From positions 558,001 through 622,000 of the forward strand of contig CM075989.1 of NCBI GenBank assembly GCA_038087875.1: a DNA stretch of 64,000 nucleotides, read 5' to 3'. The notes beneath the pieces were generated by a model, which did no database searches, was not told the DNA's origin, and saw only the letters and a list, made by a program, of their open reading frames with translations. The position numbers and the translations under genes were made by a program. This document shows positions 1 to 64,000 of this stretch, piece by piece. Position 1 is the stretch's first letter. Every line of letters starts with the position of its first letter. This DNA is from Malacoraja senta (taxonomy: Eukaryota).

Positions 1-956
1 TGCCGGCAGGCTGGTTTGCCACTGATACATGGGTGGTTTTCAACTGAATAAGGGGTGTCAAATGGGATAGTCAAGGACAGAGTTAAAGGGAAAGAGAGTA
101 AAGGGATAGTTAATGACCCCAGAATTAATGGGAAAGAAAGCTCACAAAGGGATAGGAGAGTATAGCCAAGTGTAATAGGGATCGATGTGAAAGGTGAGAT
201 GCGTAAGGAATTAAAAGTATTGTATATGAATGCGCGACTTATAAGAAGTAAAGTAGATGAGCTTGAGGCTCAGTTAGAGGTTGGTAGATATGACATTGTG
301 GGGATTACTGAGACGTGGCTGCAGGAGGATCGGGTCTGGGAATTTAATATTCAGGGTTGTACATCTTATAGAAAGGACAGGCAGGTAGGCAGAGGAGGGG
401 TAGCTCTGCTGGTGAGGGATGGAATTCAGTCCCTTGCGAGGGAACTGACATAGGGACTGACAAGGTAGAGTCACTGTGGATTGAGTTGAGGAATTGTAAA
501 GGAAAGAAGACACTAATCAGTGTTATCTACAGACCCCCAAATAGTAGCCCGGATGTAGGGTGTAAGTTGCAGCAGGAGTTAAAACTGGCATGTAACAAAG
601 GTAATGCCACTGTGGTGATGGGGGATTTCAATATGCAGGTAGACTGGGAAAATCAGGTTGGTTCAGGACCCCAAGAAAGAGAGTTTGTAGAGTGCCTCCG
701 AGATGGATTCTTAGAGCAGCTTGTAATGGAGCCGACCAAAGAAAAGGCAATTCTGGATTTTATCAATGCATGAGAGAGGAGCTGGCCAAGGTAGACTGGA
801 AAGGGATCCTAGCAGGAATGATGGTGGAACAGCAATGGCAGGAATTTCTGGGCATAATCCGGAAGACGCAGGATCATTTCATTCCAAAAAGGAAGAAAGA
901 TTCTAAGGGGAGTAGGAGGCAACCGTGACTGACAAGAGAAGTTAGGGATAGAATAA

Positions 957-1195
957 CCATATAACCATATAACCATTACAGCACGGAAACAGGCCATCTC
1001 GGCCCTTCAAGTCCGTCCCCAACACTTTTTTTTCCCTTCTTTCTTCTTACTTTCCCCTAGTCCCATCTACCTGCACTCAGACCATATCCCTCCATTCCTT
1101 TCCCATCCATATACCCATCCAATCTATTTTTAAAAGATAAAATCGTATCTGCCTTCACCACTTCCACTGGACGCGCATTCCACACAGCTACACAC
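957..1195 (-). mobile_element. Short 3' end of a second CR1 family nested in the first CR1
   Basis: (AACCATAT)n tail and GAATAA target duplication (951-956/1196-1201). Same family as 61730-62016. Confidence 0.8.
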
Positions 1196-1920
1196 GAATA
1201 AAACTAAACTAAAATATGTATAACACAGCAAAGAGTAGCCGGAAGCCAGAGGATTGGGAAACTGTCATAGGACAACAGAAGGAAACAAAACGGGCAATAC
1301 GGGCTGAAGAGATGAAGTACGAAGGGAAGCTGGCCAGGAATATAAAGAAGGACAGTAAAAGCTTCTTTAGATATGTTAAGGGAAAAAGAGTAGCAAAGTC
1401 AAATGTGGGTCCCTCGAAGGCAGACACGGGTGAAATTATTATGGGGAACAAGGAAATGGCAGAAGAGTTAAACAGATACTTCGGATCTGACATCACTAAG
1501 GAAGACACAAACAATCTCGCAGATGTACTGGAGGACAGTGGATCTAAGGGGGTAGAGGAACTGAAATAAATTTTCATTAGGTGAAAAGTAGTATTGTGTA
1601 GGCTAATGGGACTGAAGGTTGATAAATCCCCTGGGCCTGATGGTCTGCATCCCAGGGTCCTCAGGGAGGTGGCTCCAGAAATAGTGGACGCATTGGTGAT
1701 CATTTTCCAATGTTCAATAGATTTAGGTTCAGTTCCTGTGGATTGGAGGATAGTTAATGTTATCCCACTTTTCAAGAAAGGAGCGACAGAGAAAACGGGT
1801 AATTACAGACCAGTTAGCCTGACTTCGGTGGTGGGAAAGATACTGGAGTCAATTATTAAGGAGGTAATAATGGGGCATTTGGATAGCAGTAAAAGGATTA
1901 GTCCAAGTCAACATGGATTT

Positions 1921-1998
1921 ATTCAGATCCGATTCAGATTCAGATTCAGATTCAGATTCAACTTTATTGTCATTGTGCAGTGTACAGTACAGAGACAA
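1921..1998 (-). mobile_element. Tiny LINE/SINE 3' tail insertion with (ATTCAG)n microsatellite
   Basis: Interrupts CR1 'QHGF|..GKSC'. Contains the reverse complement of 'tgacaataaa' plus a hexamer tail. Confidence 0.65.
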
Positions 1999-3284
1999 CG
2001 GGAAAGGGAAATCATGCTTGACTAATCTTCTGGAATTTTTTGAGGATGTCACAAGTAAAATGGATGAAGGGGTGCCAGTGAGTGTAGTGTATCTAGACTT
2101 TCAGAAAGCCTTTGATAAGGTCCCACAGGGGAGACTGGTGACTAAAATTAGTGCCATGGTATTGGGGGTAGGGTGTTGACATGGATAGAAAATTGGTTGG
2201 CAGACAGGAAGCAAAGAGTAGGAGTGAACGGGTCCTGTTCAGAATGGCAGGCAGTGGCGAGTGAAGTGCCACAAGGCTCGGTGTTGGGGCCGCAACTGTT
2301 TACCATATATATTAATGATTTGGAAGAAGGAATTAGGAGCAACACTAGGAAATTTGCGGATGACACAAAGCAGGGTGGCAGTGTGAACTGTGAAGAGGAT
2401 GTTAGGAGGTTGCAGGGTCAACTGGACAGGTTGAGTGAGTGGGCAGATGTGTGGCAGATGCAGTGTAATATAGATAAATGTGAGGTTATCCACTTTGGCG
2501 GCAAAAACAAGGGGGCAGATTATTATCTCAATGGGGTTAGGTTAGGTAAGGGGGAGGGGCAGCGAGACCTGGGCGTTGTTGTACATCAGTCACTGAAAGT
2601 TGGCATGCATGTACAGCAGGCAGTGAAGAAAGCTTGATTGATCCCTGGGATGGCGGGACTGTCATTTGAGGAAAGATTGAAAAGACTTGGCTTGTATTCA
2701 CTGGAGTTTAGAAGGATGAGGGGGTAATCTTATAGAAAACATATACAATTATAAAAGGACAGGACAAGCTAGATGCAGGAAATTTTTTCCCAATGTTGAG
2801 CGAGTCCAGAACCAGGGGCCACAATCTTAGAATAAAGGGGAAGCCATTTAAGACTGAGGTGAGAAAAAACGTTTTCAACCAGAGAGTTGTGAATTTGTGG
2901 AATTCCCTGCCACAGAGGGCAGTGGAGGCCAAGTCACTGGATGGATTTAAGAGAGAGCTCTTGGGGCTAGTGGAATCAAGAGATATGGGGAGAAGGCAGG
3001 CACGGGTTATTGATTCTGGACGATCAGCCATGATCACAATGAATGGTGGTGCTGGCCTCCTCCAGCACCTATTTTCTAAGTTTCTATGTTTCTATGCAAA
3101 TACGCTTTTCACTGTACCTCGGTAAACGTGACAATAATAAACCAATACTAAATATGCTCAAGCCGTCATCTAATGACACCAATGCATCTGCAAAGGACGA
3201 GGGTAATTGGTGCAGCAGGAATCCTCAACCCTCATGACCTCAGAAAAGCAGAAGACAGACATCCAAGAGGTTTAAGGTGAGAGG

Positions 3285-3571
3285 GTTAGAGATACAGTGA
3301 GGAAACATGCGCTTTGGCCCACCGAGTCCATGCGACCATCGATCACCCGTACACTAGCTCTATCCTACACACGAGGGGCAATTTACAGAAGCCAATTAAC
3401 CTACAAACTTGCAAGTCTTTGGGATATGGAAGGAAATCGGAACACCCGGAGAAACCCACACAGTCACAGTGAGAACGTACAGACTGCAAACAGACAGCAC
3501 CCATTGTCAGGATTAAAGCCAGGTTTCTGGCTTCACTAGGCAGAACCTGAACGTGCCGCCATTGTGCCGCC
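3285..3571 (-). mobile_element. HE1-like V-SINE (tRNA-derived, CR1-type tail)
   Basis: Minus strand starts GGCGGCACAATGGCGG and contains the V-domain 'GTACGTTCTC..GTGGGTTTCTCCGGGTGTTCCGATTTCCTTCCA'. Splits an old CR1 fragment. Confidence 0.8.
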
Positions 3572-4493
3572 CACAGAGGAACCTGAGGGGCAATATTTTC
3601 ACTCAGAGGGTGGTAGGTATATGGAACAGCATTTTTTTGTAAATCAAATCTTTTTAATTTAGTTTTCAGGACATCACAAAGTGCAAAATTGTCCATTTGT
3701 TACAGACAGAGTGTACGAAAAGAATAAATAAAGAAACAACTTATGCCGACATATAACAAGACAACAACAATAAAAGAAAAACGAGATACCAAAAAGAATC
3801 CCTCCCCAGTCACTGCCAGTGAGCATATGCAAATATCAGCCTGTCACAACAATAATCCACGATAAGTGAATGTGTAGACTGTTAAGGTGTTAAACTGTGC
3901 TTGATGATCAAGCATTTACAAAGTCTGGAATGCATTTAAAAAAGGTCCCCACGCTTTCTGAAACCTTCCATTTGAATGTTGAAGTGAGTACCTGATTTTC
4001 TCGAGCTTTAGGCAAGACATAATATCTGTCAGCCATTGTCTATGATTGGGCGGGTTATGTTCCGTCCACCTGAGCAGGATTGTTCGCCGAGCCAGAAGAG
4101 AGGCAAAAGATATAGTGCGCTGTTTATCTGCAGTTAATCTAACCTCCTCACCAGTGACCCCCAAAAAGAACGATTAGAGGATTTGGTTCCAATTTAATGT
4201 TTAACACATGGGATAATGTATGAAAGACCTCTAGCCAGAAATTGTTAAGGCTGGGGCATGACCAATACATATGGATAAGAGAGGCTTCAGAAATTTTACA
4301 TTTAACACAGAATGGACTAACCTCAAGGTAAAAAGTAGATAATTTGGCTTTTGAGATATGAGCCCTATTTTGAATTGGATCAGACAGTGATGAGCACATA
4401 GAGAGGTGGAATTAACCTGTTTAAGAATGGAACTCCATGTATCTTCCGAGAGAGAGGAGCCCAAGTTTTCCTCCCATGCTGCCTTGAGCTTTA

Positions 4494-5023
4494 AAGGCCT
4501 GCCTCACGAGTCTGCGGTCATTGGCGGTGATACAGGTAGTATCTACCGCTCGTGGACCGCCAGAGACCGCGGGTTCGGTCAAACGCCCACCGCCGAGGCC
4601 GTGCAGTGTTGGGCCCAACACCGCCCGGTGCTCACAAAAAGTCAGCACTCTTTAAAAATAATTTCTTACCGCACAGCCGCCGCCAGTGAGGCACGAGTGC
4701 GGCATGGTCACCGCCACAGCTGCCGCCAGTGAGGCACGAGCGCCGTGAGTCGAACTCTCAGCGCCACAGCCGCCACCAGTGAGGCACGTGTGCGGCACGG
4801 CCGCCCCCACAGCCCCGCGATCCGAAAGACGTCATCGCGTAGCGCGTCGCGTTGCGCGATGACATCATCACCCGACGCCGCAAGCTCGTGGAACCGGCCG
4901 TATGGAGATCACTCGGCCCCCGCGCAGCATCCGTGCGGCGCTCTCGTGGTTGCCGTGCGGTCCCCTCTTCCGGCGACGCCGCGCTTCACCGCCAATGACC
5001 GCAAACCCGTGGGACAGAGCCTT
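4494..5023. mobile_element. Non-autonomous TIR DNA transposon (MITE, probably PIF/Harbinger-like)
   Basis: ~38-bp imperfect TIRs (aaggcctgcctcacgagtctgcggtcattggcggtga / tcaccgccaatgaccgcaaacccgtgggacagagcctt) flanked by TA/TWA. GC-rich interior. Interrupts L1 ORF2. Confidence 0.85.
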
Positions 5024-8000
5024 TAGGTCCAACATCCTGCCATATAAATCTGAGACAAGTCTATTCTGAGATGGGTTTAAAGAAAGAACTGTATCAACAA
5101 GGGTTGTGTCTGTTGGTATAGAAGAGCTGGGCAGTTTATAGAACACATAATGTCTTGTTTGCAGGTATCGGAAAAAATCTGACTTTGGAAGATTGAATTT
5201 GTTGCTTAATTGTTCAAATGATGCTACAGTGTTACCCATAAGCAGGTCCTTGAAGCGCACAATACCCTTCCTATGCCATTCTTTAAAGACAGGGTCCTGA
5301 GTTGATGGTTTAAAAAGGTGGTTTGATGCAATAGGGCTCAGTAGAGAAAAGTTATGCAACCCAATACATTTCCTGAATTGAACTCATATCTTCAAAGAGT
5401 GTTTAACCACTGGATTTTTTACAGATTTAATTGAGGGGAGTGGAAGTGAGGAACCAAGTAGTGCAGGTATGGTCATATTATCATCTGTGTGAAATTCCAT
5501 GGCTACCCTGTCAGGGCAATCGGGCTGGCTGTGAAAGAAAGACCAAAATGCAAGGCAGCGCAGGTTAGCAGCCCAATAATAAAAGCGAAAGTTTGGGAGA
5601 GCCAGGCCACCAGCAGCCTTGGTTTTTTGAAGGTGGGCTTTATTAAGACGAGGCCGCTTACCTCTCCATATATAGGAGGAAATAACTGAGTCAAGATGGT
5701 CAAAGAAGGACCTGGGGATAAAAACCGGTATGGCCTGAAAAACGTACAAAAATTTTGGTAAAATGGTAATTTTGATTGAATTTATCCGGCCGACAAGGGA
5801 CATTGACAGGGGTGACCACTGTGTTAGTGTCTGTTTGATCTGGTTTAACAGAATGATAAAATTCTCTTTGAAAAGATCCATGTGTTTCCTCGTAACTGAA
5901 ATGCCCAAGTATGAGAGCTTGTTTTTTCAATTTTGAATGGCAAGTTGATAAGATCCGAGGGTTGTACTTCATAGTTAATGGGAAACAGTTCGCTTTTTCC
6001 AAGATTTATCTTATAACCTGAAAATTGACCAAAATTATTGAGCAGTGACATAGCAGAATGCAGAGAGGTGCCAGGGTTTGAGACAAAAAGCAAAAGGTCG
6101 TCAGCATATAGTGAGACCTTATGCTGTGTATTGCCCCTCCAAATAGTGGCTATGTCCTCACAGCTGCGAAAGGCCATGGCAAGCAAGTGGTTCAATGGCC
6201 AAGTCAAAAAGCATGGGGCTCAGAGGACACCCCTGGCGGGTTCCACGATGCAAGTCGAACGACTTGGACAACTGGGAATTAGTCCGAACTAAGGCTGTGG
6301 GATGAGAGTATAATAACCTGAACCATGATATAAAGTTCGTTCCAAAACCAAATTTGTCCAGAACAGCCCATAGATAGACCCACTCAACACGATCAAATGC
6401 TTTTTCTGCATCAATAGATACAACACACTCAGGGACATCTTCAGAAGCAGAGTAGACAATATCTAATAATCGACGTATGTGAAAGAAGGAATGTCTGCTC
6501 TTAACAAAGCCGGTTTGGTCCTCAGATATAACAGTAGGGAGGGCATTCTCTAGTCTATGAGCTAGAACCTTAGCTAAAATTTTTGCATCCGTGTTTAGAA
6601 GGGAGACGGGTATGTAGGAGGTGCATTCGGTTGGATCTTTACCTTTTTTGGCGATAAGAGAAATACAGGCTTCGGCAAAGGATGGAGGAAGAGAACCTTG
6701 TCTGTAGGATTCAGATAGAACAGAACACAACTGTGGGGAAAGGAGTAGAGATAACCTTTTTAAAAACTCTGCCGGGAAGCCGTCAGGCCCGGACATTTGC
6801 CTGATTGCATTGAGGAAATGGCTGAAGCTATTTCTGCCTATGATATGGGTTCATCCAATCTTTCCCTAAAATCTAATGAGAGTTTGGGAATATTTAGACT
6901 GCTCAGAAAGTCATGCATTACCTTATGATCCGGTTGAGATTCTGAAGTATAAAGCTGGGAATAAAATTTGTCAGTTTTATCTCCATATGTATAAAACATG
7001 GCTTTATTTTTTTAAAGTATGTTCAATTGAGTGAGTAGTGAGTAGGTCAACTTTGGTTTTGAGTTCCAATCGTCTTTTATAAAGAGTTGGGTTTTGAGTT
7101 TGCGCATATTGCTTGTCAATTTCTCCAATTTGATGAGCAAGATCTAAACGCTCTTTATTGGATTTCCGCATCATTTGAGCAGTGCAAGATATGATCTGCC
7201 CCCTAAGGTAAGCCTTAAGGGCATCCCATAAGATCAGGCTAGAGATTTCAGGGGATATATTACTGGGGAAAAAAAGCTATTTCTCTTTCCATAAACTCTA
7301 CAAACTTATCATCCGAGAGCAAAGTTGAATTGAATCGCCACTGCCTACTCTTTTGTGGCAGATCTGGGACAAGGCCAGAGCAATAGGGGCATGGTCAGAA
7401 ATGACAATACTCTCATAGTCACAGGAATGAACCAGGGGTACAAGTTGGTTATCAAGAAAGAAATAATAAATTCTAGAATACGTATGATGGACATGTGAGA
7501 AAAATGAGTATTTCTTATCTTGTGGATGTAAAGTGCGCCACACCTCACAGACACCGTACTGGGAGAGAAAGGCTTGGATGAAATGAGCTGATTTACTTAC
7601 TGTACTGGGGTTAGTAGAGAATCGGTCTAAAAGAGGATCTAACAAGAATTGAAATCATCACCGAGTATAAGAGAGTATGTGTTCAGGTCTGGAAGTAATG
7701 AAAATAGCCGCTCGAAAAAAACTACATCGTCTACATTAGGGGCATACACGTTGACAAATACTACCAGTGTATTGTATAATTTTCCAGTCACAATTACATA
7801 CCGACCAAATTTGTCAGAGATCACATTATGTGGCTCAAAGGAAATGTTCTGGCTTTTAAGGATTGAAACTCCTCTGGCTTTAGCATGAAAGGAAGAGTGG
7901 AACCCCTGCCCCACCCAACCTGACAAGAGACGGCCATTGTCTGAGCAACGGATATGAGTTTCTTGCATGAAGGCTATTTCTGTTTTGAGTTGTTTAAGAT

Positions 8001-8542
8001 GCGAAAAAACCTTTCTTCTTTTAACAGGATGGTTTAAACCTTTGACATTCCAGCTTACTAGCTTTATGTGTCTATCCATGTATTATAAAGAAAAACGTTA
8101 AGTTGTAATGTAAATACAATGAACCAAATGACCGGCTGAATACGAAGCAACGGGTCAGTGCAGGTTAAAAATGACTAGTGTGTAATGATATGTTTATATA
8201 AATTGCTAAAATGTTACTGGCAGTGACATAACCTCTCTCCCCCCCCCAAGAAAGCTGCTATAGAAAGAAGCAGCAAGCTCTTCCATACAAACATTTTACA
8301 AATCGAATCTTCCTGTCTAACGTTAAACTATTTCTCCAGTATTATGTACTAAAAAATACATTTAAACACCTCTATAATAACATTTTGGCTTATCTAAATA
8401 GCCCCCCAAAAATATGGCTATGAAGACTGAATATCAACTTTGGAATAACTGAACAGTGCAAACTCTGAACTGTGTCAACAGTAAACGAAATGGTTAAATG
8501 TAACCGAAAACTCATATGGGTTAACATGTCCTTGATTTGCAG

Positions 8543-11460
8543 TTTTATGAGAATTTGTACACATCCAAAACGACAACGGACACCAATAAAGTCACAGAGT
8601 TCTTGGATAATTGTAATCTTCCAAAATTAGAGTTGAAGGAACAAGAGGAACTGGGTGCACAAATCTCAATTAAGGAAATAGAAGATACAATAACTTCATT
8701 AAAGAATGGAAAAACTCCAGGTCCTGACGGATTTAGTAATGAATTTTATAAAAGTGTTTATGACAAAATTATACCACGTTTACAGAAAATGTATAAATAT
8801 GCCTTTAAAGAACAACCATTACCTAATACACTAGCTGAATCAACGATCACATTAATACTTAAAAAAGACAAAGATACAGAAGAACCCGGATCATATAGAG
8901 CTATCGCGTTGTTAAATACAGATCAAAAAAATTAGCGAAAACATTAGCTAGAAGATTAAGTAAGTATGTTAGTAAATTAATAAATCCGGATCAAACGGGG
9001 TTGATCCCTAAGATCATCTAATAATCTGAGACATCTGCTCAATATAATGCACTCACACAAAACCAAAGAAAAAGAATTATCAATTATTTCGTTGGACGCA
9101 GAAAAATCATTTGATCAAGTAGAATGGAATTACATGGTTAAAGTATTACAAAAATTCCAATTGGCAGAGAATTTCATCCTATGGATTAAATTATTATATA
9201 ATAAGCCTACAGCTAGGATATTAACTAATAACATATTATCTACGAAATTCCAATTATCAAGGGGTAATAGACAAGGATGCTCATTATCACCGCTGTTATT
9301 TGCTCTTATAATTGAACCTCTAGTGGAAAGAATTAGAACACATCCGAATATCCATGGCTACAATACAAAATATTCAAATAATAAAATATCTTTATATGCG
9401 GATGATATACTATTTAACATCACAAAACCTCAAATTACTATACCAAACATATTAAATTTAATTGAGGATTTTGGATCCTTTTCTGGATACAGAATTAATT
9501 GGAACAAAAGTGAAATTATGTAAATAAAACCGAAAGACTCAACACACCTCTTAAAATTCCCTTTTAAAATAGCTACAGAAAAATGTAAATACTTGGGTAT
9601 TGAAATTACCAGAAAATATCAAGCCATGTTCAACGCAAATTATAATCCTCTACTTAAGAAATTAAATACCTTAATTAAATTCTGGAAAACGCTTCCGATG
9701 TCTTTAATAGGCCGAATAAATGCTATAAAAATGATTTTTTTACCACAAATTCTATACCTATTCCAATCAATTCCTATATACCTACCAAAAAAGATTTTTT
9801 TTAAACTGGATTCAGACATTACAAATTTTATATGGGATTAGAAATCCCATAGAATACAAAGAACACATTTGAACAAACCCAAAGTATTAGGTGGCTTAGC
9901 ACTCCCTAACTTTATGTACTATTATTGGTCAGTAAATATTAAAAATATGATTCAACTGATGGACAACTCTGCCCAGCAGGTGGATTGGATTATAATGGAG
10001 AGAGAGGACTGCTCCTCATGTAATATTGGAGCGATCCTCCTCTCACCAATGAAGTTGAATAACATAAACTATCACAAAAATCCAATTATACATAGTACAA
10101 TTAGGACTTGGAAACAAATAAAACATAATTTAAAATTAGGAAATCTATCGCTTTTATCCCCAATAGTTAATAACCCTTCGTTTAAACCCTCCATTATAGA
10201 CAAATCATTTATACAATGGGAAAGATTAGGAATTAAAACGCTCGGAGACTTGTATGAAACTGGAAAATTAATATCATTCCAACAATTACAACTAAAATAT
10301 AATCTGGGAAACAATCAATATTTTAAATATTTCCAAATATGTGATTATCTGAAAAAGTATACAAAAGATTATTATAATATGCCAGTAGATTTACTGGACG
10401 AAGCAATGAAGACAAAAGCCGAATCAGCAAATTTAATATCTTATTTGTGTAATATTATTTTTAATGTAGAAATACCAGCAACGGAAGGTATTAGAAGAGA
10501 CTGGGAAAAAGAATTAACTATTAACATTTCAAAGGAGAGGTGGAATTAACATGTATTAAATGTGCACAAATGCTCGATTAATGTAAGACACACTTTAATT
10601 CAATTCAAAATTTTACACAGATTACACTACTCAAAAACCAAAATTAGTAAAAAAAATCCCAACGTATCACCTATCTGTGATAAATGTCAGTCTCAAGAAG
10701 GTACTATTCATTTGTTTTTTGTACAAAAATTCAAAAATGTTGGATTGAAATTTTTGAAATCTTTACAAAATTATTTAAAATAAAACTGATACCAAAAGCA
10801 GAATGGATTATCTTTGGAACAACGGAAGGTAGCCCTGAACTAAATGCGTTTCAAAAGAACCTATTTGATTACGGGTTAGTAACTGGAAAAAAGCTTATCC
10901 TAAAATTCTGGAAAAATGCTCCCATACCAACAATAAACATGTGGATTTCAAATATGTTTGAAACATTACACCTGGAAGAGATAAGACTCCTCCTGGCAGG
11001 CAAATCAGATCACTTCTATAGGATGTGGTCTCCATTTATAGAACTACTACAAGCATAAGTGCAACAGTACTTTAAAAAAGTACCGATGTCAGGACTTGGT
11101 AAAGGGGGATGAAAGGTGGCGAGTTGGTATATCCCTTTTGCGCAATGTTCATAATAGAGTATCTGTTTTTCTCTTTTTTCTTCTTTCTCTTTTTTCTTTC
11201 CTACGGTCTATCTCTTAATCTCTTTTCTCTAATTTCTCGTCTCCAGGGTATTTCTTCTTTCCTTTTGACACGCTTTTACACTAACACTATTTTCTTTCAC
11301 TTTCACTTTCTTCTCAATTTCAACCTTTTTTTTCAATAGCTTTAAAAAATGAAGGAGTACATTCAATGTAATAAGTTATACGCGATGTGCACTAATGTAA
11401 TTGTTTGTAATTTAATGTACTTCTAATAAATAAAATAAAAAATAAAAAAATAAAATATAA
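8543..11460 (+). mobile_element. 5'-truncated L1-type LINE nested in the inter-ORF spacer of the minus-strand L1
   Basis: ORF2 RT motifs (TPGPDG, RQGCSLSP, YADD), AATAAA and poly-A at ~11425-11456, candidate TSD TTGCAG (8537/11461). Close paralog of 28150-34460. Confidence 0.93.
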
Positions 11461-12578
11461 TTGCAGCTTGAAAGTTACTTACTGGCCCTTAAAAGCTTTT
11501 AAAGAGCCAAAGTTAGAATGCAACAGCACACAGATATAGGGCCAGGCCATATGTGGTAACAGCACACAAAAATCCAGCTGGAAATCATTTCTAGTTTACA
11601 GTGCACATATAATGATATTTGGTTGTAGCCATTTTGTGTAAGTATCTTAGTAAATAAGCAGCACACCCAGATGAATGAGCACGTTCATCCATGTAAAAAA
11701 CCACAGACGTTAGCTGACATGCTGCACGTCGTGACAGTAGGTAGATCTATACAGTGTTACCTCTCATCCAGTGGGTTCAAAGTCCCTAAACAGAATCTTT
11801 ATTGGGTTTTATGTGACCTAGGGAGGCTGTCGATGTATTTCTGCACCTCCTCGGCTGAGTTTATCCACTTTCTGGCTCCACTGAACAACGTGAGACGGAG
11901 TCGAGCTGGATATAGCAGAGCAGGCTTTAGTCCCAGATTGTAAAGTTCTGCCATGACGTCTCTGTACTCTGCCAGCTGGTTCTGAACTTCAGGGCTGTAA
12001 TCCTCCACAATCCGAATTGGTTTGCCACGAAATTCGAGATTCCCTCTCCGCCGTGCCTCTCAGATGAGGAGATCCTTCGTCTGGTACCGATGCAGGCGGA
12101 GAATGCCTGGCCGCGGTCTCCGGCCAGGGGCCGGTTTAGCGTTGAGGGAGCGATGGGCTCTGTCGACTTCTGGAGGGGATGTCAACGTCTCGCTCCCCAA
12201 AACGTCTCGCAGCAAACTTGAGAAAAACTCAGTAGGCCGTCCGCTTTCAGTGGATTCCGGTAGACCGAGGATGCGTATGTTTTGTCACCAACTTCGGCCC
12301 TCCAAGTCGGCCACTTTAGCCTTTAGCTTAGTATTGTCACCACTCAGAGTGGAACAAATGTTCTCAAGGTCAACGACTCGCTGGTTAAGATCCTCTGCAG
12401 AAAGTTCCAGGGACGAGACACGTTGATCATGATCCTCCACTGTAAGCTTCATTTGGTCTAGCTTTGAGTCGAGCCGACCAAACAAAGTTCTAAACTCAGT
12501 GACTAGTGCCTCACGGTGTTGCTCAAGCAGCGTGGTAATAGCCTCCAAGCTAACGTCAGCGTCCTCCCTTTTGCTCGA

Positions 12579-14683
12579 CCTTGTACCCTAATGCAATATT
12601 CCACCATTCACCCGTTTCCCCAAAGCAACCCATTCCCCAATGCAATATTCCACCACACACTCATAGCCCCTATCTGCGCAGGCGCTGCTGATGGCTTCCC
12701 GTTGTGATGCCCCTGATCCCCCCTCTTCCCCTCAACCCCCCCCCCCCACTCTGCCTCTTCCCATTCCACACCCCTCGCACTCACTCCATCCCCCTTCAAC
12801 CTCGCCCCCCATCCATTCTTAGCAGCTCTCCGGCAGCGCAGCCGTTCCAGCCCATAGGGTTCCCATTGTGACGTAGAACACACAGGTAATACTGCGCAGG
12901 CGCAGCTGACGGGCACGGAAAGTGGAAAAGGGATTTATTAATGCATAAATTGTAAATAACTCTTAAAATATAAAAATGTTAACGTTAAAGATGAGATTTA
13001 TTTAGCCCATTCTTTCTTTTGCATCTCGTTGTGTTCTGTAACCGGGGGAGGGGGGGCTTCAGGCGGGGTATGTCGGTGGCCAGCAGGGGGAGCGTGCTGC
13101 AGCCGGGGAAGGGGCACGGCTTCAGACGGGGGCTGACGAGGGACGGTGGGGGGAGCGTGCTGCAGCCGGGGAGTGGGACGGCTTCGGGCGGGGCCTGTCA
13201 GGAGCCAGTGGGGAAGGGGGGGGTGACCGCTGCCATGGCCTTCTGCTGCCATGACCCCTGCAGTGTGGTGGGGTGGGTGTGTGGTGGGGGTTTATGGGGG
13301 GAGGGGGTCTGTGAGGTATGGGTGTGTGGGGGGAGGGGGAGTGTGTGGGGTGTGAAGGGTTAGTGCTGCAATGGCCTACTGCTGCCATGGCCTACCGCTG
13401 TTTGGCGGGGTAGGTGTATGGCAGATGGGGTGTGGGGGATATGTGGGATGGGAAGGGAAGGGTGTGTGTGCGCGGGAGGAGTGTGGTGGTGAGGGTGCGT
13501 GGGGGAGGGGATGGGGAGTGTGTTTGGGAGGGGAAGCGGTGTGTGTGCGAGGGGGGAGGAGGGTTTGTGGGAGTGGTTGTGTGGGCGGGGGGTATGGGAG
13601 GGGGTGGGTGAGGGAGGGGGAGGGGGGGGTGTGGGCGAGGTATGGGAGGGGGGAGTTTGTGGGCAGGGGGGTATGGAGGCCAGGGTTGTTTGTGGGGGTG
13701 TTGGCGGGTTGTGTGTTGGGTGAAGGGGAGGGGGAGCAGCGAGCGTTGGGGAGCCGGAGAGGGGGTGGTGTGGGCGGGGGAGGGTTCAGTGTGTGGGGTC
13801 TTTGTGGGGGAGGGGGATGTGTGGGCAGAGGGATGTTGTGGGGGGAGGGGTGTTTACACGGGGGGTGTGGGGATGTGGGTGCATGGGGGAAGGGAGGAGA
13901 GGGTGTGGGGCAGAGGGGGTTTGTGGGGGGTTGTGAGGGGTGTGTGGGCGGGCCAGCGGGGGGGGGGGTGGGTGGGGGGGGGGTGGACAGGGGGGGGGTT
14001 GTGGAGGCGAGGGGGCAGGGAGGGGGTGTGGGGGATTGGTGGGGTGTTGTCGGGGGGAGGGTTAGTGTGGGCTGGGGGGGAAAGAGCTTGGAGAGAAGAC
14101 AGGGTTTGTGGGGGAGAGGGGCTATCACAGGGGAGGGTGGCGTGAGCCTGCAAGAGGGACAAGAGGGGAAGGGGTTGGAGCGGACGGTGCGATTTGTACT
14201 TACAGGGGTCGCTGGTCGCTTTGCCGCTTTGTCGCTGGTCGCTTTGTCGCTGGTTGCTTTGTCACTTTGTCACTGGTCGTTCTCCTCCGCTGGGATCAGA
14301 TTCTCCACTTTCCGTTTGGCGACATTTCCCGTACCGGGCTGGGCCGTTTCCGGTCCCTCCGAAAATGGAAACCTCCACTGGCCCTCCTCAGCTCCAGTAA
14401 AGATGCGATGGCGCAGGGAGGAGCGGACCGTCCCGCGGAGTGACAGGAGAAAAGACCAATCCATGCGGCGCTGAACGGCAGGAGAGGAGATTGATCTGTG
14501 CACGCGTGATTAATTTTTTTTTTAACCTCGCTAACTTTTACATTAGACCTCCGATCGGAACAAAACGTGGTGCAATCGCAGCACAGGAGAATGGCGAGTA
14601 AGCTGACGGAAAATCGTAGTGCTATCGTGTACAATTTTTGCGCAAATAGAATGACCGCGCAACCGGATGATAACAAGATCAGA
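12579..14683 (-). mobile_element. Non-autonomous Helitron-like element with G-rich interior; both termini eroded
   Basis: 14430-14683 is homologous to the subterminal blocks at 36600-36845 and 58240-58454. 12580-12615 resembles 55215-55250, which lies next to a Helitron 3' hairpin. Confidence 0.6.
13260..14180 (+). repeat. G/T-rich low-complexity tract
   Basis: Runs of G separated by T/A. Confidence 0.9.
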
Positions 14684-14738
14684 GATAGAGAGATAGAGAG
14701 ATAGAGAGATAGAGAGATAGAGAGATAGATAGATTGAT
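14684..14738 (+). repeat. (ATAGAGAG)n microsatellite
   Basis: Direct reading. Confidence 0.95.
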
Positions 14739-15047
14739 TCCTCCTTTCCTTATCGGCACCATGTGGCACCAGCAAGTGGCTGCCTCGCCAACAATCTGTC
14801 TGTCCTTTCTTCTGTTTTTGTTATTTTAAATACGAATTAAAGAGTGTTGAAGAGTATGTTTAATATTCATTAATTTTGTTTTATGTGGGGATTTGGGGGA
14901 GGGAGCTAGGGGCAACTCAAATTTCACTGTACCTTAATTGGTGACGATGAATTTGTGACAATGAACTGACTGAAACCTACAAACCTTGAAACCTTGATAC
15001 ATTTTTATCTTCTTTTCAACTTGAGCTTTTGTCACTATCTCCACACA

Positions 15048-18000
15048 GGAGATTAGGGGGGAAATTAGAGCACATGGTATAGGCGGTAGGGTATTGACAT
15101 GGATAGAGAATTGGTTGGCAGACAGGAAACAATAGAGAATAGACAATAGACAATAGGTGCAGGAGTACGCCTTTCGGCCATTTGAGCCAGCACCGCCATT
15201 CACTGTGATCACAGCTGATCATCCACACTCAGTACCCCGTTCCTGCCTTCTCCCCAAATCCCCTGACTCCACTATCTTCAAGAGCTCTGTCCAACTCCCT
15301 CTTGAAAGCATACAGACAATTGGCCTCCACTGCATTCTGAGGCAGAGAATTCCACAGATTCACAAACCTCTGTGTGAAAAGGTTTTTCCTCATCTCGGTT
15401 CTAAATGACTTACCCCTTATTCTTAAACCGTGGCCCCTGGTTCTGGACATCTGGAACATGTTTCCTGCCTCTAGCGTGTCCAAACCCTTAATAATCTTAT
15501 ATGCTTCAAAACGATATCCTCTCATCCTAAATTCCACAGTATACAAGCCGAGCCGCCCCATTTTATCATCATATGATTGTCCCGCCATCCTGGGAATTAG
15601 TCTCGTGAACCAACACAGCACTCCTTCAAAAGCAAGAATGTCCTTTCTCAAATTTGTAGACCAAAACTGCACACAATACTCCAGTTGTGGTCTCACTAGG
15701 GCCCTGTAAAACTGCAGAAGGACCTCTTTGCTCCTATACTCAACTACTCTTGTTATGAAGTCCAACATGCCATTCGCTTTCTTCACTGCCTGCTGTACCT
15801 GCTTCCTTACTTTCAATGTCTGATGAACAAGAACCCCCAGATCCCAAGGATCCCATTGTACCTCCCCTTTTTCCCAACTTGACACCATTTGGATAATAAT
15901 CTGACACCCTGTTTTTGCCACCAAAGTGGATAACCTCACATTTATACATTAAACTGTATCTACCATGCATCTGCCCAATCACCCAACCTGTGCAAGTCAT
16001 CCTGCATCCTCATAGCATCAATAGACAACAGACAAAAGACAATAGGTGCAGGAATAGGCCATTTGGCCCTTCGAGCCAGCTCCGCCATTCAATGTGATCA
16101 TGGCTGATCATGCACAATCTGCACCCCGTTCCTGCCTTCTCCCCATATCCCTCGACTATGGCCGTCCTAGGCGTCCTTGTACACTGGTCACTGAAAGTTG
16201 GCTTACAGGTACAGCAGGCAGTGAAGAAAGCTAATGGAATGTTGGCCTTCATAACAAGAGGAGTTCAGTATAGGAGTAAAGAGGTTCTTCTGCAGTTGTA
16301 TAGGGCTCTGGTGAGACCACATCTGGAGTATTGTGTACAGTTTTGGTCTCCTAATTTGAGGAAGGACATCCTTGTGATTGAGGCAGTGCAGTGTAGGTTC
16401 ACGAGATTGATCCCTGGGATGGCGGGACTGTCATATGAGGAAAGATTGAAAAGACTAGGCTTGTATTCACTGGAGTTTAGAAGGATGAGGGGGATCTTAT
16501 AGAAACGTATAAAATTATAAAAGGACTGGACATGCTAGATGCAGGAAAAATGTTCCCAATGTTGGGCGAGTCCAGAACCAGGGGCCACAGTCTTAGAATA
16601 AAGGGGAGGTCATTTAAGACTGAGGTGAGAAAAAACATTTTCACCCAGAGAGTTGTGAAATTATGGAATTCCCTGCCACAGAGGACAGTGGAGGCCAAGT
16701 CACTGGATGGATTTAAGAGAGAGTTAGATAGAGCTCTAGGGGCTAGTGGAATCAAGGGATATGGGGAGAAGGCAGGCACGGGTTATTGATAGGGGACGAT
16801 CAGCCATGATCACAATGAATGGTGGTGCTGGCTCGAAGGGCCGAATGGCCTCCTCCTGCACCTATTTTCTATGTTTCTATGACTATGTTATCTTTAAGAG
16901 CTCTATCTAACTCTCTCTTGAAAGCATCCGGAGAACCGGCCTCCACTGCCCTCTGAGTCAGAGAATTCCGCAGACTCACAACTCTCTGTGTGAAAAAGTA
17001 TTTCCTCATCTCCAATCTAAATGGCTTACCCCTTATTCATAAACTGTGGCCCTGGATTCTGGACTCCCCCAACATCGGGAACATGTTTCCTGCCTCTAGC
17101 ATATCCAATCCCTTAATAATCTTATATGTTTCAATAAGATCCCCTCTCATACTTGTAAATTCCAGAGTATACAAGCCCAGCCGCTCCATTCTATCAACAT
17201 ATGATAGTCCCACCATCTCAGGAATTAACCTTGTGATCCTACGCTGCACTCCCTCAATAACAAGAATGTCCTTCCACAGATTTGGAGACTAAAACTGCAC
17301 ACAATACTCAGGTGTTGTCTCACTAGGGCCCTGTACAACTGCAGATGGAATCTTTGCTCCTATAGACCAGTTACCATACAATTTGCATACAAATTCCTTG
17401 TATGTGAATACTTGGCCAATAAACATTATTCATTCATACTCAACTCCTCTTGTTATGAAGGCCAACATACCATTCAATTTCTCCACTGCTTTTTGTCCCT
17501 GCATGCTTACTTTCAGTGACTTATGAACAAGGGCCCCCAGATCCCGTTGTACTTCGCCTTTTCCCAATTTGACACCATTTAGATAATAATCTGCCTTCCT
17601 GTTTTTGCCACCAAAGAGGATAATCTCACACGTATCCACATTAAACTACATCTGTCATGCATCTGCCCACTCAACCAACCTCTCCAAGTCAACCTGCATC
17701 CTCATAGCATCCAACTTACAGTTCACACTGCCACCCAGCTTTGTGTCATCTGCAAATTTGCTAATGTTACTTTTAATCCCATCATCTAAATCATTAATAT
17801 ATATTGTAAATAGCTGCGATCCCAGCACCGAGCCTTGCTGTACGCCACTAGTCACTGCCTGCCATTCTGAAAGGGACCCGTTAATCCCCACTCTTTGTTT
17901 CCTGTCTGCCAACCAATTTTCTATTCATATCAGCACCCTACCCCCAATTCCATGTGCTCTAATTTTGCCCACTAATCTCCTATGTGGGACCTTATCAAAT

Positions 18001-21000
18001 GCTGTCTGAAAGTTTTTGATATAACTAGGAAAATGAACAAGGGAGAGCCACATCCACTGGCTCTCCCTTGTTCATTTTCCTAGTTACATCCTAAAAAAAA
18101 TTACGGAACATTAGTCAAGCATGATTTTCCCTTCGTAAATCCATGCTGATTCGGACCGATCCTGCTGCTGCTATCCAAATGTGCTGCTATTTCATCTTTT
18201 ATAATTAACTCCAGCATCTTCGCCACCACCGATGTCAGGCTAACTGGTCCATAATTCCCTGTAATCTCTCTCCGTCCTATCTTAAAAAGTGGGGTAGCAT
18301 TAGCTACCCTCCAATCCACAGGAACTGATCCTGAATCTATAGAACATTGGTAAATGATCACCAATGCTTCCACGATATCTAGAGCCACTTCCTTAAGTAC
18401 CCTGGGATGCAGACCATCAGGCCCTGTGGATTTATCAACCTTGTCCCATCAGTCTACCCAGCATCATTTTCTGCCTAATGTGAATTTGCTTCAGTTCCTC
18501 TGTCACCCTAGATCCTCTGGTCTCAGGGAGATGTTTTGTATCCTCCATAGTGAAGACAGATCCAAAGTACAGATCCAAAACTTAGCTGCCATTTCCTTGT
18601 TCCCCATAATAAATTCACCCTTTTCAGTCTTCAAGGGTCCAATTTTGGTCGTTACTAATTTTTTCCTCTTCACATACCTAAACAAGCTTTCACTATCCTC
18701 CTTTATATTATTGGCTAGCTTACCCTTCATACCTCCTCATTGCTCCCTGTATTGCCTTTATAGTTAACTTCTGTTGCCCTTCAAAAGTTACCCAATCCTC
18801 TGGCTTCCTGCTCATCTTTGCTATGTTATACTTGTTCTCTTTTATTTTTATTCTTCCCTTGTCAGGCACAGTCACCCTTTACTCCCCTTGGAATCTTTCT
18901 TCCTCTTTGGAAGGAACTGATCCTGCACCTTCTGTATTATTCCCAGAAATACCTGCCATTGTTGTTCCACTGTCATCACTGCTAGGGTCTTCCAGTCAAA
19001 TCTGGCCAGCTCCTCCCTCATGTCCCCTTTGTTCAACTGTAATACTGACACCTCCGATTTACTCTTCTCCCTCTGAAATTGTAGATTAAAACATGATATT
19101 ATGGTCACTATCTCCTAATGGCTCCTTTACCTCGAGTTCCCTTATCAATTCCGGTTTATTACACAACACTAAATGCAAAATTGCCTTCTCCCTGGTCAGC
19201 TCCAGTACAGGCTATTCTAAGAATCCATCACGGAGGCACTCCACAAACTCCCTTTCTTGGGGTCCAGAACCGACCTGATTTTCCCAGTCTCCCTGCATGT
19301 TGAAATCTCCCATAACAACCATAGCATTACCTTTACGACATGCCAATTTTAACTCTTGATTCAGCTTGCACTCTATATCCAGGCTACTGTTTGGGAGCCT
19401 GTAAATAACTCCCATTACGGTATTTTTACCTTTACAATTTCTCAGTTCTACATCTCCTGATTCTATGTCACCCCTCGCAAGGGACTGACTTTCACACCTC
19501 AACAACTGAGCTACCCCACCCCATCTATCCACCTGTCTGTCTTTTCGATAGGACGTATAGCCTTGAGTATTCAGTTCCCAGCCCTGGTCCTCTTGCAGCC
19601 ATATCTCTGTAATTCCCACAACATCATACTTGCCAATTTCTAACTGAGCCTCAAGCTCATCCACTTTATTTCTTATACTTTGTGCGTTCCTATACAACAC
19701 TTTGACTTCAGTATTCACCTCCCCTCTCACTCCAGTCAATATTGGTCCTGAACTTACTCTCTTATCCCTTCTCGAAATTTCGTTACCATTAATTCGGGAG
19801 TCTTTTGTTACTTTTCCTGCACTCACTTCCCCTTTAACTCAACTTTTCTACTCCCAATTTGTCAATCCCTCCCCCCCACTATTTAGTTTATACCCACACG
19901 TGTAGCACTAGCAAACCTGCCTGCCAGAACATTGGTCCCCCTCCCGTTAAGGTGCAACCCGTCCCTTTTTTACAGGTCACCCCTCCCCCAGAAGAGATCC
20001 CAGTTGTCTATAAAGCTACATCCTTGCTCCCTGCACCAGCCCCTCAGCCACACATTCAGATCCCCTATCTCCCTGTTCCTGCCCTCAATAGCACGAGGTA
20101 CTGGAAGCAATCCAGAGATAACCACCCAAGAAGCCCTGCTTTTCAGTCTTCTTCCTAACTCTCTAAACTCGTGTTGGAGAACCTCACAGTTCACACTGCC
20201 ACCCAACTTTGTGTCATCTGCATATTTGCTAATGTTACTTTTAATCCCTTCATCTAAATCATGAATGTATATTTAAATAGCTGCGGTCCCAGCACCGAGC
20301 CTTGTGGGACCCTAATAGTCACTGCCTGCCATTCTGAAAGGCATTAATCCCTACTCTTTGCTTCCTGTCTGCCAACCAATTTTCTATCCATGTCAGAGCC
20401 CTATGCCAAATACCATGTGCTCTAATTTTGACCACTAATCTCCATTGGGGGTCGTTATCAAATGCTTTCTGAATGTCCAGGTTCACTACATCCAGTAGGT
20501 CTCCATTGTCCATTTTCCTGGTTACATCCTCAAAAAATTCCACAATATTAGCCAACATGATTTCCCCTTCGTAAGTCCATGCTGACTAGGACCGATCATG
20601 CTACTGCTATCCAAATGTGCTGCTAGTTCATCTTTTATTATAGACTCCAGCATCTTCCCCACCACCGATGTCAGGCTAACTGGTGTATAATTCCCTGTTT
20701 TCTCCCTTCCACCTTTTTAAAAAGTGGGATAAAATTAGCTACCCTCCAATCCACAGGAACTGATCCTGAATCTATAGGACATTGGAAAATGATCACCAAT
20801 GCGTCCATGATTTCTAGAGCCACTTCCTTGTAAGGAGATACAGACCATCTTGCCCTGGGGATTTATCAGCCTTCAGTCCCATCAGTCAACCCAACACCAT
20901 TTTCTGCCTAATGTGAATTTCCTTCAGTTCCTCCGTCACTCCAGATCCTCTGGCCACAAAGAGTAGGAATAAACGGGTCCCTGACAGAATGGCAGGCAGC

Positions 21001-24000
21001 GTCGACTGGAGTGCCGTAAGGATCAGTGCTGGGGTCGCAACTAATTACAATTTATATTAATGTATTAGATGATGGAATTAAAAGTTACACTAGCAAATTT
21101 GCAGATCACACAAAGCTGAGTGGCAGTGTGAACTGCGAAGAGATGTTAGGAGGTTGCAGGGTGACTTGGACAGGTTGACTGAGTGGGCAGATGCATGGCA
21201 AATGCAGTATAATTTAGATAAATGTGAAGTTATCCACTTTGGTGGCAAGAACAAGGAGGCAGATTATTATCTCAATGATGTCAGATTTGGAAAAAGGGAA
21301 GTGCAACGAGACCTGGGTGACCTTGTACACTAGTCACTGTACACCTGTCCATATCTGCAGTACTGTGTGCAATATACAATAGGTGCCATTCGGCCCTTCG
21401 AACCATTCGAACCAGCACCGCCATTCAATCATGGCTGATCATCCACAATCAGTACTCCGTTCTTGTCTTCTCCCCATATCCCTTGACTCCACTATCTTTA
21501 AGAGCTCTATCTAACTCTCTCTTGAAAGCATCCAAAGAACCGGCCCCCGCTGCCTTCTGAGGCAGCGGATTCCACACTCACAACTCTGTGTGAAAATGTT
21601 TTTCCTCGTCTCTGTTCTAAATGGCTTACCCCTTATTCTTAAACTGTGGCCTCTGGTTCTGGACTCACCCAACATCGGTTAATTCAGTGGAGCACATAGT
21701 CACCAGTTGCCCCAAACACCGGCCAGCGAATGATGAACGAGGTCTGATTGACCTGGACGATGACACGTTGGCCTGGCTCGCCTCAACGGAGCTGCAGGTC
21801 TAAAAGATACACGACAGAAGAAGAAGGTTAATTCCAGAATATACAAGCCCAGCCGCTCCATTCTATCAACATATGACAATCCCGATATCCCGGGAGTTAA
21901 CTTGGTGAACCTATTCATAACAAGAGGATTTCAGTATAGGAGTAAAGAGGTTCTTCTGCAGTTGTATAGGGCTCTAGTGAGACCACATCTGGAGTATTGT
22001 GTACAGTTTTGGTCTCCTAATTTGAGGAAGGACATCCTTGTGATTGAGGCAGTGCAGCGTAGGTTCACGAGATTGATCCCTGGGATGGCGGGAGGACTGT
22101 CATATGAGGAAAGATTGAAAAGACTAGGCTTGTATTCACTGGAGTTTAGAAGGATGAGGGGGCATCTTATAGAAACATATACAATTATAAAAGGACTGGA
22201 TAAGCTAGATGCAGGAAAAATGTTCCCAATGTTGGACGAATCCAGAACCAGGGGCCACAGTCTTTGAAATAAGGGGAGGTCATTTAAGACTGAGGTGAGA
22301 AAAAACGTTTTCACCCAGAGAATTTTATATTGTGAATTTGTGGAATTCCCTGCCACAGAGGGCAGTGGAGGCCAAGTCACTAGATGGATTTAAGAGAGAG
22401 TTAGATAGAGCTCTAGGGGCTAGTGGAGTCAAGGGATATGGGGAGAAGGCATGCACGGGTTATTGATAGGGGACGATCAGCCATGATCACAATGAATGGC
22501 GGTGCTGGCTCGAAAGGCCGAATGGCCTCCTCCTGCACCTATTTTCTATGTTTCTATGTTTCTATGGTGCACTCCCTCAATTGCAAGAATGTCCTTCCTC
22601 AAATTTGTAGACCAAAATTGCACACAATACTCCAAGTGTGGTCTCACTAGGGCCCTGTACAACTGCAGAAGGACCTCTGAAATTGGTCTCATAATTTGAG
22701 GAAGGACATCCTTGCTATTGAGGCATGCAGCGTGGGTTTTCATGAGGTTAATCCCCGGAATGGCGGGACTGTCATATGAGAAAAGATTGCAAAGACTGGG
22801 CTTGTATTCACTGGAATTTAGAAGGATGAGAGGGGATTTTAGAGAAGCGTATAAAATTATAAAAGGACTGCACAAGCTAGATGCAGGAAATTTTTTGGCC
22901 CCTGGGCCAAAAACCAGGGGCCACAGTCTTATAATAAAGCGAAGGCCATTTAAAACTGAGATGAGACTTTTTCATCTAGCGAGTTGTGAATTTGTGGAAT
23001 TAGAAACATAGACATAGAAAATAGGTGCAGGAGGAGGCCATTCGGCCCTTCGTGCCTGCACCACCATTCAATATGATCATGGCTGATCATCCAACTCAGT
23101 ATCCTGTACCTGCCTTCTCTCCATACCCTCTGATCCCTTTATCCAAAAGGGCCACATCTAACTCCCGCTTAAATACAGCCAATGAACTGGCCTCAACTAC
23201 CTTCGGTAGCAGAGAATTCCAGAGATTCACCACTCTCTGTGTGAAAAATGTTTTTCTCATCTCGGTCCTAAAAGATTTCCCCCTTATCCTTGAACTGTGA
23301 CACCTTGTCCTGGGACTTCCCCAACATCGGGAACAATCTTCCTGCATCTTGCCTGTCCAACCCCTTAAGTATTTTGTAAGTTTCTATAAGATCCCCCCTC
23401 AATCTTCTAAATTCTAGCGAGTACAAGCCGAGTCTATCCAGTCTTTGTTCATATGAAAGTCCTGACTTCCCAGGAATCAGTCTGGTGAACATTCTCTGTA
23501 CTCCCTCTATGGCAAGAATGTCTTTCCTCAGGTTTGGAGACCAAAGCTGTACGCAATACTCCAGGTGTGGTCTCACCAAGACCCTGTACAACTGCAATAG
23601 AATCTCCCTGCTCCTATACTCAAATCCTTTTGCTATGAATGCTAACATACCATTCACTTTCTTCACTGCCTGCTGCACCTGCATGCCTACTTTCAATGAC
23701 TGGTGTACCATGACACCCAGGTCTCGCTGCATCTCCCCTTTTCCTAATCGGCCACCATTCAGATAATAGTCTACTTTCCTGTTTTTGCCACCAAAGTGGA
23801 TAACCTCACATTTATCCACATTATAATCCATCTGCCATGCATTTTCCCACTCACCCAGCCTATCCAAGTCACCTTGCAGCCTCCTAGCATCCTCCTCACA
23901 GCTAACTCTGCCCCCCAGCTTCGTGCCATCCGTAAACTTGGAGATGTTGCATTCAATTCCCTCGTCCAAATCATTAATATATATTGTAAATAGCTGGGGT

Positions 24001-24245
24001 CCCAGCACTGTGCCTTGCGGTACCCCACTAGTCACTGCCTGCCATTCTGAAAAGGACCCGTTTACTCATACTCTTTGCTTTCTGTTTGCCAGCCAGTTCT
24101 CTATCCACATCAATACTGAACCCCCAATACTGTGTGTTTAAGTTTGTATACTAATCTCTTATGAGGTAGATAGAGTTCTAGGGGTTAGCAGAATCAAGGG
24201 ATTTGGGGAGAAGGCAGGTTGTGGATGCTCAGCCATGATCATAAT
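15048..24245. mobile_element. Cluster of nested CR1 LINE fragments in alternating orientation
   Basis: Repeated CR1 ORF2 C-terminal motifs ([37 protein letters not shown]) and 3' tails on both strands. Examples: minus 15135-16015, 16020-20955, 23001-24165; plus 16161-16880, 20958-21370, 21912-22566, 22680-23000. Confidence 0.93.
21686..21825 (+). mobile_element. 3' tip of a Vingi/Ingi-like LINE
   Basis: Encodes VEHIVTSCPKHRP..GLIDLDDDTLAWL..stop, has a very short 3'UTR and a (GAA)n tail, and a 9-bp TSD GGTTAATTC (21677/21826). Confidence 0.6.
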
Positions 24246-24254
24246 GATTGATGG

Positions 24255-25735
24255 TTCTTTCTTGAATGGGAAAAATAAAAAAAAATTAAAAACATTTAAA
24301 AAATATAAATGGGAACAATATTGTGTTCAAAAGAATATTCAATATGATACTGTAGTTATTGAAAATGTGTTAGAGTTTTATCTACACTTTATTATGTTGA
24401 GGGTCTTAGCTATAGTGCTATCAATACAGCTAGAAGTGCTTTGTCGACATATCTTGTAATAGGTATAACGGACACAAAGTATAGGTTCTCACCCTCTCAT
24501 ATCTAGGTTGATGAAAGGAATCTTTAATTACAAACCGCCTAAGCCTAGGTATATGGTAATCTACGATGTAAGCATTGTTCTTAACATGCTTCGTCATTGG
24601 ATCCCTGTCACGTCTATAACTTTGTTAAAATTAACCATGAAATTGGCTATGCTAATGGCATTGGTGTCAGTACAGAGAGTGCAGACTTTGCAAAAACTTC
24701 AGTTAGAAAGAATGGAAGTGACTACAGAGAATGTTCTGTTTTATATTTATGACCTGCTCAAACAAAGCAGGCCAGGTGTGACAGGATTTAAGATGGTGTT
24801 CTCAGCATATCCTACAGCTCCAAGTTTATGTGTAAGGACACATTTGTTACATTACATTGAAGCCACAAGGGCTTTAAGACAAGAAGAAACAGGATTATTT
24901 GTCAGTTACAAGAAGCCAACATAAAAGAGTGGCAGTTCAGACTATCTCAAGGTGGTTAAAGCAAGAGTTGGTTCAGGCAGGAATTAACATTTATGTGTTT
25001 ACATCTCATTCCACTAGCGCAGTAGCAACATCCGCGGCAAGGGCGATGGACGTTCCCATCGACCATATATTAAAAGCCGCAGGTTGGAAAAATGAACTTG
25101 TGTTTCAGCAATACTACCATCGGCCGATTGCCGATGGAGGGCTGTTTGCCAACTCAATATTGAGTGCTGTTGCTAGTGTTTAAAGTCTGTTTTCAATACT
25201 GTTTAATTCTGTTTCGTTTGTTGCCCCTACATTAAGAGGGTTTATTGGTTGTTTTATGACCAAAAATAAAACTGTTTTGGTTTTGCATGATATGCAATGT
25301 CATGTTTACAGCATTATTAATGATACTCAGAGTCAATCGATGCAGTGAGAAGCCGGGATTTTGATCTGCGGCATAAAAATCACAGAGCTTTAAAATCTTC
25401 ACGTAGTCACTCACGTGACTCTGAAGTAAAATAGTAAGATTAAACGAGAACTTACCAGTTTGAAGTTTGATCTTTATTTTATGACGAGTTAAGTTGGTGA
25501 TTACGTGCCCGCCACGCCCAACCCTCTCTCATAGAAAAAAGGTCATAATGGTAGTTCTCATGTTGATCATCTTAATATGTTACTTCAATTATGGTGTTGT
25601 CTGATTTCATACCGCTGCTTTGAAGATTGACGCGCATGCGCCCTGACGGGTCTTCTTCACGTAATCACCAACGTAACTCCTCATAAAATAAAGATCAAAC
25701 TTCAAACTGGTAAGTTCTCGTTTAATCTTACTATT
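24255..25735 (+). mobile_element. DIRS-type tyrosine-recombinase retrotransposon, 5'-truncated (YR pseudogene + ICR + right terminal repeat)
   Basis: GLSYSAINTARSALS, MKGIFN.KPPKPRY, QRVQTL, KQSRPG, TISRW, HSTS, AGW..F..YY are DIRS YR motifs, with frameshifts. A 78-bp inverted repeat lies at 25430-25507/25658-25735. Confidence 0.9.
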
Positions 25736-25739
25736 CTTT

Positions 25740-27955
25740 TCTATTATCTACGGGCCCCCAAACTGTAGCCTCGATATACAGTGCGTTGAATCAAGAGTTT
25801 AAATTGGCATGTCGCAAACGTAATGCTACAGTTGTTAAGGGAGATTTCAACATGCAGGTAGACTGGGAAAATCATGTTGGTGTTGGACCCCAAGAAAGGG
25901 AGTTTGTGGAGTACCTCCATGGGATTCTTAGAGCAGCTTGTACTGGAGCCAACCAGGGAGAAGGCAATTCTGGATTTAGTGTTGTGTAATGAACCGGATT
26001 TGATAAGGGATCTCGAGGTAAAGGAACCATTAGGACCATAATATGATAAATTTTAATCTACAATTTCAGAGGGAGATGAGAAAATCGGAAGTGTCAGCAC
26101 TACAGTTGAATAGAGGGGACTATGGAGCCATGAGGGAGCAGCTGGCTAAAGTTGACTGGAAAGATACCCTAGCATGGATGACTGTGGAACAACAATGGCA
26201 GGTATTTCTGGGAGTAATACAGAAGGTGCAGGATCAGTTTATTCCAAAGAGGATTAAAAGTAACATCAGCAAATTTGCAGATGACACAATGCTGGGTGGC
26301 AGTGTGAACTGTGAGGAGGATGCTATGAGGATGCAGGGTGGACAGGTTGGGTGAGTGGACAGATGTATGGCAGGTGCAGTTTAATTTGGATAAATGTGAG
26401 GTTATCCACTTTGGTGGCAAAAACAGGAAGGCAGAGTATTATCTGAATGGTGTCAAATTGGGAAAAGGGGAAGTACAATGAGAACTGGGGGCCTTGTTCA
26501 TCAGTCACTGAAAGTAAACATGTAGGTACAGCAGGCTGTGGAGAAATGTAATGGCATGTTGGCCTTCATAACAAGAGAAGTTGAGTGTAGGAGCAAAGAG
26601 GTCCTTCTCCTGTTCTACAGGGCCTTAGTCAGACCACAGCTGGAGTATTGTTTGCAATTTTGGTCTACAAATTTGAGGAAGGACATTCTTGCTATTGAGG
26701 GAGTGCAGCGTAGTTTCATGAGGTTAATCCGGGGATGACGGGACTGTCATATGTTGATAGATTGGAGCGGCTGGGCTTGTGTACTCTGGAATTTACAAGG
26801 ATGAGAGGGGATTTTATTGAAACATATTAGATTATTAAGGGATTGGACATGGTAGGGGCAGGAAACATGTTCCTGATGTTGGGGGAGTCCAGAACCAGGG
26901 GCCACAGTTTAAGAATAAGAGGTGAGCCATTTAGAACGGAGATGAGGAAAAACCTTTTCTGAATCTGTGGAATTCTCTGCCTCAGAAAGCAGGGGAGGCC
27001 AATTTTCTAGATGCTTTCAAGAGAGAGTTAGATGGATATCTTAAAGATAGTGGAGTCAGGGGATATGGTGAGAAGGCAGGAACGGGGTACTGATTGGGGA
27101 TGATCAGCCATGATCACGGTGAATGGCTCGAAGGGCCGAATTATTGTATATAAAGGAATTAACGGGTCATTTCAGAATGGCAGGCAGTGACTATTGCGGT
27201 GTCGCAAGGCAGAGTGCTGGGACCCCAGTTATTCACAATATATATTAACAATTTACACGGGGGAATTAACGTAAATGTAACTTCTCCAAGTTTGCGGATC
27301 ACACAAAGCTGGGTGGCAGTTCGAGCTGCGAGGAGGATGCTATGAGTCTGCAGGATGACTTGGATAGGTTGGGTGAGTGGGCAGATGCATGGCAGATGCA
27401 GTATAATGTGGATAAATGTGAGGTTATCCACTTTGGTGGAGGAACGGGAAGGCAGATTATTATCTGAATGGTGTCAAGGGGAGGTACAACGAGATCAGGG
27501 TGTCCTTCTATATCAGTCGCTGAAAGAAAGCATGCAGGTACTCTGGAATTTACAAGGATGAGAGAGTGAAGAAAGGTAATGGCATGTTGGCCTTCATTGC
27601 GAGATGGAGGAAAAAATGTTCCCCATGTTGGGGGAGTCCAGAAACAAGGGTCACAGTTTAAGAATAAGCAGTAGGCCATTTAGGACTGAGATGAGGAAAA
27701 ACCTTTTCACCCAGTGAGTTGTGAATCTGTGGAATTCTCTGTCACAGAAGGCAGTGGAGTCCAATTCATTGGATGTTTTCAAGAGAGAGTTAGATATAGT
27801 TCTTGGACCTAACAGAATCAAGGGATAAGGGGAAAAAGCAGGAACGGTGTACTGATTTTGGATGATTAGCCATGATCATATTGAATGGCGGTGCTGGCTC
27901 GAAGGGCTGAATGGCCGATTGCTGCACCTATTTTCTCTATATTTCTATGTTTCTG
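25740..27955 (+). mobile_element. Two decayed, internally deleted CR1 LINE copies in tandem
   Basis: GDFNMQVDW, KFADDT and LVRPQLEYC motifs; 3'UTRs at ~27070-27140 and ~27850-27955. Confidence 0.9.
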
Positions 27956-28149
27956 CACCTCCTGCGTAATTGTTGCGGTGAGAAGATCTCATGGTCTGGA
28001 TTGTGGAAATATTTGATGATAGATGCCGCCTTCCTGAGGCAACGCCTCAAGTGGATGCTTTCAATGTTGGGAGAGCTGTGACTGTGACTGTGCTGAGTCC
28101 ACCACTCTCAGCAGTCTCTTGCAAACCAGTGCATTGGAATTGGCAAGCC

Positions 28150-31100
28150 GACTTCTGGTGGCGCCAGGTTACACTACCAGACGCACACCTAGCTCCGCTC
28201 CCGAAAAATTAGCGATTTTTCACGTTAAAACGGGTGTACAGGTCGGAACCGATTTAAAAACCTTACCGGAGCTTCTGGTCGCCACGCTGATGACGTCATC
28301 AGTAAGCACGATGATTTAAATGGTGGTTTAAGGACTTTTAAATGAAAAGACTGTCTCCAGCTCAGAGTCCTCAGAAAACAGTTAAAAAACAGCTGCTGAA
28401 AAGCCTGAAGAATCCTGAAGAAGTTACCTCTGAAGTTCCTGAAGTGGCTGCAGAAATGGCTACAAGATCTAAGACAGATCTGGCTAAGGATAAAGAATTT
28501 GAGGATTTGAAGAAATCAGTGAGAGATATGAAAGATGAAATTTTGGATGAAAATAAAATTTTGATGGGAAAAATGATGGAAAAAATCGAAAAGATGATGG
28601 CGAATTCGAGTGCTGGTAATCAGAAGGTTATCGATTCACTTGGTATTACAAATAAATGAATTGATGATGTGAAAGGTGAACTATCGGGGAGAATTGATAA
28701 GGTGGAAGAAGCTACTACGGACAGGTTCACGGCTGTGCTTGAAACAGTGGCTGCAAGTATGGCTACAATCATGGAAATGGAGAAAAATATGGCTCGAATG
28801 GCTGAAGACATGGTGAAAATGAGGCAAGAACATGATCAAATGAAGCAAGAACATGATCAAACTTCAGGACAGATGGCGACTCAACTGGGGAAAGTTTCAG
28901 ACAAATGCCTGGACATGGAAGCTCGTTCTAGATGCCAGAATTTAAGAATTCTTGGAGTCTCAGAGGGAGCTGAGGGAAGGGACATTCGTGAGTTTGCTAT
29001 AGGATTACTCAAACAACTGCTTAATCTCCCCAAAGAACCCAAAATTGAAGTGGCACATCGAGTACCGAGATTTAAACCAAGATCTCAAGCAAGACCAGCC
29101 CACCAACGACAGATTATTGTGAAATTTCAGGACATTTCAGAACTGGAAGAGGTGATGAGTAAAATCAAATATGGAATGCAACTGAGGCTTGATAACGACA
29201 CTATCAAAATATTCAGGGACTATCCGTATGAAATTGTGCAAAAGAGAAATCAGTTCGCAAAGGCAAAAGACATTTGAAGGGGTATTCAAGATGTTAGATA
29301 CGGTGTCATTTATCCTGCTAAGATATGCATTACTTATGGGGGACGTGAGAGATCTTTTGTAAACCCGGAGGATGCGTACAGATATGCCCAGAGCATCGTG
29401 GAAAAGTAGCGAATACATGGAGGATATGCACAAACTTTTTTATTAGAATTCCACAGTTAATGGAGGATCTGAGGCTAAGAATCAGTTCTTGTAGGGTTTA
29501 AAAAAAACTTATTTGAAGAATCCTCCAAGCTTAGGATGGCTAGACTTGTTATCTGTGGAATTTTAACTCAAGGACTTTCTGTGTTACAAACGAAGCAAAC
29601 AGCCGAGCTGAAGAGAGTGGACTATACCAGAAGCATTAACTGTTTAAGAGATTAAAATCATAAATCATATTGTAAGAACTAATCCTATTAACAATTTAAC
29701 AATTTAATAAGCTAACAATATTAAACTAGAAATAGTAACGGACACTAACAAGAAAGAACAATGAACTAACATAACTAACACAAATTTTTACTAAATCTAA
29801 ACATTATCTATAACTGGGAGGGGGGGAGGAGAAACGAGCAACTGGCTTAGATCCAGGAGCACGTTTCACGTTAACCCCTTCAACCAACAGTTGATTATTA
29901 TTGAAGGTAAAATCATTTGTTTAATAATTAGTAATTAGTAGATAAAATTGTTACATATATATGATATGTTATAACGAAATATATAGGGTAAATCTGTATT
30001 ATATATCTGATTGCGAGGCCCCGTCCTATTATGTTATGATTAACCAATGGTGCGGAGTTATTTGTTTAACATCAACAATGGAAGTCATTACAAGGTTTTC
30101 TCCCACCTACAGGTGGGCCACTTGTTACAGTGTCGACCATTTTAGACACTGTATTTTCACTTTTTCAATTTTTTTAAAATTATTATTACCACATCAAGTC
30201 ACATGTTCGTGTTTTTTGTTTAGTGATAAGCGTAAAAGGGATATGCCAACAAAACTTAGCAATGCAAAGGTTCCCCCAATACCCAAAGACCTGAGATATG
30301 GATGCACCGTAAGATTTAAAGGTATTATAACTATTCAAAATGCAAGATGTTAAACAAAAGAACCTAGGAGGAGTCACATTCTGCAGTTGGAATATAAGAG
30401 GTATTAATGAACCTATTAAAAGGGGTAAGATATTAGCTCAGCTGAAATTGTACAATCCTGACATCATTTTTTTTACAAGAAACCCATCTAAAATCCCAGG
30501 ATCAAGCTAGGTTGAGGGCGAATTGGATAGGTCAAACATATCATTCTTCATATACTTCGAAATCTAGAGGTAAGTCAATCATTATTCGAAAAGGCATACC
30601 ATTCAAAGCAAAGAATACCATAACAGATAATGAAGGGAGATATTTGATAGTTACCGGAGAAATTCATGATACTCCAATTACCTTGGTAAATATATACGCG
30701 CCTAACTTTGATAATCCTCATTTTTTCAATAACATTCTGAACATAATCGCAGAATTTAATTATCAAAATGTTATAATAGGAGGAGACTTTAACTGTGTTT
30801 TAGATCCGTATTTAGACAAATCTAGCCAAAAACAGAGAGGTAATACGAAATCTAAAACTAATGAACTCTTAAATACTTATATAAATAATACCAATATAAC
30901 AGATGTTTGGAGAATTGCTAATCTGACTGGCAGGGAATACTCGTTTTACTCAATGGTACACAAAACATACTCATGTATAGATTATTTCCTGGTGGATACA
31001 AAATTAATCCCTCACACTGTGAACCCATTATACCATACAAATTCGATTTCAGATCATTCACCACTAACTTTCTTTTTAAAACTGGAAAGAATGTCTCAGA

Positions 31101-34100
31101 AGAAATCGTTTTGGAGATTCAATTCTCAAATCCTAAAAGATCCGCAAGCGAGTATATATTAAAAAAAACAAATGGACGTCTTTTTTGAAATAAATGACAC
31201 TCCAGATATATCGCCTACTTTATTATGGTAATCTTTTAAAGCATTTATTAGAGGTGTTATAATCTCATACCAAGTTTTCAAAATAAAAAGAATAAGAATG
31301 AACAAAGACAGTTAGAAGAACAAATTAGACAAATGGATATAGATAATGCTATGGATAAACATAATAAAATAATAATTTTGAATTTTAAATTAAACAAACT
31401 ATTATCAGCCAAACTTATAAGACTTTCCCAAATTACAAGACAGGAACACTTCGAATTTGGGGATAAACCACATAAACTTTTGTCTCGTCAGGTAAAAAAA
31501 CGAGAAAAAGAACATACGATCCAAAAGATTAAATCAGATAGAGGGGAATTACTAACTTTACCGAATGATATTAATAAAAGATTTGCGCAATTTTATGAGA
31601 ATTTGTACACATCTAAATCGACAATGGACACCAATAAAATTACAGAGTTCTTGGATAACTGTAATCTTCCAAAGTTAGAGTTGAAGGAACAAGAGGAATT
31701 GGGTGCACAAATTTCAACCAAGGAATTAGAAGACACAATAAATTCATTAAAGAATGGAAAAACTCCAGGTCCTGACGGATTTACTAATGAATTTTATAAA
31801 AGTTTTTATGCCAAATTATACCACGGTTACAAAAAATGTATCAATATGCCTTTAAAGAACAAATATTACCTGATACATTAGCTGAATCAACGATCACAAT
31901 AATACTCAAAAAAGATAAAGATATAGAAGAACCGGGTTCATATAGAGCTATAGCATTGTTAAATACAGTTTAAAAAAATATTAGTAAATTAATAAACCCA
32001 GATCAGACGGGGTTTATCCCTAAGAGATATTCATCTAATAATATGAGACGACTACTCAATATAATGCACTCACATAAAATTGAAGAACAAGAATTATCAA
32101 TTATTTCGTTGGACGCTGAAAAAGCATTTGATCAAGTAGAATGGAATTATATGGATAAAGTATTACAACAATTCCAATTGGGAGAGAATTTTATTTTATG
32201 GATTAAATTATTATATAATAAGCCCACAGCTAGAATATTAACTAATAACATATTATCTTCGAAATTCCAACTATCAAGGGGTAATAGACAAGGATGCTCA
32301 TTATCACTTCAGTTATTTGCTCTCATAATTGAACCTTTAGCAGAAAAAATTAGAACACATCCAGATATCCATGGCTATAACACTAAATATTCAAATAATA
32401 AAATATCGTTATATGCGGATGATATATTATTTACATCACAAAACCTCAAATTACTATACCAAACATACTAAATCTAATTGAGGACTTTGGATCCTTTTCT
32501 GGATACAGAATAAATTGGAATAAAAGTGAAATTATGTCAATAAAACCGATACACTCAACACATCTCTTAAAATTCCCTTTTAAAATAGCTACAGAAAAAT
32601 TTAAATACTTGGGTGTTGAAATTACCAGAACATATCAAGGCATGTTCAAAGCAAATTATAATCCTCTACTTAATAAATTAAATACATTAATTAAATTTAG
32701 GAAAACGCTTCTGATGTCTTTAATAGGTTGAATAAATGCAATAAAAATGATCTTTTTACCACAAATTCTATACCTATTTCAATCAATTCCTATATATCTA
32801 CCAAAGAAGTTTAAAAAAAAATTGGATTCAGACATTACTAATTTTATATGGGATTATAAATCCCATAGAATACAAAGAACACACTTGAACAAAGCTAAAG
32901 TATTAGGGGGCTTAGCACTCCCTAACTTTATGTATTATTATTGGTCAGTAAATATTAAAAATATGATTCAACTGATGGACAACTCTGCCCAGCAAGTGGA
33001 CTGGATTGTAATGGAGAGAGAGGACTGCTCCTCTTGTAATATTGGAGCGATCCTCCTCTCACCAATGAAACTGAATAACATAAATTATAACAAAAACCCA
33101 ATTATACATAGTACAATCAGAACTTGGAAGCAAATAAAACAAAATTTAAAATTAAGAAATCTATCGCTTTTATCTCTAATAGTTAATAACCCTTTGTTTA
33201 ATCCCTCTATTACAGACAAATCATTTATACTATGGGATAGACTAGGAATTAAAACATTCGGAGACTTGTTTGAAACTGGAAAATTACTATCATTCCAACA
33301 ATTACAAATAAAATATAAACTGGGAAATAATCAATATTTTAAATATTTTCAAATATAAGACTATTTAAAAAAAATATACAAAAGATCATTATAATATCCC
33401 AGCAGATGTACTGGATGAAGCAATGCATGTAAAAGCTGAATCAGCAAACTTAATATCGTATTTGTTTAATATTATCTGAAATGTAGAAATATCATCTACG
33501 GAAGGTACTAGAAGAGACTGGGAACAAGAATTAGCTATTAAAATTTCAAAGGAAAGGTGGAATGAACATTTATTAAATGTGCATAAATGCTCGATTAATG
33601 TAAGACACACTTTAATACAATTCAAAATTTTACACAGATTATATTATTCAAAAACTAAAATTAATATAATTTTCCCCAATGTATCATCTATTTGCGATAA
33701 ATGTCAATCTCAAGAAGCTACTATAGCGCACTCATTTGTTTTTTGTACAAAAATCCAAAAATGTTGTATTGACATTTTTGAAATCTTTACAATATTATTT
33801 AAAATAAAACTGACACCAAAAGCAGAATGGATTATCTTCGGAGCAACGGAAGATAGCTCTGAACTAAATATGTTTCAAAAGAAATTAGTTGATTATGGGT
33901 TAATAACTGGAAAAAAGCGTAACCTAAAATTTTGGAAAAACGCCCCAATACCAACTATAAACATGTGGATTTAAAATATGTTTGAAACATTACACTTAGA
34001 AGAGATAAGACTCCTCCTGGCAGGCAAATCAGATCACTTCCATCTGACGTGGTCTGCATTTATAGAACTATTACAAACATAAGGTGCAAAAGTACTTTAA

Positions 34101-34460
34101 AAAGTACCGATGTCAGGTAAAGGGGGATGAAAGGTGGTGAGTTGGTATACCCCATTTGCGAGATGCTTATAATAAAGTACTTGTGCTTCTCTTCTTTCTC
34201 TTTTGTTTCTTCTTTAGGGTCTATCTCTTAATCTTTTCTTTCCAATCTCTTTTCTACAGGGTCTCTGTTCTTTCCTGTTGACACGTTTTTACACTTTCAC
34301 TACTTTCCCTCACTTTCTCTTCTTTCTTAATTTCAACCTTCTCTCTTTATTAGTTTTTAAAAATGATGGACACATTAATTGTAATAAGATATACGTGATG
34401 AGTACTAATGTAATTTGTTGTAATGTAATGTACTTCTAATAAATAAAATTTAAAAAAAAA
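28150..34460 (+). mobile_element. Full-length but inactivated L1-type LINE (ORF1 28342-~29410, long spacer, ORF2 ~30343-34082)
   Basis: 5' GACTTCTGGTGGCG start. Coiled-coil ORF1 'EARSR.QNLRILGV.EG..EVAHR'. ORF2 EN/RT/Cys motifs with stops and frameshifts. AATAAA and poly-A. Degenerate TSD aattggcaagcc/aattggcgaacc (28138/34463). Confidence 0.95.
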
Positions 34461-34699
34461 GTAATTGGCGAACCAGGCCATGATGCAACCAGTCAGGATA
34501 CTTTCTACAGTGCATCTGTAGATGTTTGTTAGAGTACTGGGTGACATGGCAAATTTCCCTAAACTTGTAAGCAAGTAAAAGTGCTACCGCTTTCTTTGTG
34601 ATTGCATTATGTACCGGGCTCAGTACAGGTCATCCGAGAGGTAATGCCCAGGACGTTAAAAATGCTAACCTGCTGACCGATCCAGACCTTATCTGTCCA

Positions 34700-36845
34700 A
34701 TTCTTGAGGGAATGTGGTGATGTGGGGGAGGGAGTGTGTGTGGGGGAGGGGGGAGGGTCGGTGTGGTGGGGGTGTGTGTCTGGGGGAGGGGGTTGTGGGG
34801 GTGTGGGGAGATGGGGGGTGTAGGGGAATGGTGGGTGTGGGGGAGGGGGGTGTGGGGGAGGGGGGTTGTGGGGGTGTGTGGTGGATGGGAGGTGTGGGCC
34901 AGGGGGGGTTGGGGGAGAGGGATGTGGGGGAGGAGAGGTGTGGCAGAGGGGGATGTGGGGGGTTGTGGTGTGGGGGTGGGCTGGTGTGGGGGGGAGGGGG
35001 CGGTGTGGGGGGGATGGTGTGGGGGGAGAGAGTGGTGTTGGGGGAGGGGTGGTGTTGGGAGGAGGCGGTTGTTTGGGGGTTGGGAAAGGGTGTTGGAGTG
35101 GGCGGGGTGGTGTGGGGTGTGGTGGTGTGGGGGGGAGTGGGTGGTGTAGGGGAGGAGGTGGTGTGGGGTAGAGGGGGTTCGTGTGGGGGGAAGGTGGTGG
35201 TGTGAGGGGAATGGTGTGGGGGGGAGGGGGTAATGTGGGTGGAGGGGTGATCTAGTGGGGAGGAGGTGGTTTGGGGGGAGGAGGTGGTGTGGGAGGGAGG
35301 GGGTGGTCTGGAGTGGGTGGGGTGGTGTGAGGGGGGGGTTGCAGGGTGGAGGAATTGGGAGGTGTAAAGGGGGGTGTGGGTTTGTGGGGGGAGGGGTGTG
35401 TGGAGTGGAGGGGGAGGGGGGAGGGGGGAGGGGGGAGGGGGGAGGGGAAGAGGTGAAGGTTACAGGTGGTGTGTGTGGGAAGGAGGGGGAGGGGAGGGGG
35501 AAGGGGGGAGTGTGAGGGGGAGGTTGGGTGGGGGAGGGACTCCACTTAGCGGCCACCGGCCACAGCTCCACATAGCACCTACCGACTCCACATTGCTGCT
35601 TTCCCTGAAGAGGATGGTAGGAGGTTGCAGGGTGACCTGGATAGGTTGAGCGAGTGGGCAGATACATGGCAGATGCAGTATAATATAGATAAATGTGCGG
35701 TTATCCACTTTGGCGGCAAAAACAAGGGGGCAGATTATTATCTCAATAGGGTTAGTTTAGGTAAGGGGGAGGTGCAGCGAGACCTGGGTGTCCTTGTACA
35801 CCGGTCACTGAAAGTTGGCTTACAAGTACAGCAGGCAGTGAAGAAAGCTAATGGAATGCTGGCCTTCATAACAAGAGGATTTCAGTATAGGAGTAAAGAG
35901 GTTCTTCTGCAGTTGTATAGGGCTCTGGTGAGACCACATCTGGAGTATTGTGTACAGTTTTGGTCTCCTAATTTGAGGAAGGACATCCTTGTGATTGAGG
36001 CAGTGCAGCGTAGGTTCACGAGATTGATCCCTGGGATGGTGGGGCTGTCATATGAGGAAAGATAGGAAAGACTAGGCTTGTATTCACTGGAGTTTAGGAT
36101 GAGGGGGGATCTTACAGAATCATATAAAATTATAAAAGGACTGGACAAGCTAGATGCAGGAAAAATTTTCCCAATATTGGGCGAGTCAAGAACCAGGGGC
36201 CACAGTCTTAGAATAAAGGGGAGGTCATTTAAGACTGATGTGAGAAAAAACGTTTTCACCCAGAGAGTTGTGAATTTATGGAATTCCCTGCCACAGAGGG
36301 CAGTGGAGGCCAAATCACTGGATGGATTTAAGAGAGTTAGATAGAGCTCTAGGGGATAGTGGAGTCAAGGGATATGGGGAGAAGGCAGGCACGGGTTATT
36401 GATTGGGGACGATCAGCCATGATCATAATGAATGGCGGTGCTGGCTTGAAGGGCCGAATGGCTTCCTGCACCTATTTTCTATGTTTCTATGTTTCCCGCC
36501 TCCACACAGCGGCATTCCCGACTCCACTCTTGCGGACCCAAATAGCACGGCTTGTTTAGTCAGCCCTGCTTCAGTGACTTTAATCTTCAGCGGGTGCCAG
36601 AAGAGGCGTTACCTTCATTGTGACCGACAGGCGAGAAGACCAATCTGCTGATGTCACGATTTTTTAAACCTTCGTAACTTTTCTCATATTTCACCAATCA
36701 GAACAAACCTTGGTGTCTTGGACTAGAAGAGAACATTGAGTAAGGTGGCAAAAAATCCTAGTGATATAGCGTAGCGTTTTTGCACAAATTTAATGACAAT
36801 GCAGACCGGAAGTGCTCAAGATGAGAGTTTTAGTAATAGTATAGA
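34700..36845 (-). mobile_element. Non-autonomous Helitron-like element with G-rich interior, interrupted by a CR1
   Basis: Minus strand begins A|TCTATACTATTACTAAAAC at 36845. Subterminal block is shared with the other copies. 3' hairpin not found, so the left boundary is approximate. Confidence 0.65.
35606..36491 (+). mobile_element. 5'-truncated CR1 LINE
   Basis: ORF2 C-terminus, (TTTCTATG)n tail, TSD TTTCCC at 35600/36492. Confidence 0.92.
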
Positions 36846-37080
36846 TAGATAGAAGGTAGAAGATGATAGATAGACTGACAGAAGATGATAGATAGACTGG
36901 CAGAAGATGATAGATAGACTGACAGAAGCTGGAAGATAGACTGACAAAGGATGGAAGGATAGATGGATAGATGGATAGATGGATAGATGGATAGATGGAT
37001 AGATGGATAGATGGATAGATGGATAGATGGATAGATGGATAGATGGATAGATGGATAGATGGATAGATAGATAAATAGAT
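36846..37080 (+). repeat. (GATA)/(GATGGATA)n microsatellite with a 24-bp higher-order unit
   Basis: Direct reading. Confidence 0.95.
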
Positions 37081-38089
37081 GAGAGGCAGAGACAGGGTAG
37101 ACAGTCAGAACCTTTTTTTCCAGGATGGAAATGTCAAAGACAAAAGGGCATAATGTTAAGGTGAGAGAGGCAAAGTTTACCAGAGATGTGCTGGGAAATA
37201 ATTTTTAATGGTGGGGGGGCTGAAATGTGGTACCAGGGGTGGTGATAGTGTCAGATACAACAGTGGTGTTGAACGGCTTTAAATACATACATGGATATGC
37301 AGGAAATGGAGAGATATAGATCATGTACAGGCAGAGGAGATTACTTTAACTTAGCATCATCGTTGGCATAATGACAGGGCCAAAGGGCCTGTTTCTATGT
37401 TGTACTCTTCTATGCTTTATGTAGAAAAATCCATTTTGGTCTTTCTGAAATGGATTTACTTTGCAACTTAAAAGAAGTGTAAAGGCACAATAGATTTTCA
37501 TGTGGGGAGGATGTTTGTCTCAGAATAAGAAGTTTAATCTGGAATTAATATTTTTCATGCAGAGTAAGTTAAAGCTGTGGAAGGTCAGTTATGGAGTTCA
37601 TTTAAAACAGGATTAATATATTTCTGGGCATTCGCCTAAACAAGGGATATGGAGAGAGTGCAAGAACATGTGAATAAAGAATTTGCCACAACCTTGAAGA
37701 ATGGCAGAGCAAGCTCCAAGGGACAAATAGCCTTCTGTTATTTGTCGTAACACTTATGTTCATGTTTCTGAACAGCTTGTAATATTAATATTCTGTCCTC
37801 TACAGATGTTGCCTGACTTGCTGAATATTTCCTGCATTGTCAATTTTGATTCAGAATACCAGCATTTGCAACTTTTTGGCTTTTACTCAATGAAGCACGA
37901 TATTCCTGTTTTGCTTATTGTGTTGAGGGTACACAGGGTTTGAAGAATGTTCTTGGTGTTATAAAATAGCCTCTGGGATCATCTCTCAAATGACCTCCAG
38001 AATGGATTGTCTTAACACCATCTTTCCATTCACACATCAGACCTATTCTGAACTGAGCCTTGACTCAGTTTGTTTTCTGTTTCCCAACA

Positions 38090-38397
38090 CCCTCTCAACC
38101 TCTTCCAACCCCTTCACCCCTCTCTATCTCTGTAAACCCCACCAACTATACACCCCTCTATCTCTGTAAAACCCTCCAACCCCTACACCCCTGTATGTAA
38201 ACATCTCCAACTCCTACACCCCTCTATGTAAACCTCTCCAACCATTACACCCCTCTATGTAAACCTCTCCAACCCCTACACCCCTCTATATCTCTGTAAA
38301 GGCCTCCAACTCCTAAACCCATCTTTATATCTCTTAACCCCACCAACCCCTACACCTATCCATGTCCCTGTAAATACCCCTCCCTGTCGCTGTAACC
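38090..38397 (+). repeat. C-rich minisatellite (~31-37 bp, ccaacccctacacccctctatgtaaacct)
   Basis: Degenerate tandem copies. Confidence 0.85.
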
Positions 38398-39159
38398 TTT
38401 TGTGTCTATCTTCGGTTTAAACCAGCATCTGCAGTTCCTTTTTACACACCTGTTGTGAAGTGCCCATCCAGCTCATCCATCACCAGCCCGTCACTAGCAG
38501 ACCTGATCATGGACTGTGAGTAGACACAAAATGCTCGAGTAGCTCAGAGGGACAGGCAGTATCTCTGGAGAGAAGGATCGGGTGATGTTGAGAAAGATTA
38601 AACGATTTTAAAGTTACAAAATGGATTCAGCTGTAGAATTAGAAGCAAGAAAGGCTTTCACCTTTCTCCTATTACACTAGCAAGGCTAACAAAGGTGTTT
38701 GCGCTATTCTTCCATAATACCAGGGAGATAACAGGACAATACTTGAATGTTTATAACATAGATCAAAACAATCATGGGAATGTTCACATTCTTGGCTCCT
38801 CCCCTTGCTCTATAAGATTATAATGTGCATCAATAAAGTTTTTTTTTTAAATGCTTGATCTGCAGAAAAATAGACCATATATGGGCTAGCCCTTCCTCTG
38901 TCGGAAGAACCTGTCAATCTTAACAAGCAAGAGGTTGTACAATGCTCTGTGAGATAAATTATTGCAGAATCGCTGATTATTGGGGTATAAATATATCTGA
39001 TTGAACATTACCCCTTTGTGTGGGGATAGAGTGAACCTATAGTTTGTATATTACATACTGTAAGAGTTTTCTGCCACACCCGCCTGATGAAATAAAGATT
39101 TTACTACTTGATTACTAATGTTATTGCGTTTTTGTCTGTTTGAAGTGAAACGAACAATA

Positions 39160-40310
39160 ACAATGTTTAGGGCCGAGACCCTTCTTCGGTGGTTAGGGAT
39201 ATGGGAAACAAGAGATATAGACGGTGATGTAGAGAGATAAAGAACTTTGAATGAAAGATATGCAAAAAGGTAACGATGATAAAGGAAACAGGCCACTGTT
39301 AGTGGTTTTGTCGGGTGAAAATGAGAAGCTCGTGCGACTTGGGTGGGTGTGGGATAGAGAGAGAGGGAATGCCGGGGCTACTGGAAATGAGAGAAATGAA
39401 TAATCATACCACTAGGCTGTAAGTTGCCCAAGTGCAATATGAGATGCTGTTCCTCCAATTAGCGTTGAGCCTCACTCTGATAATGGAGGAGACCTAGGAC
39501 GTAAAGGTCTGTGTAGGAATGGGGAGGAGAATTAAAGTGTCCAACAACCGGAAGTTCAGGTTGGTTAAGGCGGGCTGAGCGAAGGTGTTACGCGAAACGT
39601 TTGCCCAGTCTGCATTTTGTCTCGCTGATGTATAAAAGTCCACATCTTGAACAATGGATACAGTAGATGAGGTTAGAGGAGGTGCAAATGAACCTCTGCC
39701 TAATCTGAAAGGACTGTTGGGGTCCATGGACGGAGTCGAGGGAGGAAGTATAGCGACAGGCGTTTCATCTTCTGCAGCTACAGAGGAAGGTACCTGGAGA
39801 GGGAGTGGTTTGGGTGGGAAGGGATGAGATAACCAGGGAGTTGTGGAGGGAACAGTTTCTGCAGAAGGCGGAAAGGGGTGGATATGGGAATATGTGGCTA
39901 GTGGTGGGATCCCGTTGCAGGTGGGGGAAATTTCAGAAGATTATGTGTTGTATGTGACAGCTGATGGGGTGGACATTAAGGACTTGGGGGGACTGTCTCT
40001 GGTGTGTCCAGGGAGAGGGGGAGCAAGGGTGGAACTGTGGGGTACTGACGAGACACAAGTGAGGGCCTCATCTATGATGGGAGCGGGGAAGCCCCATTCT
40101 CTAAAGAATGAGGACATCTCAGATGTCCTAGTATGGAACACCTCATCCTGGGCGCAGATGCGTCATAGACGGAGGAATAGTGAGTCAGGGATAGAGTCTT
40201 TGCAGGAAGCAGGGATGGAAGAAGTGTAGTCAAGATAGTTGTGGGAGTCAGTGGGTTTGTAATAAATGTCAGTCAATAGTCTATTTCCTGTGATGGTGAC
40301 TGTGAGATCA
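39160..40310 (-). mobile_element. Penelope-like element, 3' part (RT C-terminus, GIY-YIG region, pLTR)
   Basis: LDLTV..TDIYYKPTDSHNYLDYTSS.P.SCKDSIP, FHTRTSEMSSFF..GFP. Terminal motif reverse-complements to 'gaagaagggtctcggccctaaac'. Confidence 0.85.
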
Positions 40311-40500
40311 AGCATGGACTGTGGTTCTCTGCGGTGTTCTGACTGTGAGATGCTGCTTATCACAGCTGACAATATCTGGAATGATTCAGGTCTGGATGGT
40401 GCCGGTGATGCCAGCAATTATTGCCCATTAGGAGCAGGGAGCCACCCTGGATGCACTCTGTACCCTGTTAAAGACAACTTTAGTACACAACACATGCAAG

Positions 40501-42960
40501 CCTGATGGTTTTCATCCCAGGGTACTTAAGTAGGAGGCTCTAGAAATCATGGACGCATTGTGTGATCATTTTCCAATGTTCTATAGATTCAGGATCAGTT
40601 CCTGTGAATAATGTTATTCCACTTTTTAAGAAAGGCGGGAGAGAGAAAACAGTGAATTATAGACCAGTTAGCCTGACGTTGGTGGTGGGGAAGATGCTTG
40701 GGTCAATTATAAAAGATGAAATAGCAGCATATGTAGATAGCAGTAACAGGTTCAGTCCGAGTCAGCATGGATTTATGAAGGGGAAATCATGCTTGACTAA
40801 TCTTCTGGAATTTTTTGAGGATGTAACTAGGAAAATGGACAAGGGAGAGCCAGTGGATGTAATGATAATAATAATGATGGATTGGATTTATATAGCGCCT
40901 TTCTAATACCCAAGGCGCTTTACATCGCATTATTCATTCACTCCTCAGTCACACTCGGTGGTGGTGAGCTACTTCTGTAGCCACAGCTGCCCTGGGGCAG
41001 ACTGACGGAAGCGTGGCTGCTAATCTGCGCCTACGGCCCCTCCGACCACCACCAATCACTCACACACATTCACACACATTCACACACATTCACACGCAGG
41101 CAAAGGTGGGTGAAGTGTCTTGCCCAAGGACACAACGACAGTATGCACTCCAAGCGGGATTCGAACCGGCTACCTTCCGGTTGCCAGCCGAACACTTAGC
41201 CCATTGCGCCATCTGTCGTCCAACCTGGAGTGTACCTGGACTTTCAGAAAGCCTTTGATAAGGTCCCACATAGCAGATTAATGGGCAAAATTAGGGCACA
41301 TGGTATTGGGGGTAGAGTGCTGACATGGATAGAAAATTGGCTGGCAGACAGGAAACAAAGAGTAGGGATTAACGGGTCCCTTTCAGAATGGCAGATTACT
41401 ATCTACATGGTGACAAGTTGGGAAAAGGGGAAGTACAAAGGGATCTGGGTGTACTTGTTCATCAGTCAATGAAAGTAAGCATGCAGGTACAGCAGGCAGT
41501 GAAGAAGGCCTGTATAACAAGAGGAGTTGAGTATAGGAGCAAAGAGGTCCTTCTGCAGTTGTATAGGGCCCTAGTGAGACCACACCTGGAGTATTATGTG
41601 CAGTTTTGGACCTCTCATTTCAGGACCAAACATCCTGCCCCCCTCCTCTTTACCCCAGCCCCCAAATAATCATGCTGTGCACATATTCTTGCTATTGAGG
41701 GAGTGCAGCATAAGTTTACAAGATTAATTCCCGGGATGGCGGGACTGTCATATACTGAGAGAATGGAGTGGCTGGGTTTGTATACTCTGGAGTTTAGAAC
41801 GATGAGAGGATATGTTATTGAAACATATAAGATTATTAAGGGTTTGGACACACTAGAGGCAGGAAACATGTTCCCAATGTTGGGGGAGACCAGAACAAGG
41901 GGCCACAGTTTAAGAATAAGGGGTAAGCCATTTAGAACATAGGCAAGGAAACACTTTTTCTCACAGAGAATTGTGAGTCTGTGGAATTCTCTGCCGCAGA
42001 GGGCGATGGAGGCCGGTTCTCTGGATATTTTCAAGAGAGAGCTAGATAGGGCTCGATAGGGCTCTTAAATATTATGGAGTCAGGGGATATGGGGAGAAGG
42101 CAGGAACGGGGAACTGATTGGGGATGATCAGCCATGATCACATTGGGTGGCGGTGCTGGCTCGAACTTAAAGAAAGGTAACTTTGAGGGTATGAGACGTG
42201 AATTGGACAAGATTGACTGGCAATTAGTTCTAAAAGGGTTGACGGTGGATATGCAATGGAAGGCATTTAAAGACTGCATGGATGAACTACAAAAATTGTT
42301 CATCCCAGTTTGGCAAAAGAATAAATCAGGGAAGGTAGTGCATCCGTGGATAACAAGGGAAATCAGGGATAGTATCAAAGCAAAAGATGATGCGTACAAA
42401 TTAGCCAGAAAAAGCAGCATACCAGAGGACTGGGAGAAATTCAGAGACCAGCAGAGGAGGACAAAGGGCGTAATTAGGAAAGGGAAAATAGATTATGAAA
42501 GAAAACTGGCAGGGAACATAAAAACTGACTGCAAAAGTTTTTATAGATAAGTGAAGAGAAAGAGATTAGTTAAAACAAATGTAGGTCCCTTGCGGTCAGA
42601 AACAGGTGAATTGATCATGGGGAACAAGGATATGGTGGACCAATTGAATAACTACTTTGGTTCCGTCTTCACTAAGGAAGACATAAATAATCTGCCGGAA
42701 ATAGCAGGGGACCGCGGGTCAAAGGAGATGGAGGAACTGAGTGAAATCCAGGTTAGTCGGGAAGTGATGTTGGATAAATTGAATGGATTAAAGGCCGATA
42801 AATCACCAGGGCCAAATAGGCTGCATCCCAGAGTACTTAAGGAAGTAGCTCCAGAAATAGTGGATGCATTAGTGATAATTTTTCAAAACTCCTATTTTCT
42901 ATGTATCTATGTATCTATGGCCGAATGACCTGCTCGTGCACCTATTGTCTATAGTCTATC
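40501..42960 (+). mobile_element. Decayed CR1 LINE with nested SINE and nested internally deleted CR1 (42163-42920)
   Basis: RT motifs [17 protein letters not shown] and C-terminal motifs; two separate 3' tails. Confidence 0.9.
40861..41220 (-). mobile_element. tRNA-derived CORE-type SINE with L2-like tail
   Basis: Minus strand has A box TGGCGCAATGG, B box GGTTCGAATCCC, CORE-like TGTGTCCTTGGGCAAGACACTT and tail AAAGGCGCTATATAAATCC..(ATT)n. Confidence 0.85.
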
Positions 42961-43213
42961 ACACAAATATCGTGCAAGACAATCAAGACTTTATTCAAGA
43001 GCGTCAAATACAGTGATCACTGGGTGCAATCTAGGAGATTGCTCAACGAACAAAGATTCATCTGCTCCTTATACACAGACTTCCCTTTTGATCTTCTGTT
43101 TATCAATTCAAGCACTAGAAGTTTTCCTTCTTCCAAATGGTCTTATAACAAATATACATCGTCCACCTCCAAAAGATACAGCAGCGTAAACACAGCCCAA
43201 TTCCACACCATCA

Positions 43214-46200
43214 CATAGATACATAGATACATAGAAAATAGGTGCAGTAGGCCATTCGGCCCTTCGAGCCTGCACCGCCATTCAATATGATCATGGCTGA
43301 TCATCCAACTCAGTATCCCGTACCTGCCTTCTCTCCATACCCCCTGATCCCTTTAGCCACAAGGGCCACATCTAACTCCCTCTTAAATATAGCCAATGAA
43401 CTGGCCTCAACTACCCTCTGTGGCAGAGAGTTCCAGAGATTCACCACTCTCTGTGTGAAAAAGATTTTCCTCATCTCGATCTTAAAGGATTTCCCCCTTA
43501 TCCTTAAGCTGTGACCCCTTGTCCTGGACTTCCCCAACATCGGGAATAATCTTCCTGCATCTAGCCTGTCCAACCCCATAAGAATTTTGTACGTTTCTAT
43601 AAGATCCCCTCTCAATCTCCTAAATTCTAGCGAGTATAAGCCAAGTCTATCCAGTCTTTCTTCATATGAAAGTCCTGACATCCCAGGAATCAGTCTGGTG
43701 AACCTTCTCTGCACTCCGTCTATGGCTATAATGTCCTTCCTCAGATTTGGAGACCAAAACTGTACGCAATACTCCAGGTGTGGTCTCACCAAGACCCTGT
43801 ACAACTGCAGTAGAACCTCCCTGCTCCTGTACTCAAATCCTTTTGCTATGAAAGCTAACATACCATTCGCTTTCTTCACTGCCTGCTGCACCTGCATGCC
43901 TACTTTCAATGACTGGTGTACCATGACACCCAGGTCTCTCTGCATCTCCCCATTTCCTAATCGGCCACCATTTAGATAATAGTCTGCTTTCCTGTTTTTG
44001 CCACCAAAGTGGATAACCTCACATTTATCCACATTATACTGCATCTGCCAAACATTTGCCCACTCACCCAGCCTATACAAGTCACCTTGCAGTCTCCTAG
44101 CATCCTCCTCACAGCTTAGTGCCATCCGCAAACTTGGAGATGTTGCCTTCAATTCCCTCATCCAGTTCATTAATATAAATTGTAAATAGCTGGGGTCCCA
44201 GCACTGAGCCTTGCGGTACCCCACTAGTCACTGCCTGCCATTGTGAAAAGGAACCGTTTACTCCTACTCTTTGCTTCCTGTTTGCCAGCCAGTTCTCTAT
44301 CCACATCAATACTGAACCCCAAAACCGTGTGCTTTAAGTTTGTATACTAATCTCTTATGTGGTACCTTGTCGAAAGCCTTCTGAAAATCCAGATACAACA
44401 CATCCACTGGTTCTCCCCTATCCACTCTACTAGTTACATCCTCGAAAAATTCTATAAGATTCGTCAGACATGATTTACCTTTCGTAAATCCATGCTGACT
44501 TTGTCCAATGATTTCACCACTTTCCAAATGTGCTGCTATCCCATCTTTAATAACTGACTCTAGCAGTTTCCCCACTACCGATGTTAGACTAACTGGTCTG
44601 TAATTCCGCATTTTCTCTCCCCCTCCCTTCTTAAAAAGTGGGGTTACGTTTGCTACCCTCCAATCCTCAGGAACTACTCCAGAATCTAAAGAGTTTTGAA
44701 AAATTATCACTAATGCATCCACTATTTCTGGAGCTACTTCCTTAAGTACTCTGGGATGCAGCCTATCTGGCCCTGGTGATTTATCGGCCTTTAATCCATT
44801 CAATTTACCCAACACCACTTCGCGACTAACCTGGATTTCACTCAGTTCCTCCATCTCCTTTGACCCGCGGCCCCCTGCTATTTCCGGCAGATAAATTATG
44901 TCTTCCTGAGTGAAGACGGAACCAAAGTAGTTATTCAATTGGTCCGCCATACCCTTGTTCCCCATGATCAATTCACCTATTTCTGACTGCAAGGGACCTA
45001 CATTTGTTTTAAATAATCTCTTTCTCTTCACATATCTATAAAAACTTTTGCAGTCGGTTTTTATGTTCCCTGCAAGCTTTCTTTCATAATCTATTTCCCC
45101 TTTCCTAATTAAGCCCTTTGTCCTCCTCTGCTGGTCTCTGAATTTCTCCCAGTCCTCTGGTATGCTGCTTTTTCTGGCTAATTTGTACGCATCATCTTTT
45201 GCTTTGATACTATCCCTGATTTCCCTTGTTATCCACGGATGCACTACCTTCGCTGATTTATTCTTTTGCCAAACTGGGATGAACAATTTTTGTAGTTCAT
45301 CCATGCAGTCTTTAAATGCCATCCATTGCATATCCACCGTCAACCCTTTTAGAACTAATTGCCAGTCAATCTTGGCCAATTCACGTCTCATACCCTCAAA
45401 GTTACCTTTCTTTACGTTCAGAACCATTGTTTCTGAATTAACAATGTCACTCTCCATCCTAATGAAGAACTCAACCATATTATGGTCACTCTTGCCCAAG
45501 GGGGCACGCACGACAAGACTGCTAATTAACCCTTCCTCATTACTCAATACCAGGTCTAGAATAGCCTGCTCTCTCGTTGGTTCCTCTACATGTTGGTTTA
45601 GATAACTATCCCGCATACATTCTGAGAAATCCTCTTCCTCAGCACCACTGCCAATTTGATTCACCCAATCTATATGTAGATTGAAGTCACCCATTATAAC
45701 TGTTTTGCCTTTGTTGCACGCATTTCTAATTTCCTGTTTGATGCCATCCCCAACTTCACTACTGCTGCTAGGTGGCCTGTAGACAACACCCACCAGCGTT
45801 TTCTGCCCCTTAGTGTTTCGCAGCTCTACCCATACCGATTCCACATCCTCCAAGCAAATGTCCTTCCTTTCCACTGCGTTAATCTCCTCTCTAACCAGCA
45901 ACGCTACCCCACCTTCTTTTCCTTTCTCTCTATCCCTCCTGAATATTGAATATCCCTGGATGTTCAGCTCCCAGCCTTGGTCACCCTGGAGCCATGTCTC
46001 CGTGATCCCAAGTATATCATAATCATTAATTGCTATCTGCACGTTCAACTCATCCACCTTATTACGAATGGTCCTTGCATTGAGACACAAAGCCTTCAGG
46101 CTTGTTTTTACAACGTTCTTACCCCTTATACAATTATGTTGAAAAGTGGCCCTTTTTGATTTTTGCCCTGGATTTGTCTGCCTGCCACTTTTACTTTTCA

Positions 46201-47434
46201 TCTTGCTACCTATTGCTTCCGCCCGCATTTTACACCCCTCTGTTTCTCTGCTCACCCATTTAAGAACCCCACCACCTCTTATTCTCTGTTTATTATTGTT
46301 TTCTTCTTTCCCCCCTACATGTTGGGTCTGAGTGCTTTCCTTCTCTGCCTCCTGCCTCACACACTGTCTAATAGCATTCTCTATTTGAGTCCCTCCCCCC
46401 AACCATTCTAGTTTAAAGTCTCCCCAGTAGCCTTTGCAGATCTCCCCGCCAGGATATCGGTCCCCCTCAGGTTCAAGTGCAACCCATCCTTTTTGTACAG
46501 GTCGCACCTTCTACAAAAGAGGTCCCAATGATCCAGAAATTTGAATCCCTGCCTTCTGCACCAGTCCTTCAGCCACACATTTATCCTCCAACTCGCTCCA
46601 TTCCTACTCTCACTGTCACGTGGCACAGGCAGTAATCCCGAGATTGTTACCTTTGCTGTCCTTCTCTTTAACTCCCCTCCTAACTCCCTAAATTCTCCTT
46701 TCAGGACCTCTTCTCTTTTTTTACCTATGTCATTGGTACCTATATGTACCACGACCTCGGGCTCCTCTCCCTGCCCTTTCAGGATATCTTGGACATGTTG
46801 GGACACATCACAGACCCTGGCACCAGGGAGGCAAACTACCATCCGGGTCTCCCGACTGCGTCCACAGAATCGCCTGTCTGACACCCTAACTATAGAGTCC
46901 CCTATTAGTATTGCCCTCCTCTTCTTTTCCTTGCCCTTCTGAGCAACAGGACCGGTCTCTATACCGGAGGCCCGGCCGCTGTCGCTACCCCCAGGTAGGC
47001 TGTCCCCCCCAATAGTGCTCAAACAGGAGTACTTATTGTCAAGGTGTACAGCCACCGGGGTACTCTCTAGTCCCTGCCTGTGCCCCTTGCCTCTCCCAAC
47101 CGTGATCCACTTGCCTGCCTCCTGTGGTCTTGGAGTGACCACCTCCCTGTAACTCCTCTCAATGACTTCCTCGCTCTCCCAGACCAGACGGAGGTCATCG
47201 AGCTGCTGCTCCAGGTTCTTAATACGGTCCATTAGGAGCCCCATCTCGATACACCTGGCGCAGATGTGGACGTCTGGAGGGCTATCAGACTCCATGACTT
47301 CCCACATCTGACATCCAGAACAGTAAACTGCCCTGGCCCTCATACTCCCCTTACCTAGGATACAATACAAAACAAACTGCTACAATACAAAACAAACTGC
47401 TACAATACAAAACAAACTGCTACAATACAGTACA
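43214..47434 (-). mobile_element. Near-intact CR1 LINE: ORF1 (46408-47370, Zn-finger/coiled-coil + SGNH esterase) and ORF2 (EN+RT, disrupted near 44100-44320)
   Basis: ORF1 CxxC..CxxC, GDS, PGA, HIGTND, DGLH. A 733-aa open ORF2 segment plus a 304-aa C-terminal frame. (TATCTATG)n tail. Confidence 0.95.
47361..47434 (+). repeat. 20-bp tandem repeat (tacaatacaaaacaaactgc x3 + partial) at the CR1 5' end
   Basis: Direct reading. Confidence 0.9.
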
Positions 47435-47544
47435 ATCAGCAGGGATCTGACTAAATCTGACTAAATCACTGATAAGCAACTGTCCTGTTACCCTTTCGAC
47501 CTTATTTTATTGTTTTACGATTGCCATTTGTCCTTTGACAACAG

Positions 47545-47568
47545 AGAACAGAATTAAAGTAAACTGCA
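47545..47568 (+). other. Candidate 24-nt 5'UTR micro-exon of the Siglec-like gene
   Basis: T-rich tract ending 'tcctttgacaacag|' and donor '|gtgagt' in non-repeat sequence upstream of the leader exon. The leader exon has an acceptor, so it needs an upstream exon. Confidence 0.35.
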
Positions 47569-48389
47569 GTGAGTGTCGGCTACGCATGCTCAGTTTCAAC
47601 CTTCTTTAAAGCACTGAATTATGATAACGCATGAAAGGACTTTAAACATTTTAAGCTCTACCTATCCCTATCCCTTTCTGTCTTCTTGAAGCTTTGTAAT
47701 TTATCTTTGTCAACCTCTTTGATAGTCACAGCGTGTACACGTGCTCTGCTCAGATGGAAGTGATCTGTGAAACAAAAAGTTTGTGGCTTTTTGACAAATT
47801 GGCAGCTGCTGTTCTAAATAAAGAAAAAGTAACCACAAGCCCAAAGCCACCTCATCCATTTCCTGCACCACACCAAGACTCACATCCCACAGACTCATGA
47901 CTCGTGTCCCGCTTCCCCTGGACACTCACTCAGTCCCTCAAGTATCTCAGCCTGACCGGCTGCAGCTGAGAGGACAAGCTGGTTGCCTGTGATCCTGATC
48001 AACCCCACACCTTCCTGGGTGAGGACTGGACATTGTGAACAACACTGTCCTTGTTCAGAAAGGAATGAGGGACTTGACAACAGGTACAGCACAACGGTAA
48101 GAATACTGAATTCTCCAGTTGCAAGTAATACATCCTGCCCCCTCCTCTTTTCCCAGACCCCAAATAATCCTGCTGTGCACATATTTCTACAACCATCTCC
48201 CATCACCCTGCTCACTCTGCTTCTTTCCCCTCCTCCCTTTGCTCATATCCCATCCCTCAGTCCAATATTTCCCCTTTATCCCCCTTCTTTCCCCACTACC
48301 CTGTCCTTTCCACCCATATCCCTTGCTCCAGCTTCATATTTCACTCCTCATCTGGGCTGCTCCAAAAGATTAAGAAGCACAGGACCCAT

Positions 48390-48609
48390 GTTGAAGGTGG
48401 ACACAAAATGCTGGAGTAACTCAGCGAGACAGGCAGCATCTCTGGAGAGAGAAAATGGGTGACGTTTCAGGTCGAGACCCGTCTTCAGACTAGTCTGAAG
48501 AACTAGTCTGAAGAAGGGTCTCGACCCAAAACAACGTCTAGTCTGAGTTACTCCAGCATTTTGTGTCTATCTTCAGTTTAAACCAGCACCTGCAGTTCCT
48601 TCCTACACA
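48390..48609. mobile_element. Palindromic Penelope pLTR-derived element with hammerhead-like cores
   Basis: Arms 'gacacaaaatgctggagtaactcag' / 'ctgagttactccagcattttgtgtc'. The centre carries CTGAAGA..GGGTCTCGACC..GAAAC motifs on both strands. Confidence 0.75.
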
Positions 48610-48639
48610 TGTTTAGATTTAGAACTGACTTACTCATAG

Positions 48640-49212
48640 AAGACAGAAGTTTGTAGTGAAAGGGTATTATTCTAATTGGAGGTCTGCGACCAGTGTAGTT
48701 CCACAAGGATCTGTGCTGAGGCATCTGTTGTTTCTGATATACATCGATATATATATATGAACAAGTCAAAAGTAAATGTAGATGGGTTGGTTAGCAAATT
48801 TGCAGACACCACCAAGATTGCTGGAGTTGCAAACTTTGAGGAAGGCTGTCAAAGTATACAGATACAGATCAGTGACAGCAATGGGTGGAGAAATGGCAGA
48901 TGGAATTTAATGCCAGCAAATGTGAGGTGTTGCACTTTGGGAGGTCAAATGCAAGGGGAAAATATACAATTAATGGAAAGACATTTAACTGTACTGACGT
49001 ACGGAGGAATCATGGGTTACAAGTCCACAACCTGTAAGTAACAACACAAGATAGAGTAGTGAATAACGCTTGCCTTCATTGTTCGGGGTATGGAGTATAA
49101 GTGTCAGAAAGTTATGATACAGCTTTATAGGCCGCATTTGGAGGAATAATTGCCCCCAGTGTGAGAAGGATGTACAGGCTTTGGAAAGGGCGAGGACGAG
49201 GTTTACCAGAAC
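48640..49212 (+). mobile_element. Old CR1 fragment
   Basis: Degenerate 'VSKFADTTKI' and downstream CR1 motifs. Confidence 0.7.
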
Positions 49213-50186
49213 CCATTGATTATTGGAGCCCCTCCGCTGGGTCCTCCCTTTGTTCTCGACGGTCCACCTCGCTCTAAGTTCCCTCCTCACTCTTGGTGAC
49301 GCAGGTTCCATCGACACTGGTGGCTCAGGACCAAGTTCGCTGGAGAGCCAGGTCTACCGGTGGGTCCTCCATTCTTGGTCTGCCGTGGGTGATTCTCGGT
49401 CCTCTGACTGTGGTGAGCAGGAGCTCAGTCCACGTTGGGCGTCTCCTCCAATGTCGTGGTCGTGAGCCGGGCTTCCTTGACGGGATCCTCCCACTTGCTG
49501 GGACCCGACCAGAACCGTCATCTTACTACTCCCTCCACAAATGCTGCCTGACCCACTGAGTTCTTCCAGCACTTTGTTGTTTTAACCCAAGATTTTAGCT
49601 TGTGCTGTGTCCTGTATCTCTGTGATAATTTCTAAACTCATTATTCATGCCTGGTTTCCAGGGTCTGAGCAGTGGGGGACAACTCCGTCAATGGGTGGGT
49701 CTGGGGATGGCTGTCAAAGCCATTCTGTAAGTCCAGCGGTCACTGAACATAAGTTCATAAGTCACAGGAGCAAATGGGCCATTCGGCCCATCGAGCCTAC
49801 TCCACCATTCAATCATAGCTGATCTATCTTTCCCTTTCAACTCCATTCTCCTGACTTCTCCCCATAACACCAGACACCCGTACTAATCAAGAATCTGTCA
49901 ATCTCCAGGATAGAATGTACAGAAGACTAGGAGAGGCCCTGGCCTGGCCCAGGACACTGCGATAGGAGCCGGCTTCCAGAGGGAGACTGTACCTGGGACA
50001 ACTCTGGAGGGACAGTGGGGTCCAAGCGCAGACAGCAGCAGTTTTGGGTCAGGGGAAGATCAGCCCCACTGTCCAGCAGCAGTTGGAATCTCTCGAGAGC
50101 TGCCGGGCAGGTGGAGAGATATCATTAACTATTCTCTTTTCCAGACCTGGAGAGTGGAAAACTGACGGGATATGTGGGATCGGACA

Positions 50187-50226
50187 ATGATGGGGAAATC
50201 GTACTTCTTCCTGTCACTTCTCCAAG
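50187..50226 (+). CDS. Siglec/MAG-like gene, signal-peptide exon (exon 50145-50226; coding MMGKSYFFLSLLQ, alternative in-frame ATG at 50172)
   Basis: Acceptor 'attctcttttccag' ends at 50144. An in-frame TGA at 50163 precedes ATGs at 50172/50187/50190. Hydrophobic leader, then a phase-1 donor CAAG|gtacca at 50227. Joins in frame to the V-set exon, giving ...LSLLQAAVSKEW. Not in the ORF track. Confidence 0.85.
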
Positions 50227-50245
50227 GTACCATCAGCAACAGCTT

Positions 50246-53200
50246 ACATAGATACATAGAAAATAGGTGCAGGAGTAGGCCATTCGGCCCTTCGAGCCTG
50301 CACCGCCATTCAATATGATCATGGCTGATCATCCAACTCAGTATCCCGTACCTGCCTTCTCTCCATACCCCCCTGATCCCTTTAGCCACAAGAGCCACAT
50401 TTAACTCCCTCTTAAATATAGCCAATGAACTGGCCTCAACTACCCTCTGTGGCAGAGAGTTCCAGAGATTCACCACTCTCTGTGTGAAAAAGTTTTTCCT
50501 CATCTCGGTCTTAAAGGATTTCCCCCTTATCCTTAAGCTGTGACCCCTTTTCCTGGACTTCCCCAACATCGGGAACAATCTTGCTGCATCCCACCCCATA
50601 AGAATTTTGTACGTTTCTATAAGATCCCCTCTCAATCTCCTAAATTCTAGCGAGTATAAGCCAAGTCTATCCAGTCTTTCTTCATATGAAAGTTCTGACA
50701 TCCCAGGAATCAGTCTGGTGAAACTTCTCTGCACTCCCTCTATGGCTATAATGTCCTTCCTCAGATTTGGAGACCAAAACTGTACGCAATACTCCAGGTG
50801 TGGTCTCACCAAGACCCTGTACAACTGCAGTAGAACCTCCCTGCCCCTATACTCAAATCCTCTTGCTATGAAAGCCAACATACCATTCGCTTTCTTTACT
50901 GCCTGCTGCACCTGCATGCCTACTTTCAATGACACCCAGGTCTCGCTGCATCTCCCCATTTCCTAATCGGCCACCATTTAGATAATAGTCTGCCTTCCCG
51001 TTTTTGCCACCAAAGTGGATAACCTCACATTTATCCACATTATAATGCATCTGCCAAACATTTGCCCACTCACCCAGCCTATCCAAGTCACCTTGCAGTC
51101 TCCTAGCATCCTACTCACAGCTAACACTGCCCCCCAGCTTAGTGTCATCCACAAACTTGGAGATGTTGCTTTCAATTCCCTCATCCAGTTCATTAATATA
51201 AATTGTAAATAGCTGGGGTCCCAGCATTGAGCCTTGCGGTACCCCACTAGTCACTGCCTGCCATTGTGAAAAGGACCCGTTTACTCCTACTCTTGGCTTC
51301 CTGTTTGCCAGCCAGTTCTCTATCCTCATCAATACTGAACCCCCAATACCGTGTGATTTAAGTTTGTATCCTAATCTCTTATGTGGTACCTTGTCGAAAG
51401 CCTTCTGAAAGTCCAGATACAACACATCCACTGGTTCTCCCCTATCCACTCTACTATTTACATCCTCGAAAAATTCTATAAGGTTCGTCAGACACGATTT
51501 ACCTTTCGTAAATCCATGCTGACTTTGTCCAATGATTTCACCACTTTCCAAATGTGCTGCTATCCCATCTTTAATAACTGACTCTAGCAGTTTCCCCACT
51601 ACCGATGTTAGACTAACTGGTCTGTAATTCCCCGTTTTCTCTCTCCCTCCTATCTTAAAAAGTGGGGTAACGTTTGCTACCCTCCAATCCTCAGGAACTA
51701 CTCCAGAATCTAAAGTGTTTTTGAAAAATTATCACTAATGCATCCACTATTTCTGGAGCCCGGCCCGAGGCTGAAGATGGCACGGTACTCACGTGAGAGT
51801 GGCTGGGACGGTGTTCTGGCGGTGGTGGCCTGAGTCCGGGGTTCGGCCGCGGGCCAGCAGCTGCATCTGCAGGACTGGTGGGTGGCAACTTCGACCACCC
51901 CGGGCCGCGGTGTTTGAGCCGCGGGAAACATCGCCCGCGGGTATCGCCTCAGCGCAGAGGGAGAAGAGGAGGGAAGAGACTGCAGACCTAAGACTTTTGC
52001 CTCCATCACAGTGAGGAGATGTTGGGTGGACTCACTGTGGTGGATGTTAATATGTGTTTATTGTTGTTTTATGTATGACTGTTGCAATTTCGTTCAGACT
52101 TCGGTCTGAATGACAATAAAGGGCTATCTAATCTATTTCCTTAAGTACTCTGGGATGCAGCCTATCTGGCCCTGGTGATTTATCGGCCTTTAATCCATTC
52201 AATTTACCCAACACCACTTCCCGACTAACCTGGATTTCACTCAGTTCCTCCGCGGTCCCCTGCTATTTCCGGACGATTATTTATGTCTTCCTTAGTGAAG
52301 ACGGAACCAAAGTAGTTATTCAATTGGTCTGCCATATCCTTGTTCCCCATGATCAATTCACCTGTTTCTGACTGCAAGGGACCTACATTTGTTTTAACTA
52401 ATCTCTTTCTCTTCACAAACCTATAAAATCTTTTGCAGTCAGTTTTTATGTTCCCTGCCAGTTTTCTTTCATAATCTATTTTCCCTTTCCTAATTAAGCC
52501 CTTTGTCCTCCTCTGCTGGTCTCTGAATTTCTCCCAGTCCTCTGGTATGCTGCTTTTTCTGGATAATTTGTACGCATCATCATTTGCTTTGATACTATCC
52601 CTGATTTCCCTTGTTATCCACGGATGCACTACCTTCCCTGATTTATTATTTTGCCAAACTGGGATGAACAATTTTTGTAGTTCATCCATGCAGTCTTTAA
52701 ATGCCTTCCATTGCATATCCACCGTCAACCCTTTTAGAACTAATTGCCAGTCAATCTTGGCCAATTCACGTCTCATTCCCTCAAAGTTACCTTTCTTTAA
52801 GTTCAGAACCGTTGTTTCTGAATTAACAATGTCACTCTCCATCCTAATGAAGAACTCAACCATATTATGGTCACTTGCCCAAGGGGGCACGCACGACAAG
52901 ACTGCTAACTAACCCTTCCTCATTACTCAATACCCAGTCTAGAATAGCCTGCTCTCTCGTTGGTTCCTCTACATGTTGGTTTAGATAACTATCCCGCATA
53001 CATTCCAAGAAATCCTCTTCCTCAGCACCACTGCCAATTTGATTCACCCAATCTATATGTAGATTGAAGTCACCCATTATAACTGTTTTGCCTTTGTTGC
53101 ACGCATTTCTAATTTCCTGCTTGATGCCATCCCCAACTTCACTACTACTGCTAGGTGGCCTGTACACAACACCCACCAGCGTTTTCTGCCCCTTAGTGTT

Positions 53201-53437
53201 TCGCAGCTCTACCCATACCGATTCCACATCCTCCAAGCTAATGTCCTTCTTTTCCACTGCATTAATCTCCTCTCTAACCAGCAATGCTACCCCACCTCCT
53301 TTTCCTTTCTCTCTATCCGTCCTGAATATTGAATATCCCTGGATGTTCAGCTCCCAGCCTTGGTCACCCTGGAGCCATGTTTCCGTGATCCCAACTATAT
53401 CATAATCATTAATAGCTATCTGCATGTTCAACTCATC
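50246..53437 (-). mobile_element. 5'-truncated young CR1 LINE in the intron after the Siglec leader exon
   Basis: Close paralog of 43214-47434; TSD CAGCTT at 50240/53438. Confidence 0.95.
51760..52133 (+). mobile_element. GC-rich non-autonomous retroposon with stem-loop/AATAAA tail nested in CR1
   Basis: Interrupts CR1 'ttctggagc|tatttccttaag' and ends ttcagac-ttcg-gtctgaa tgacaataaagggctatctaatc. Confidence 0.7.
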
Positions 53438-54061
53438 CAGCTTGTATGTGTTTATGTCCAACTGTCTGTAAATTCTCATGATGGGGAATAAACTCCATCA
53501 CTGCTACAACACTCTCTCCGTACCCCTGAGCTTCGCCCATTTGCTCCCTTCCCACCCACGTGCCTGTCCAAATGTCTTTTAAATGTTGTTATTGTACCGG
53601 CCTCAATCACTTCCTCAGCTCGTCATATATACCCTCCACCTTTGTGTGAAAAACCTGTCCCTCGGGTCCCCTTTAAATCTTCCCCATCTTACCTTAAACC
53701 TGTGGCCTTTAGTTTGAGACTCCCTACAATGGGAGGGTATCTAAAACCTGTCTCTGGTATGAACAACCTGCTTTCAGCTGGTGCTTGCTGTATCTGTCAC
53801 TGCACTCCACCCACCACTGTTCTCACAGGCTGCCAGAGAGACCTTGAGGTCTTCCCCTGGGTCAGTGCATGCGAGTTGCAGCAGCTGACCCTCAGTAAGA
53901 GAGTCAGTTCATGTGCAGTTCACGTTTTCAGAGGCAGAAAAGCACGAGAAGGTATTCACACACTTTGTCATCCCACAATGCCCAGGATGTGATTCCTACA
54001 CAATGGAGTCTGGAAGATCCACAAGCCCTCCAGTGCCTAATGTTGTTCCTTCTCTCCTCAG

Positions 54062-54427
54062 CTGCAGTGTCGAAGGAGTGGACAATCAACGCTCCATTAG
54101 ATGTGACAGCACAGAGGGGTCTGTGTGCCCGGATTCCGTGCCACCACAGTTACCCGTCGCGTCTGAATAAAATAACACCGGTTGGAATCTGGATTAACGA
54201 TGAGGACTGGAACTCTCAGTCTATCGCTTTCCACTCCGGGGATCGCAGTAGAGAATCACCAAGGTTTCACCATCGGACCCGGCTGTCTGCCGTCCTGAGA
54301 GACGGCAACTGTTCTCTGGTTATAGACAACATCACACAGGAAGATGAAGGTCCTTATCATTTTAGAACTGAATTTAACAGCAAAGATCGTTTCAGCTTCT
54401 TCCCTGTAACACGGCTGCATGTTTCTG
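54062..54427 (+). CDS. Siglec/MAG-like gene, N-terminal V-set Ig exon (sialic-acid-binding domain)
   Basis: Acceptor 'ttccttctctcctcag|', donor 'TCTG|gtaagt', phase 1-1. Translation EWT..GLCARIPC..W..RTRL..GNCSLVI..DEGPYHFRTE..RFSF shows the Siglec three-Cys pattern, no F-strand Cys, and the essential Arg in YxFR. Confidence 0.93.
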
Positions 54428-55479
54428 GTAAGTGTTCTGTATAATCAGTCAACAACTGATATTCAGGCAGTAGGAAGTAACACAAACTGCGCTTCTGCCC
54501 AATGAACACAAACGATAGCTCAGTATCACAGTGTTTGATGGTTAAACACTGGCATTGCCCTCCAGTCCAATTTCACCACAATGCTGATAATTCTTCCATT
54601 ATCATCAGTAAAACATGAGCACTATATGCAGGTATGTTACCAGCTGTGATACGTGTTGCTAATCACACATTGCTCCAGTAATGTACACAGCAAAGTGGGA
54701 CTCAAGCTTGTAATCTACTTTGCAATAGCTCAGGTGTTACAATATACTTTATATACAATCAAGAGTCATCTCTGGTGAAAGAGGAAATTTCAGGCTGTGA
54801 TGTTGGAATTTTCATCAGCAAGTGTGAGATGTTGAACTTTGCAAAGTCGAATGCAAGGGGAATTTAATGGCAAGATCCGTAACAGCATTGAAAATGCAAA
54901 GGTTTCTTGGAGTCCAAGCCCATAACTCTGAAGGTGGCAACACAAGTAGATAGTGTGGTAAAGAAGGCTTTTGGTACGCTTGCCTTCATTCATAGGAGCA
55001 TTGAGTATAAGAGTCAGGAAGACATGATGAAGCTTTTGGGGGGAATTTGAATTTCTTTCTCTGGCACATTGGATATTGAGAGGATACCTGATAGAAGTAT
55101 ATGAAATTATAATAGACATAGAAAGGATAGACAATTAGAATATTTTTGCTCGGAAGGAAATATCAAATACTGGACTAAGTGGGACCTGTTGGGTCCCATG
55201 TTCACACGGGAGGGCTGGTCCCCCAACGCAATATTCCACCTCTCCACCAATTCCAATATTGGTGGCCAGTGGGGTGGGGGGGGGGGGGGTGGGCTTTCTG
55301 GACCGCTAGTATGGGTATTGTGGGCTGAAGGGACTGGTTTCCAGAGGGCTAGTATGGACATTGTGGGCCAAATGGATTCTTGGGGTGGCACCTCAGTCAC
55401 TCAAGCATGATGTGCTGGCAGCTCACTCATGACTGGTGGGCTAGCAGTTGACTCATGGCTATTCTTTGAAATTCCTTTT

Positions 55480-55826
55480 CAAGCAGGATGCAAGGCCACC
55501 AAATTCAAGTGCAGTTTCCGACCACTTCAAGCAGGATGCCAGGCCACCAAATTCAAGTGCAGTTTTATGCCACTTCAAGCAGGGTGCAAGGCCACCAAAT
55601 TCAAGTGCAGTTTCATGCCATTTCAAGGAGGGTGCGAGGCCACCAAATGCTAGTGCTGTTTCATGCCATTTCAAGCACGGTGCAAGGCCACCAAATTCAA
55701 GTGCATTTTCACACCATTTCATGCAGGGTGCAAGGCCACCAAATTCAAATGCTGTTTCATACCATTTCATGCAGGGTGCAAGGCCACCACATTCAAATGT
55801 AGTTTCATACCATTTCAAGCAGGGTG
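55480..55826 (+). repeat. 48-bp minisatellite, 7 copies + partial
   Basis: Unit caagcagggtgcaaggccaccaaattcaagtgcagtttcatgccattt. Confidence 0.95.
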
Positions 55827-56244
55827 AAACCACCATAAAACCACACAAAACACCACATAAACACCACATTCGCAGTTCAGTAGACATTCAGTGTGTTCAG
55901 TTGATTCACAGCTCAGACAGTCGTGACCTCTCCCTCCCCCATCTTGCAGAAACTGAGCCACACCCACACGTCCGGGTTTTATAATCCCTCCCCCTCCCAC
56001 TGGAAGGGGCGTGGCCTTCATGGGATGATTGACAGGAGAGAGATTCTCAACATTTTTTTAAACACTAATAACACTTTTACTTTTCATTGATGGAAAGAAT
56101 CCTCTGCACCTGATGAGCAGAGTGGGACTGAGTAAGGTGGCCAAAAATCACAGCCGTAAGTAGTAGCATTTGATCTAGAATCAATATACAGTGCAAACAG
56201 GAAGTTGTCAAGTTTACACCGACAACCATTTGCAGTGCAGCATT

Positions 56245-57910
56245 TATTTTTATTTTATAATTTTTTTATTAGAAGTAAGTACAATAATGTGGCACCAAGG
56301 TGCCTAATATATATTGACATGTTACATTTTATGTACAGCTTCATATTTTTTTCTTTAACAATAAAAGAGAGAAAGAAAAAATAGGTAATAAAGAAATAGA
56401 AAAACATGTGATGTCTAGGTGTGTGAAAAGAAAGAGGGGGGAAAGAGGGGAAGAAAAAGAAAAAAAGAAGAAAAAAAAGAGGGAGAGAAAGAGAAGTAGT
56501 AGAGAGTAAGATATTGTAGGAGATAGTTATTTATATTCTTGACCATCCTTCACCCAGTCCTGAAACAGTTGGTTTCTACGATTTTGTTGCACCATATGCT
56601 TCCAAGAAGTCGATAAATGGAGACCAACTCGTTAAGAATTGGTCTGTTTTATCTGTTAGGAGGAATCGCATTTCTTCAAGATGTGCGGTTTGCAACATGT
56701 TTGAAATCCACATTTTAAGCATTGGTATGGGTGTATTTTTCCAAAATTTAAGTATAAGTTTTTTCGCCGTTATTAACACATAATTAAAAAATGAATTTTG
56801 AAATGTGTTCAGTTTGTTCCCGTCTTCCGTTACTCCAAGTATAATCATTTCAGTGTTAGGCTCCATTTTTATCTTGAATAATTTTGTAAATATTTCAAAG
56901 ATATCGCTCCAGAATTTATGAAGTTTTATGCAGGAAACAAAAGAGTGTGTTATAGTGGCATTTTGAGATAAACATTTATCACAAATGGGAGAAGTATTTG
57001 GATAAAATTTATTCAGTCTAATTTTTGAACAATATAATCTATGTAGAATTTTGACTTGAATTAAGTTATGTCTTACATTAATCGAACATTTGTGTATATA
57101 TATCAAATGCTTTACCCATGTTTCTTTTGTGATTTTTATCATTAATTCTCGTTCCCAATCTTCTCTAAGTACCTCTGTCGATGGTAGTTCTATGTTTAAA
57201 ATACTATTATATAAATATGATATTAATTTCTGTGAGTCAGCCTTAATATTCATTGCTTCTTCCAGTGGATCTAAAGTTAAAGTTTGATATCTTTGTATAT
57301 ATTTCTTCATGAAGTCGCAGATCTGAAGGTATTTAAAATATTGGTTATTTTTCAGTTTAAATTTTAATTGTAATTGTTGGAATGATAACAGATTTTCCCT
57401 TTCATACATATCGCTGATCCTTTTAATTCCAATTCTTTCCCATTGGTTATATGTTTTATCGGTGAGAGATGGTTTAAATGAAGGATTATTCACTATTGGC
57501 GTTAACAGTGATAGGTTTCTTAATTCTCCATTCGTATCCATTCTGTCTGTTGGGTAGGACTGTCCAACCAATAAATTATATTTTTAATATGCACTGCCCA
57601 GTAATAATACAAAAAGTTCGGATGTGAAAGTCCCCCAGCGTCTTTGGGTTTACACAGATGTTTTCTTTGAATTCTATGTGATCTATAGTCCCAAATAAAG
57701 TTAGTAATGTTAGAGTCTAGTTTTTTGAAGTTTTTTTATATATAATGGTATAGATTGGAATAGGTATAATATTTGTGGTAAAAAGATCATTTTTATAGCG
57801 TTTATTCTGCCTATTAATGACAACGGAAGTTTTTTCCAGAATTTAATCAACACGTTCAATTTATTTAATAAGGGTGTAAAATTAGCATTAAATAATTATT
57901 TGGATTTTCT
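56245..57910 (-). mobile_element. 5'-truncated L1-type LINE
   Basis: ORF2 C-terminus paralogous to the other L1s, poly-T end, candidate TSD AGCATT (56239/57911). Splits the 41-bp array. Confidence 0.92.
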
Positions 57911-57917
57911 AGCATTG

Positions 57918-58091
57918 CAAAGCAACCCCCACCAACAACCATTTGCCGTGCAGCATTTCAAAGCAACCCCCACCAACAACCATTTGCCGTGCAGCATTTC
58001 AAAGCAACTCCCACCGACAACCATTTGCCGTGCTGCATTTCAAAGCAACCCCCACCGACAACCATTTGCAGTGCAGCATTTCAAAGCAACC
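57918..58091 (+). repeat. 41-bp minisatellite, 4 copies + partial (another partial at 56218-56245)
   Basis: Unit caaagcaacccccaccaacaaccatttgccgtgcagcattt starts at 57918, 57959, 58000, 58041. Confidence 0.95.
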
Positions 58092-58499
58092 AGATTTTCA
58101 TTTTCAAACCACATTAAGTGCACTCACAGTTGAGTAGGCATGTGTTCAGTGTTATTCACAGCTCAGAGAGACGTGACCCTCTCGCTTCCTCCATCTTGCA
58201 GAGACTGAGTGAGGCACAACACTTCCGGGTTTTATAGTCCCTCCCCCCTCGCACCAGCAGAGAGAATCTTAACATTTTAAAACATTAATAACTCTTTTAT
58301 TTTTCATCAATGGGAAAATTCCTCTTGTCCTGCCCAGCGGAGGGGGACTGAGTAAGATGGCTAAAAATCACAGCCGTAAGTGACAGCGTTTTTTCTAAAA
58401 TCCCGAAACAGAAAAAACAGGAAGTGGTCAAGATCTTACTTTTAGTAATATAGACTAGAGGGCATAGTTTAAAGTAACAGGGGCAAAGCTTAACGGAGA

Positions 58500-60195
58500 C
58501 TAGACCAAGGGGGAACCGTTGGGTCCCATCCCCTCAACATGCGGTTGCGGAGGGGCGGGCATGTGGCGTCAGACACACACTAACCACCGCACCCACACAC
58601 ACTAACCACCCCACACACACACACACTAACCATCCCCCTTGATATTATATTATAGAGGGGGGGGATGGAGAGGGGGGAGGGGTGGGATGGAGGGGCGGGA
58701 CAGATGGGCGGGACGGAGGGGGGAGGAAAGGGGGAGAGGAGAGGGGGGAGTGGGTTGAGGAGAAGGGGATGAGAGGGGGAGGAGGGGGAGAGGGGGGAGG
58801 TGAGGGGGAGGAGTGGCGGGAGGTGAGGGGGAGGAGTGGCGGTGGGGGGAGAGAGAGGGGAAGGGGGAGAGGGAGGGGGAGGGATGTGGAGAGGGGGGTG
58901 GGGAGGGGTGTGGAGAGCGGGTGAGGGGGGAGAAAGGGGAGATGGATGGGGGGGAGGGGGGTAGAGGGTGGAGAGAGAGGGGGAGAGGGCGGTGATGGGG
59001 AGGGTGCAAGGGGGGAGGGGGAGAGAGAGGGGTGGGGGGAGAGAGAGGGTTGGGAGGAGGGGGAGGGGGTGAGGGGGGTAACGGGGAGAGAGGGGGAGGG
59101 GGAAGGGGGAGGTGGAAGGGGAAGGGGGACGGGGGCTGGGGAGGGAGGTGGAAAGGGGGGTGCAGAGAATGGTGGAGGAGGGGAGGAGGGGAGGTGGGGA
59201 GGAGGGGAGAGGAGGGAGAGAAGAGGTGGTGGGGGATGGAGGGGAAGGGGAGGAGAGGAGGAAGGGTGGGGGATGGGGAGGGTGGAGGGTGGGGGAGGGG
59301 GGGAGGAGTGAGAGAGGGAGAGGGGGAGAGAGAGGGGGAGAGGGGGGCAGAGGGGGAGAAAGGGGGAGAGGAAGGGTGGAGCGAATTGGAGAGGGGGAGA
59401 GGGTGGGAGGGGGAGGGGGGAGTGGGAGAGAGGAGGGGGGGTTGAGGGGGAGGGGGAGAGATGGTGGAGGGGAGAGGGGGAGTCGGGGAGAGAGAGGGGG
59501 GGAGAGGAGAGGGAGAGGGGGAGAGGGGGAGAGGGGGAGAGGACGGGGAGAGGAGGGGGGAGAGGGGAGATTGAGGTAGTGGAGGGGGAGAGGAGGGGTG
59601 GGGGAGAGAGAGGGAGAAGGCGTACTTCAACTCGGCGAGCGGACAGCGGGCCTCGGTAGCGCTCGGGACATCGCGAGACCTCGGAAACCCAACCAAATTA
59701 CTGCGTTTCAGCGGCTTCAATCCATAGCCCTGGGGGGGGGAGATCAGCTGGGCTGCAGGCGGTTCGGGGTGTACGGCCGTCCGAGTGCGAGTCAACTGCG
59801 AGGTTCGGCGAACAAATGACTGCGAGTCGAGGGGAGGGGGGTGCAGTTGGTGGAGACATAACTCGCAGCGCGTGGAAAAAATGCCCAGCAGGCTGCCTGT
59901 TGAAAACACTGCGCAGCGGGCCGCGAGGGGCAAAGCCATTGTGACATCATCAGAACGTTAGCTTTAAAACATATTTCATTTTTGTGAACAATTTTAATAA
60001 ATAACTCAAGAAATAATGAATCAAATTTTCAGTTGAGGCGATTTTTGAGATCACGAGGTAAATCTCTATCTGAATATGTAAACATTTCACCGTTAACGCG
60101 TTGTGTTTTCGAGGAAATGTGAATCACAGACAAACAAGACACACACACACAACTAAATACATCGACATCCAAGATCAGTTTTATAATTATAGAGA
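58500..60195 (-). mobile_element. Complete non-autonomous Helitron with ~970-bp G/A-rich interior
   Basis: Minus strand reads A|TCTCTATAATTATAAAAC...GGGACCC-AAC-GGTTCCC-CCTTGGT-CTAG|T. The host CR1 rejoins as 'aacggagA|Tgtgcagggcaag' with no TSD. Confidence 0.88.
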
Positions 60196-60378
60196 TGTGC
60201 AGGGCAAGTTTTTCTACACAGAGGGTGGTGAGCAACTGAAACACGCTATCAAGGGTGGTGGTGGAGGAAGATACGATTGTGGCAGTTAAAAGACTTTTGG
60301 ATAGGCACATGGTTATGCAGGGAACGGAGGGATGTGGATTATATGCAGGCGGATCAAGTTAGTCTCACCAGCATGTTG

Positions 60379-60514
60379 TTAAAGAAGGAACTGCAGATGC
60401 TGGAAAATCGAAGGTACACAAAAATGCTGGAGAAACTCAGCGGGTGCAGCAGCATCTATGGAGCTCCATAGATGCTGCTGCACCCGCTGAGTTTCTCCAG
60501 CATTTTTGTGTACC
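60379..60514. mobile_element. Penelope pLTR-derived fold-back insertion (perfect 102-bp palindrome 60413-60514)
   Basis: Exact inverted arms around GAGCTC; 18-bp TSD agtctcaccagcatgttg at 60361/60515. Confidence 0.88.
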
Positions 60515-61729
60515 AGTCTCACCAGCATGTTGGCAGAGACATTGTGCACCAAGGGGCCTGGTGCTGTCCTGCATTGTTCTATGTTCTATGTATTCCCCAC
60601 TGCCAACACCCGCAGCATAATATGTAGTGAGGGGCATGGATAAAGTGAGTGTTCACAGTCTTTGCCGAAGTGTAGACAATGCTCAAACTAGAAGGCTTCA
60701 GTTTAAGGTGAGAGGGGAGAGATTTAAAAAGGACCTCAGGGGAAACTTTTGCACCCAGACATTATTCCACATCTGGTATGAGATGCCAGAGGAACAAAAG
60801 GAAGTGGATACGATTACACCTTTAAAAGACATTTGGACATAAACATGGATAGGAAGCATATGGAGGTATAGGGGCCAAGCGTAGCCAAATGACATTAGCG
60901 TGGAATACCATTATTACCAGCATGGACACGGTGGGCTGAAGGGCCTGCTTTCATACTGTGTAGCTTCACGACTACACAATCTGCTCAATTTGCACCTTAT
61001 CCTCCACCCAAAATCCTCCCTCCCTCTCTGCCCAAATACATTGAAAAAGGAGCCGTCTACAGCATTTCTCTTTGGTTGCTGCTACTGATACATATTCTTT
61101 TTTTATTTTTGCTGCAGATGTGTAATGTAATGTTGGGCGTATTCACTAACAGAATGACTCAAAACTGTGATCCACTTCTCTGCTTGAAGCCAGCTCTGAA
61201 ATGTACTTCTTTTTAAAGAGTTGGTATCTCCCAAATTAGCTCTGTGTAGGGTTCCTGTTCCACACAAGGCTGGATAAATGATTCAGCAACAATTATTTCT
61301 AACTCAGGGTCAACAAGACCAAGGAACTAATTGTTGAATTCAGAAAGGGGAAGTTGGGAAACCAGGTGTCGGTTTTTATTGGTGGAGAGGATCAGCAGCT
61401 TCAAATTCCTGGATGACCTGTCGTGGGTGTGCAGCACATTGATCCAATTGTGGAGAAGGCAAACCAGTACCTCTACTTCCTGAGTTTAGGGAGAGTTGGT
61501 ACACTACGTCTCCGAAAACTCCATCAAACTTCCACAGATGCACTGAAGAAAGTATCCTGATTGGTTGCATCATGGCATCATGGAGAATGGCAATTCCAAT
61601 ATCCTGCCTCCAGATGGCAGCATCTATCATCAAGGATCCCCATCATGTGGGCCATGCTCTCTTCTCACTGCTACCGACAGGTCGGAGCTACAGAATCCTG
61701 TAGTCCCACACCACAGGTCAGCAACAGCT

Positions 61730-62016
61730 ATGATTTGAGAATTAAGGGACAGAAGTTTAGGGGAAACATGAGGGGGAACTTCTTTACTCAGAGAGTAGTA
61801 GCTGTGTGGAATGAGCTTCCAGTGGAAGTGGTGGAGGCAGGTTCGATTTTATCATTTAAAAATGAATTGGATAGGTATATGGACGGGAAAGGAATGGAGG
61901 GTTATGGTCTGAGTGCAGGTAGATGGGACCAGGGGAGAATAAGTGTTCGGCACGGACTAGAAGGGCCGAGATGGCCTGTTTCCGTGCTGTAATTGTTATA
62001 TGGTTATATGGTTATA
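61730..62016 (+). mobile_element. CR1 3' fragment nested in an older LINE remnant (~61290-61729)
   Basis: LRIKG..FFTQRVV.VWNELP; (ATATGGTT)n tail. Confidence 0.85.
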
Positions 62017-62647
62017 TGTTACTACTATGGACACATTCTTGAACCGACCTTCACAACTCTAATACTATTTCAGCAGTGGAACACTACAGACCACCTTGTA
62101 CTGGCATGGACTTGATTTCTTCTATTCTAATTATGTTTTTGCACTAATTGTCTGTTTTTATTGCAATCTTTCTTTTATAATCTTTTGTGTAATTTATGCA
62201 AAATGTGTTTTTTGTGTGTTTCTCCATGTGCCTGTGATCCTGCTGATTTTCACTACTCCTATACCTCACCCTCGGTGTGTATATGACAATAGACTTGAAC
62301 TCCTTCCACCTCTTCCCATGTCCCTCATCACCACTTCAGATGCCCCTCTCTCCTCAGTATCTATCTGGTTCCTCACAAATCCATCTCTGTTATTCACCAC
62401 AAACCCTTCTAGTGGGAATGAGGTGGCATTTCCTCCACTGGATAGAGGAATTTCTCATGAATTCCCCACTGGATTTATCAGGTCTGTCACAACTGGAGAA
62501 CCAGAGACCTCTCCACCATTACAGTGCTCCCTCAAGCCGAGAGGCCCAGTGCAAGGGCACGTTAACAACATCTAAACTGCCAGCTGTGCTGTTCCCTCAC
62601 AGGGCAACGTCTGGTGACATTTAACTGAAAGCTTCTCTGTTTATTAG

Positions 62648-62941
62648 ATTTCACAGATAAACCCTCAATATTCCCTGTTGAAACGGTGGAAGGAAAGACT
62701 GTGAACGTAACCTGCACCTTCAACACCACATGTGATGGAACAGCTCCCAACTTAACCTGGGTCACCCCCACTGATGAACCACTGTCAGTCTCACACAGTG
62801 TAACTCAGTGGGGTGACAGTCTGACATATACTTCTGTTGTGTCCCTGACCCCAGCGCTCCAACATCACGGGCAAAACATAACCTGCAGATTCAGATACTT
62901 AACTGTTTCATCGGAGCAGACCCTCACACTGACTGTGCAAT
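62648..62941 (+). CDS. Siglec/MAG-like gene, first C2-set Ig exon
   Basis: Acceptor 'ttctctgtttattag|', donor 'CAAT|gtaagt', phase 1-1. DFTDKPSI..VTCTFNTTC..PNLTW..TSVVSLTP..HHGQNITC..LTVQ includes the extra Cys typical of Siglec domain 2. Confidence 0.93.
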
Positions 62942-63099
62942 GTAAGTATGAAGATTATTTATTGTACACAAACAACAATAGTCGGCATTGTACACAGCAT
63001 GATTCCACAGCAGCACTGTAAAACTGGCAGTAATGTCTGTCTTTACCCAAGTAACTCTGGCAAGGACACTTGGGATACTCCTCTCCTGCTTCATGAGAC

Positions 63100-63380
63100 A
63101 CTCCCACTGCACTGCCCCTCCTACTGGGCGACGCTCCCTCAATACTGCCCCTCCCCAGGGTTGATGCTCCCTCAGTATTGCCCCTTACAAAGTGTGGAGC
63201 TCCCACTGTACTGGCCCTCCCAATGTGGTGCTCTCTCAGTACCGCCCCTCCCACAGTGCGGCACTCCCTCAGTACTGCCCACCAGCCAGCACAGCTCTCT
63301 CTCACTAGTGACCCTCCCACAGTGTGGCACACCCTCAACACTGCCCCATTAACAGTACGGAGCTCCCTCAGCACTGCCCC
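63100..63380 (+). repeat. Degenerate ~33-bp minisatellite (cactccctcagtactgcccctcccacagtgcgg)
   Basis: Tandem copies in the intron between the C2 exons. Confidence 0.85.
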
Positions 63381-63540
63381 ATAATATGCTGCATTTTGCC
63401 CTTTCTATCATATAGCAATTTCCTCAGAAGCCTGATCTGTAACAGAAACAAACTTGCACGAATATCTGACGTTTTCCACCAGTGATCTCTAAAGATGCCC
63501 CACAACTGGTGCCCAGGCACTGATCTGTATTTGCTTTTAG

Positions 63541-63822
63541 ATTCCCCACAGAATCTCTCAATCAATTCTTCCGACAAGGTGAACAATTCCTGGGTCAGTA
63601 TAAAGGAAGGGAACTCTACAGCGATCCTCTGCTCTGTCCAGAGTTTCCCAGCGTCTAACCTGACATGGAGACATCTTGGTGTTACACTGAACAGAACAAG
63701 TTCCAACAACGAGCTGTGGTTGGAGTTCCCTCAAGTGACACCGCGCCTCACTGGGGTCTATCAGTGTGTGGCGGAGAATAAACATGGGGCAGCGGAAAGG
63801 ACCGTGACTCTCGCCATAGAAC
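63541..63822 (+). CDS. Siglec/MAG-like gene, second C2-type Ig exon (gene continues past window end)
   Basis: Acceptor 'atttgcttttag|', donor 'GAAC|gtgagt', phase 1-1. Translation YSPQNLS..EGNSTAILCSVQSFPASNLTW..GVYQCVAENKHG. Confidence 0.92.
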
Positions 63823-64000
63823 GTGAGTGAACACACCGACGTGTCTCTCCAAAGACAAACATAAATTACCTAAGCTGTAATTACCTAAGCTTTTATCAAT
63901 ACATAAGGGAGAAATGGGTAACTAGAGAGAGAGAGGGAGCCATCAGGAATCAAAGTGGTCACCTCTTTGTGGAGCCACAGGAGATGTGAAAGGTCATTAA

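Follow-up and report, generated by a model that had tools for sequence, protein, structure and literature searches.

Repeat-rich, probably non-autonomous Helitron elements of several subfamilies on one strand of a 64,000-nucleotide window

Canonical Helitrons (HLE1) have a 5′ TC, a 3′ CTRR, a palindrome of 16-20 nt about 11 bp from the end, and enter an A-T site, the target not being duplicated (PMC4067079). For Helraiser the part of the description consulted gives a palindrome of 19 bp, 11 nt upstream of the end (PMC4778049). Helibat/Helraiser derivatives and Heli1Xen1, as far as the consulted parts of their descriptions go, resemble the elements analyzed here in the 5′ TC with an AT-rich start, the 3′ hairpin with CTAG and the lack of target duplication, and also in AT-rich sites, high copy number and chimeras of neighboring ends, so that chimeric Helitron ends are already published (PMC4778049, PMC12001565, PMC4224331). 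Compared by description only, our elements differ in the CCAG end and G-T site of one copy (E3), and in long G-rich interiors, which those parts do not describe.

Repeat-laden relatives are also known. Heli2Xen/Helitron-N2_XT of the frog and Helitron-N1_DR of the zebrafish are likewise non-autonomous and consist largely of minisatellite arrays spread by the element, according to the portion of PMC12001565 consulted; however, Heli2Xen/Helitron-N2_XT has a 166-bp unit, and Helitron-N2_XT is filed as HLE2 in the available part of PMC11417382, whereas the ends here are those of HLE1. Cg_HINE of the oyster and DINE-1 of Drosophila have the same modular flanks around central repeats; related flanks enclose repeats that are unrelated, and some elements have two arrays in series (PMC7492417, in part). 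Unlike E3 and E4, both carry inverted repeats in subterminal position and insert at TT (PMC4067079).

The part of the PMC11417382 supplement available lists, for Amblyraja radiata, two HLE1 entries that encode RepHel (Helitron-1_AmRa and Helitron-2_AmRa), and HELIANO HLE1 counts of 11,154 in Leucoraja erinacea, 4,818 in Mobula birostris and 1,651 in Hypanus sabinus. If the host is a batoid, the two Amblyraja entries would be likely candidates for the autonomous partners; four short terminal motifs were sought in that part of the supplement and not found. An earlier sequence-only reading had offered the present group as something undescribed. That is not supported for its kind, given the unrelated cores and double arrays of Cg_HINE (PMC7492417), the minisatellite Helitrons (PMC12001565) and the skate and ray HLE1 elements (PMC11417382), in the parts of these sources consulted. 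The feature is of a known kind, and its pattern is real and largely ordinary; what may be new is confined to the G-tract cargo on one strand.

Four insertions and their termini

The window is the whole stretch of 64,000 nucleotides. The sequence-only reading divided the elements into five modules, all on the minus strand. The pattern and the strand are as it described, but there are four insertions (E1 to E4), modules 3 and 4 being a single element (E3) whose only 5′ end is at 58454 and whose only 3′ end is at 55170; module 3 has no 5′ terminus of its own. Its outer coordinates 36845, 58454, 58500 and 60195 are true element ends, while the border between modules 3 and 4 is internal to E3. A common orientation of four insertions has p=0.125, which is not significant, and cannot be taken as a meaningful bias.

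Coordinates of the elements and their parts (positions in the window)
Feature	Position	Strand	Details
E1, degenerate Helitron-like element	12580..14683	-	3′ terminus absent; 5′ motif replaced by 8-bp microsatellite
E1 segment resembling near-3′ part of E3 (55215-55254)	12580..12619	-	75% over 40 columns, z 8.4
Possible second 5′-type block in E1, weakly E4-block-like	12860..13010	-	z 2.3-3.4
E1 G/T tract	13270..14160 (about)	G-rich on +, C-rich on element strand	14 canonical G4 motifs in E1
Type-A block, E1	14451..14683 (match to 14699)	-	leave-one-out nhmmer E 8e-18
E2, Helitron-like element	34700..36845	-	intact 5′ TC end, A before; 3′ terminus absent
E2 G/T tract	34708..35540 (about)	+	11 canonical G4 motifs in E2
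Nested 5′-truncated CR1 LINE fragment in E2	35606..36491	+	6-bp duplication flanking
Type-A block with 5′ terminus, E2	36601..36845 (match to 36841)	-	leave-one-out nhmmer E 1e-29
E3, complete composite (modules 3 and 4)	55170..58454	-	5′ TC, 3′ CCAG, site between G and T, no target duplication
E3 3′ hairpin	55180..55198	-	19-nt palindrome, 7-bp stem, 10 nt before 3′ end; DNA fold -7.5 kcal/mol
48-bp tandem array	55477..55826	.	7.3 copies
Inner type-A block without 5′ terminal motif, E3	56005..56212 (match to 56223)	-	leave-one-out nhmmer E 4e-25
41-mer remnant	56219..56244	.	fused to inner type-A block of E3
Nested L1-type LINE 3′ fragment	56245..57910	-	inside 41-bp array, 6-bp target duplication
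41-bp tandem array	57911..58091	.	4.4 copies
Outer type-A block with 5′ terminus, E3	58238..58454	-	leave-one-out nhmmer E 2e-27
Host CR1-like LINE, 45 bp separating E3 and E4	58455..58499	+	flank alignment
E4, complete element	58500..60195	-	5′ TC, 3′ CTAG after partly decayed hairpin, site between A and T, no target duplication
E4 G/A tract	58645..59615 (about)	+	19 canonical G4 motifs in E4
Type-B block, E4	59900..60195	-

We conclude that these are very probably non-autonomous canonical Helitrons (HLE1), united as one family by a common 3′ end and falling into several subfamilies with differing 5′ blocks and interiors. The 5′ TC is present in E2, E3 and E4, followed in E3 and E4 by an AT-rich stretch, and is masked by the microsatellite in E1. 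The termini that had been described as shared are so in part, the 5′ end in three of the four elements and the 3′ end in two; a motif scan found the 3′ hairpin terminus twice, in E3 and E4 only. E4 terminates in CTAG and E3 in CCAG (one mismatch to CTRR), the motif being absent from the truncated E1 and E2. The palindrome of E3 is close to the published length and spacing, and that of E4 is homologous but decayed. E2 has an A before its TC, in agreement with the A-T site of E4. Against the assignment, at the level of sequence, we would count the CCAG and G-T site of E3, the decay of the E4 hairpin, the missing 3′ ends of E1 and E2 and the lack of a clean 5′ terminus in E1. As substitute 3′ ends to the left of E1 and E2, six C(C/T)RR-T sites were inspected, and none has the family hairpin.

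Removal of E3 and E4 leaves a single continuous LINE fragment. The joined flanks align with the LINE copy at 37040-37345 over 294 columns (69%), spanning both junctions with a duplication of 0 bp. A TIR transposon or MITE was rejected, there being no terminal inverted repeats and no target duplication. An intron of a Siglec/CD22-like gene is among the places where the family has inserted.

The layout of conserved flanks around variable repeats is also that of non-autonomous Helentrons (HLE2, such as HINE and DINE-1-like elements), to which the sequence-only reading had drawn an analogy. The analogy is good for the architecture, since central tandem repeats are present (a property not exclusive to HINEs) and Cg_HINE, too, has double arrays and sets unrelated cores between related flanks (PMC7492417, in part). 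It fails for membership. When the first 60 nt are compared with the last 90, exact inverted matches are no longer than 6 nt in E3 and 4 nt in E4, where HLE2 has subterminal inverted repeats of 11-15 bp, and no end-to-end inverted repeat is found among the top pairs. Nor is the target TT or T-rich; the sites are A-T and G-T, and the ends TC and C(T/C)AG. An HLE2 origin is largely refuted, and we give it almost no credence.

A six-frame search of the window for the RepHel motif gave no match, and two loose HUH-like matches both lie outside the elements; as judged from sequence this is consistent with non-autonomy. tRNA and Rfam searches gave no match within the elements, and a Pfam scan of four element ORF frames found no family over the cut-off, the ORFs being low-complexity read-throughs.

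Boundaries and copies in other genomes

The region 54700-58640, covering E3 and a small part of E4, was compared with contigs of 4 of 23 public runs. In all four runs contigs depart from the stretch right after 58454 (183, 239, 252 and 185 contigs). The flanks beyond are AT-rich and unrelated (agreement 0.36-0.38), and their consensus begins with T on the plus strand, i.e. A preceding TC. At the other end, depth in the bin containing 55170 climbs 5.6- to 12-fold in the four runs. None of the 24 loose ends listed (from a set with 7,290 more) falls at 55170, and the evidence for the 3′ boundary of E3 is therefore the depth step together with the joined flanks. With the termini and insertion sites, the sharp boundary supports the rolling-circle interpretation that had been proposed from the sequence.

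Part of module 3 is present in 20 of the 23 listed runs (13 studies); 14 runs, with 7 organism codes, have a share of at least 0.47. No RNA run is on record among those listed, which has no bearing on expression. The family is high-copy. The summed-depth ratio is about 2-2.6 x 10^4, an order of magnitude only, as depth is not copy number. Searches of metagenome, viral and prokaryotic collections with the terminal and block motifs returned 0 matches, as expected of animal DNA.

The same boundary bears on a very improbable alternative, that of a plus-strand SINE-like retroposon mobilized by a CR1/L2-type LINE, with the block as its 3′ end, GATA-type microsatellites as tails, and E1 and E2 as 5′-truncated copies. 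E1 and E2 do finish on the plus strand in such microsatellites and lack their left ends, and a CR1-type LINE can end in a microsatellite tail and duplicate little of its target. However, the boundary at 58454 is sharp, with unrelated sequence beyond; neither E3 nor E4 has a tail, and the two have the hairpin-plus-C(T/C)AG end in common; the block is not the end of any LINE in the window; and there is no tRNA or Rfam head, the sole ARAGORN hit (41145-41219) being outside the elements.

Blocks and interiors of the probable Helitron subfamilies

Returning to the canonical Helitron assignment, the subterminal block, given earlier as about 250 bp and common to four segments, is confirmed with a length of about 230 bp (220-245 bp). 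The four copies have pairwise identities of 47-75%, and its profile finds nothing else in the window below E 0.46. The possibility that it belonged to a known LINE, SINE or TIR element was checked, and it matches no LINE in the window and no Rfam family, and the elements have no terminal inverted repeats. The type-B block of E4 is clearly like type A only over the terminal 29 columns or so, and no homology is demonstrated beyond. Promoter-like words (ETS, CRE, CCAAT and GC-box) are present in the blocks and also widespread outside them.

Two nested LINEs had been overlooked. The CR1 fragment in module 2 (0.89 kb) is up to 95% identical to other copies in the window. The L1-type fragment makes up 1.67 kb of module 4 and is 68-73% like two other window copies, which sit downstream of RT/endonuclease ORFs.

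The 48-bp and 41-bp arrays, the G/T tracts of modules 1 and 2 and the G/A tract of module 5 are all real. G4 prediction, suggested as a check, places 45 of the 46 plus-strand G4 motifs within the G-tracts of the elements. The G/T tracts of modules 1 and 2 are alike in composition (6-mer cosine 0.87, compared with 0.62-0.66 to module 5); collinear homology of the G-tracts is marginal for this pair (3 of 100 token shuffles) and found for no other.

We considered whether interiors behave as cassettes that are exchanged freely between constant Helitron termini. From sequence comparison, mosaicism is demonstrated solely at the ends: E3 and E4 have 31 bp at the 3′ end in common (84%, z 9.2), although their blocks and interiors are unrelated. 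Swapping would also be favored by the coupling of an E3-like near-3′ segment to a G/T tract in E1 (z 8.4), by the two different arrays in series within E3 and, weakly, by one contig in each of runs X2 and X3 in which inner block and 41-mer are joined and the L1 is missing. Against this, interiors mostly go with block subtype. Modules 1 and 2, both with G/T tracts, have blocks 64% alike, and modules 3 and 4 have blocks 75% and spacers 79% alike, with short arrays at the equivalent position. The similarity of the 48-mer to the 41-mer was equaled in 120 of 1000 shuffles, which speaks neither for nor against a relationship. The joints listed are mostly internal deletions or switches between two similar blocks, although they cannot reveal a swap of 48-mer and G-tract because the stretch compared (54700-58640) excluded the G-tracts. 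Free exchange is unlikely, if not remotely so; the claim of interchangeable cargo is weak and finds partial support in the common 3′ end of E3 and E4 with its unrelated interiors.

E1 is probably a two-block composite. The motifs reported as common to modules 1 and 5 are present, but the resemblance is marginal: z was 2.3-3.4, with 0, 7 and 5 of 300 shuffles doing as well under three gap settings, and in a separate comparison the best shuffle scored higher.

Possible mechanism and significance

On the model of Helraiser, the elements would depend on a RepHel transposase encoded elsewhere, which would nick at the 5′ TC. The minus strand would be peeled off until a pause at the 3′ hairpin, cut after CTAG, circularized, and joined ahead of a T at a new site without duplication of the target. 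Since only the ends would be required, tandem arrays and G-tracts could expand freely in the interior, where they would have arisen, and be copied along with the element. Composites like E3 could form when one copy's 5′ part becomes joined to the body of a second copy, through loss or bypass of a 3′ end or deletion between neighbors. The LINE insertions into E2 and E3 are later events.

All three long G-tracts in the window are C-rich on the element strand and hold nearly all the G4 motifs, and tract type differs with 5′ block subfamily (E1 and E2 compared with E4). We offer tentatively, as a proposal more doubtful than not and by a wide measure, that most long G-quadruplex-prone tracts of the host lineage are carried by this family, with tract polarity fixed by the mechanism, C-rich on the peeled and circularized strand and G-rich on the template. 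Selection would act against a G-rich top strand, which would fold upon displacement, whereas template-strand G4s would favor slippage and tract growth.

For annotation, the value lies in a high-copy Helitron family with subfamilies that spread minisatellites and G-rich tracts. This is only a modest correction to the retroelement-driven view of cartilaginous-fish-like genomes, because skate and ray HLE1 elements have already been counted. If the polarity were true across thousands of copies, the way these elements transpose would be linked to where G4-prone DNA lies across the genome, and the handling of G4s on either strand by a Pif1-type RepHel could be tested directly.

Structure and termini of the elements

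The five modules of the sequence-only reading are re-drawn as four insertions, E1 to E4; modules 1, 2 and 5 correspond to E1, E2 and E4, and modules 3 and 4 form a single element, E3. Read along the minus strand, E3 comprises the 5′ end, a block, a spacer, a 41-bp array split by L1, a second (inner) block lacking a terminus, a further spacer, a 48-bp array, a hairpin and the 3′ end. It is separated from E4 by 45 bp.

Coordinates of the elements, their nested LINE fragments and the exons of the host gene
Feature	Position	Strand	Remarks
E1	about 12580-14683	-	3′ terminus absent; 5′ end merges into 8-bp microsatellite
E2	34700-36845	-	5′ end clean; no 3′ terminus
CR1 fragment inside E2	35606-36491		
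E3	55170-58454	-	modules 3 and 4 united
L1 fragment interrupting the E3 41-bp array	56245-57910		6-bp duplication
E4	58500-60195	-	complete
V-set exon, CD22-like	within ORF 53899-54444	+	Pfam
C2-set exon	62629-63021	+	Pfam
I-set exon	63486-63830	+	Pfam

E2, E3 and E4 open with TC and an AT-rich stretch. The 3′ end of E3 has a 19-nt palindrome with a 7-bp stem, lying 10 nt ahead of CCAG, and that of E4 has a decayed, homologous hairpin followed by CTAG; these 3′ ends are 84% identical over 31 bp. With E3 and E4 removed, the flanks align to an unbroken LINE copy at 37040-37345 (294 columns, 69%) across both junctions, and this alignment reveals no target duplication at either. E4 is inserted between A and T, and E3 between G and T. 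These ends and sites fit the definition of canonical Helitrons in the accessible text of PMC4067079, PMC11417382 and PMC4778049, and do not fit that of the Helentron/HINE class. The proposed analogy with HINEs holds for the related flanks with central repeats, as in Cg_HINE, but not for the sites, nor for the ends, between which exact inverted matches reach at most 6 nt (E3) and 4 nt (E4).

Directly beside the 5′ TC of E3, at 58455-58458, the host LINE carries CTAG, so that this junction resembles a Helitron head-to-tail joint; alignment with the LINE paralog suggests that the CTAG is target sequence. On their 5′ sides, E1 and E2 are bordered by GATA-type microsatellites and a 22-bp repeat (14681-14738; 36844-37073), which are either targets or have grown from the terminal motif. 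CpG-island-like segments are present in E1 (14180-14680) and E4 (59615-59950), with observed/expected ratios of 1.19 and 1.01, compared with 0.41 across the window as a whole and 0.19 in module 3.

The shared block and the dispersed family

A profile of the four blocks matches 14451-14699, 36601-36841, 56005-56223 and 58238-58454, and no further site in the window below E 0.46. Each held-out copy was recovered (leave-one-out E 8e-18 to 1e-29), confirming that four modules have the block in common. Pairwise identity is 75% for modules 3 and 4, 64% for modules 1 and 2, and 47-57% between these pairs. The block of module 5 is different: its terminal ~29 columns are 79% identical to those of module 2, with no significant similarity beyond them. 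The motifs said to link modules 1 and 5 are present in both, but the resemblance they reflect is marginal: at three settings, 0, 7 and 5 of 300 shuffled sequences scored equally well. All four blocks lie on the minus strand, as claimed; for four insertions to share one strand, p = 0.125, which is not significant.

Part of 55100-56240 is present in 20 of 23 listed sequencing runs (13 studies), and 14 runs, with seven organism codes among them, contain 0.47-0.52 of its words. Contigs were compared for four of the 23 runs over 54700-58640. In all four, about 180-250 contigs per run break away immediately past 58454 and continue in AT-rich, unrelated DNA whose first plus-strand base is T, which marks 58454 as the 5′ terminus of a dispersed family in which A precedes the TC. 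The bin containing 55170 shows a 5.6- to 12-fold increase in depth in these runs; no loose end at 55170 occurs among the 24 matches listed (7,290 further rows). Relative to single contigs the depth ratio is about 2 x 10^4, an order of magnitude only, as depth is not copy number. The outer block has 0.5-1.1 times the depth of the 3′ part of E3, depending on the run, the 41-mer bin 5-8% of that of the block, and the E4 3′ bin 2-26% of that of E3, again run-dependent. This pattern suggests a dominant 48-mer subfamily, with the others minor and unevenly distributed. In each of two runs, a single contig (side 22) has the inner block directly linked to the 41-mer, with L1 missing, a weak hint that the E3 composite is older than the L1 insertion and recurrent.

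The rolling-circle origin proposed earlier is supported by the TC starts, the hairpins with CCAG or CTAG, the duplication-free sites and the 5′ boundary in four runs. The family is real, and consists of non-autonomous canonical Helitrons with internal repeats; no motif of the RepHel transposase was found inside E1-E4. Its ends, sites, boundary and nested LINEs are demonstrated; transposition itself would follow that of Helraiser, as far as described in the available text (PMC4778049, PMC5876387). RepHel acting in trans would nick at TC, the top strand would be displaced until halted at the hairpin, and cutting after CTAG would be followed by integration via a circle. Unconstrained interiors may expand through slippage or unequal exchange, and composites may arise by end bypass or neighbour fusion, as described for bat Helitrons in the accessible parts of PMC4778049 and PMC4224331.

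Genomic setting

The V-set, C2-set and I-set exons belong to a Siglec/CD22/MAG-like immunoglobulin gene on the plus strand. E3 and E4 lie antisense within its V-C2 intron, lengthening it by ~5 kb. CR1-type and L1-type LINE fragments are abundant in this vertebrate DNA, and its repeat landscape gives the impression of a cartilaginous fish. A near-intact CR1-type LINE (44306-47379, minus) combines a 734-aa endonuclease-RT frame with an ORF1 of the SGNH/GDSL esterase type, and two related L1-type copies (9005-11450 and 28660-34467, plus) are paralogous to the L1 piece within E3. A 151-aa frame at 24469-24924 (plus) has no Pfam match; it resembles part of a tyrosine recombinase from a DIRS-type element. 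The tRNA-Ala(ggc) called by ARAGORN at 41145-41219 (minus) is probably a SINE head.

Internal repeats and G4-prone tracts

All 48-mer (7/7) and 41-mer (4/4) matches in a motif scan of the window fall in E3, but unrelated minisatellites lie outside any element at 38104-38356 (31 bp), 47361-47429 (20 bp) and 63111-63280 (33/64 bp). The tracts of modules 1 and 2 are alike (6-mer cosine 0.87, compared with 0.62-0.66 with module 5), and modules 3 and 4 have spacers that are 79% alike and arrays at equal position. Interior type tracks block subtype, so that free exchange of cargo is not demonstrated; of the suggested module shuffling, the mixing of ends is.

The suggestion that the system is undescribed is not supported as regards its kind. 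In the accessible portions of the sources, minisatellite-filled Helitrons are reported from frog, zebrafish, bivalves, flies and bats (PMC12001565), and Cg_HINE has related flanks, unrelated central repeats and double arrays (PMC7492417). The PMC11417382 supplement has cartilaginous-fish entries for canonical Helitrons (HLE1), two from Amblyraja and one from Callorhinchus, with counts of 11,154, 4,818, 1,651 and 1 in four of eight species. No account of this family or of G4-tract cargo in Helitrons was found in the accessible literature, including PMC9659126, PMC6544945, PMC10468316, PMC10115646, PMC4350176, PMC9605692 and bioRxiv 10.1101/2025.06.08.657570; Repbase, Dfam, subscription papers and skate-genome supplements may contain one, and the family is possibly already in repeat libraries.

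The four elements occupy 14.4% of the window, and G4 prediction placed within them 45 of 46 canonical plus-strand motifs, upholding the proposed association, together with 2,485 of 2,541 bases at G4Hunter >=2 and two of four minus-strand motifs. In each of the three long tracts the plus strand is the G-rich one, and C-rich sequence therefore falls on the elements' own strand, the one transposed by Helraiser (PMC5876387, available text); a short E1 tract (12698-12818) has the opposite sign. A role for this family as the principal carrier of G4-prone tracts, with a set strand polarity, would be of interest, but we consider it unlikely.

Follow-up and report, generated by a model that had tools for sequence, protein, structure and literature searches.

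The far end of this stretch of skate DNA, which is 64 kb long and is here called the window, holds a long G/A-rich tract on the plus strand that ORF finders read as Pro-rich frames. The question raised by this locus is whether the tract belongs to a transposable element and, if so, how the element came to hold it. The initial annotation described a complete non-autonomous Helitron placed between an A and a T without target duplication, and this description stands: it is supported by both termini, by the rejoining of the CR1 that the element interrupts and by the contigs of public read runs. We regard the interval, called element A in Table 1, as a non-autonomous canonical Helitron (Helitron1/HLE1) of the skate genome that was moved in trans, with a probability of about 0.92. 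The case is built on the termini, the CR1 and the reads taken together, since the hairpin with its CTAG is by itself at chance level.

Table 1. Positions of the features discussed in the text (coordinates of the window)
Feature	Position	Strand	Description
Element A	58500..60195	-	Assigned to Helitron1/HLE1, non-autonomous; 1696 bp, both ends intact, without coding capacity
5' terminus of element A (LTS)	60170..60195	-	TC start, AT-rich; TAAAA..ATCTTG signature in common with elements B and D
5' body of element A	59620..60169	-	AT-rich arm, then CpG-rich segment
Low-complexity core of element A	58655..59619	-	C/T-rich on the element strand, G/A-rich on the plus strand
3' module of element A (RTS)	58500..58654	-	155 bp; short CA-rich repeat, hairpin, 7-nt spacer, CTAG
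Left piece of interrupted CR1 3' end	58455..58499	+	45 bp; final letter A
Right piece of interrupted CR1 3' end	60196..60355	+	First letter T
Element B	57911..58454	-	Helitron-like, from a very abundant family; 5' TC at 58454; final 41-bp tandem array interrupted by an L1-type LINE
Element C	55170..56215	-	Copy of the B family; 48-bp minisatellite; hairpin-type 3' end like that of A (CCAG, then T)
Element D	36845-34700	-	Older, Helitron-like; 5' end near 36845; C-rich core; CR1 insertion
Element E	14700-12590	-	Older, Helitron-like; 5' end near 14700; C-rich core
Intron of Siglec/CD33-like gene	54428..62647	+	8.2 kb, GT-AG; from V-set exon to first C2-set exon
Three Ig exons of Siglec/CD33-like gene	54046-54427, 62648-62941, about 63543-63821	+	Open frames

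Termini, target site and dispersed copies of element A

Li et al. (2024, PMC11417382) define HLE1 elements by a 5' TC, a 3' hairpin followed by CTRR, insertion between A and T and the absence of a target-site duplication (TSD); HLE2 elements, by their definition, have short inverted repeats and a T|T insertion site. On the minus strand, the first two letters of element A are TC (60195-60194), with an A ahead of them at 60196, and its last four are CTAG (58503-58500), followed by T at 58499. The insertion site at this locus is A|T, and the minus-strand TC start and CTAG end between an A and a T are as the initial annotation gave them; a start 2 nt further inward is formally possible, 60193 likewise being the first letter of a TC. 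The TAAAA..ATCTTG patterns used for the 5' signature were drawn from these same ends, which makes the chance figures for them post hoc, and one of the four matches to the signature, at 39633, was rejected because it is not an element end. Inward from the terminus, the AT-rich arm (59945-60195) has a GC content of 0.31, and the CpG-rich segment (59620-59944) has a GC content of 0.62 and a CpG o/e of 1.02 versus 0.41 for the window. As to a RepHel-encoding element, a search for which was also raised at the outset, a scan of the six frames of the 64-kb window with regular expressions for Rep and Walker A words gave no such motif. No Rfam family matched within the window.

When the two flanks (58455-58499 and 60196-60360) are rejoined, they match, with no gap over the junction, a CR1 3' end that lies uninterrupted at 37145-37335 (69.5% over 200 columns, E 1e-15). 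The junction was spanned by one of the four outside matches, the remaining three being limited to the right flank. The rejoined CR1 holds a single GAGA, as the uninterrupted copy does. This ungapped and duplication-free alignment bears out the claim of an exact A/T placement in an old CR1 that rejoins without a target duplication. On the plus strand GAGA stands at the end of both the left flank and element A, which amounts to microhomology at both junctions, and because this GAGA is shared by flank and element, a target duplication of 2 or 4 bp is a formal possibility at this one locus. The lack of a TSD is indicated by the rejoined CR1 and by the other loci, which have no GAGA in the 3' flank; the A before TC and the lack of a duplication at element A's own 5' end are observations on this locus only.

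On the other side of the left CR1 piece, the TC start of element B directly adjoins a CTAG of CR1 (58454-58458), an arrangement that resembles two Helitrons joined head to tail. It is exactly at this end of element B that the CR1 piece starts, and a few letters fit both CR1 and B. A 5'-truncated CR1 joined to the end of element B is one explanation for this arrangement.

The 3' module contains a hairpin at 58527-58511 (stem 58527-58521 / 58517-58511, 3-nt loop) that lies 7 nt ahead of CTAG. As regards the 7-bp GC hairpin reported before, its position and its 7-nt spacer hold and its pairing needs correction: a mismatch at 58515 leaves 6 of 7 pairs in this copy, and the folding is no better than that of shuffled sequence (z = -0.69 and +0.30). 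The majority letters in the contigs of four public runs, which make up 87-97% of the depth at 58515 and 69-87% at 58510, give a perfect 8-bp stem of -8.6 kcal/mol versus -5.1 for this copy. A subterminal hairpin of the HLE1 kind is thus present, with 6/7 pairs here and perfect with the majority read letters. As a chance control, GC-rich stems with at least 6/7 pairs were counted upstream of CTRR sites; they were found at 3 of the 1821 sites in the window and at 0-3 sites in the same scan of 5 shuffled windows, which is why the hairpin and CTAG of this copy carry no weight on their own. The hairpin of element C has a 7-bp stem with z -2.58. Judging from the hairpin-deletion results in PMC4778049, the stem mismatch at 58515 would favor read-through upon renewed mobilization.

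Of the public runs, 24 of which are listed, four (X15, X16, X1, and X2) had their contigs aligned to the sequence, over 58095-58650 only, a stretch that comprises the 3' end of element A and the 5' end of element B, without the tract and without the 5' end of A. One contig of X15 spans 58432-58545 with 0 differences. This indicates that the junction is real DNA and exists outside this assembly, although X15 may be the assembly's own sample. In all four runs the depth jumps 24- to 52-fold from the bin 58475-58493 to the bin 58513-58531, a jump that serves as a boundary and not as a copy number. Among the 32 listed pieces, 4 come from other loci at the 3' end and begin at 58499, 58499, 58499, and 58498; all 4 keep T after CTAG and drop GAGA. 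The pieces listed are a selected subset that favors long ones, with 55,426 further pieces beyond it. No loose end at 58499/58500 was found among the 24 rows listed, beyond which there are 1421 more.

The 3' module recurs in many contigs of all four runs, which is what dispersed copies with conserved ends look like. Across copies, the A|T context is represented by the T after CTAG in the 4/4 listed pieces and by the A before TC of the family B consensus only. Across the 101 positions of 58500-58600, this copy and the X15 majority disagree at 11 or more, a figure that mixes subfamilies and is not an age. No empty-allele contig was found among the rows listed, and as the contigs show presence only, they give no evidence of fixation. 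Exact-pattern scans found the 3' motif of element A in 0 metagenome, 0 viral, and 0 prokaryote contigs, the family B motif in 0 metagenomes, and the 5' motif of element A in 0 viral contigs. The single prokaryote match to the 5' motif of A (L001) was discarded as chance, as it consists of 25 AT-rich nucleotides only, without a TC start or further similarity.

Neighboring Helitron-like elements and competing views of the insertion

Element B, which starts 45 bp from element A and was absent from the initial annotation, belongs to a far more abundant family. Loose ends exactly behind 58454 were observed in all four runs (149, 136, 193, and 235 contigs). The flanks beyond 58454 are unrelated and AT-rich, with an agreement of 0.36-0.37, and their consensus first letter is T on the plus strand, that is, A before TC; at this locus it is G, not A, that stands ahead of the TC of element B. 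Element C aligns with B at 71.6% over 366 columns, element D also aligns with B, and the 5' bodies of D and E align at 68.6% over 191 columns. What element A has in common with the others is only the 5' signature of ~25 nt, found in B and D, and the last 30 nt, found in C. Its 5' body is not alignable to the bodies of B to E (local scores of 20-24, shuffled maxima of 25-38), and the body and tract showed no alignment with any other element in the window, the scores being at shuffle level.

The B/C family has copy-specific minisatellites of 41 and 48 bp and contains TATA-, ETS-, and YY1-like words; promoter-like words of this kind, which are vertebrate motifs taken without a chance control and given no weight here, occur in elements A, B, and C. 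The L1-type LINE inside the 41-bp array of element B (57910-56246, minus strand) is 5'-truncated with an A-rich tail, and 29 bp of the 41-bp repeat unit recur beyond that tail. Elements D and E are each preceded by an ATCT/CT microsatellite, and the 3' end of element E passes into LINE sequence, with no terminus seen.

The single HLE1 insertion has to be weighed against a composite origin, in which a terminator-less 5' module with the tract was read through into a separate mini-Helitron of ~157 bp, which would begin with its own TC at 58656 (minus strand) and supply the hairpin and CTAG. We consider this improbable. An internal TCTATAAT at 58656-58649 (minus strand), on the border between the tract and the 3' module, does repeat the 5' letters of element A; the final 30 nt are common to the unrelated bodies of A and C, a contig of X15 runs from the 3' module (58626) into B-type sequence (58179), and left ends of Helitron-like elements are more diverse than right ends (PMC11417382). 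However, TCTATAAT occurs 6 times in the window versus a shuffled mean of 2.5, with 5 of 100 shuffles reaching 6, and the site at 58656 fails the longer 5' pattern and is preceded by C, not A. Far less credible still is a cut-and-paste or retro-type insertion that duplicated GA or GAGA, with TC and CTAG being coincidental. It finds some footing in the GAGA present at both junctions on the plus strand and in the chance-level hairpin of this copy taken alone, but no terminal inverted repeat was found among the 25 longest of 71 inverted pairs, neither end has a poly(A) or tandem tail, and the other loci keep 1-2 flanking letters and not GAGA (4/4 listed). Moreover, the majority hairpin is perfect, and the 5' signature is common to element B, whose boundary is TC. 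An HLE2/Helentron (HINE/DINE-1) identity of element A was rejected as well, given that the insertion is A|T, not T|T, and that no inverted repeats pairing both ends occur among these same 25 longest of 71 pairs.

As a single HLE1 insertion, element A would owe its copying to a RepHel supplied in trans by an autonomous element whose termini are the same. By analogy with the Helraiser experiments (PMC4778049), RepHel would nick at the 5' TC, the element strand would be copied out via a circular intermediate, with the 3' hairpin ending the process at CTAG, and the copy would be joined between A and T with no duplication. The order of events at the locus was presumably that the CR1 3' end came first and element A landed later, with the tract probably already inside.

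Composition and origin of the G-rich tract

On the plus strand the core of element A (58655-59619) is 965 bp long, 92% purine, and 69% G, and it contains 103 runs of three or more G and 19 matches to a G4 pattern. Repeated 18-mers number 23, versus a mean of 2.5 and a maximum of 9 in shuffled sequence, and local duplications are seen at 23- and 8-nt spacing; most of the periods given by Tandem Repeats Finder have 61-69% matches. The Pro-rich ORFs arise because none of the three minus-strand frames of the core has a stop. The three long ORFs of element A matched no Pfam family and no real protein, and a protein search with the non-repetitive (CpG-rich) frame gave 0 of 643 candidates. The protein match P0055 to a frame of element A was dismissed as a repetitive Cys-rich artifact. 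The stop-free frames, together with the lack of Pfam or real protein matches, are in line with the earlier view that the Pro-rich ORFs of the G/A tract are spurious.

Only three G-rich tracts are present in the 64-kb window, at 13121-14140, 34701-35560, and 58641-59640. All three lie within Helitron-like elements (E, D, and A, respectively), downstream of the 5' body, and are C-rich on the element strand; the tract at 34701-35560 was assigned to element D by eye across the inserted CR1. The tracts of D and E are alike above the level of shuffles (score of 249 versus a maximum of 223 in 40 shuffles), and the tract of element A compares with those of D and E no better than shuffles do (265 versus a maximum of 275 and 149 versus a maximum of 159).

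We lean slightly toward the view that the tract is a low-complexity core internal to the element, of a kind that families of skate Helitrons grow and carry, extended by slippage and local duplication. A recurrent low-complexity core is favored by the finding that the G-rich tracts, 3 of 3, sit inside Helitron-like elements and share one polarity; our estimate for a family-borne, self-expanding core draws on this polarity, on the likeness of the D and E tracts, and on the exact repeats inside the tract of A. The initial annotation took the G/A tract for Helitron cargo, which fits its position inside the termini and goes too far as a claim of capture from the host, for which no donor locus was found. 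We judge it rather unlikely that this Helitron acquired its polypurine tract from the host, whether through 3' read-through or through filler capture. The tract does sit within the termini, read-through capture by Helraiser is experimentally established (PMC4778049), the shuffle-level likeness of the A tract to those of D and E makes a separate origin possible, and the neighboring CpG-rich segment, with its CpG o/e of 1.02, could be a captured promoter-like piece. Against capture stand, besides the missing donor locus, the absence of any G-rich tract outside Helitron-like elements in the 64 kb (0 of 3), the identical polarity of all three tracts relative to their elements, and the lack of a protein match for the CpG-rich frame. 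Growth of the tract after insertion at this locus is about as unlikely as capture, and a distortion of the assembly is highly unlikely.

If the core is indeed family-borne, several distinct skate Helitron families may carry a strand-polarized, kilobase-long G/C-rich core, always placed after the 5' body and ahead of the 3' terminator, which we suggest tentatively. In the same tentative sense, this core may be C-rich on the transferred strand and prone to form G-quadruplexes on the template strand. Such polarity could come from slippage on a G-rich template during rolling-circle copying, and the slippage might be tolerated because RepHel has a Pif1-type helicase. Pif1 helicases unwind G4 DNA. 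Were this true, most long G-rich tracts of low complexity in skate genomes, and most spurious Pro/Gly-rich gene models there, would stem from these Helitrons. Should the pattern of this window (3/3 tracts inside Helitron-like elements, with one polarity) hold genome-wide, it would link rolling-circle transposition with the way G4-prone DNA has spread in a vertebrate lineage, a modest new point.

Relation to known Helitrons and to the host gene

Helitrons in skates are already known and abundant (PMC11417382). According to the supplement of that paper, HLE1 elements occur in 4 of 8 cartilaginous fishes: Leucoraja erinacea (11,154), Mobula birostris (4,818), Hypanus sabinus (1,651), and Carcharodon carcharias (1). 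Among the HLE1 proteins named in its Supplementary Tables S1 and S10 (HELIANO) are Helitron-1_AmRa and Helitron-2_AmRa, both of Amblyraja radiata, and Helitron-1_CM, of Callorhinchus milii. The two AmRa Helitrons belong to the same host group and the same class, HLE1, as element A; the rows of these tables give named proteins and counts, not DNA, non-autonomous families, or G-rich cores. A skate HLE1 element is the likely source of the RepHel that moved element A. That the family of element A is unannotated, as was suggested, is doubtful, since skate HLE1 elements are named and counted in this source and each of the four runs holds the 3' terminus in heavy repetition. As a single insertion, element A matters little, because Helitrons are known and numerous in skates. 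Its value is for annotation: masking for low complexity or ORF finding would overlook the element and report Pro-rich ORFs in its place.

Non-autonomous HLE1 elements (PMC11417382) have in common with element A the 5' TC, the 3' hairpin and CTRR, the A|T insertion, and the lack of a TSD and of a transposase. Element A departs from the HLE1 norm in the one-base break of its stem and in its 965-bp low-complexity core and is otherwise of the same kind. With Helraiser/Helibat1 (Grabundzija et al. 2016, PMC4778049) it has in common the TC and CTAG ends, a subterminal hairpin terminator, an AT target, and an AT-rich left end. Helraiser is an autonomous element of 5,296 bp that encodes RepHel and has a 19-bp palindrome 11 nt from its end, whereas element A has a hairpin of 17-19 nt that lies 6-7 nt ahead of CTAG and encodes nothing.

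Non-autonomous Helitrons filled with repeats have been reported from frogs, zebrafish, flies, bivalves, and bats (PMC12001565). Heli2Xen/Helitron-N2_XT, Helitron-N1_DR, and DINE/HINE, all treated there, resemble element A in having mostly repetitive filler between conserved ends. The neighboring elements B and C, with their 41- and 48-bp minisatellites, resemble the minisatellite-filled Helitrons of that source; the filler of element A is a degenerate G/A low-complexity tract, in contrast with the regular minisatellites reported there. Moreover, DINE/HINE elements are of the HLE2 type, whereas element A is of the HLE1 type. A literature search, with Repbase Reports and most subscription journals outside its coverage, returned no paper on skate non-autonomous Helitrons or on G-rich Helitron cores, and PMC6817897, PMC10468316, and PMC9659126 added nothing specific.

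Elements A, B, and C lie antisense within the intron of a Siglec/CD33-like gene (54428-62647), and effects of element A on this gene are possible. A scan for bacterial promoters and terminators was at chance level and has no bearing here. Elsewhere in the window, an ORF fragment at 24469-24924 (plus strand), which by eye we take to resemble a tyrosine-recombinase (DIRS-type) retroelement protein, had no Pfam match. The spliced exons of the Siglec-like gene align without gaps to a protein named Siglec-13 of Leucoraja erinacea (P0009) with 84.4% identity over 211 amino acids, and the proteins nearest to this host gene are skate proteins, which points to a skate as the host. Its close relatives belong to a family that is expanded in skates and rays. 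The intron that follows in this gene contains a degenerate tandem repeat of 32-33 bp at 63111-63400 (plus strand).
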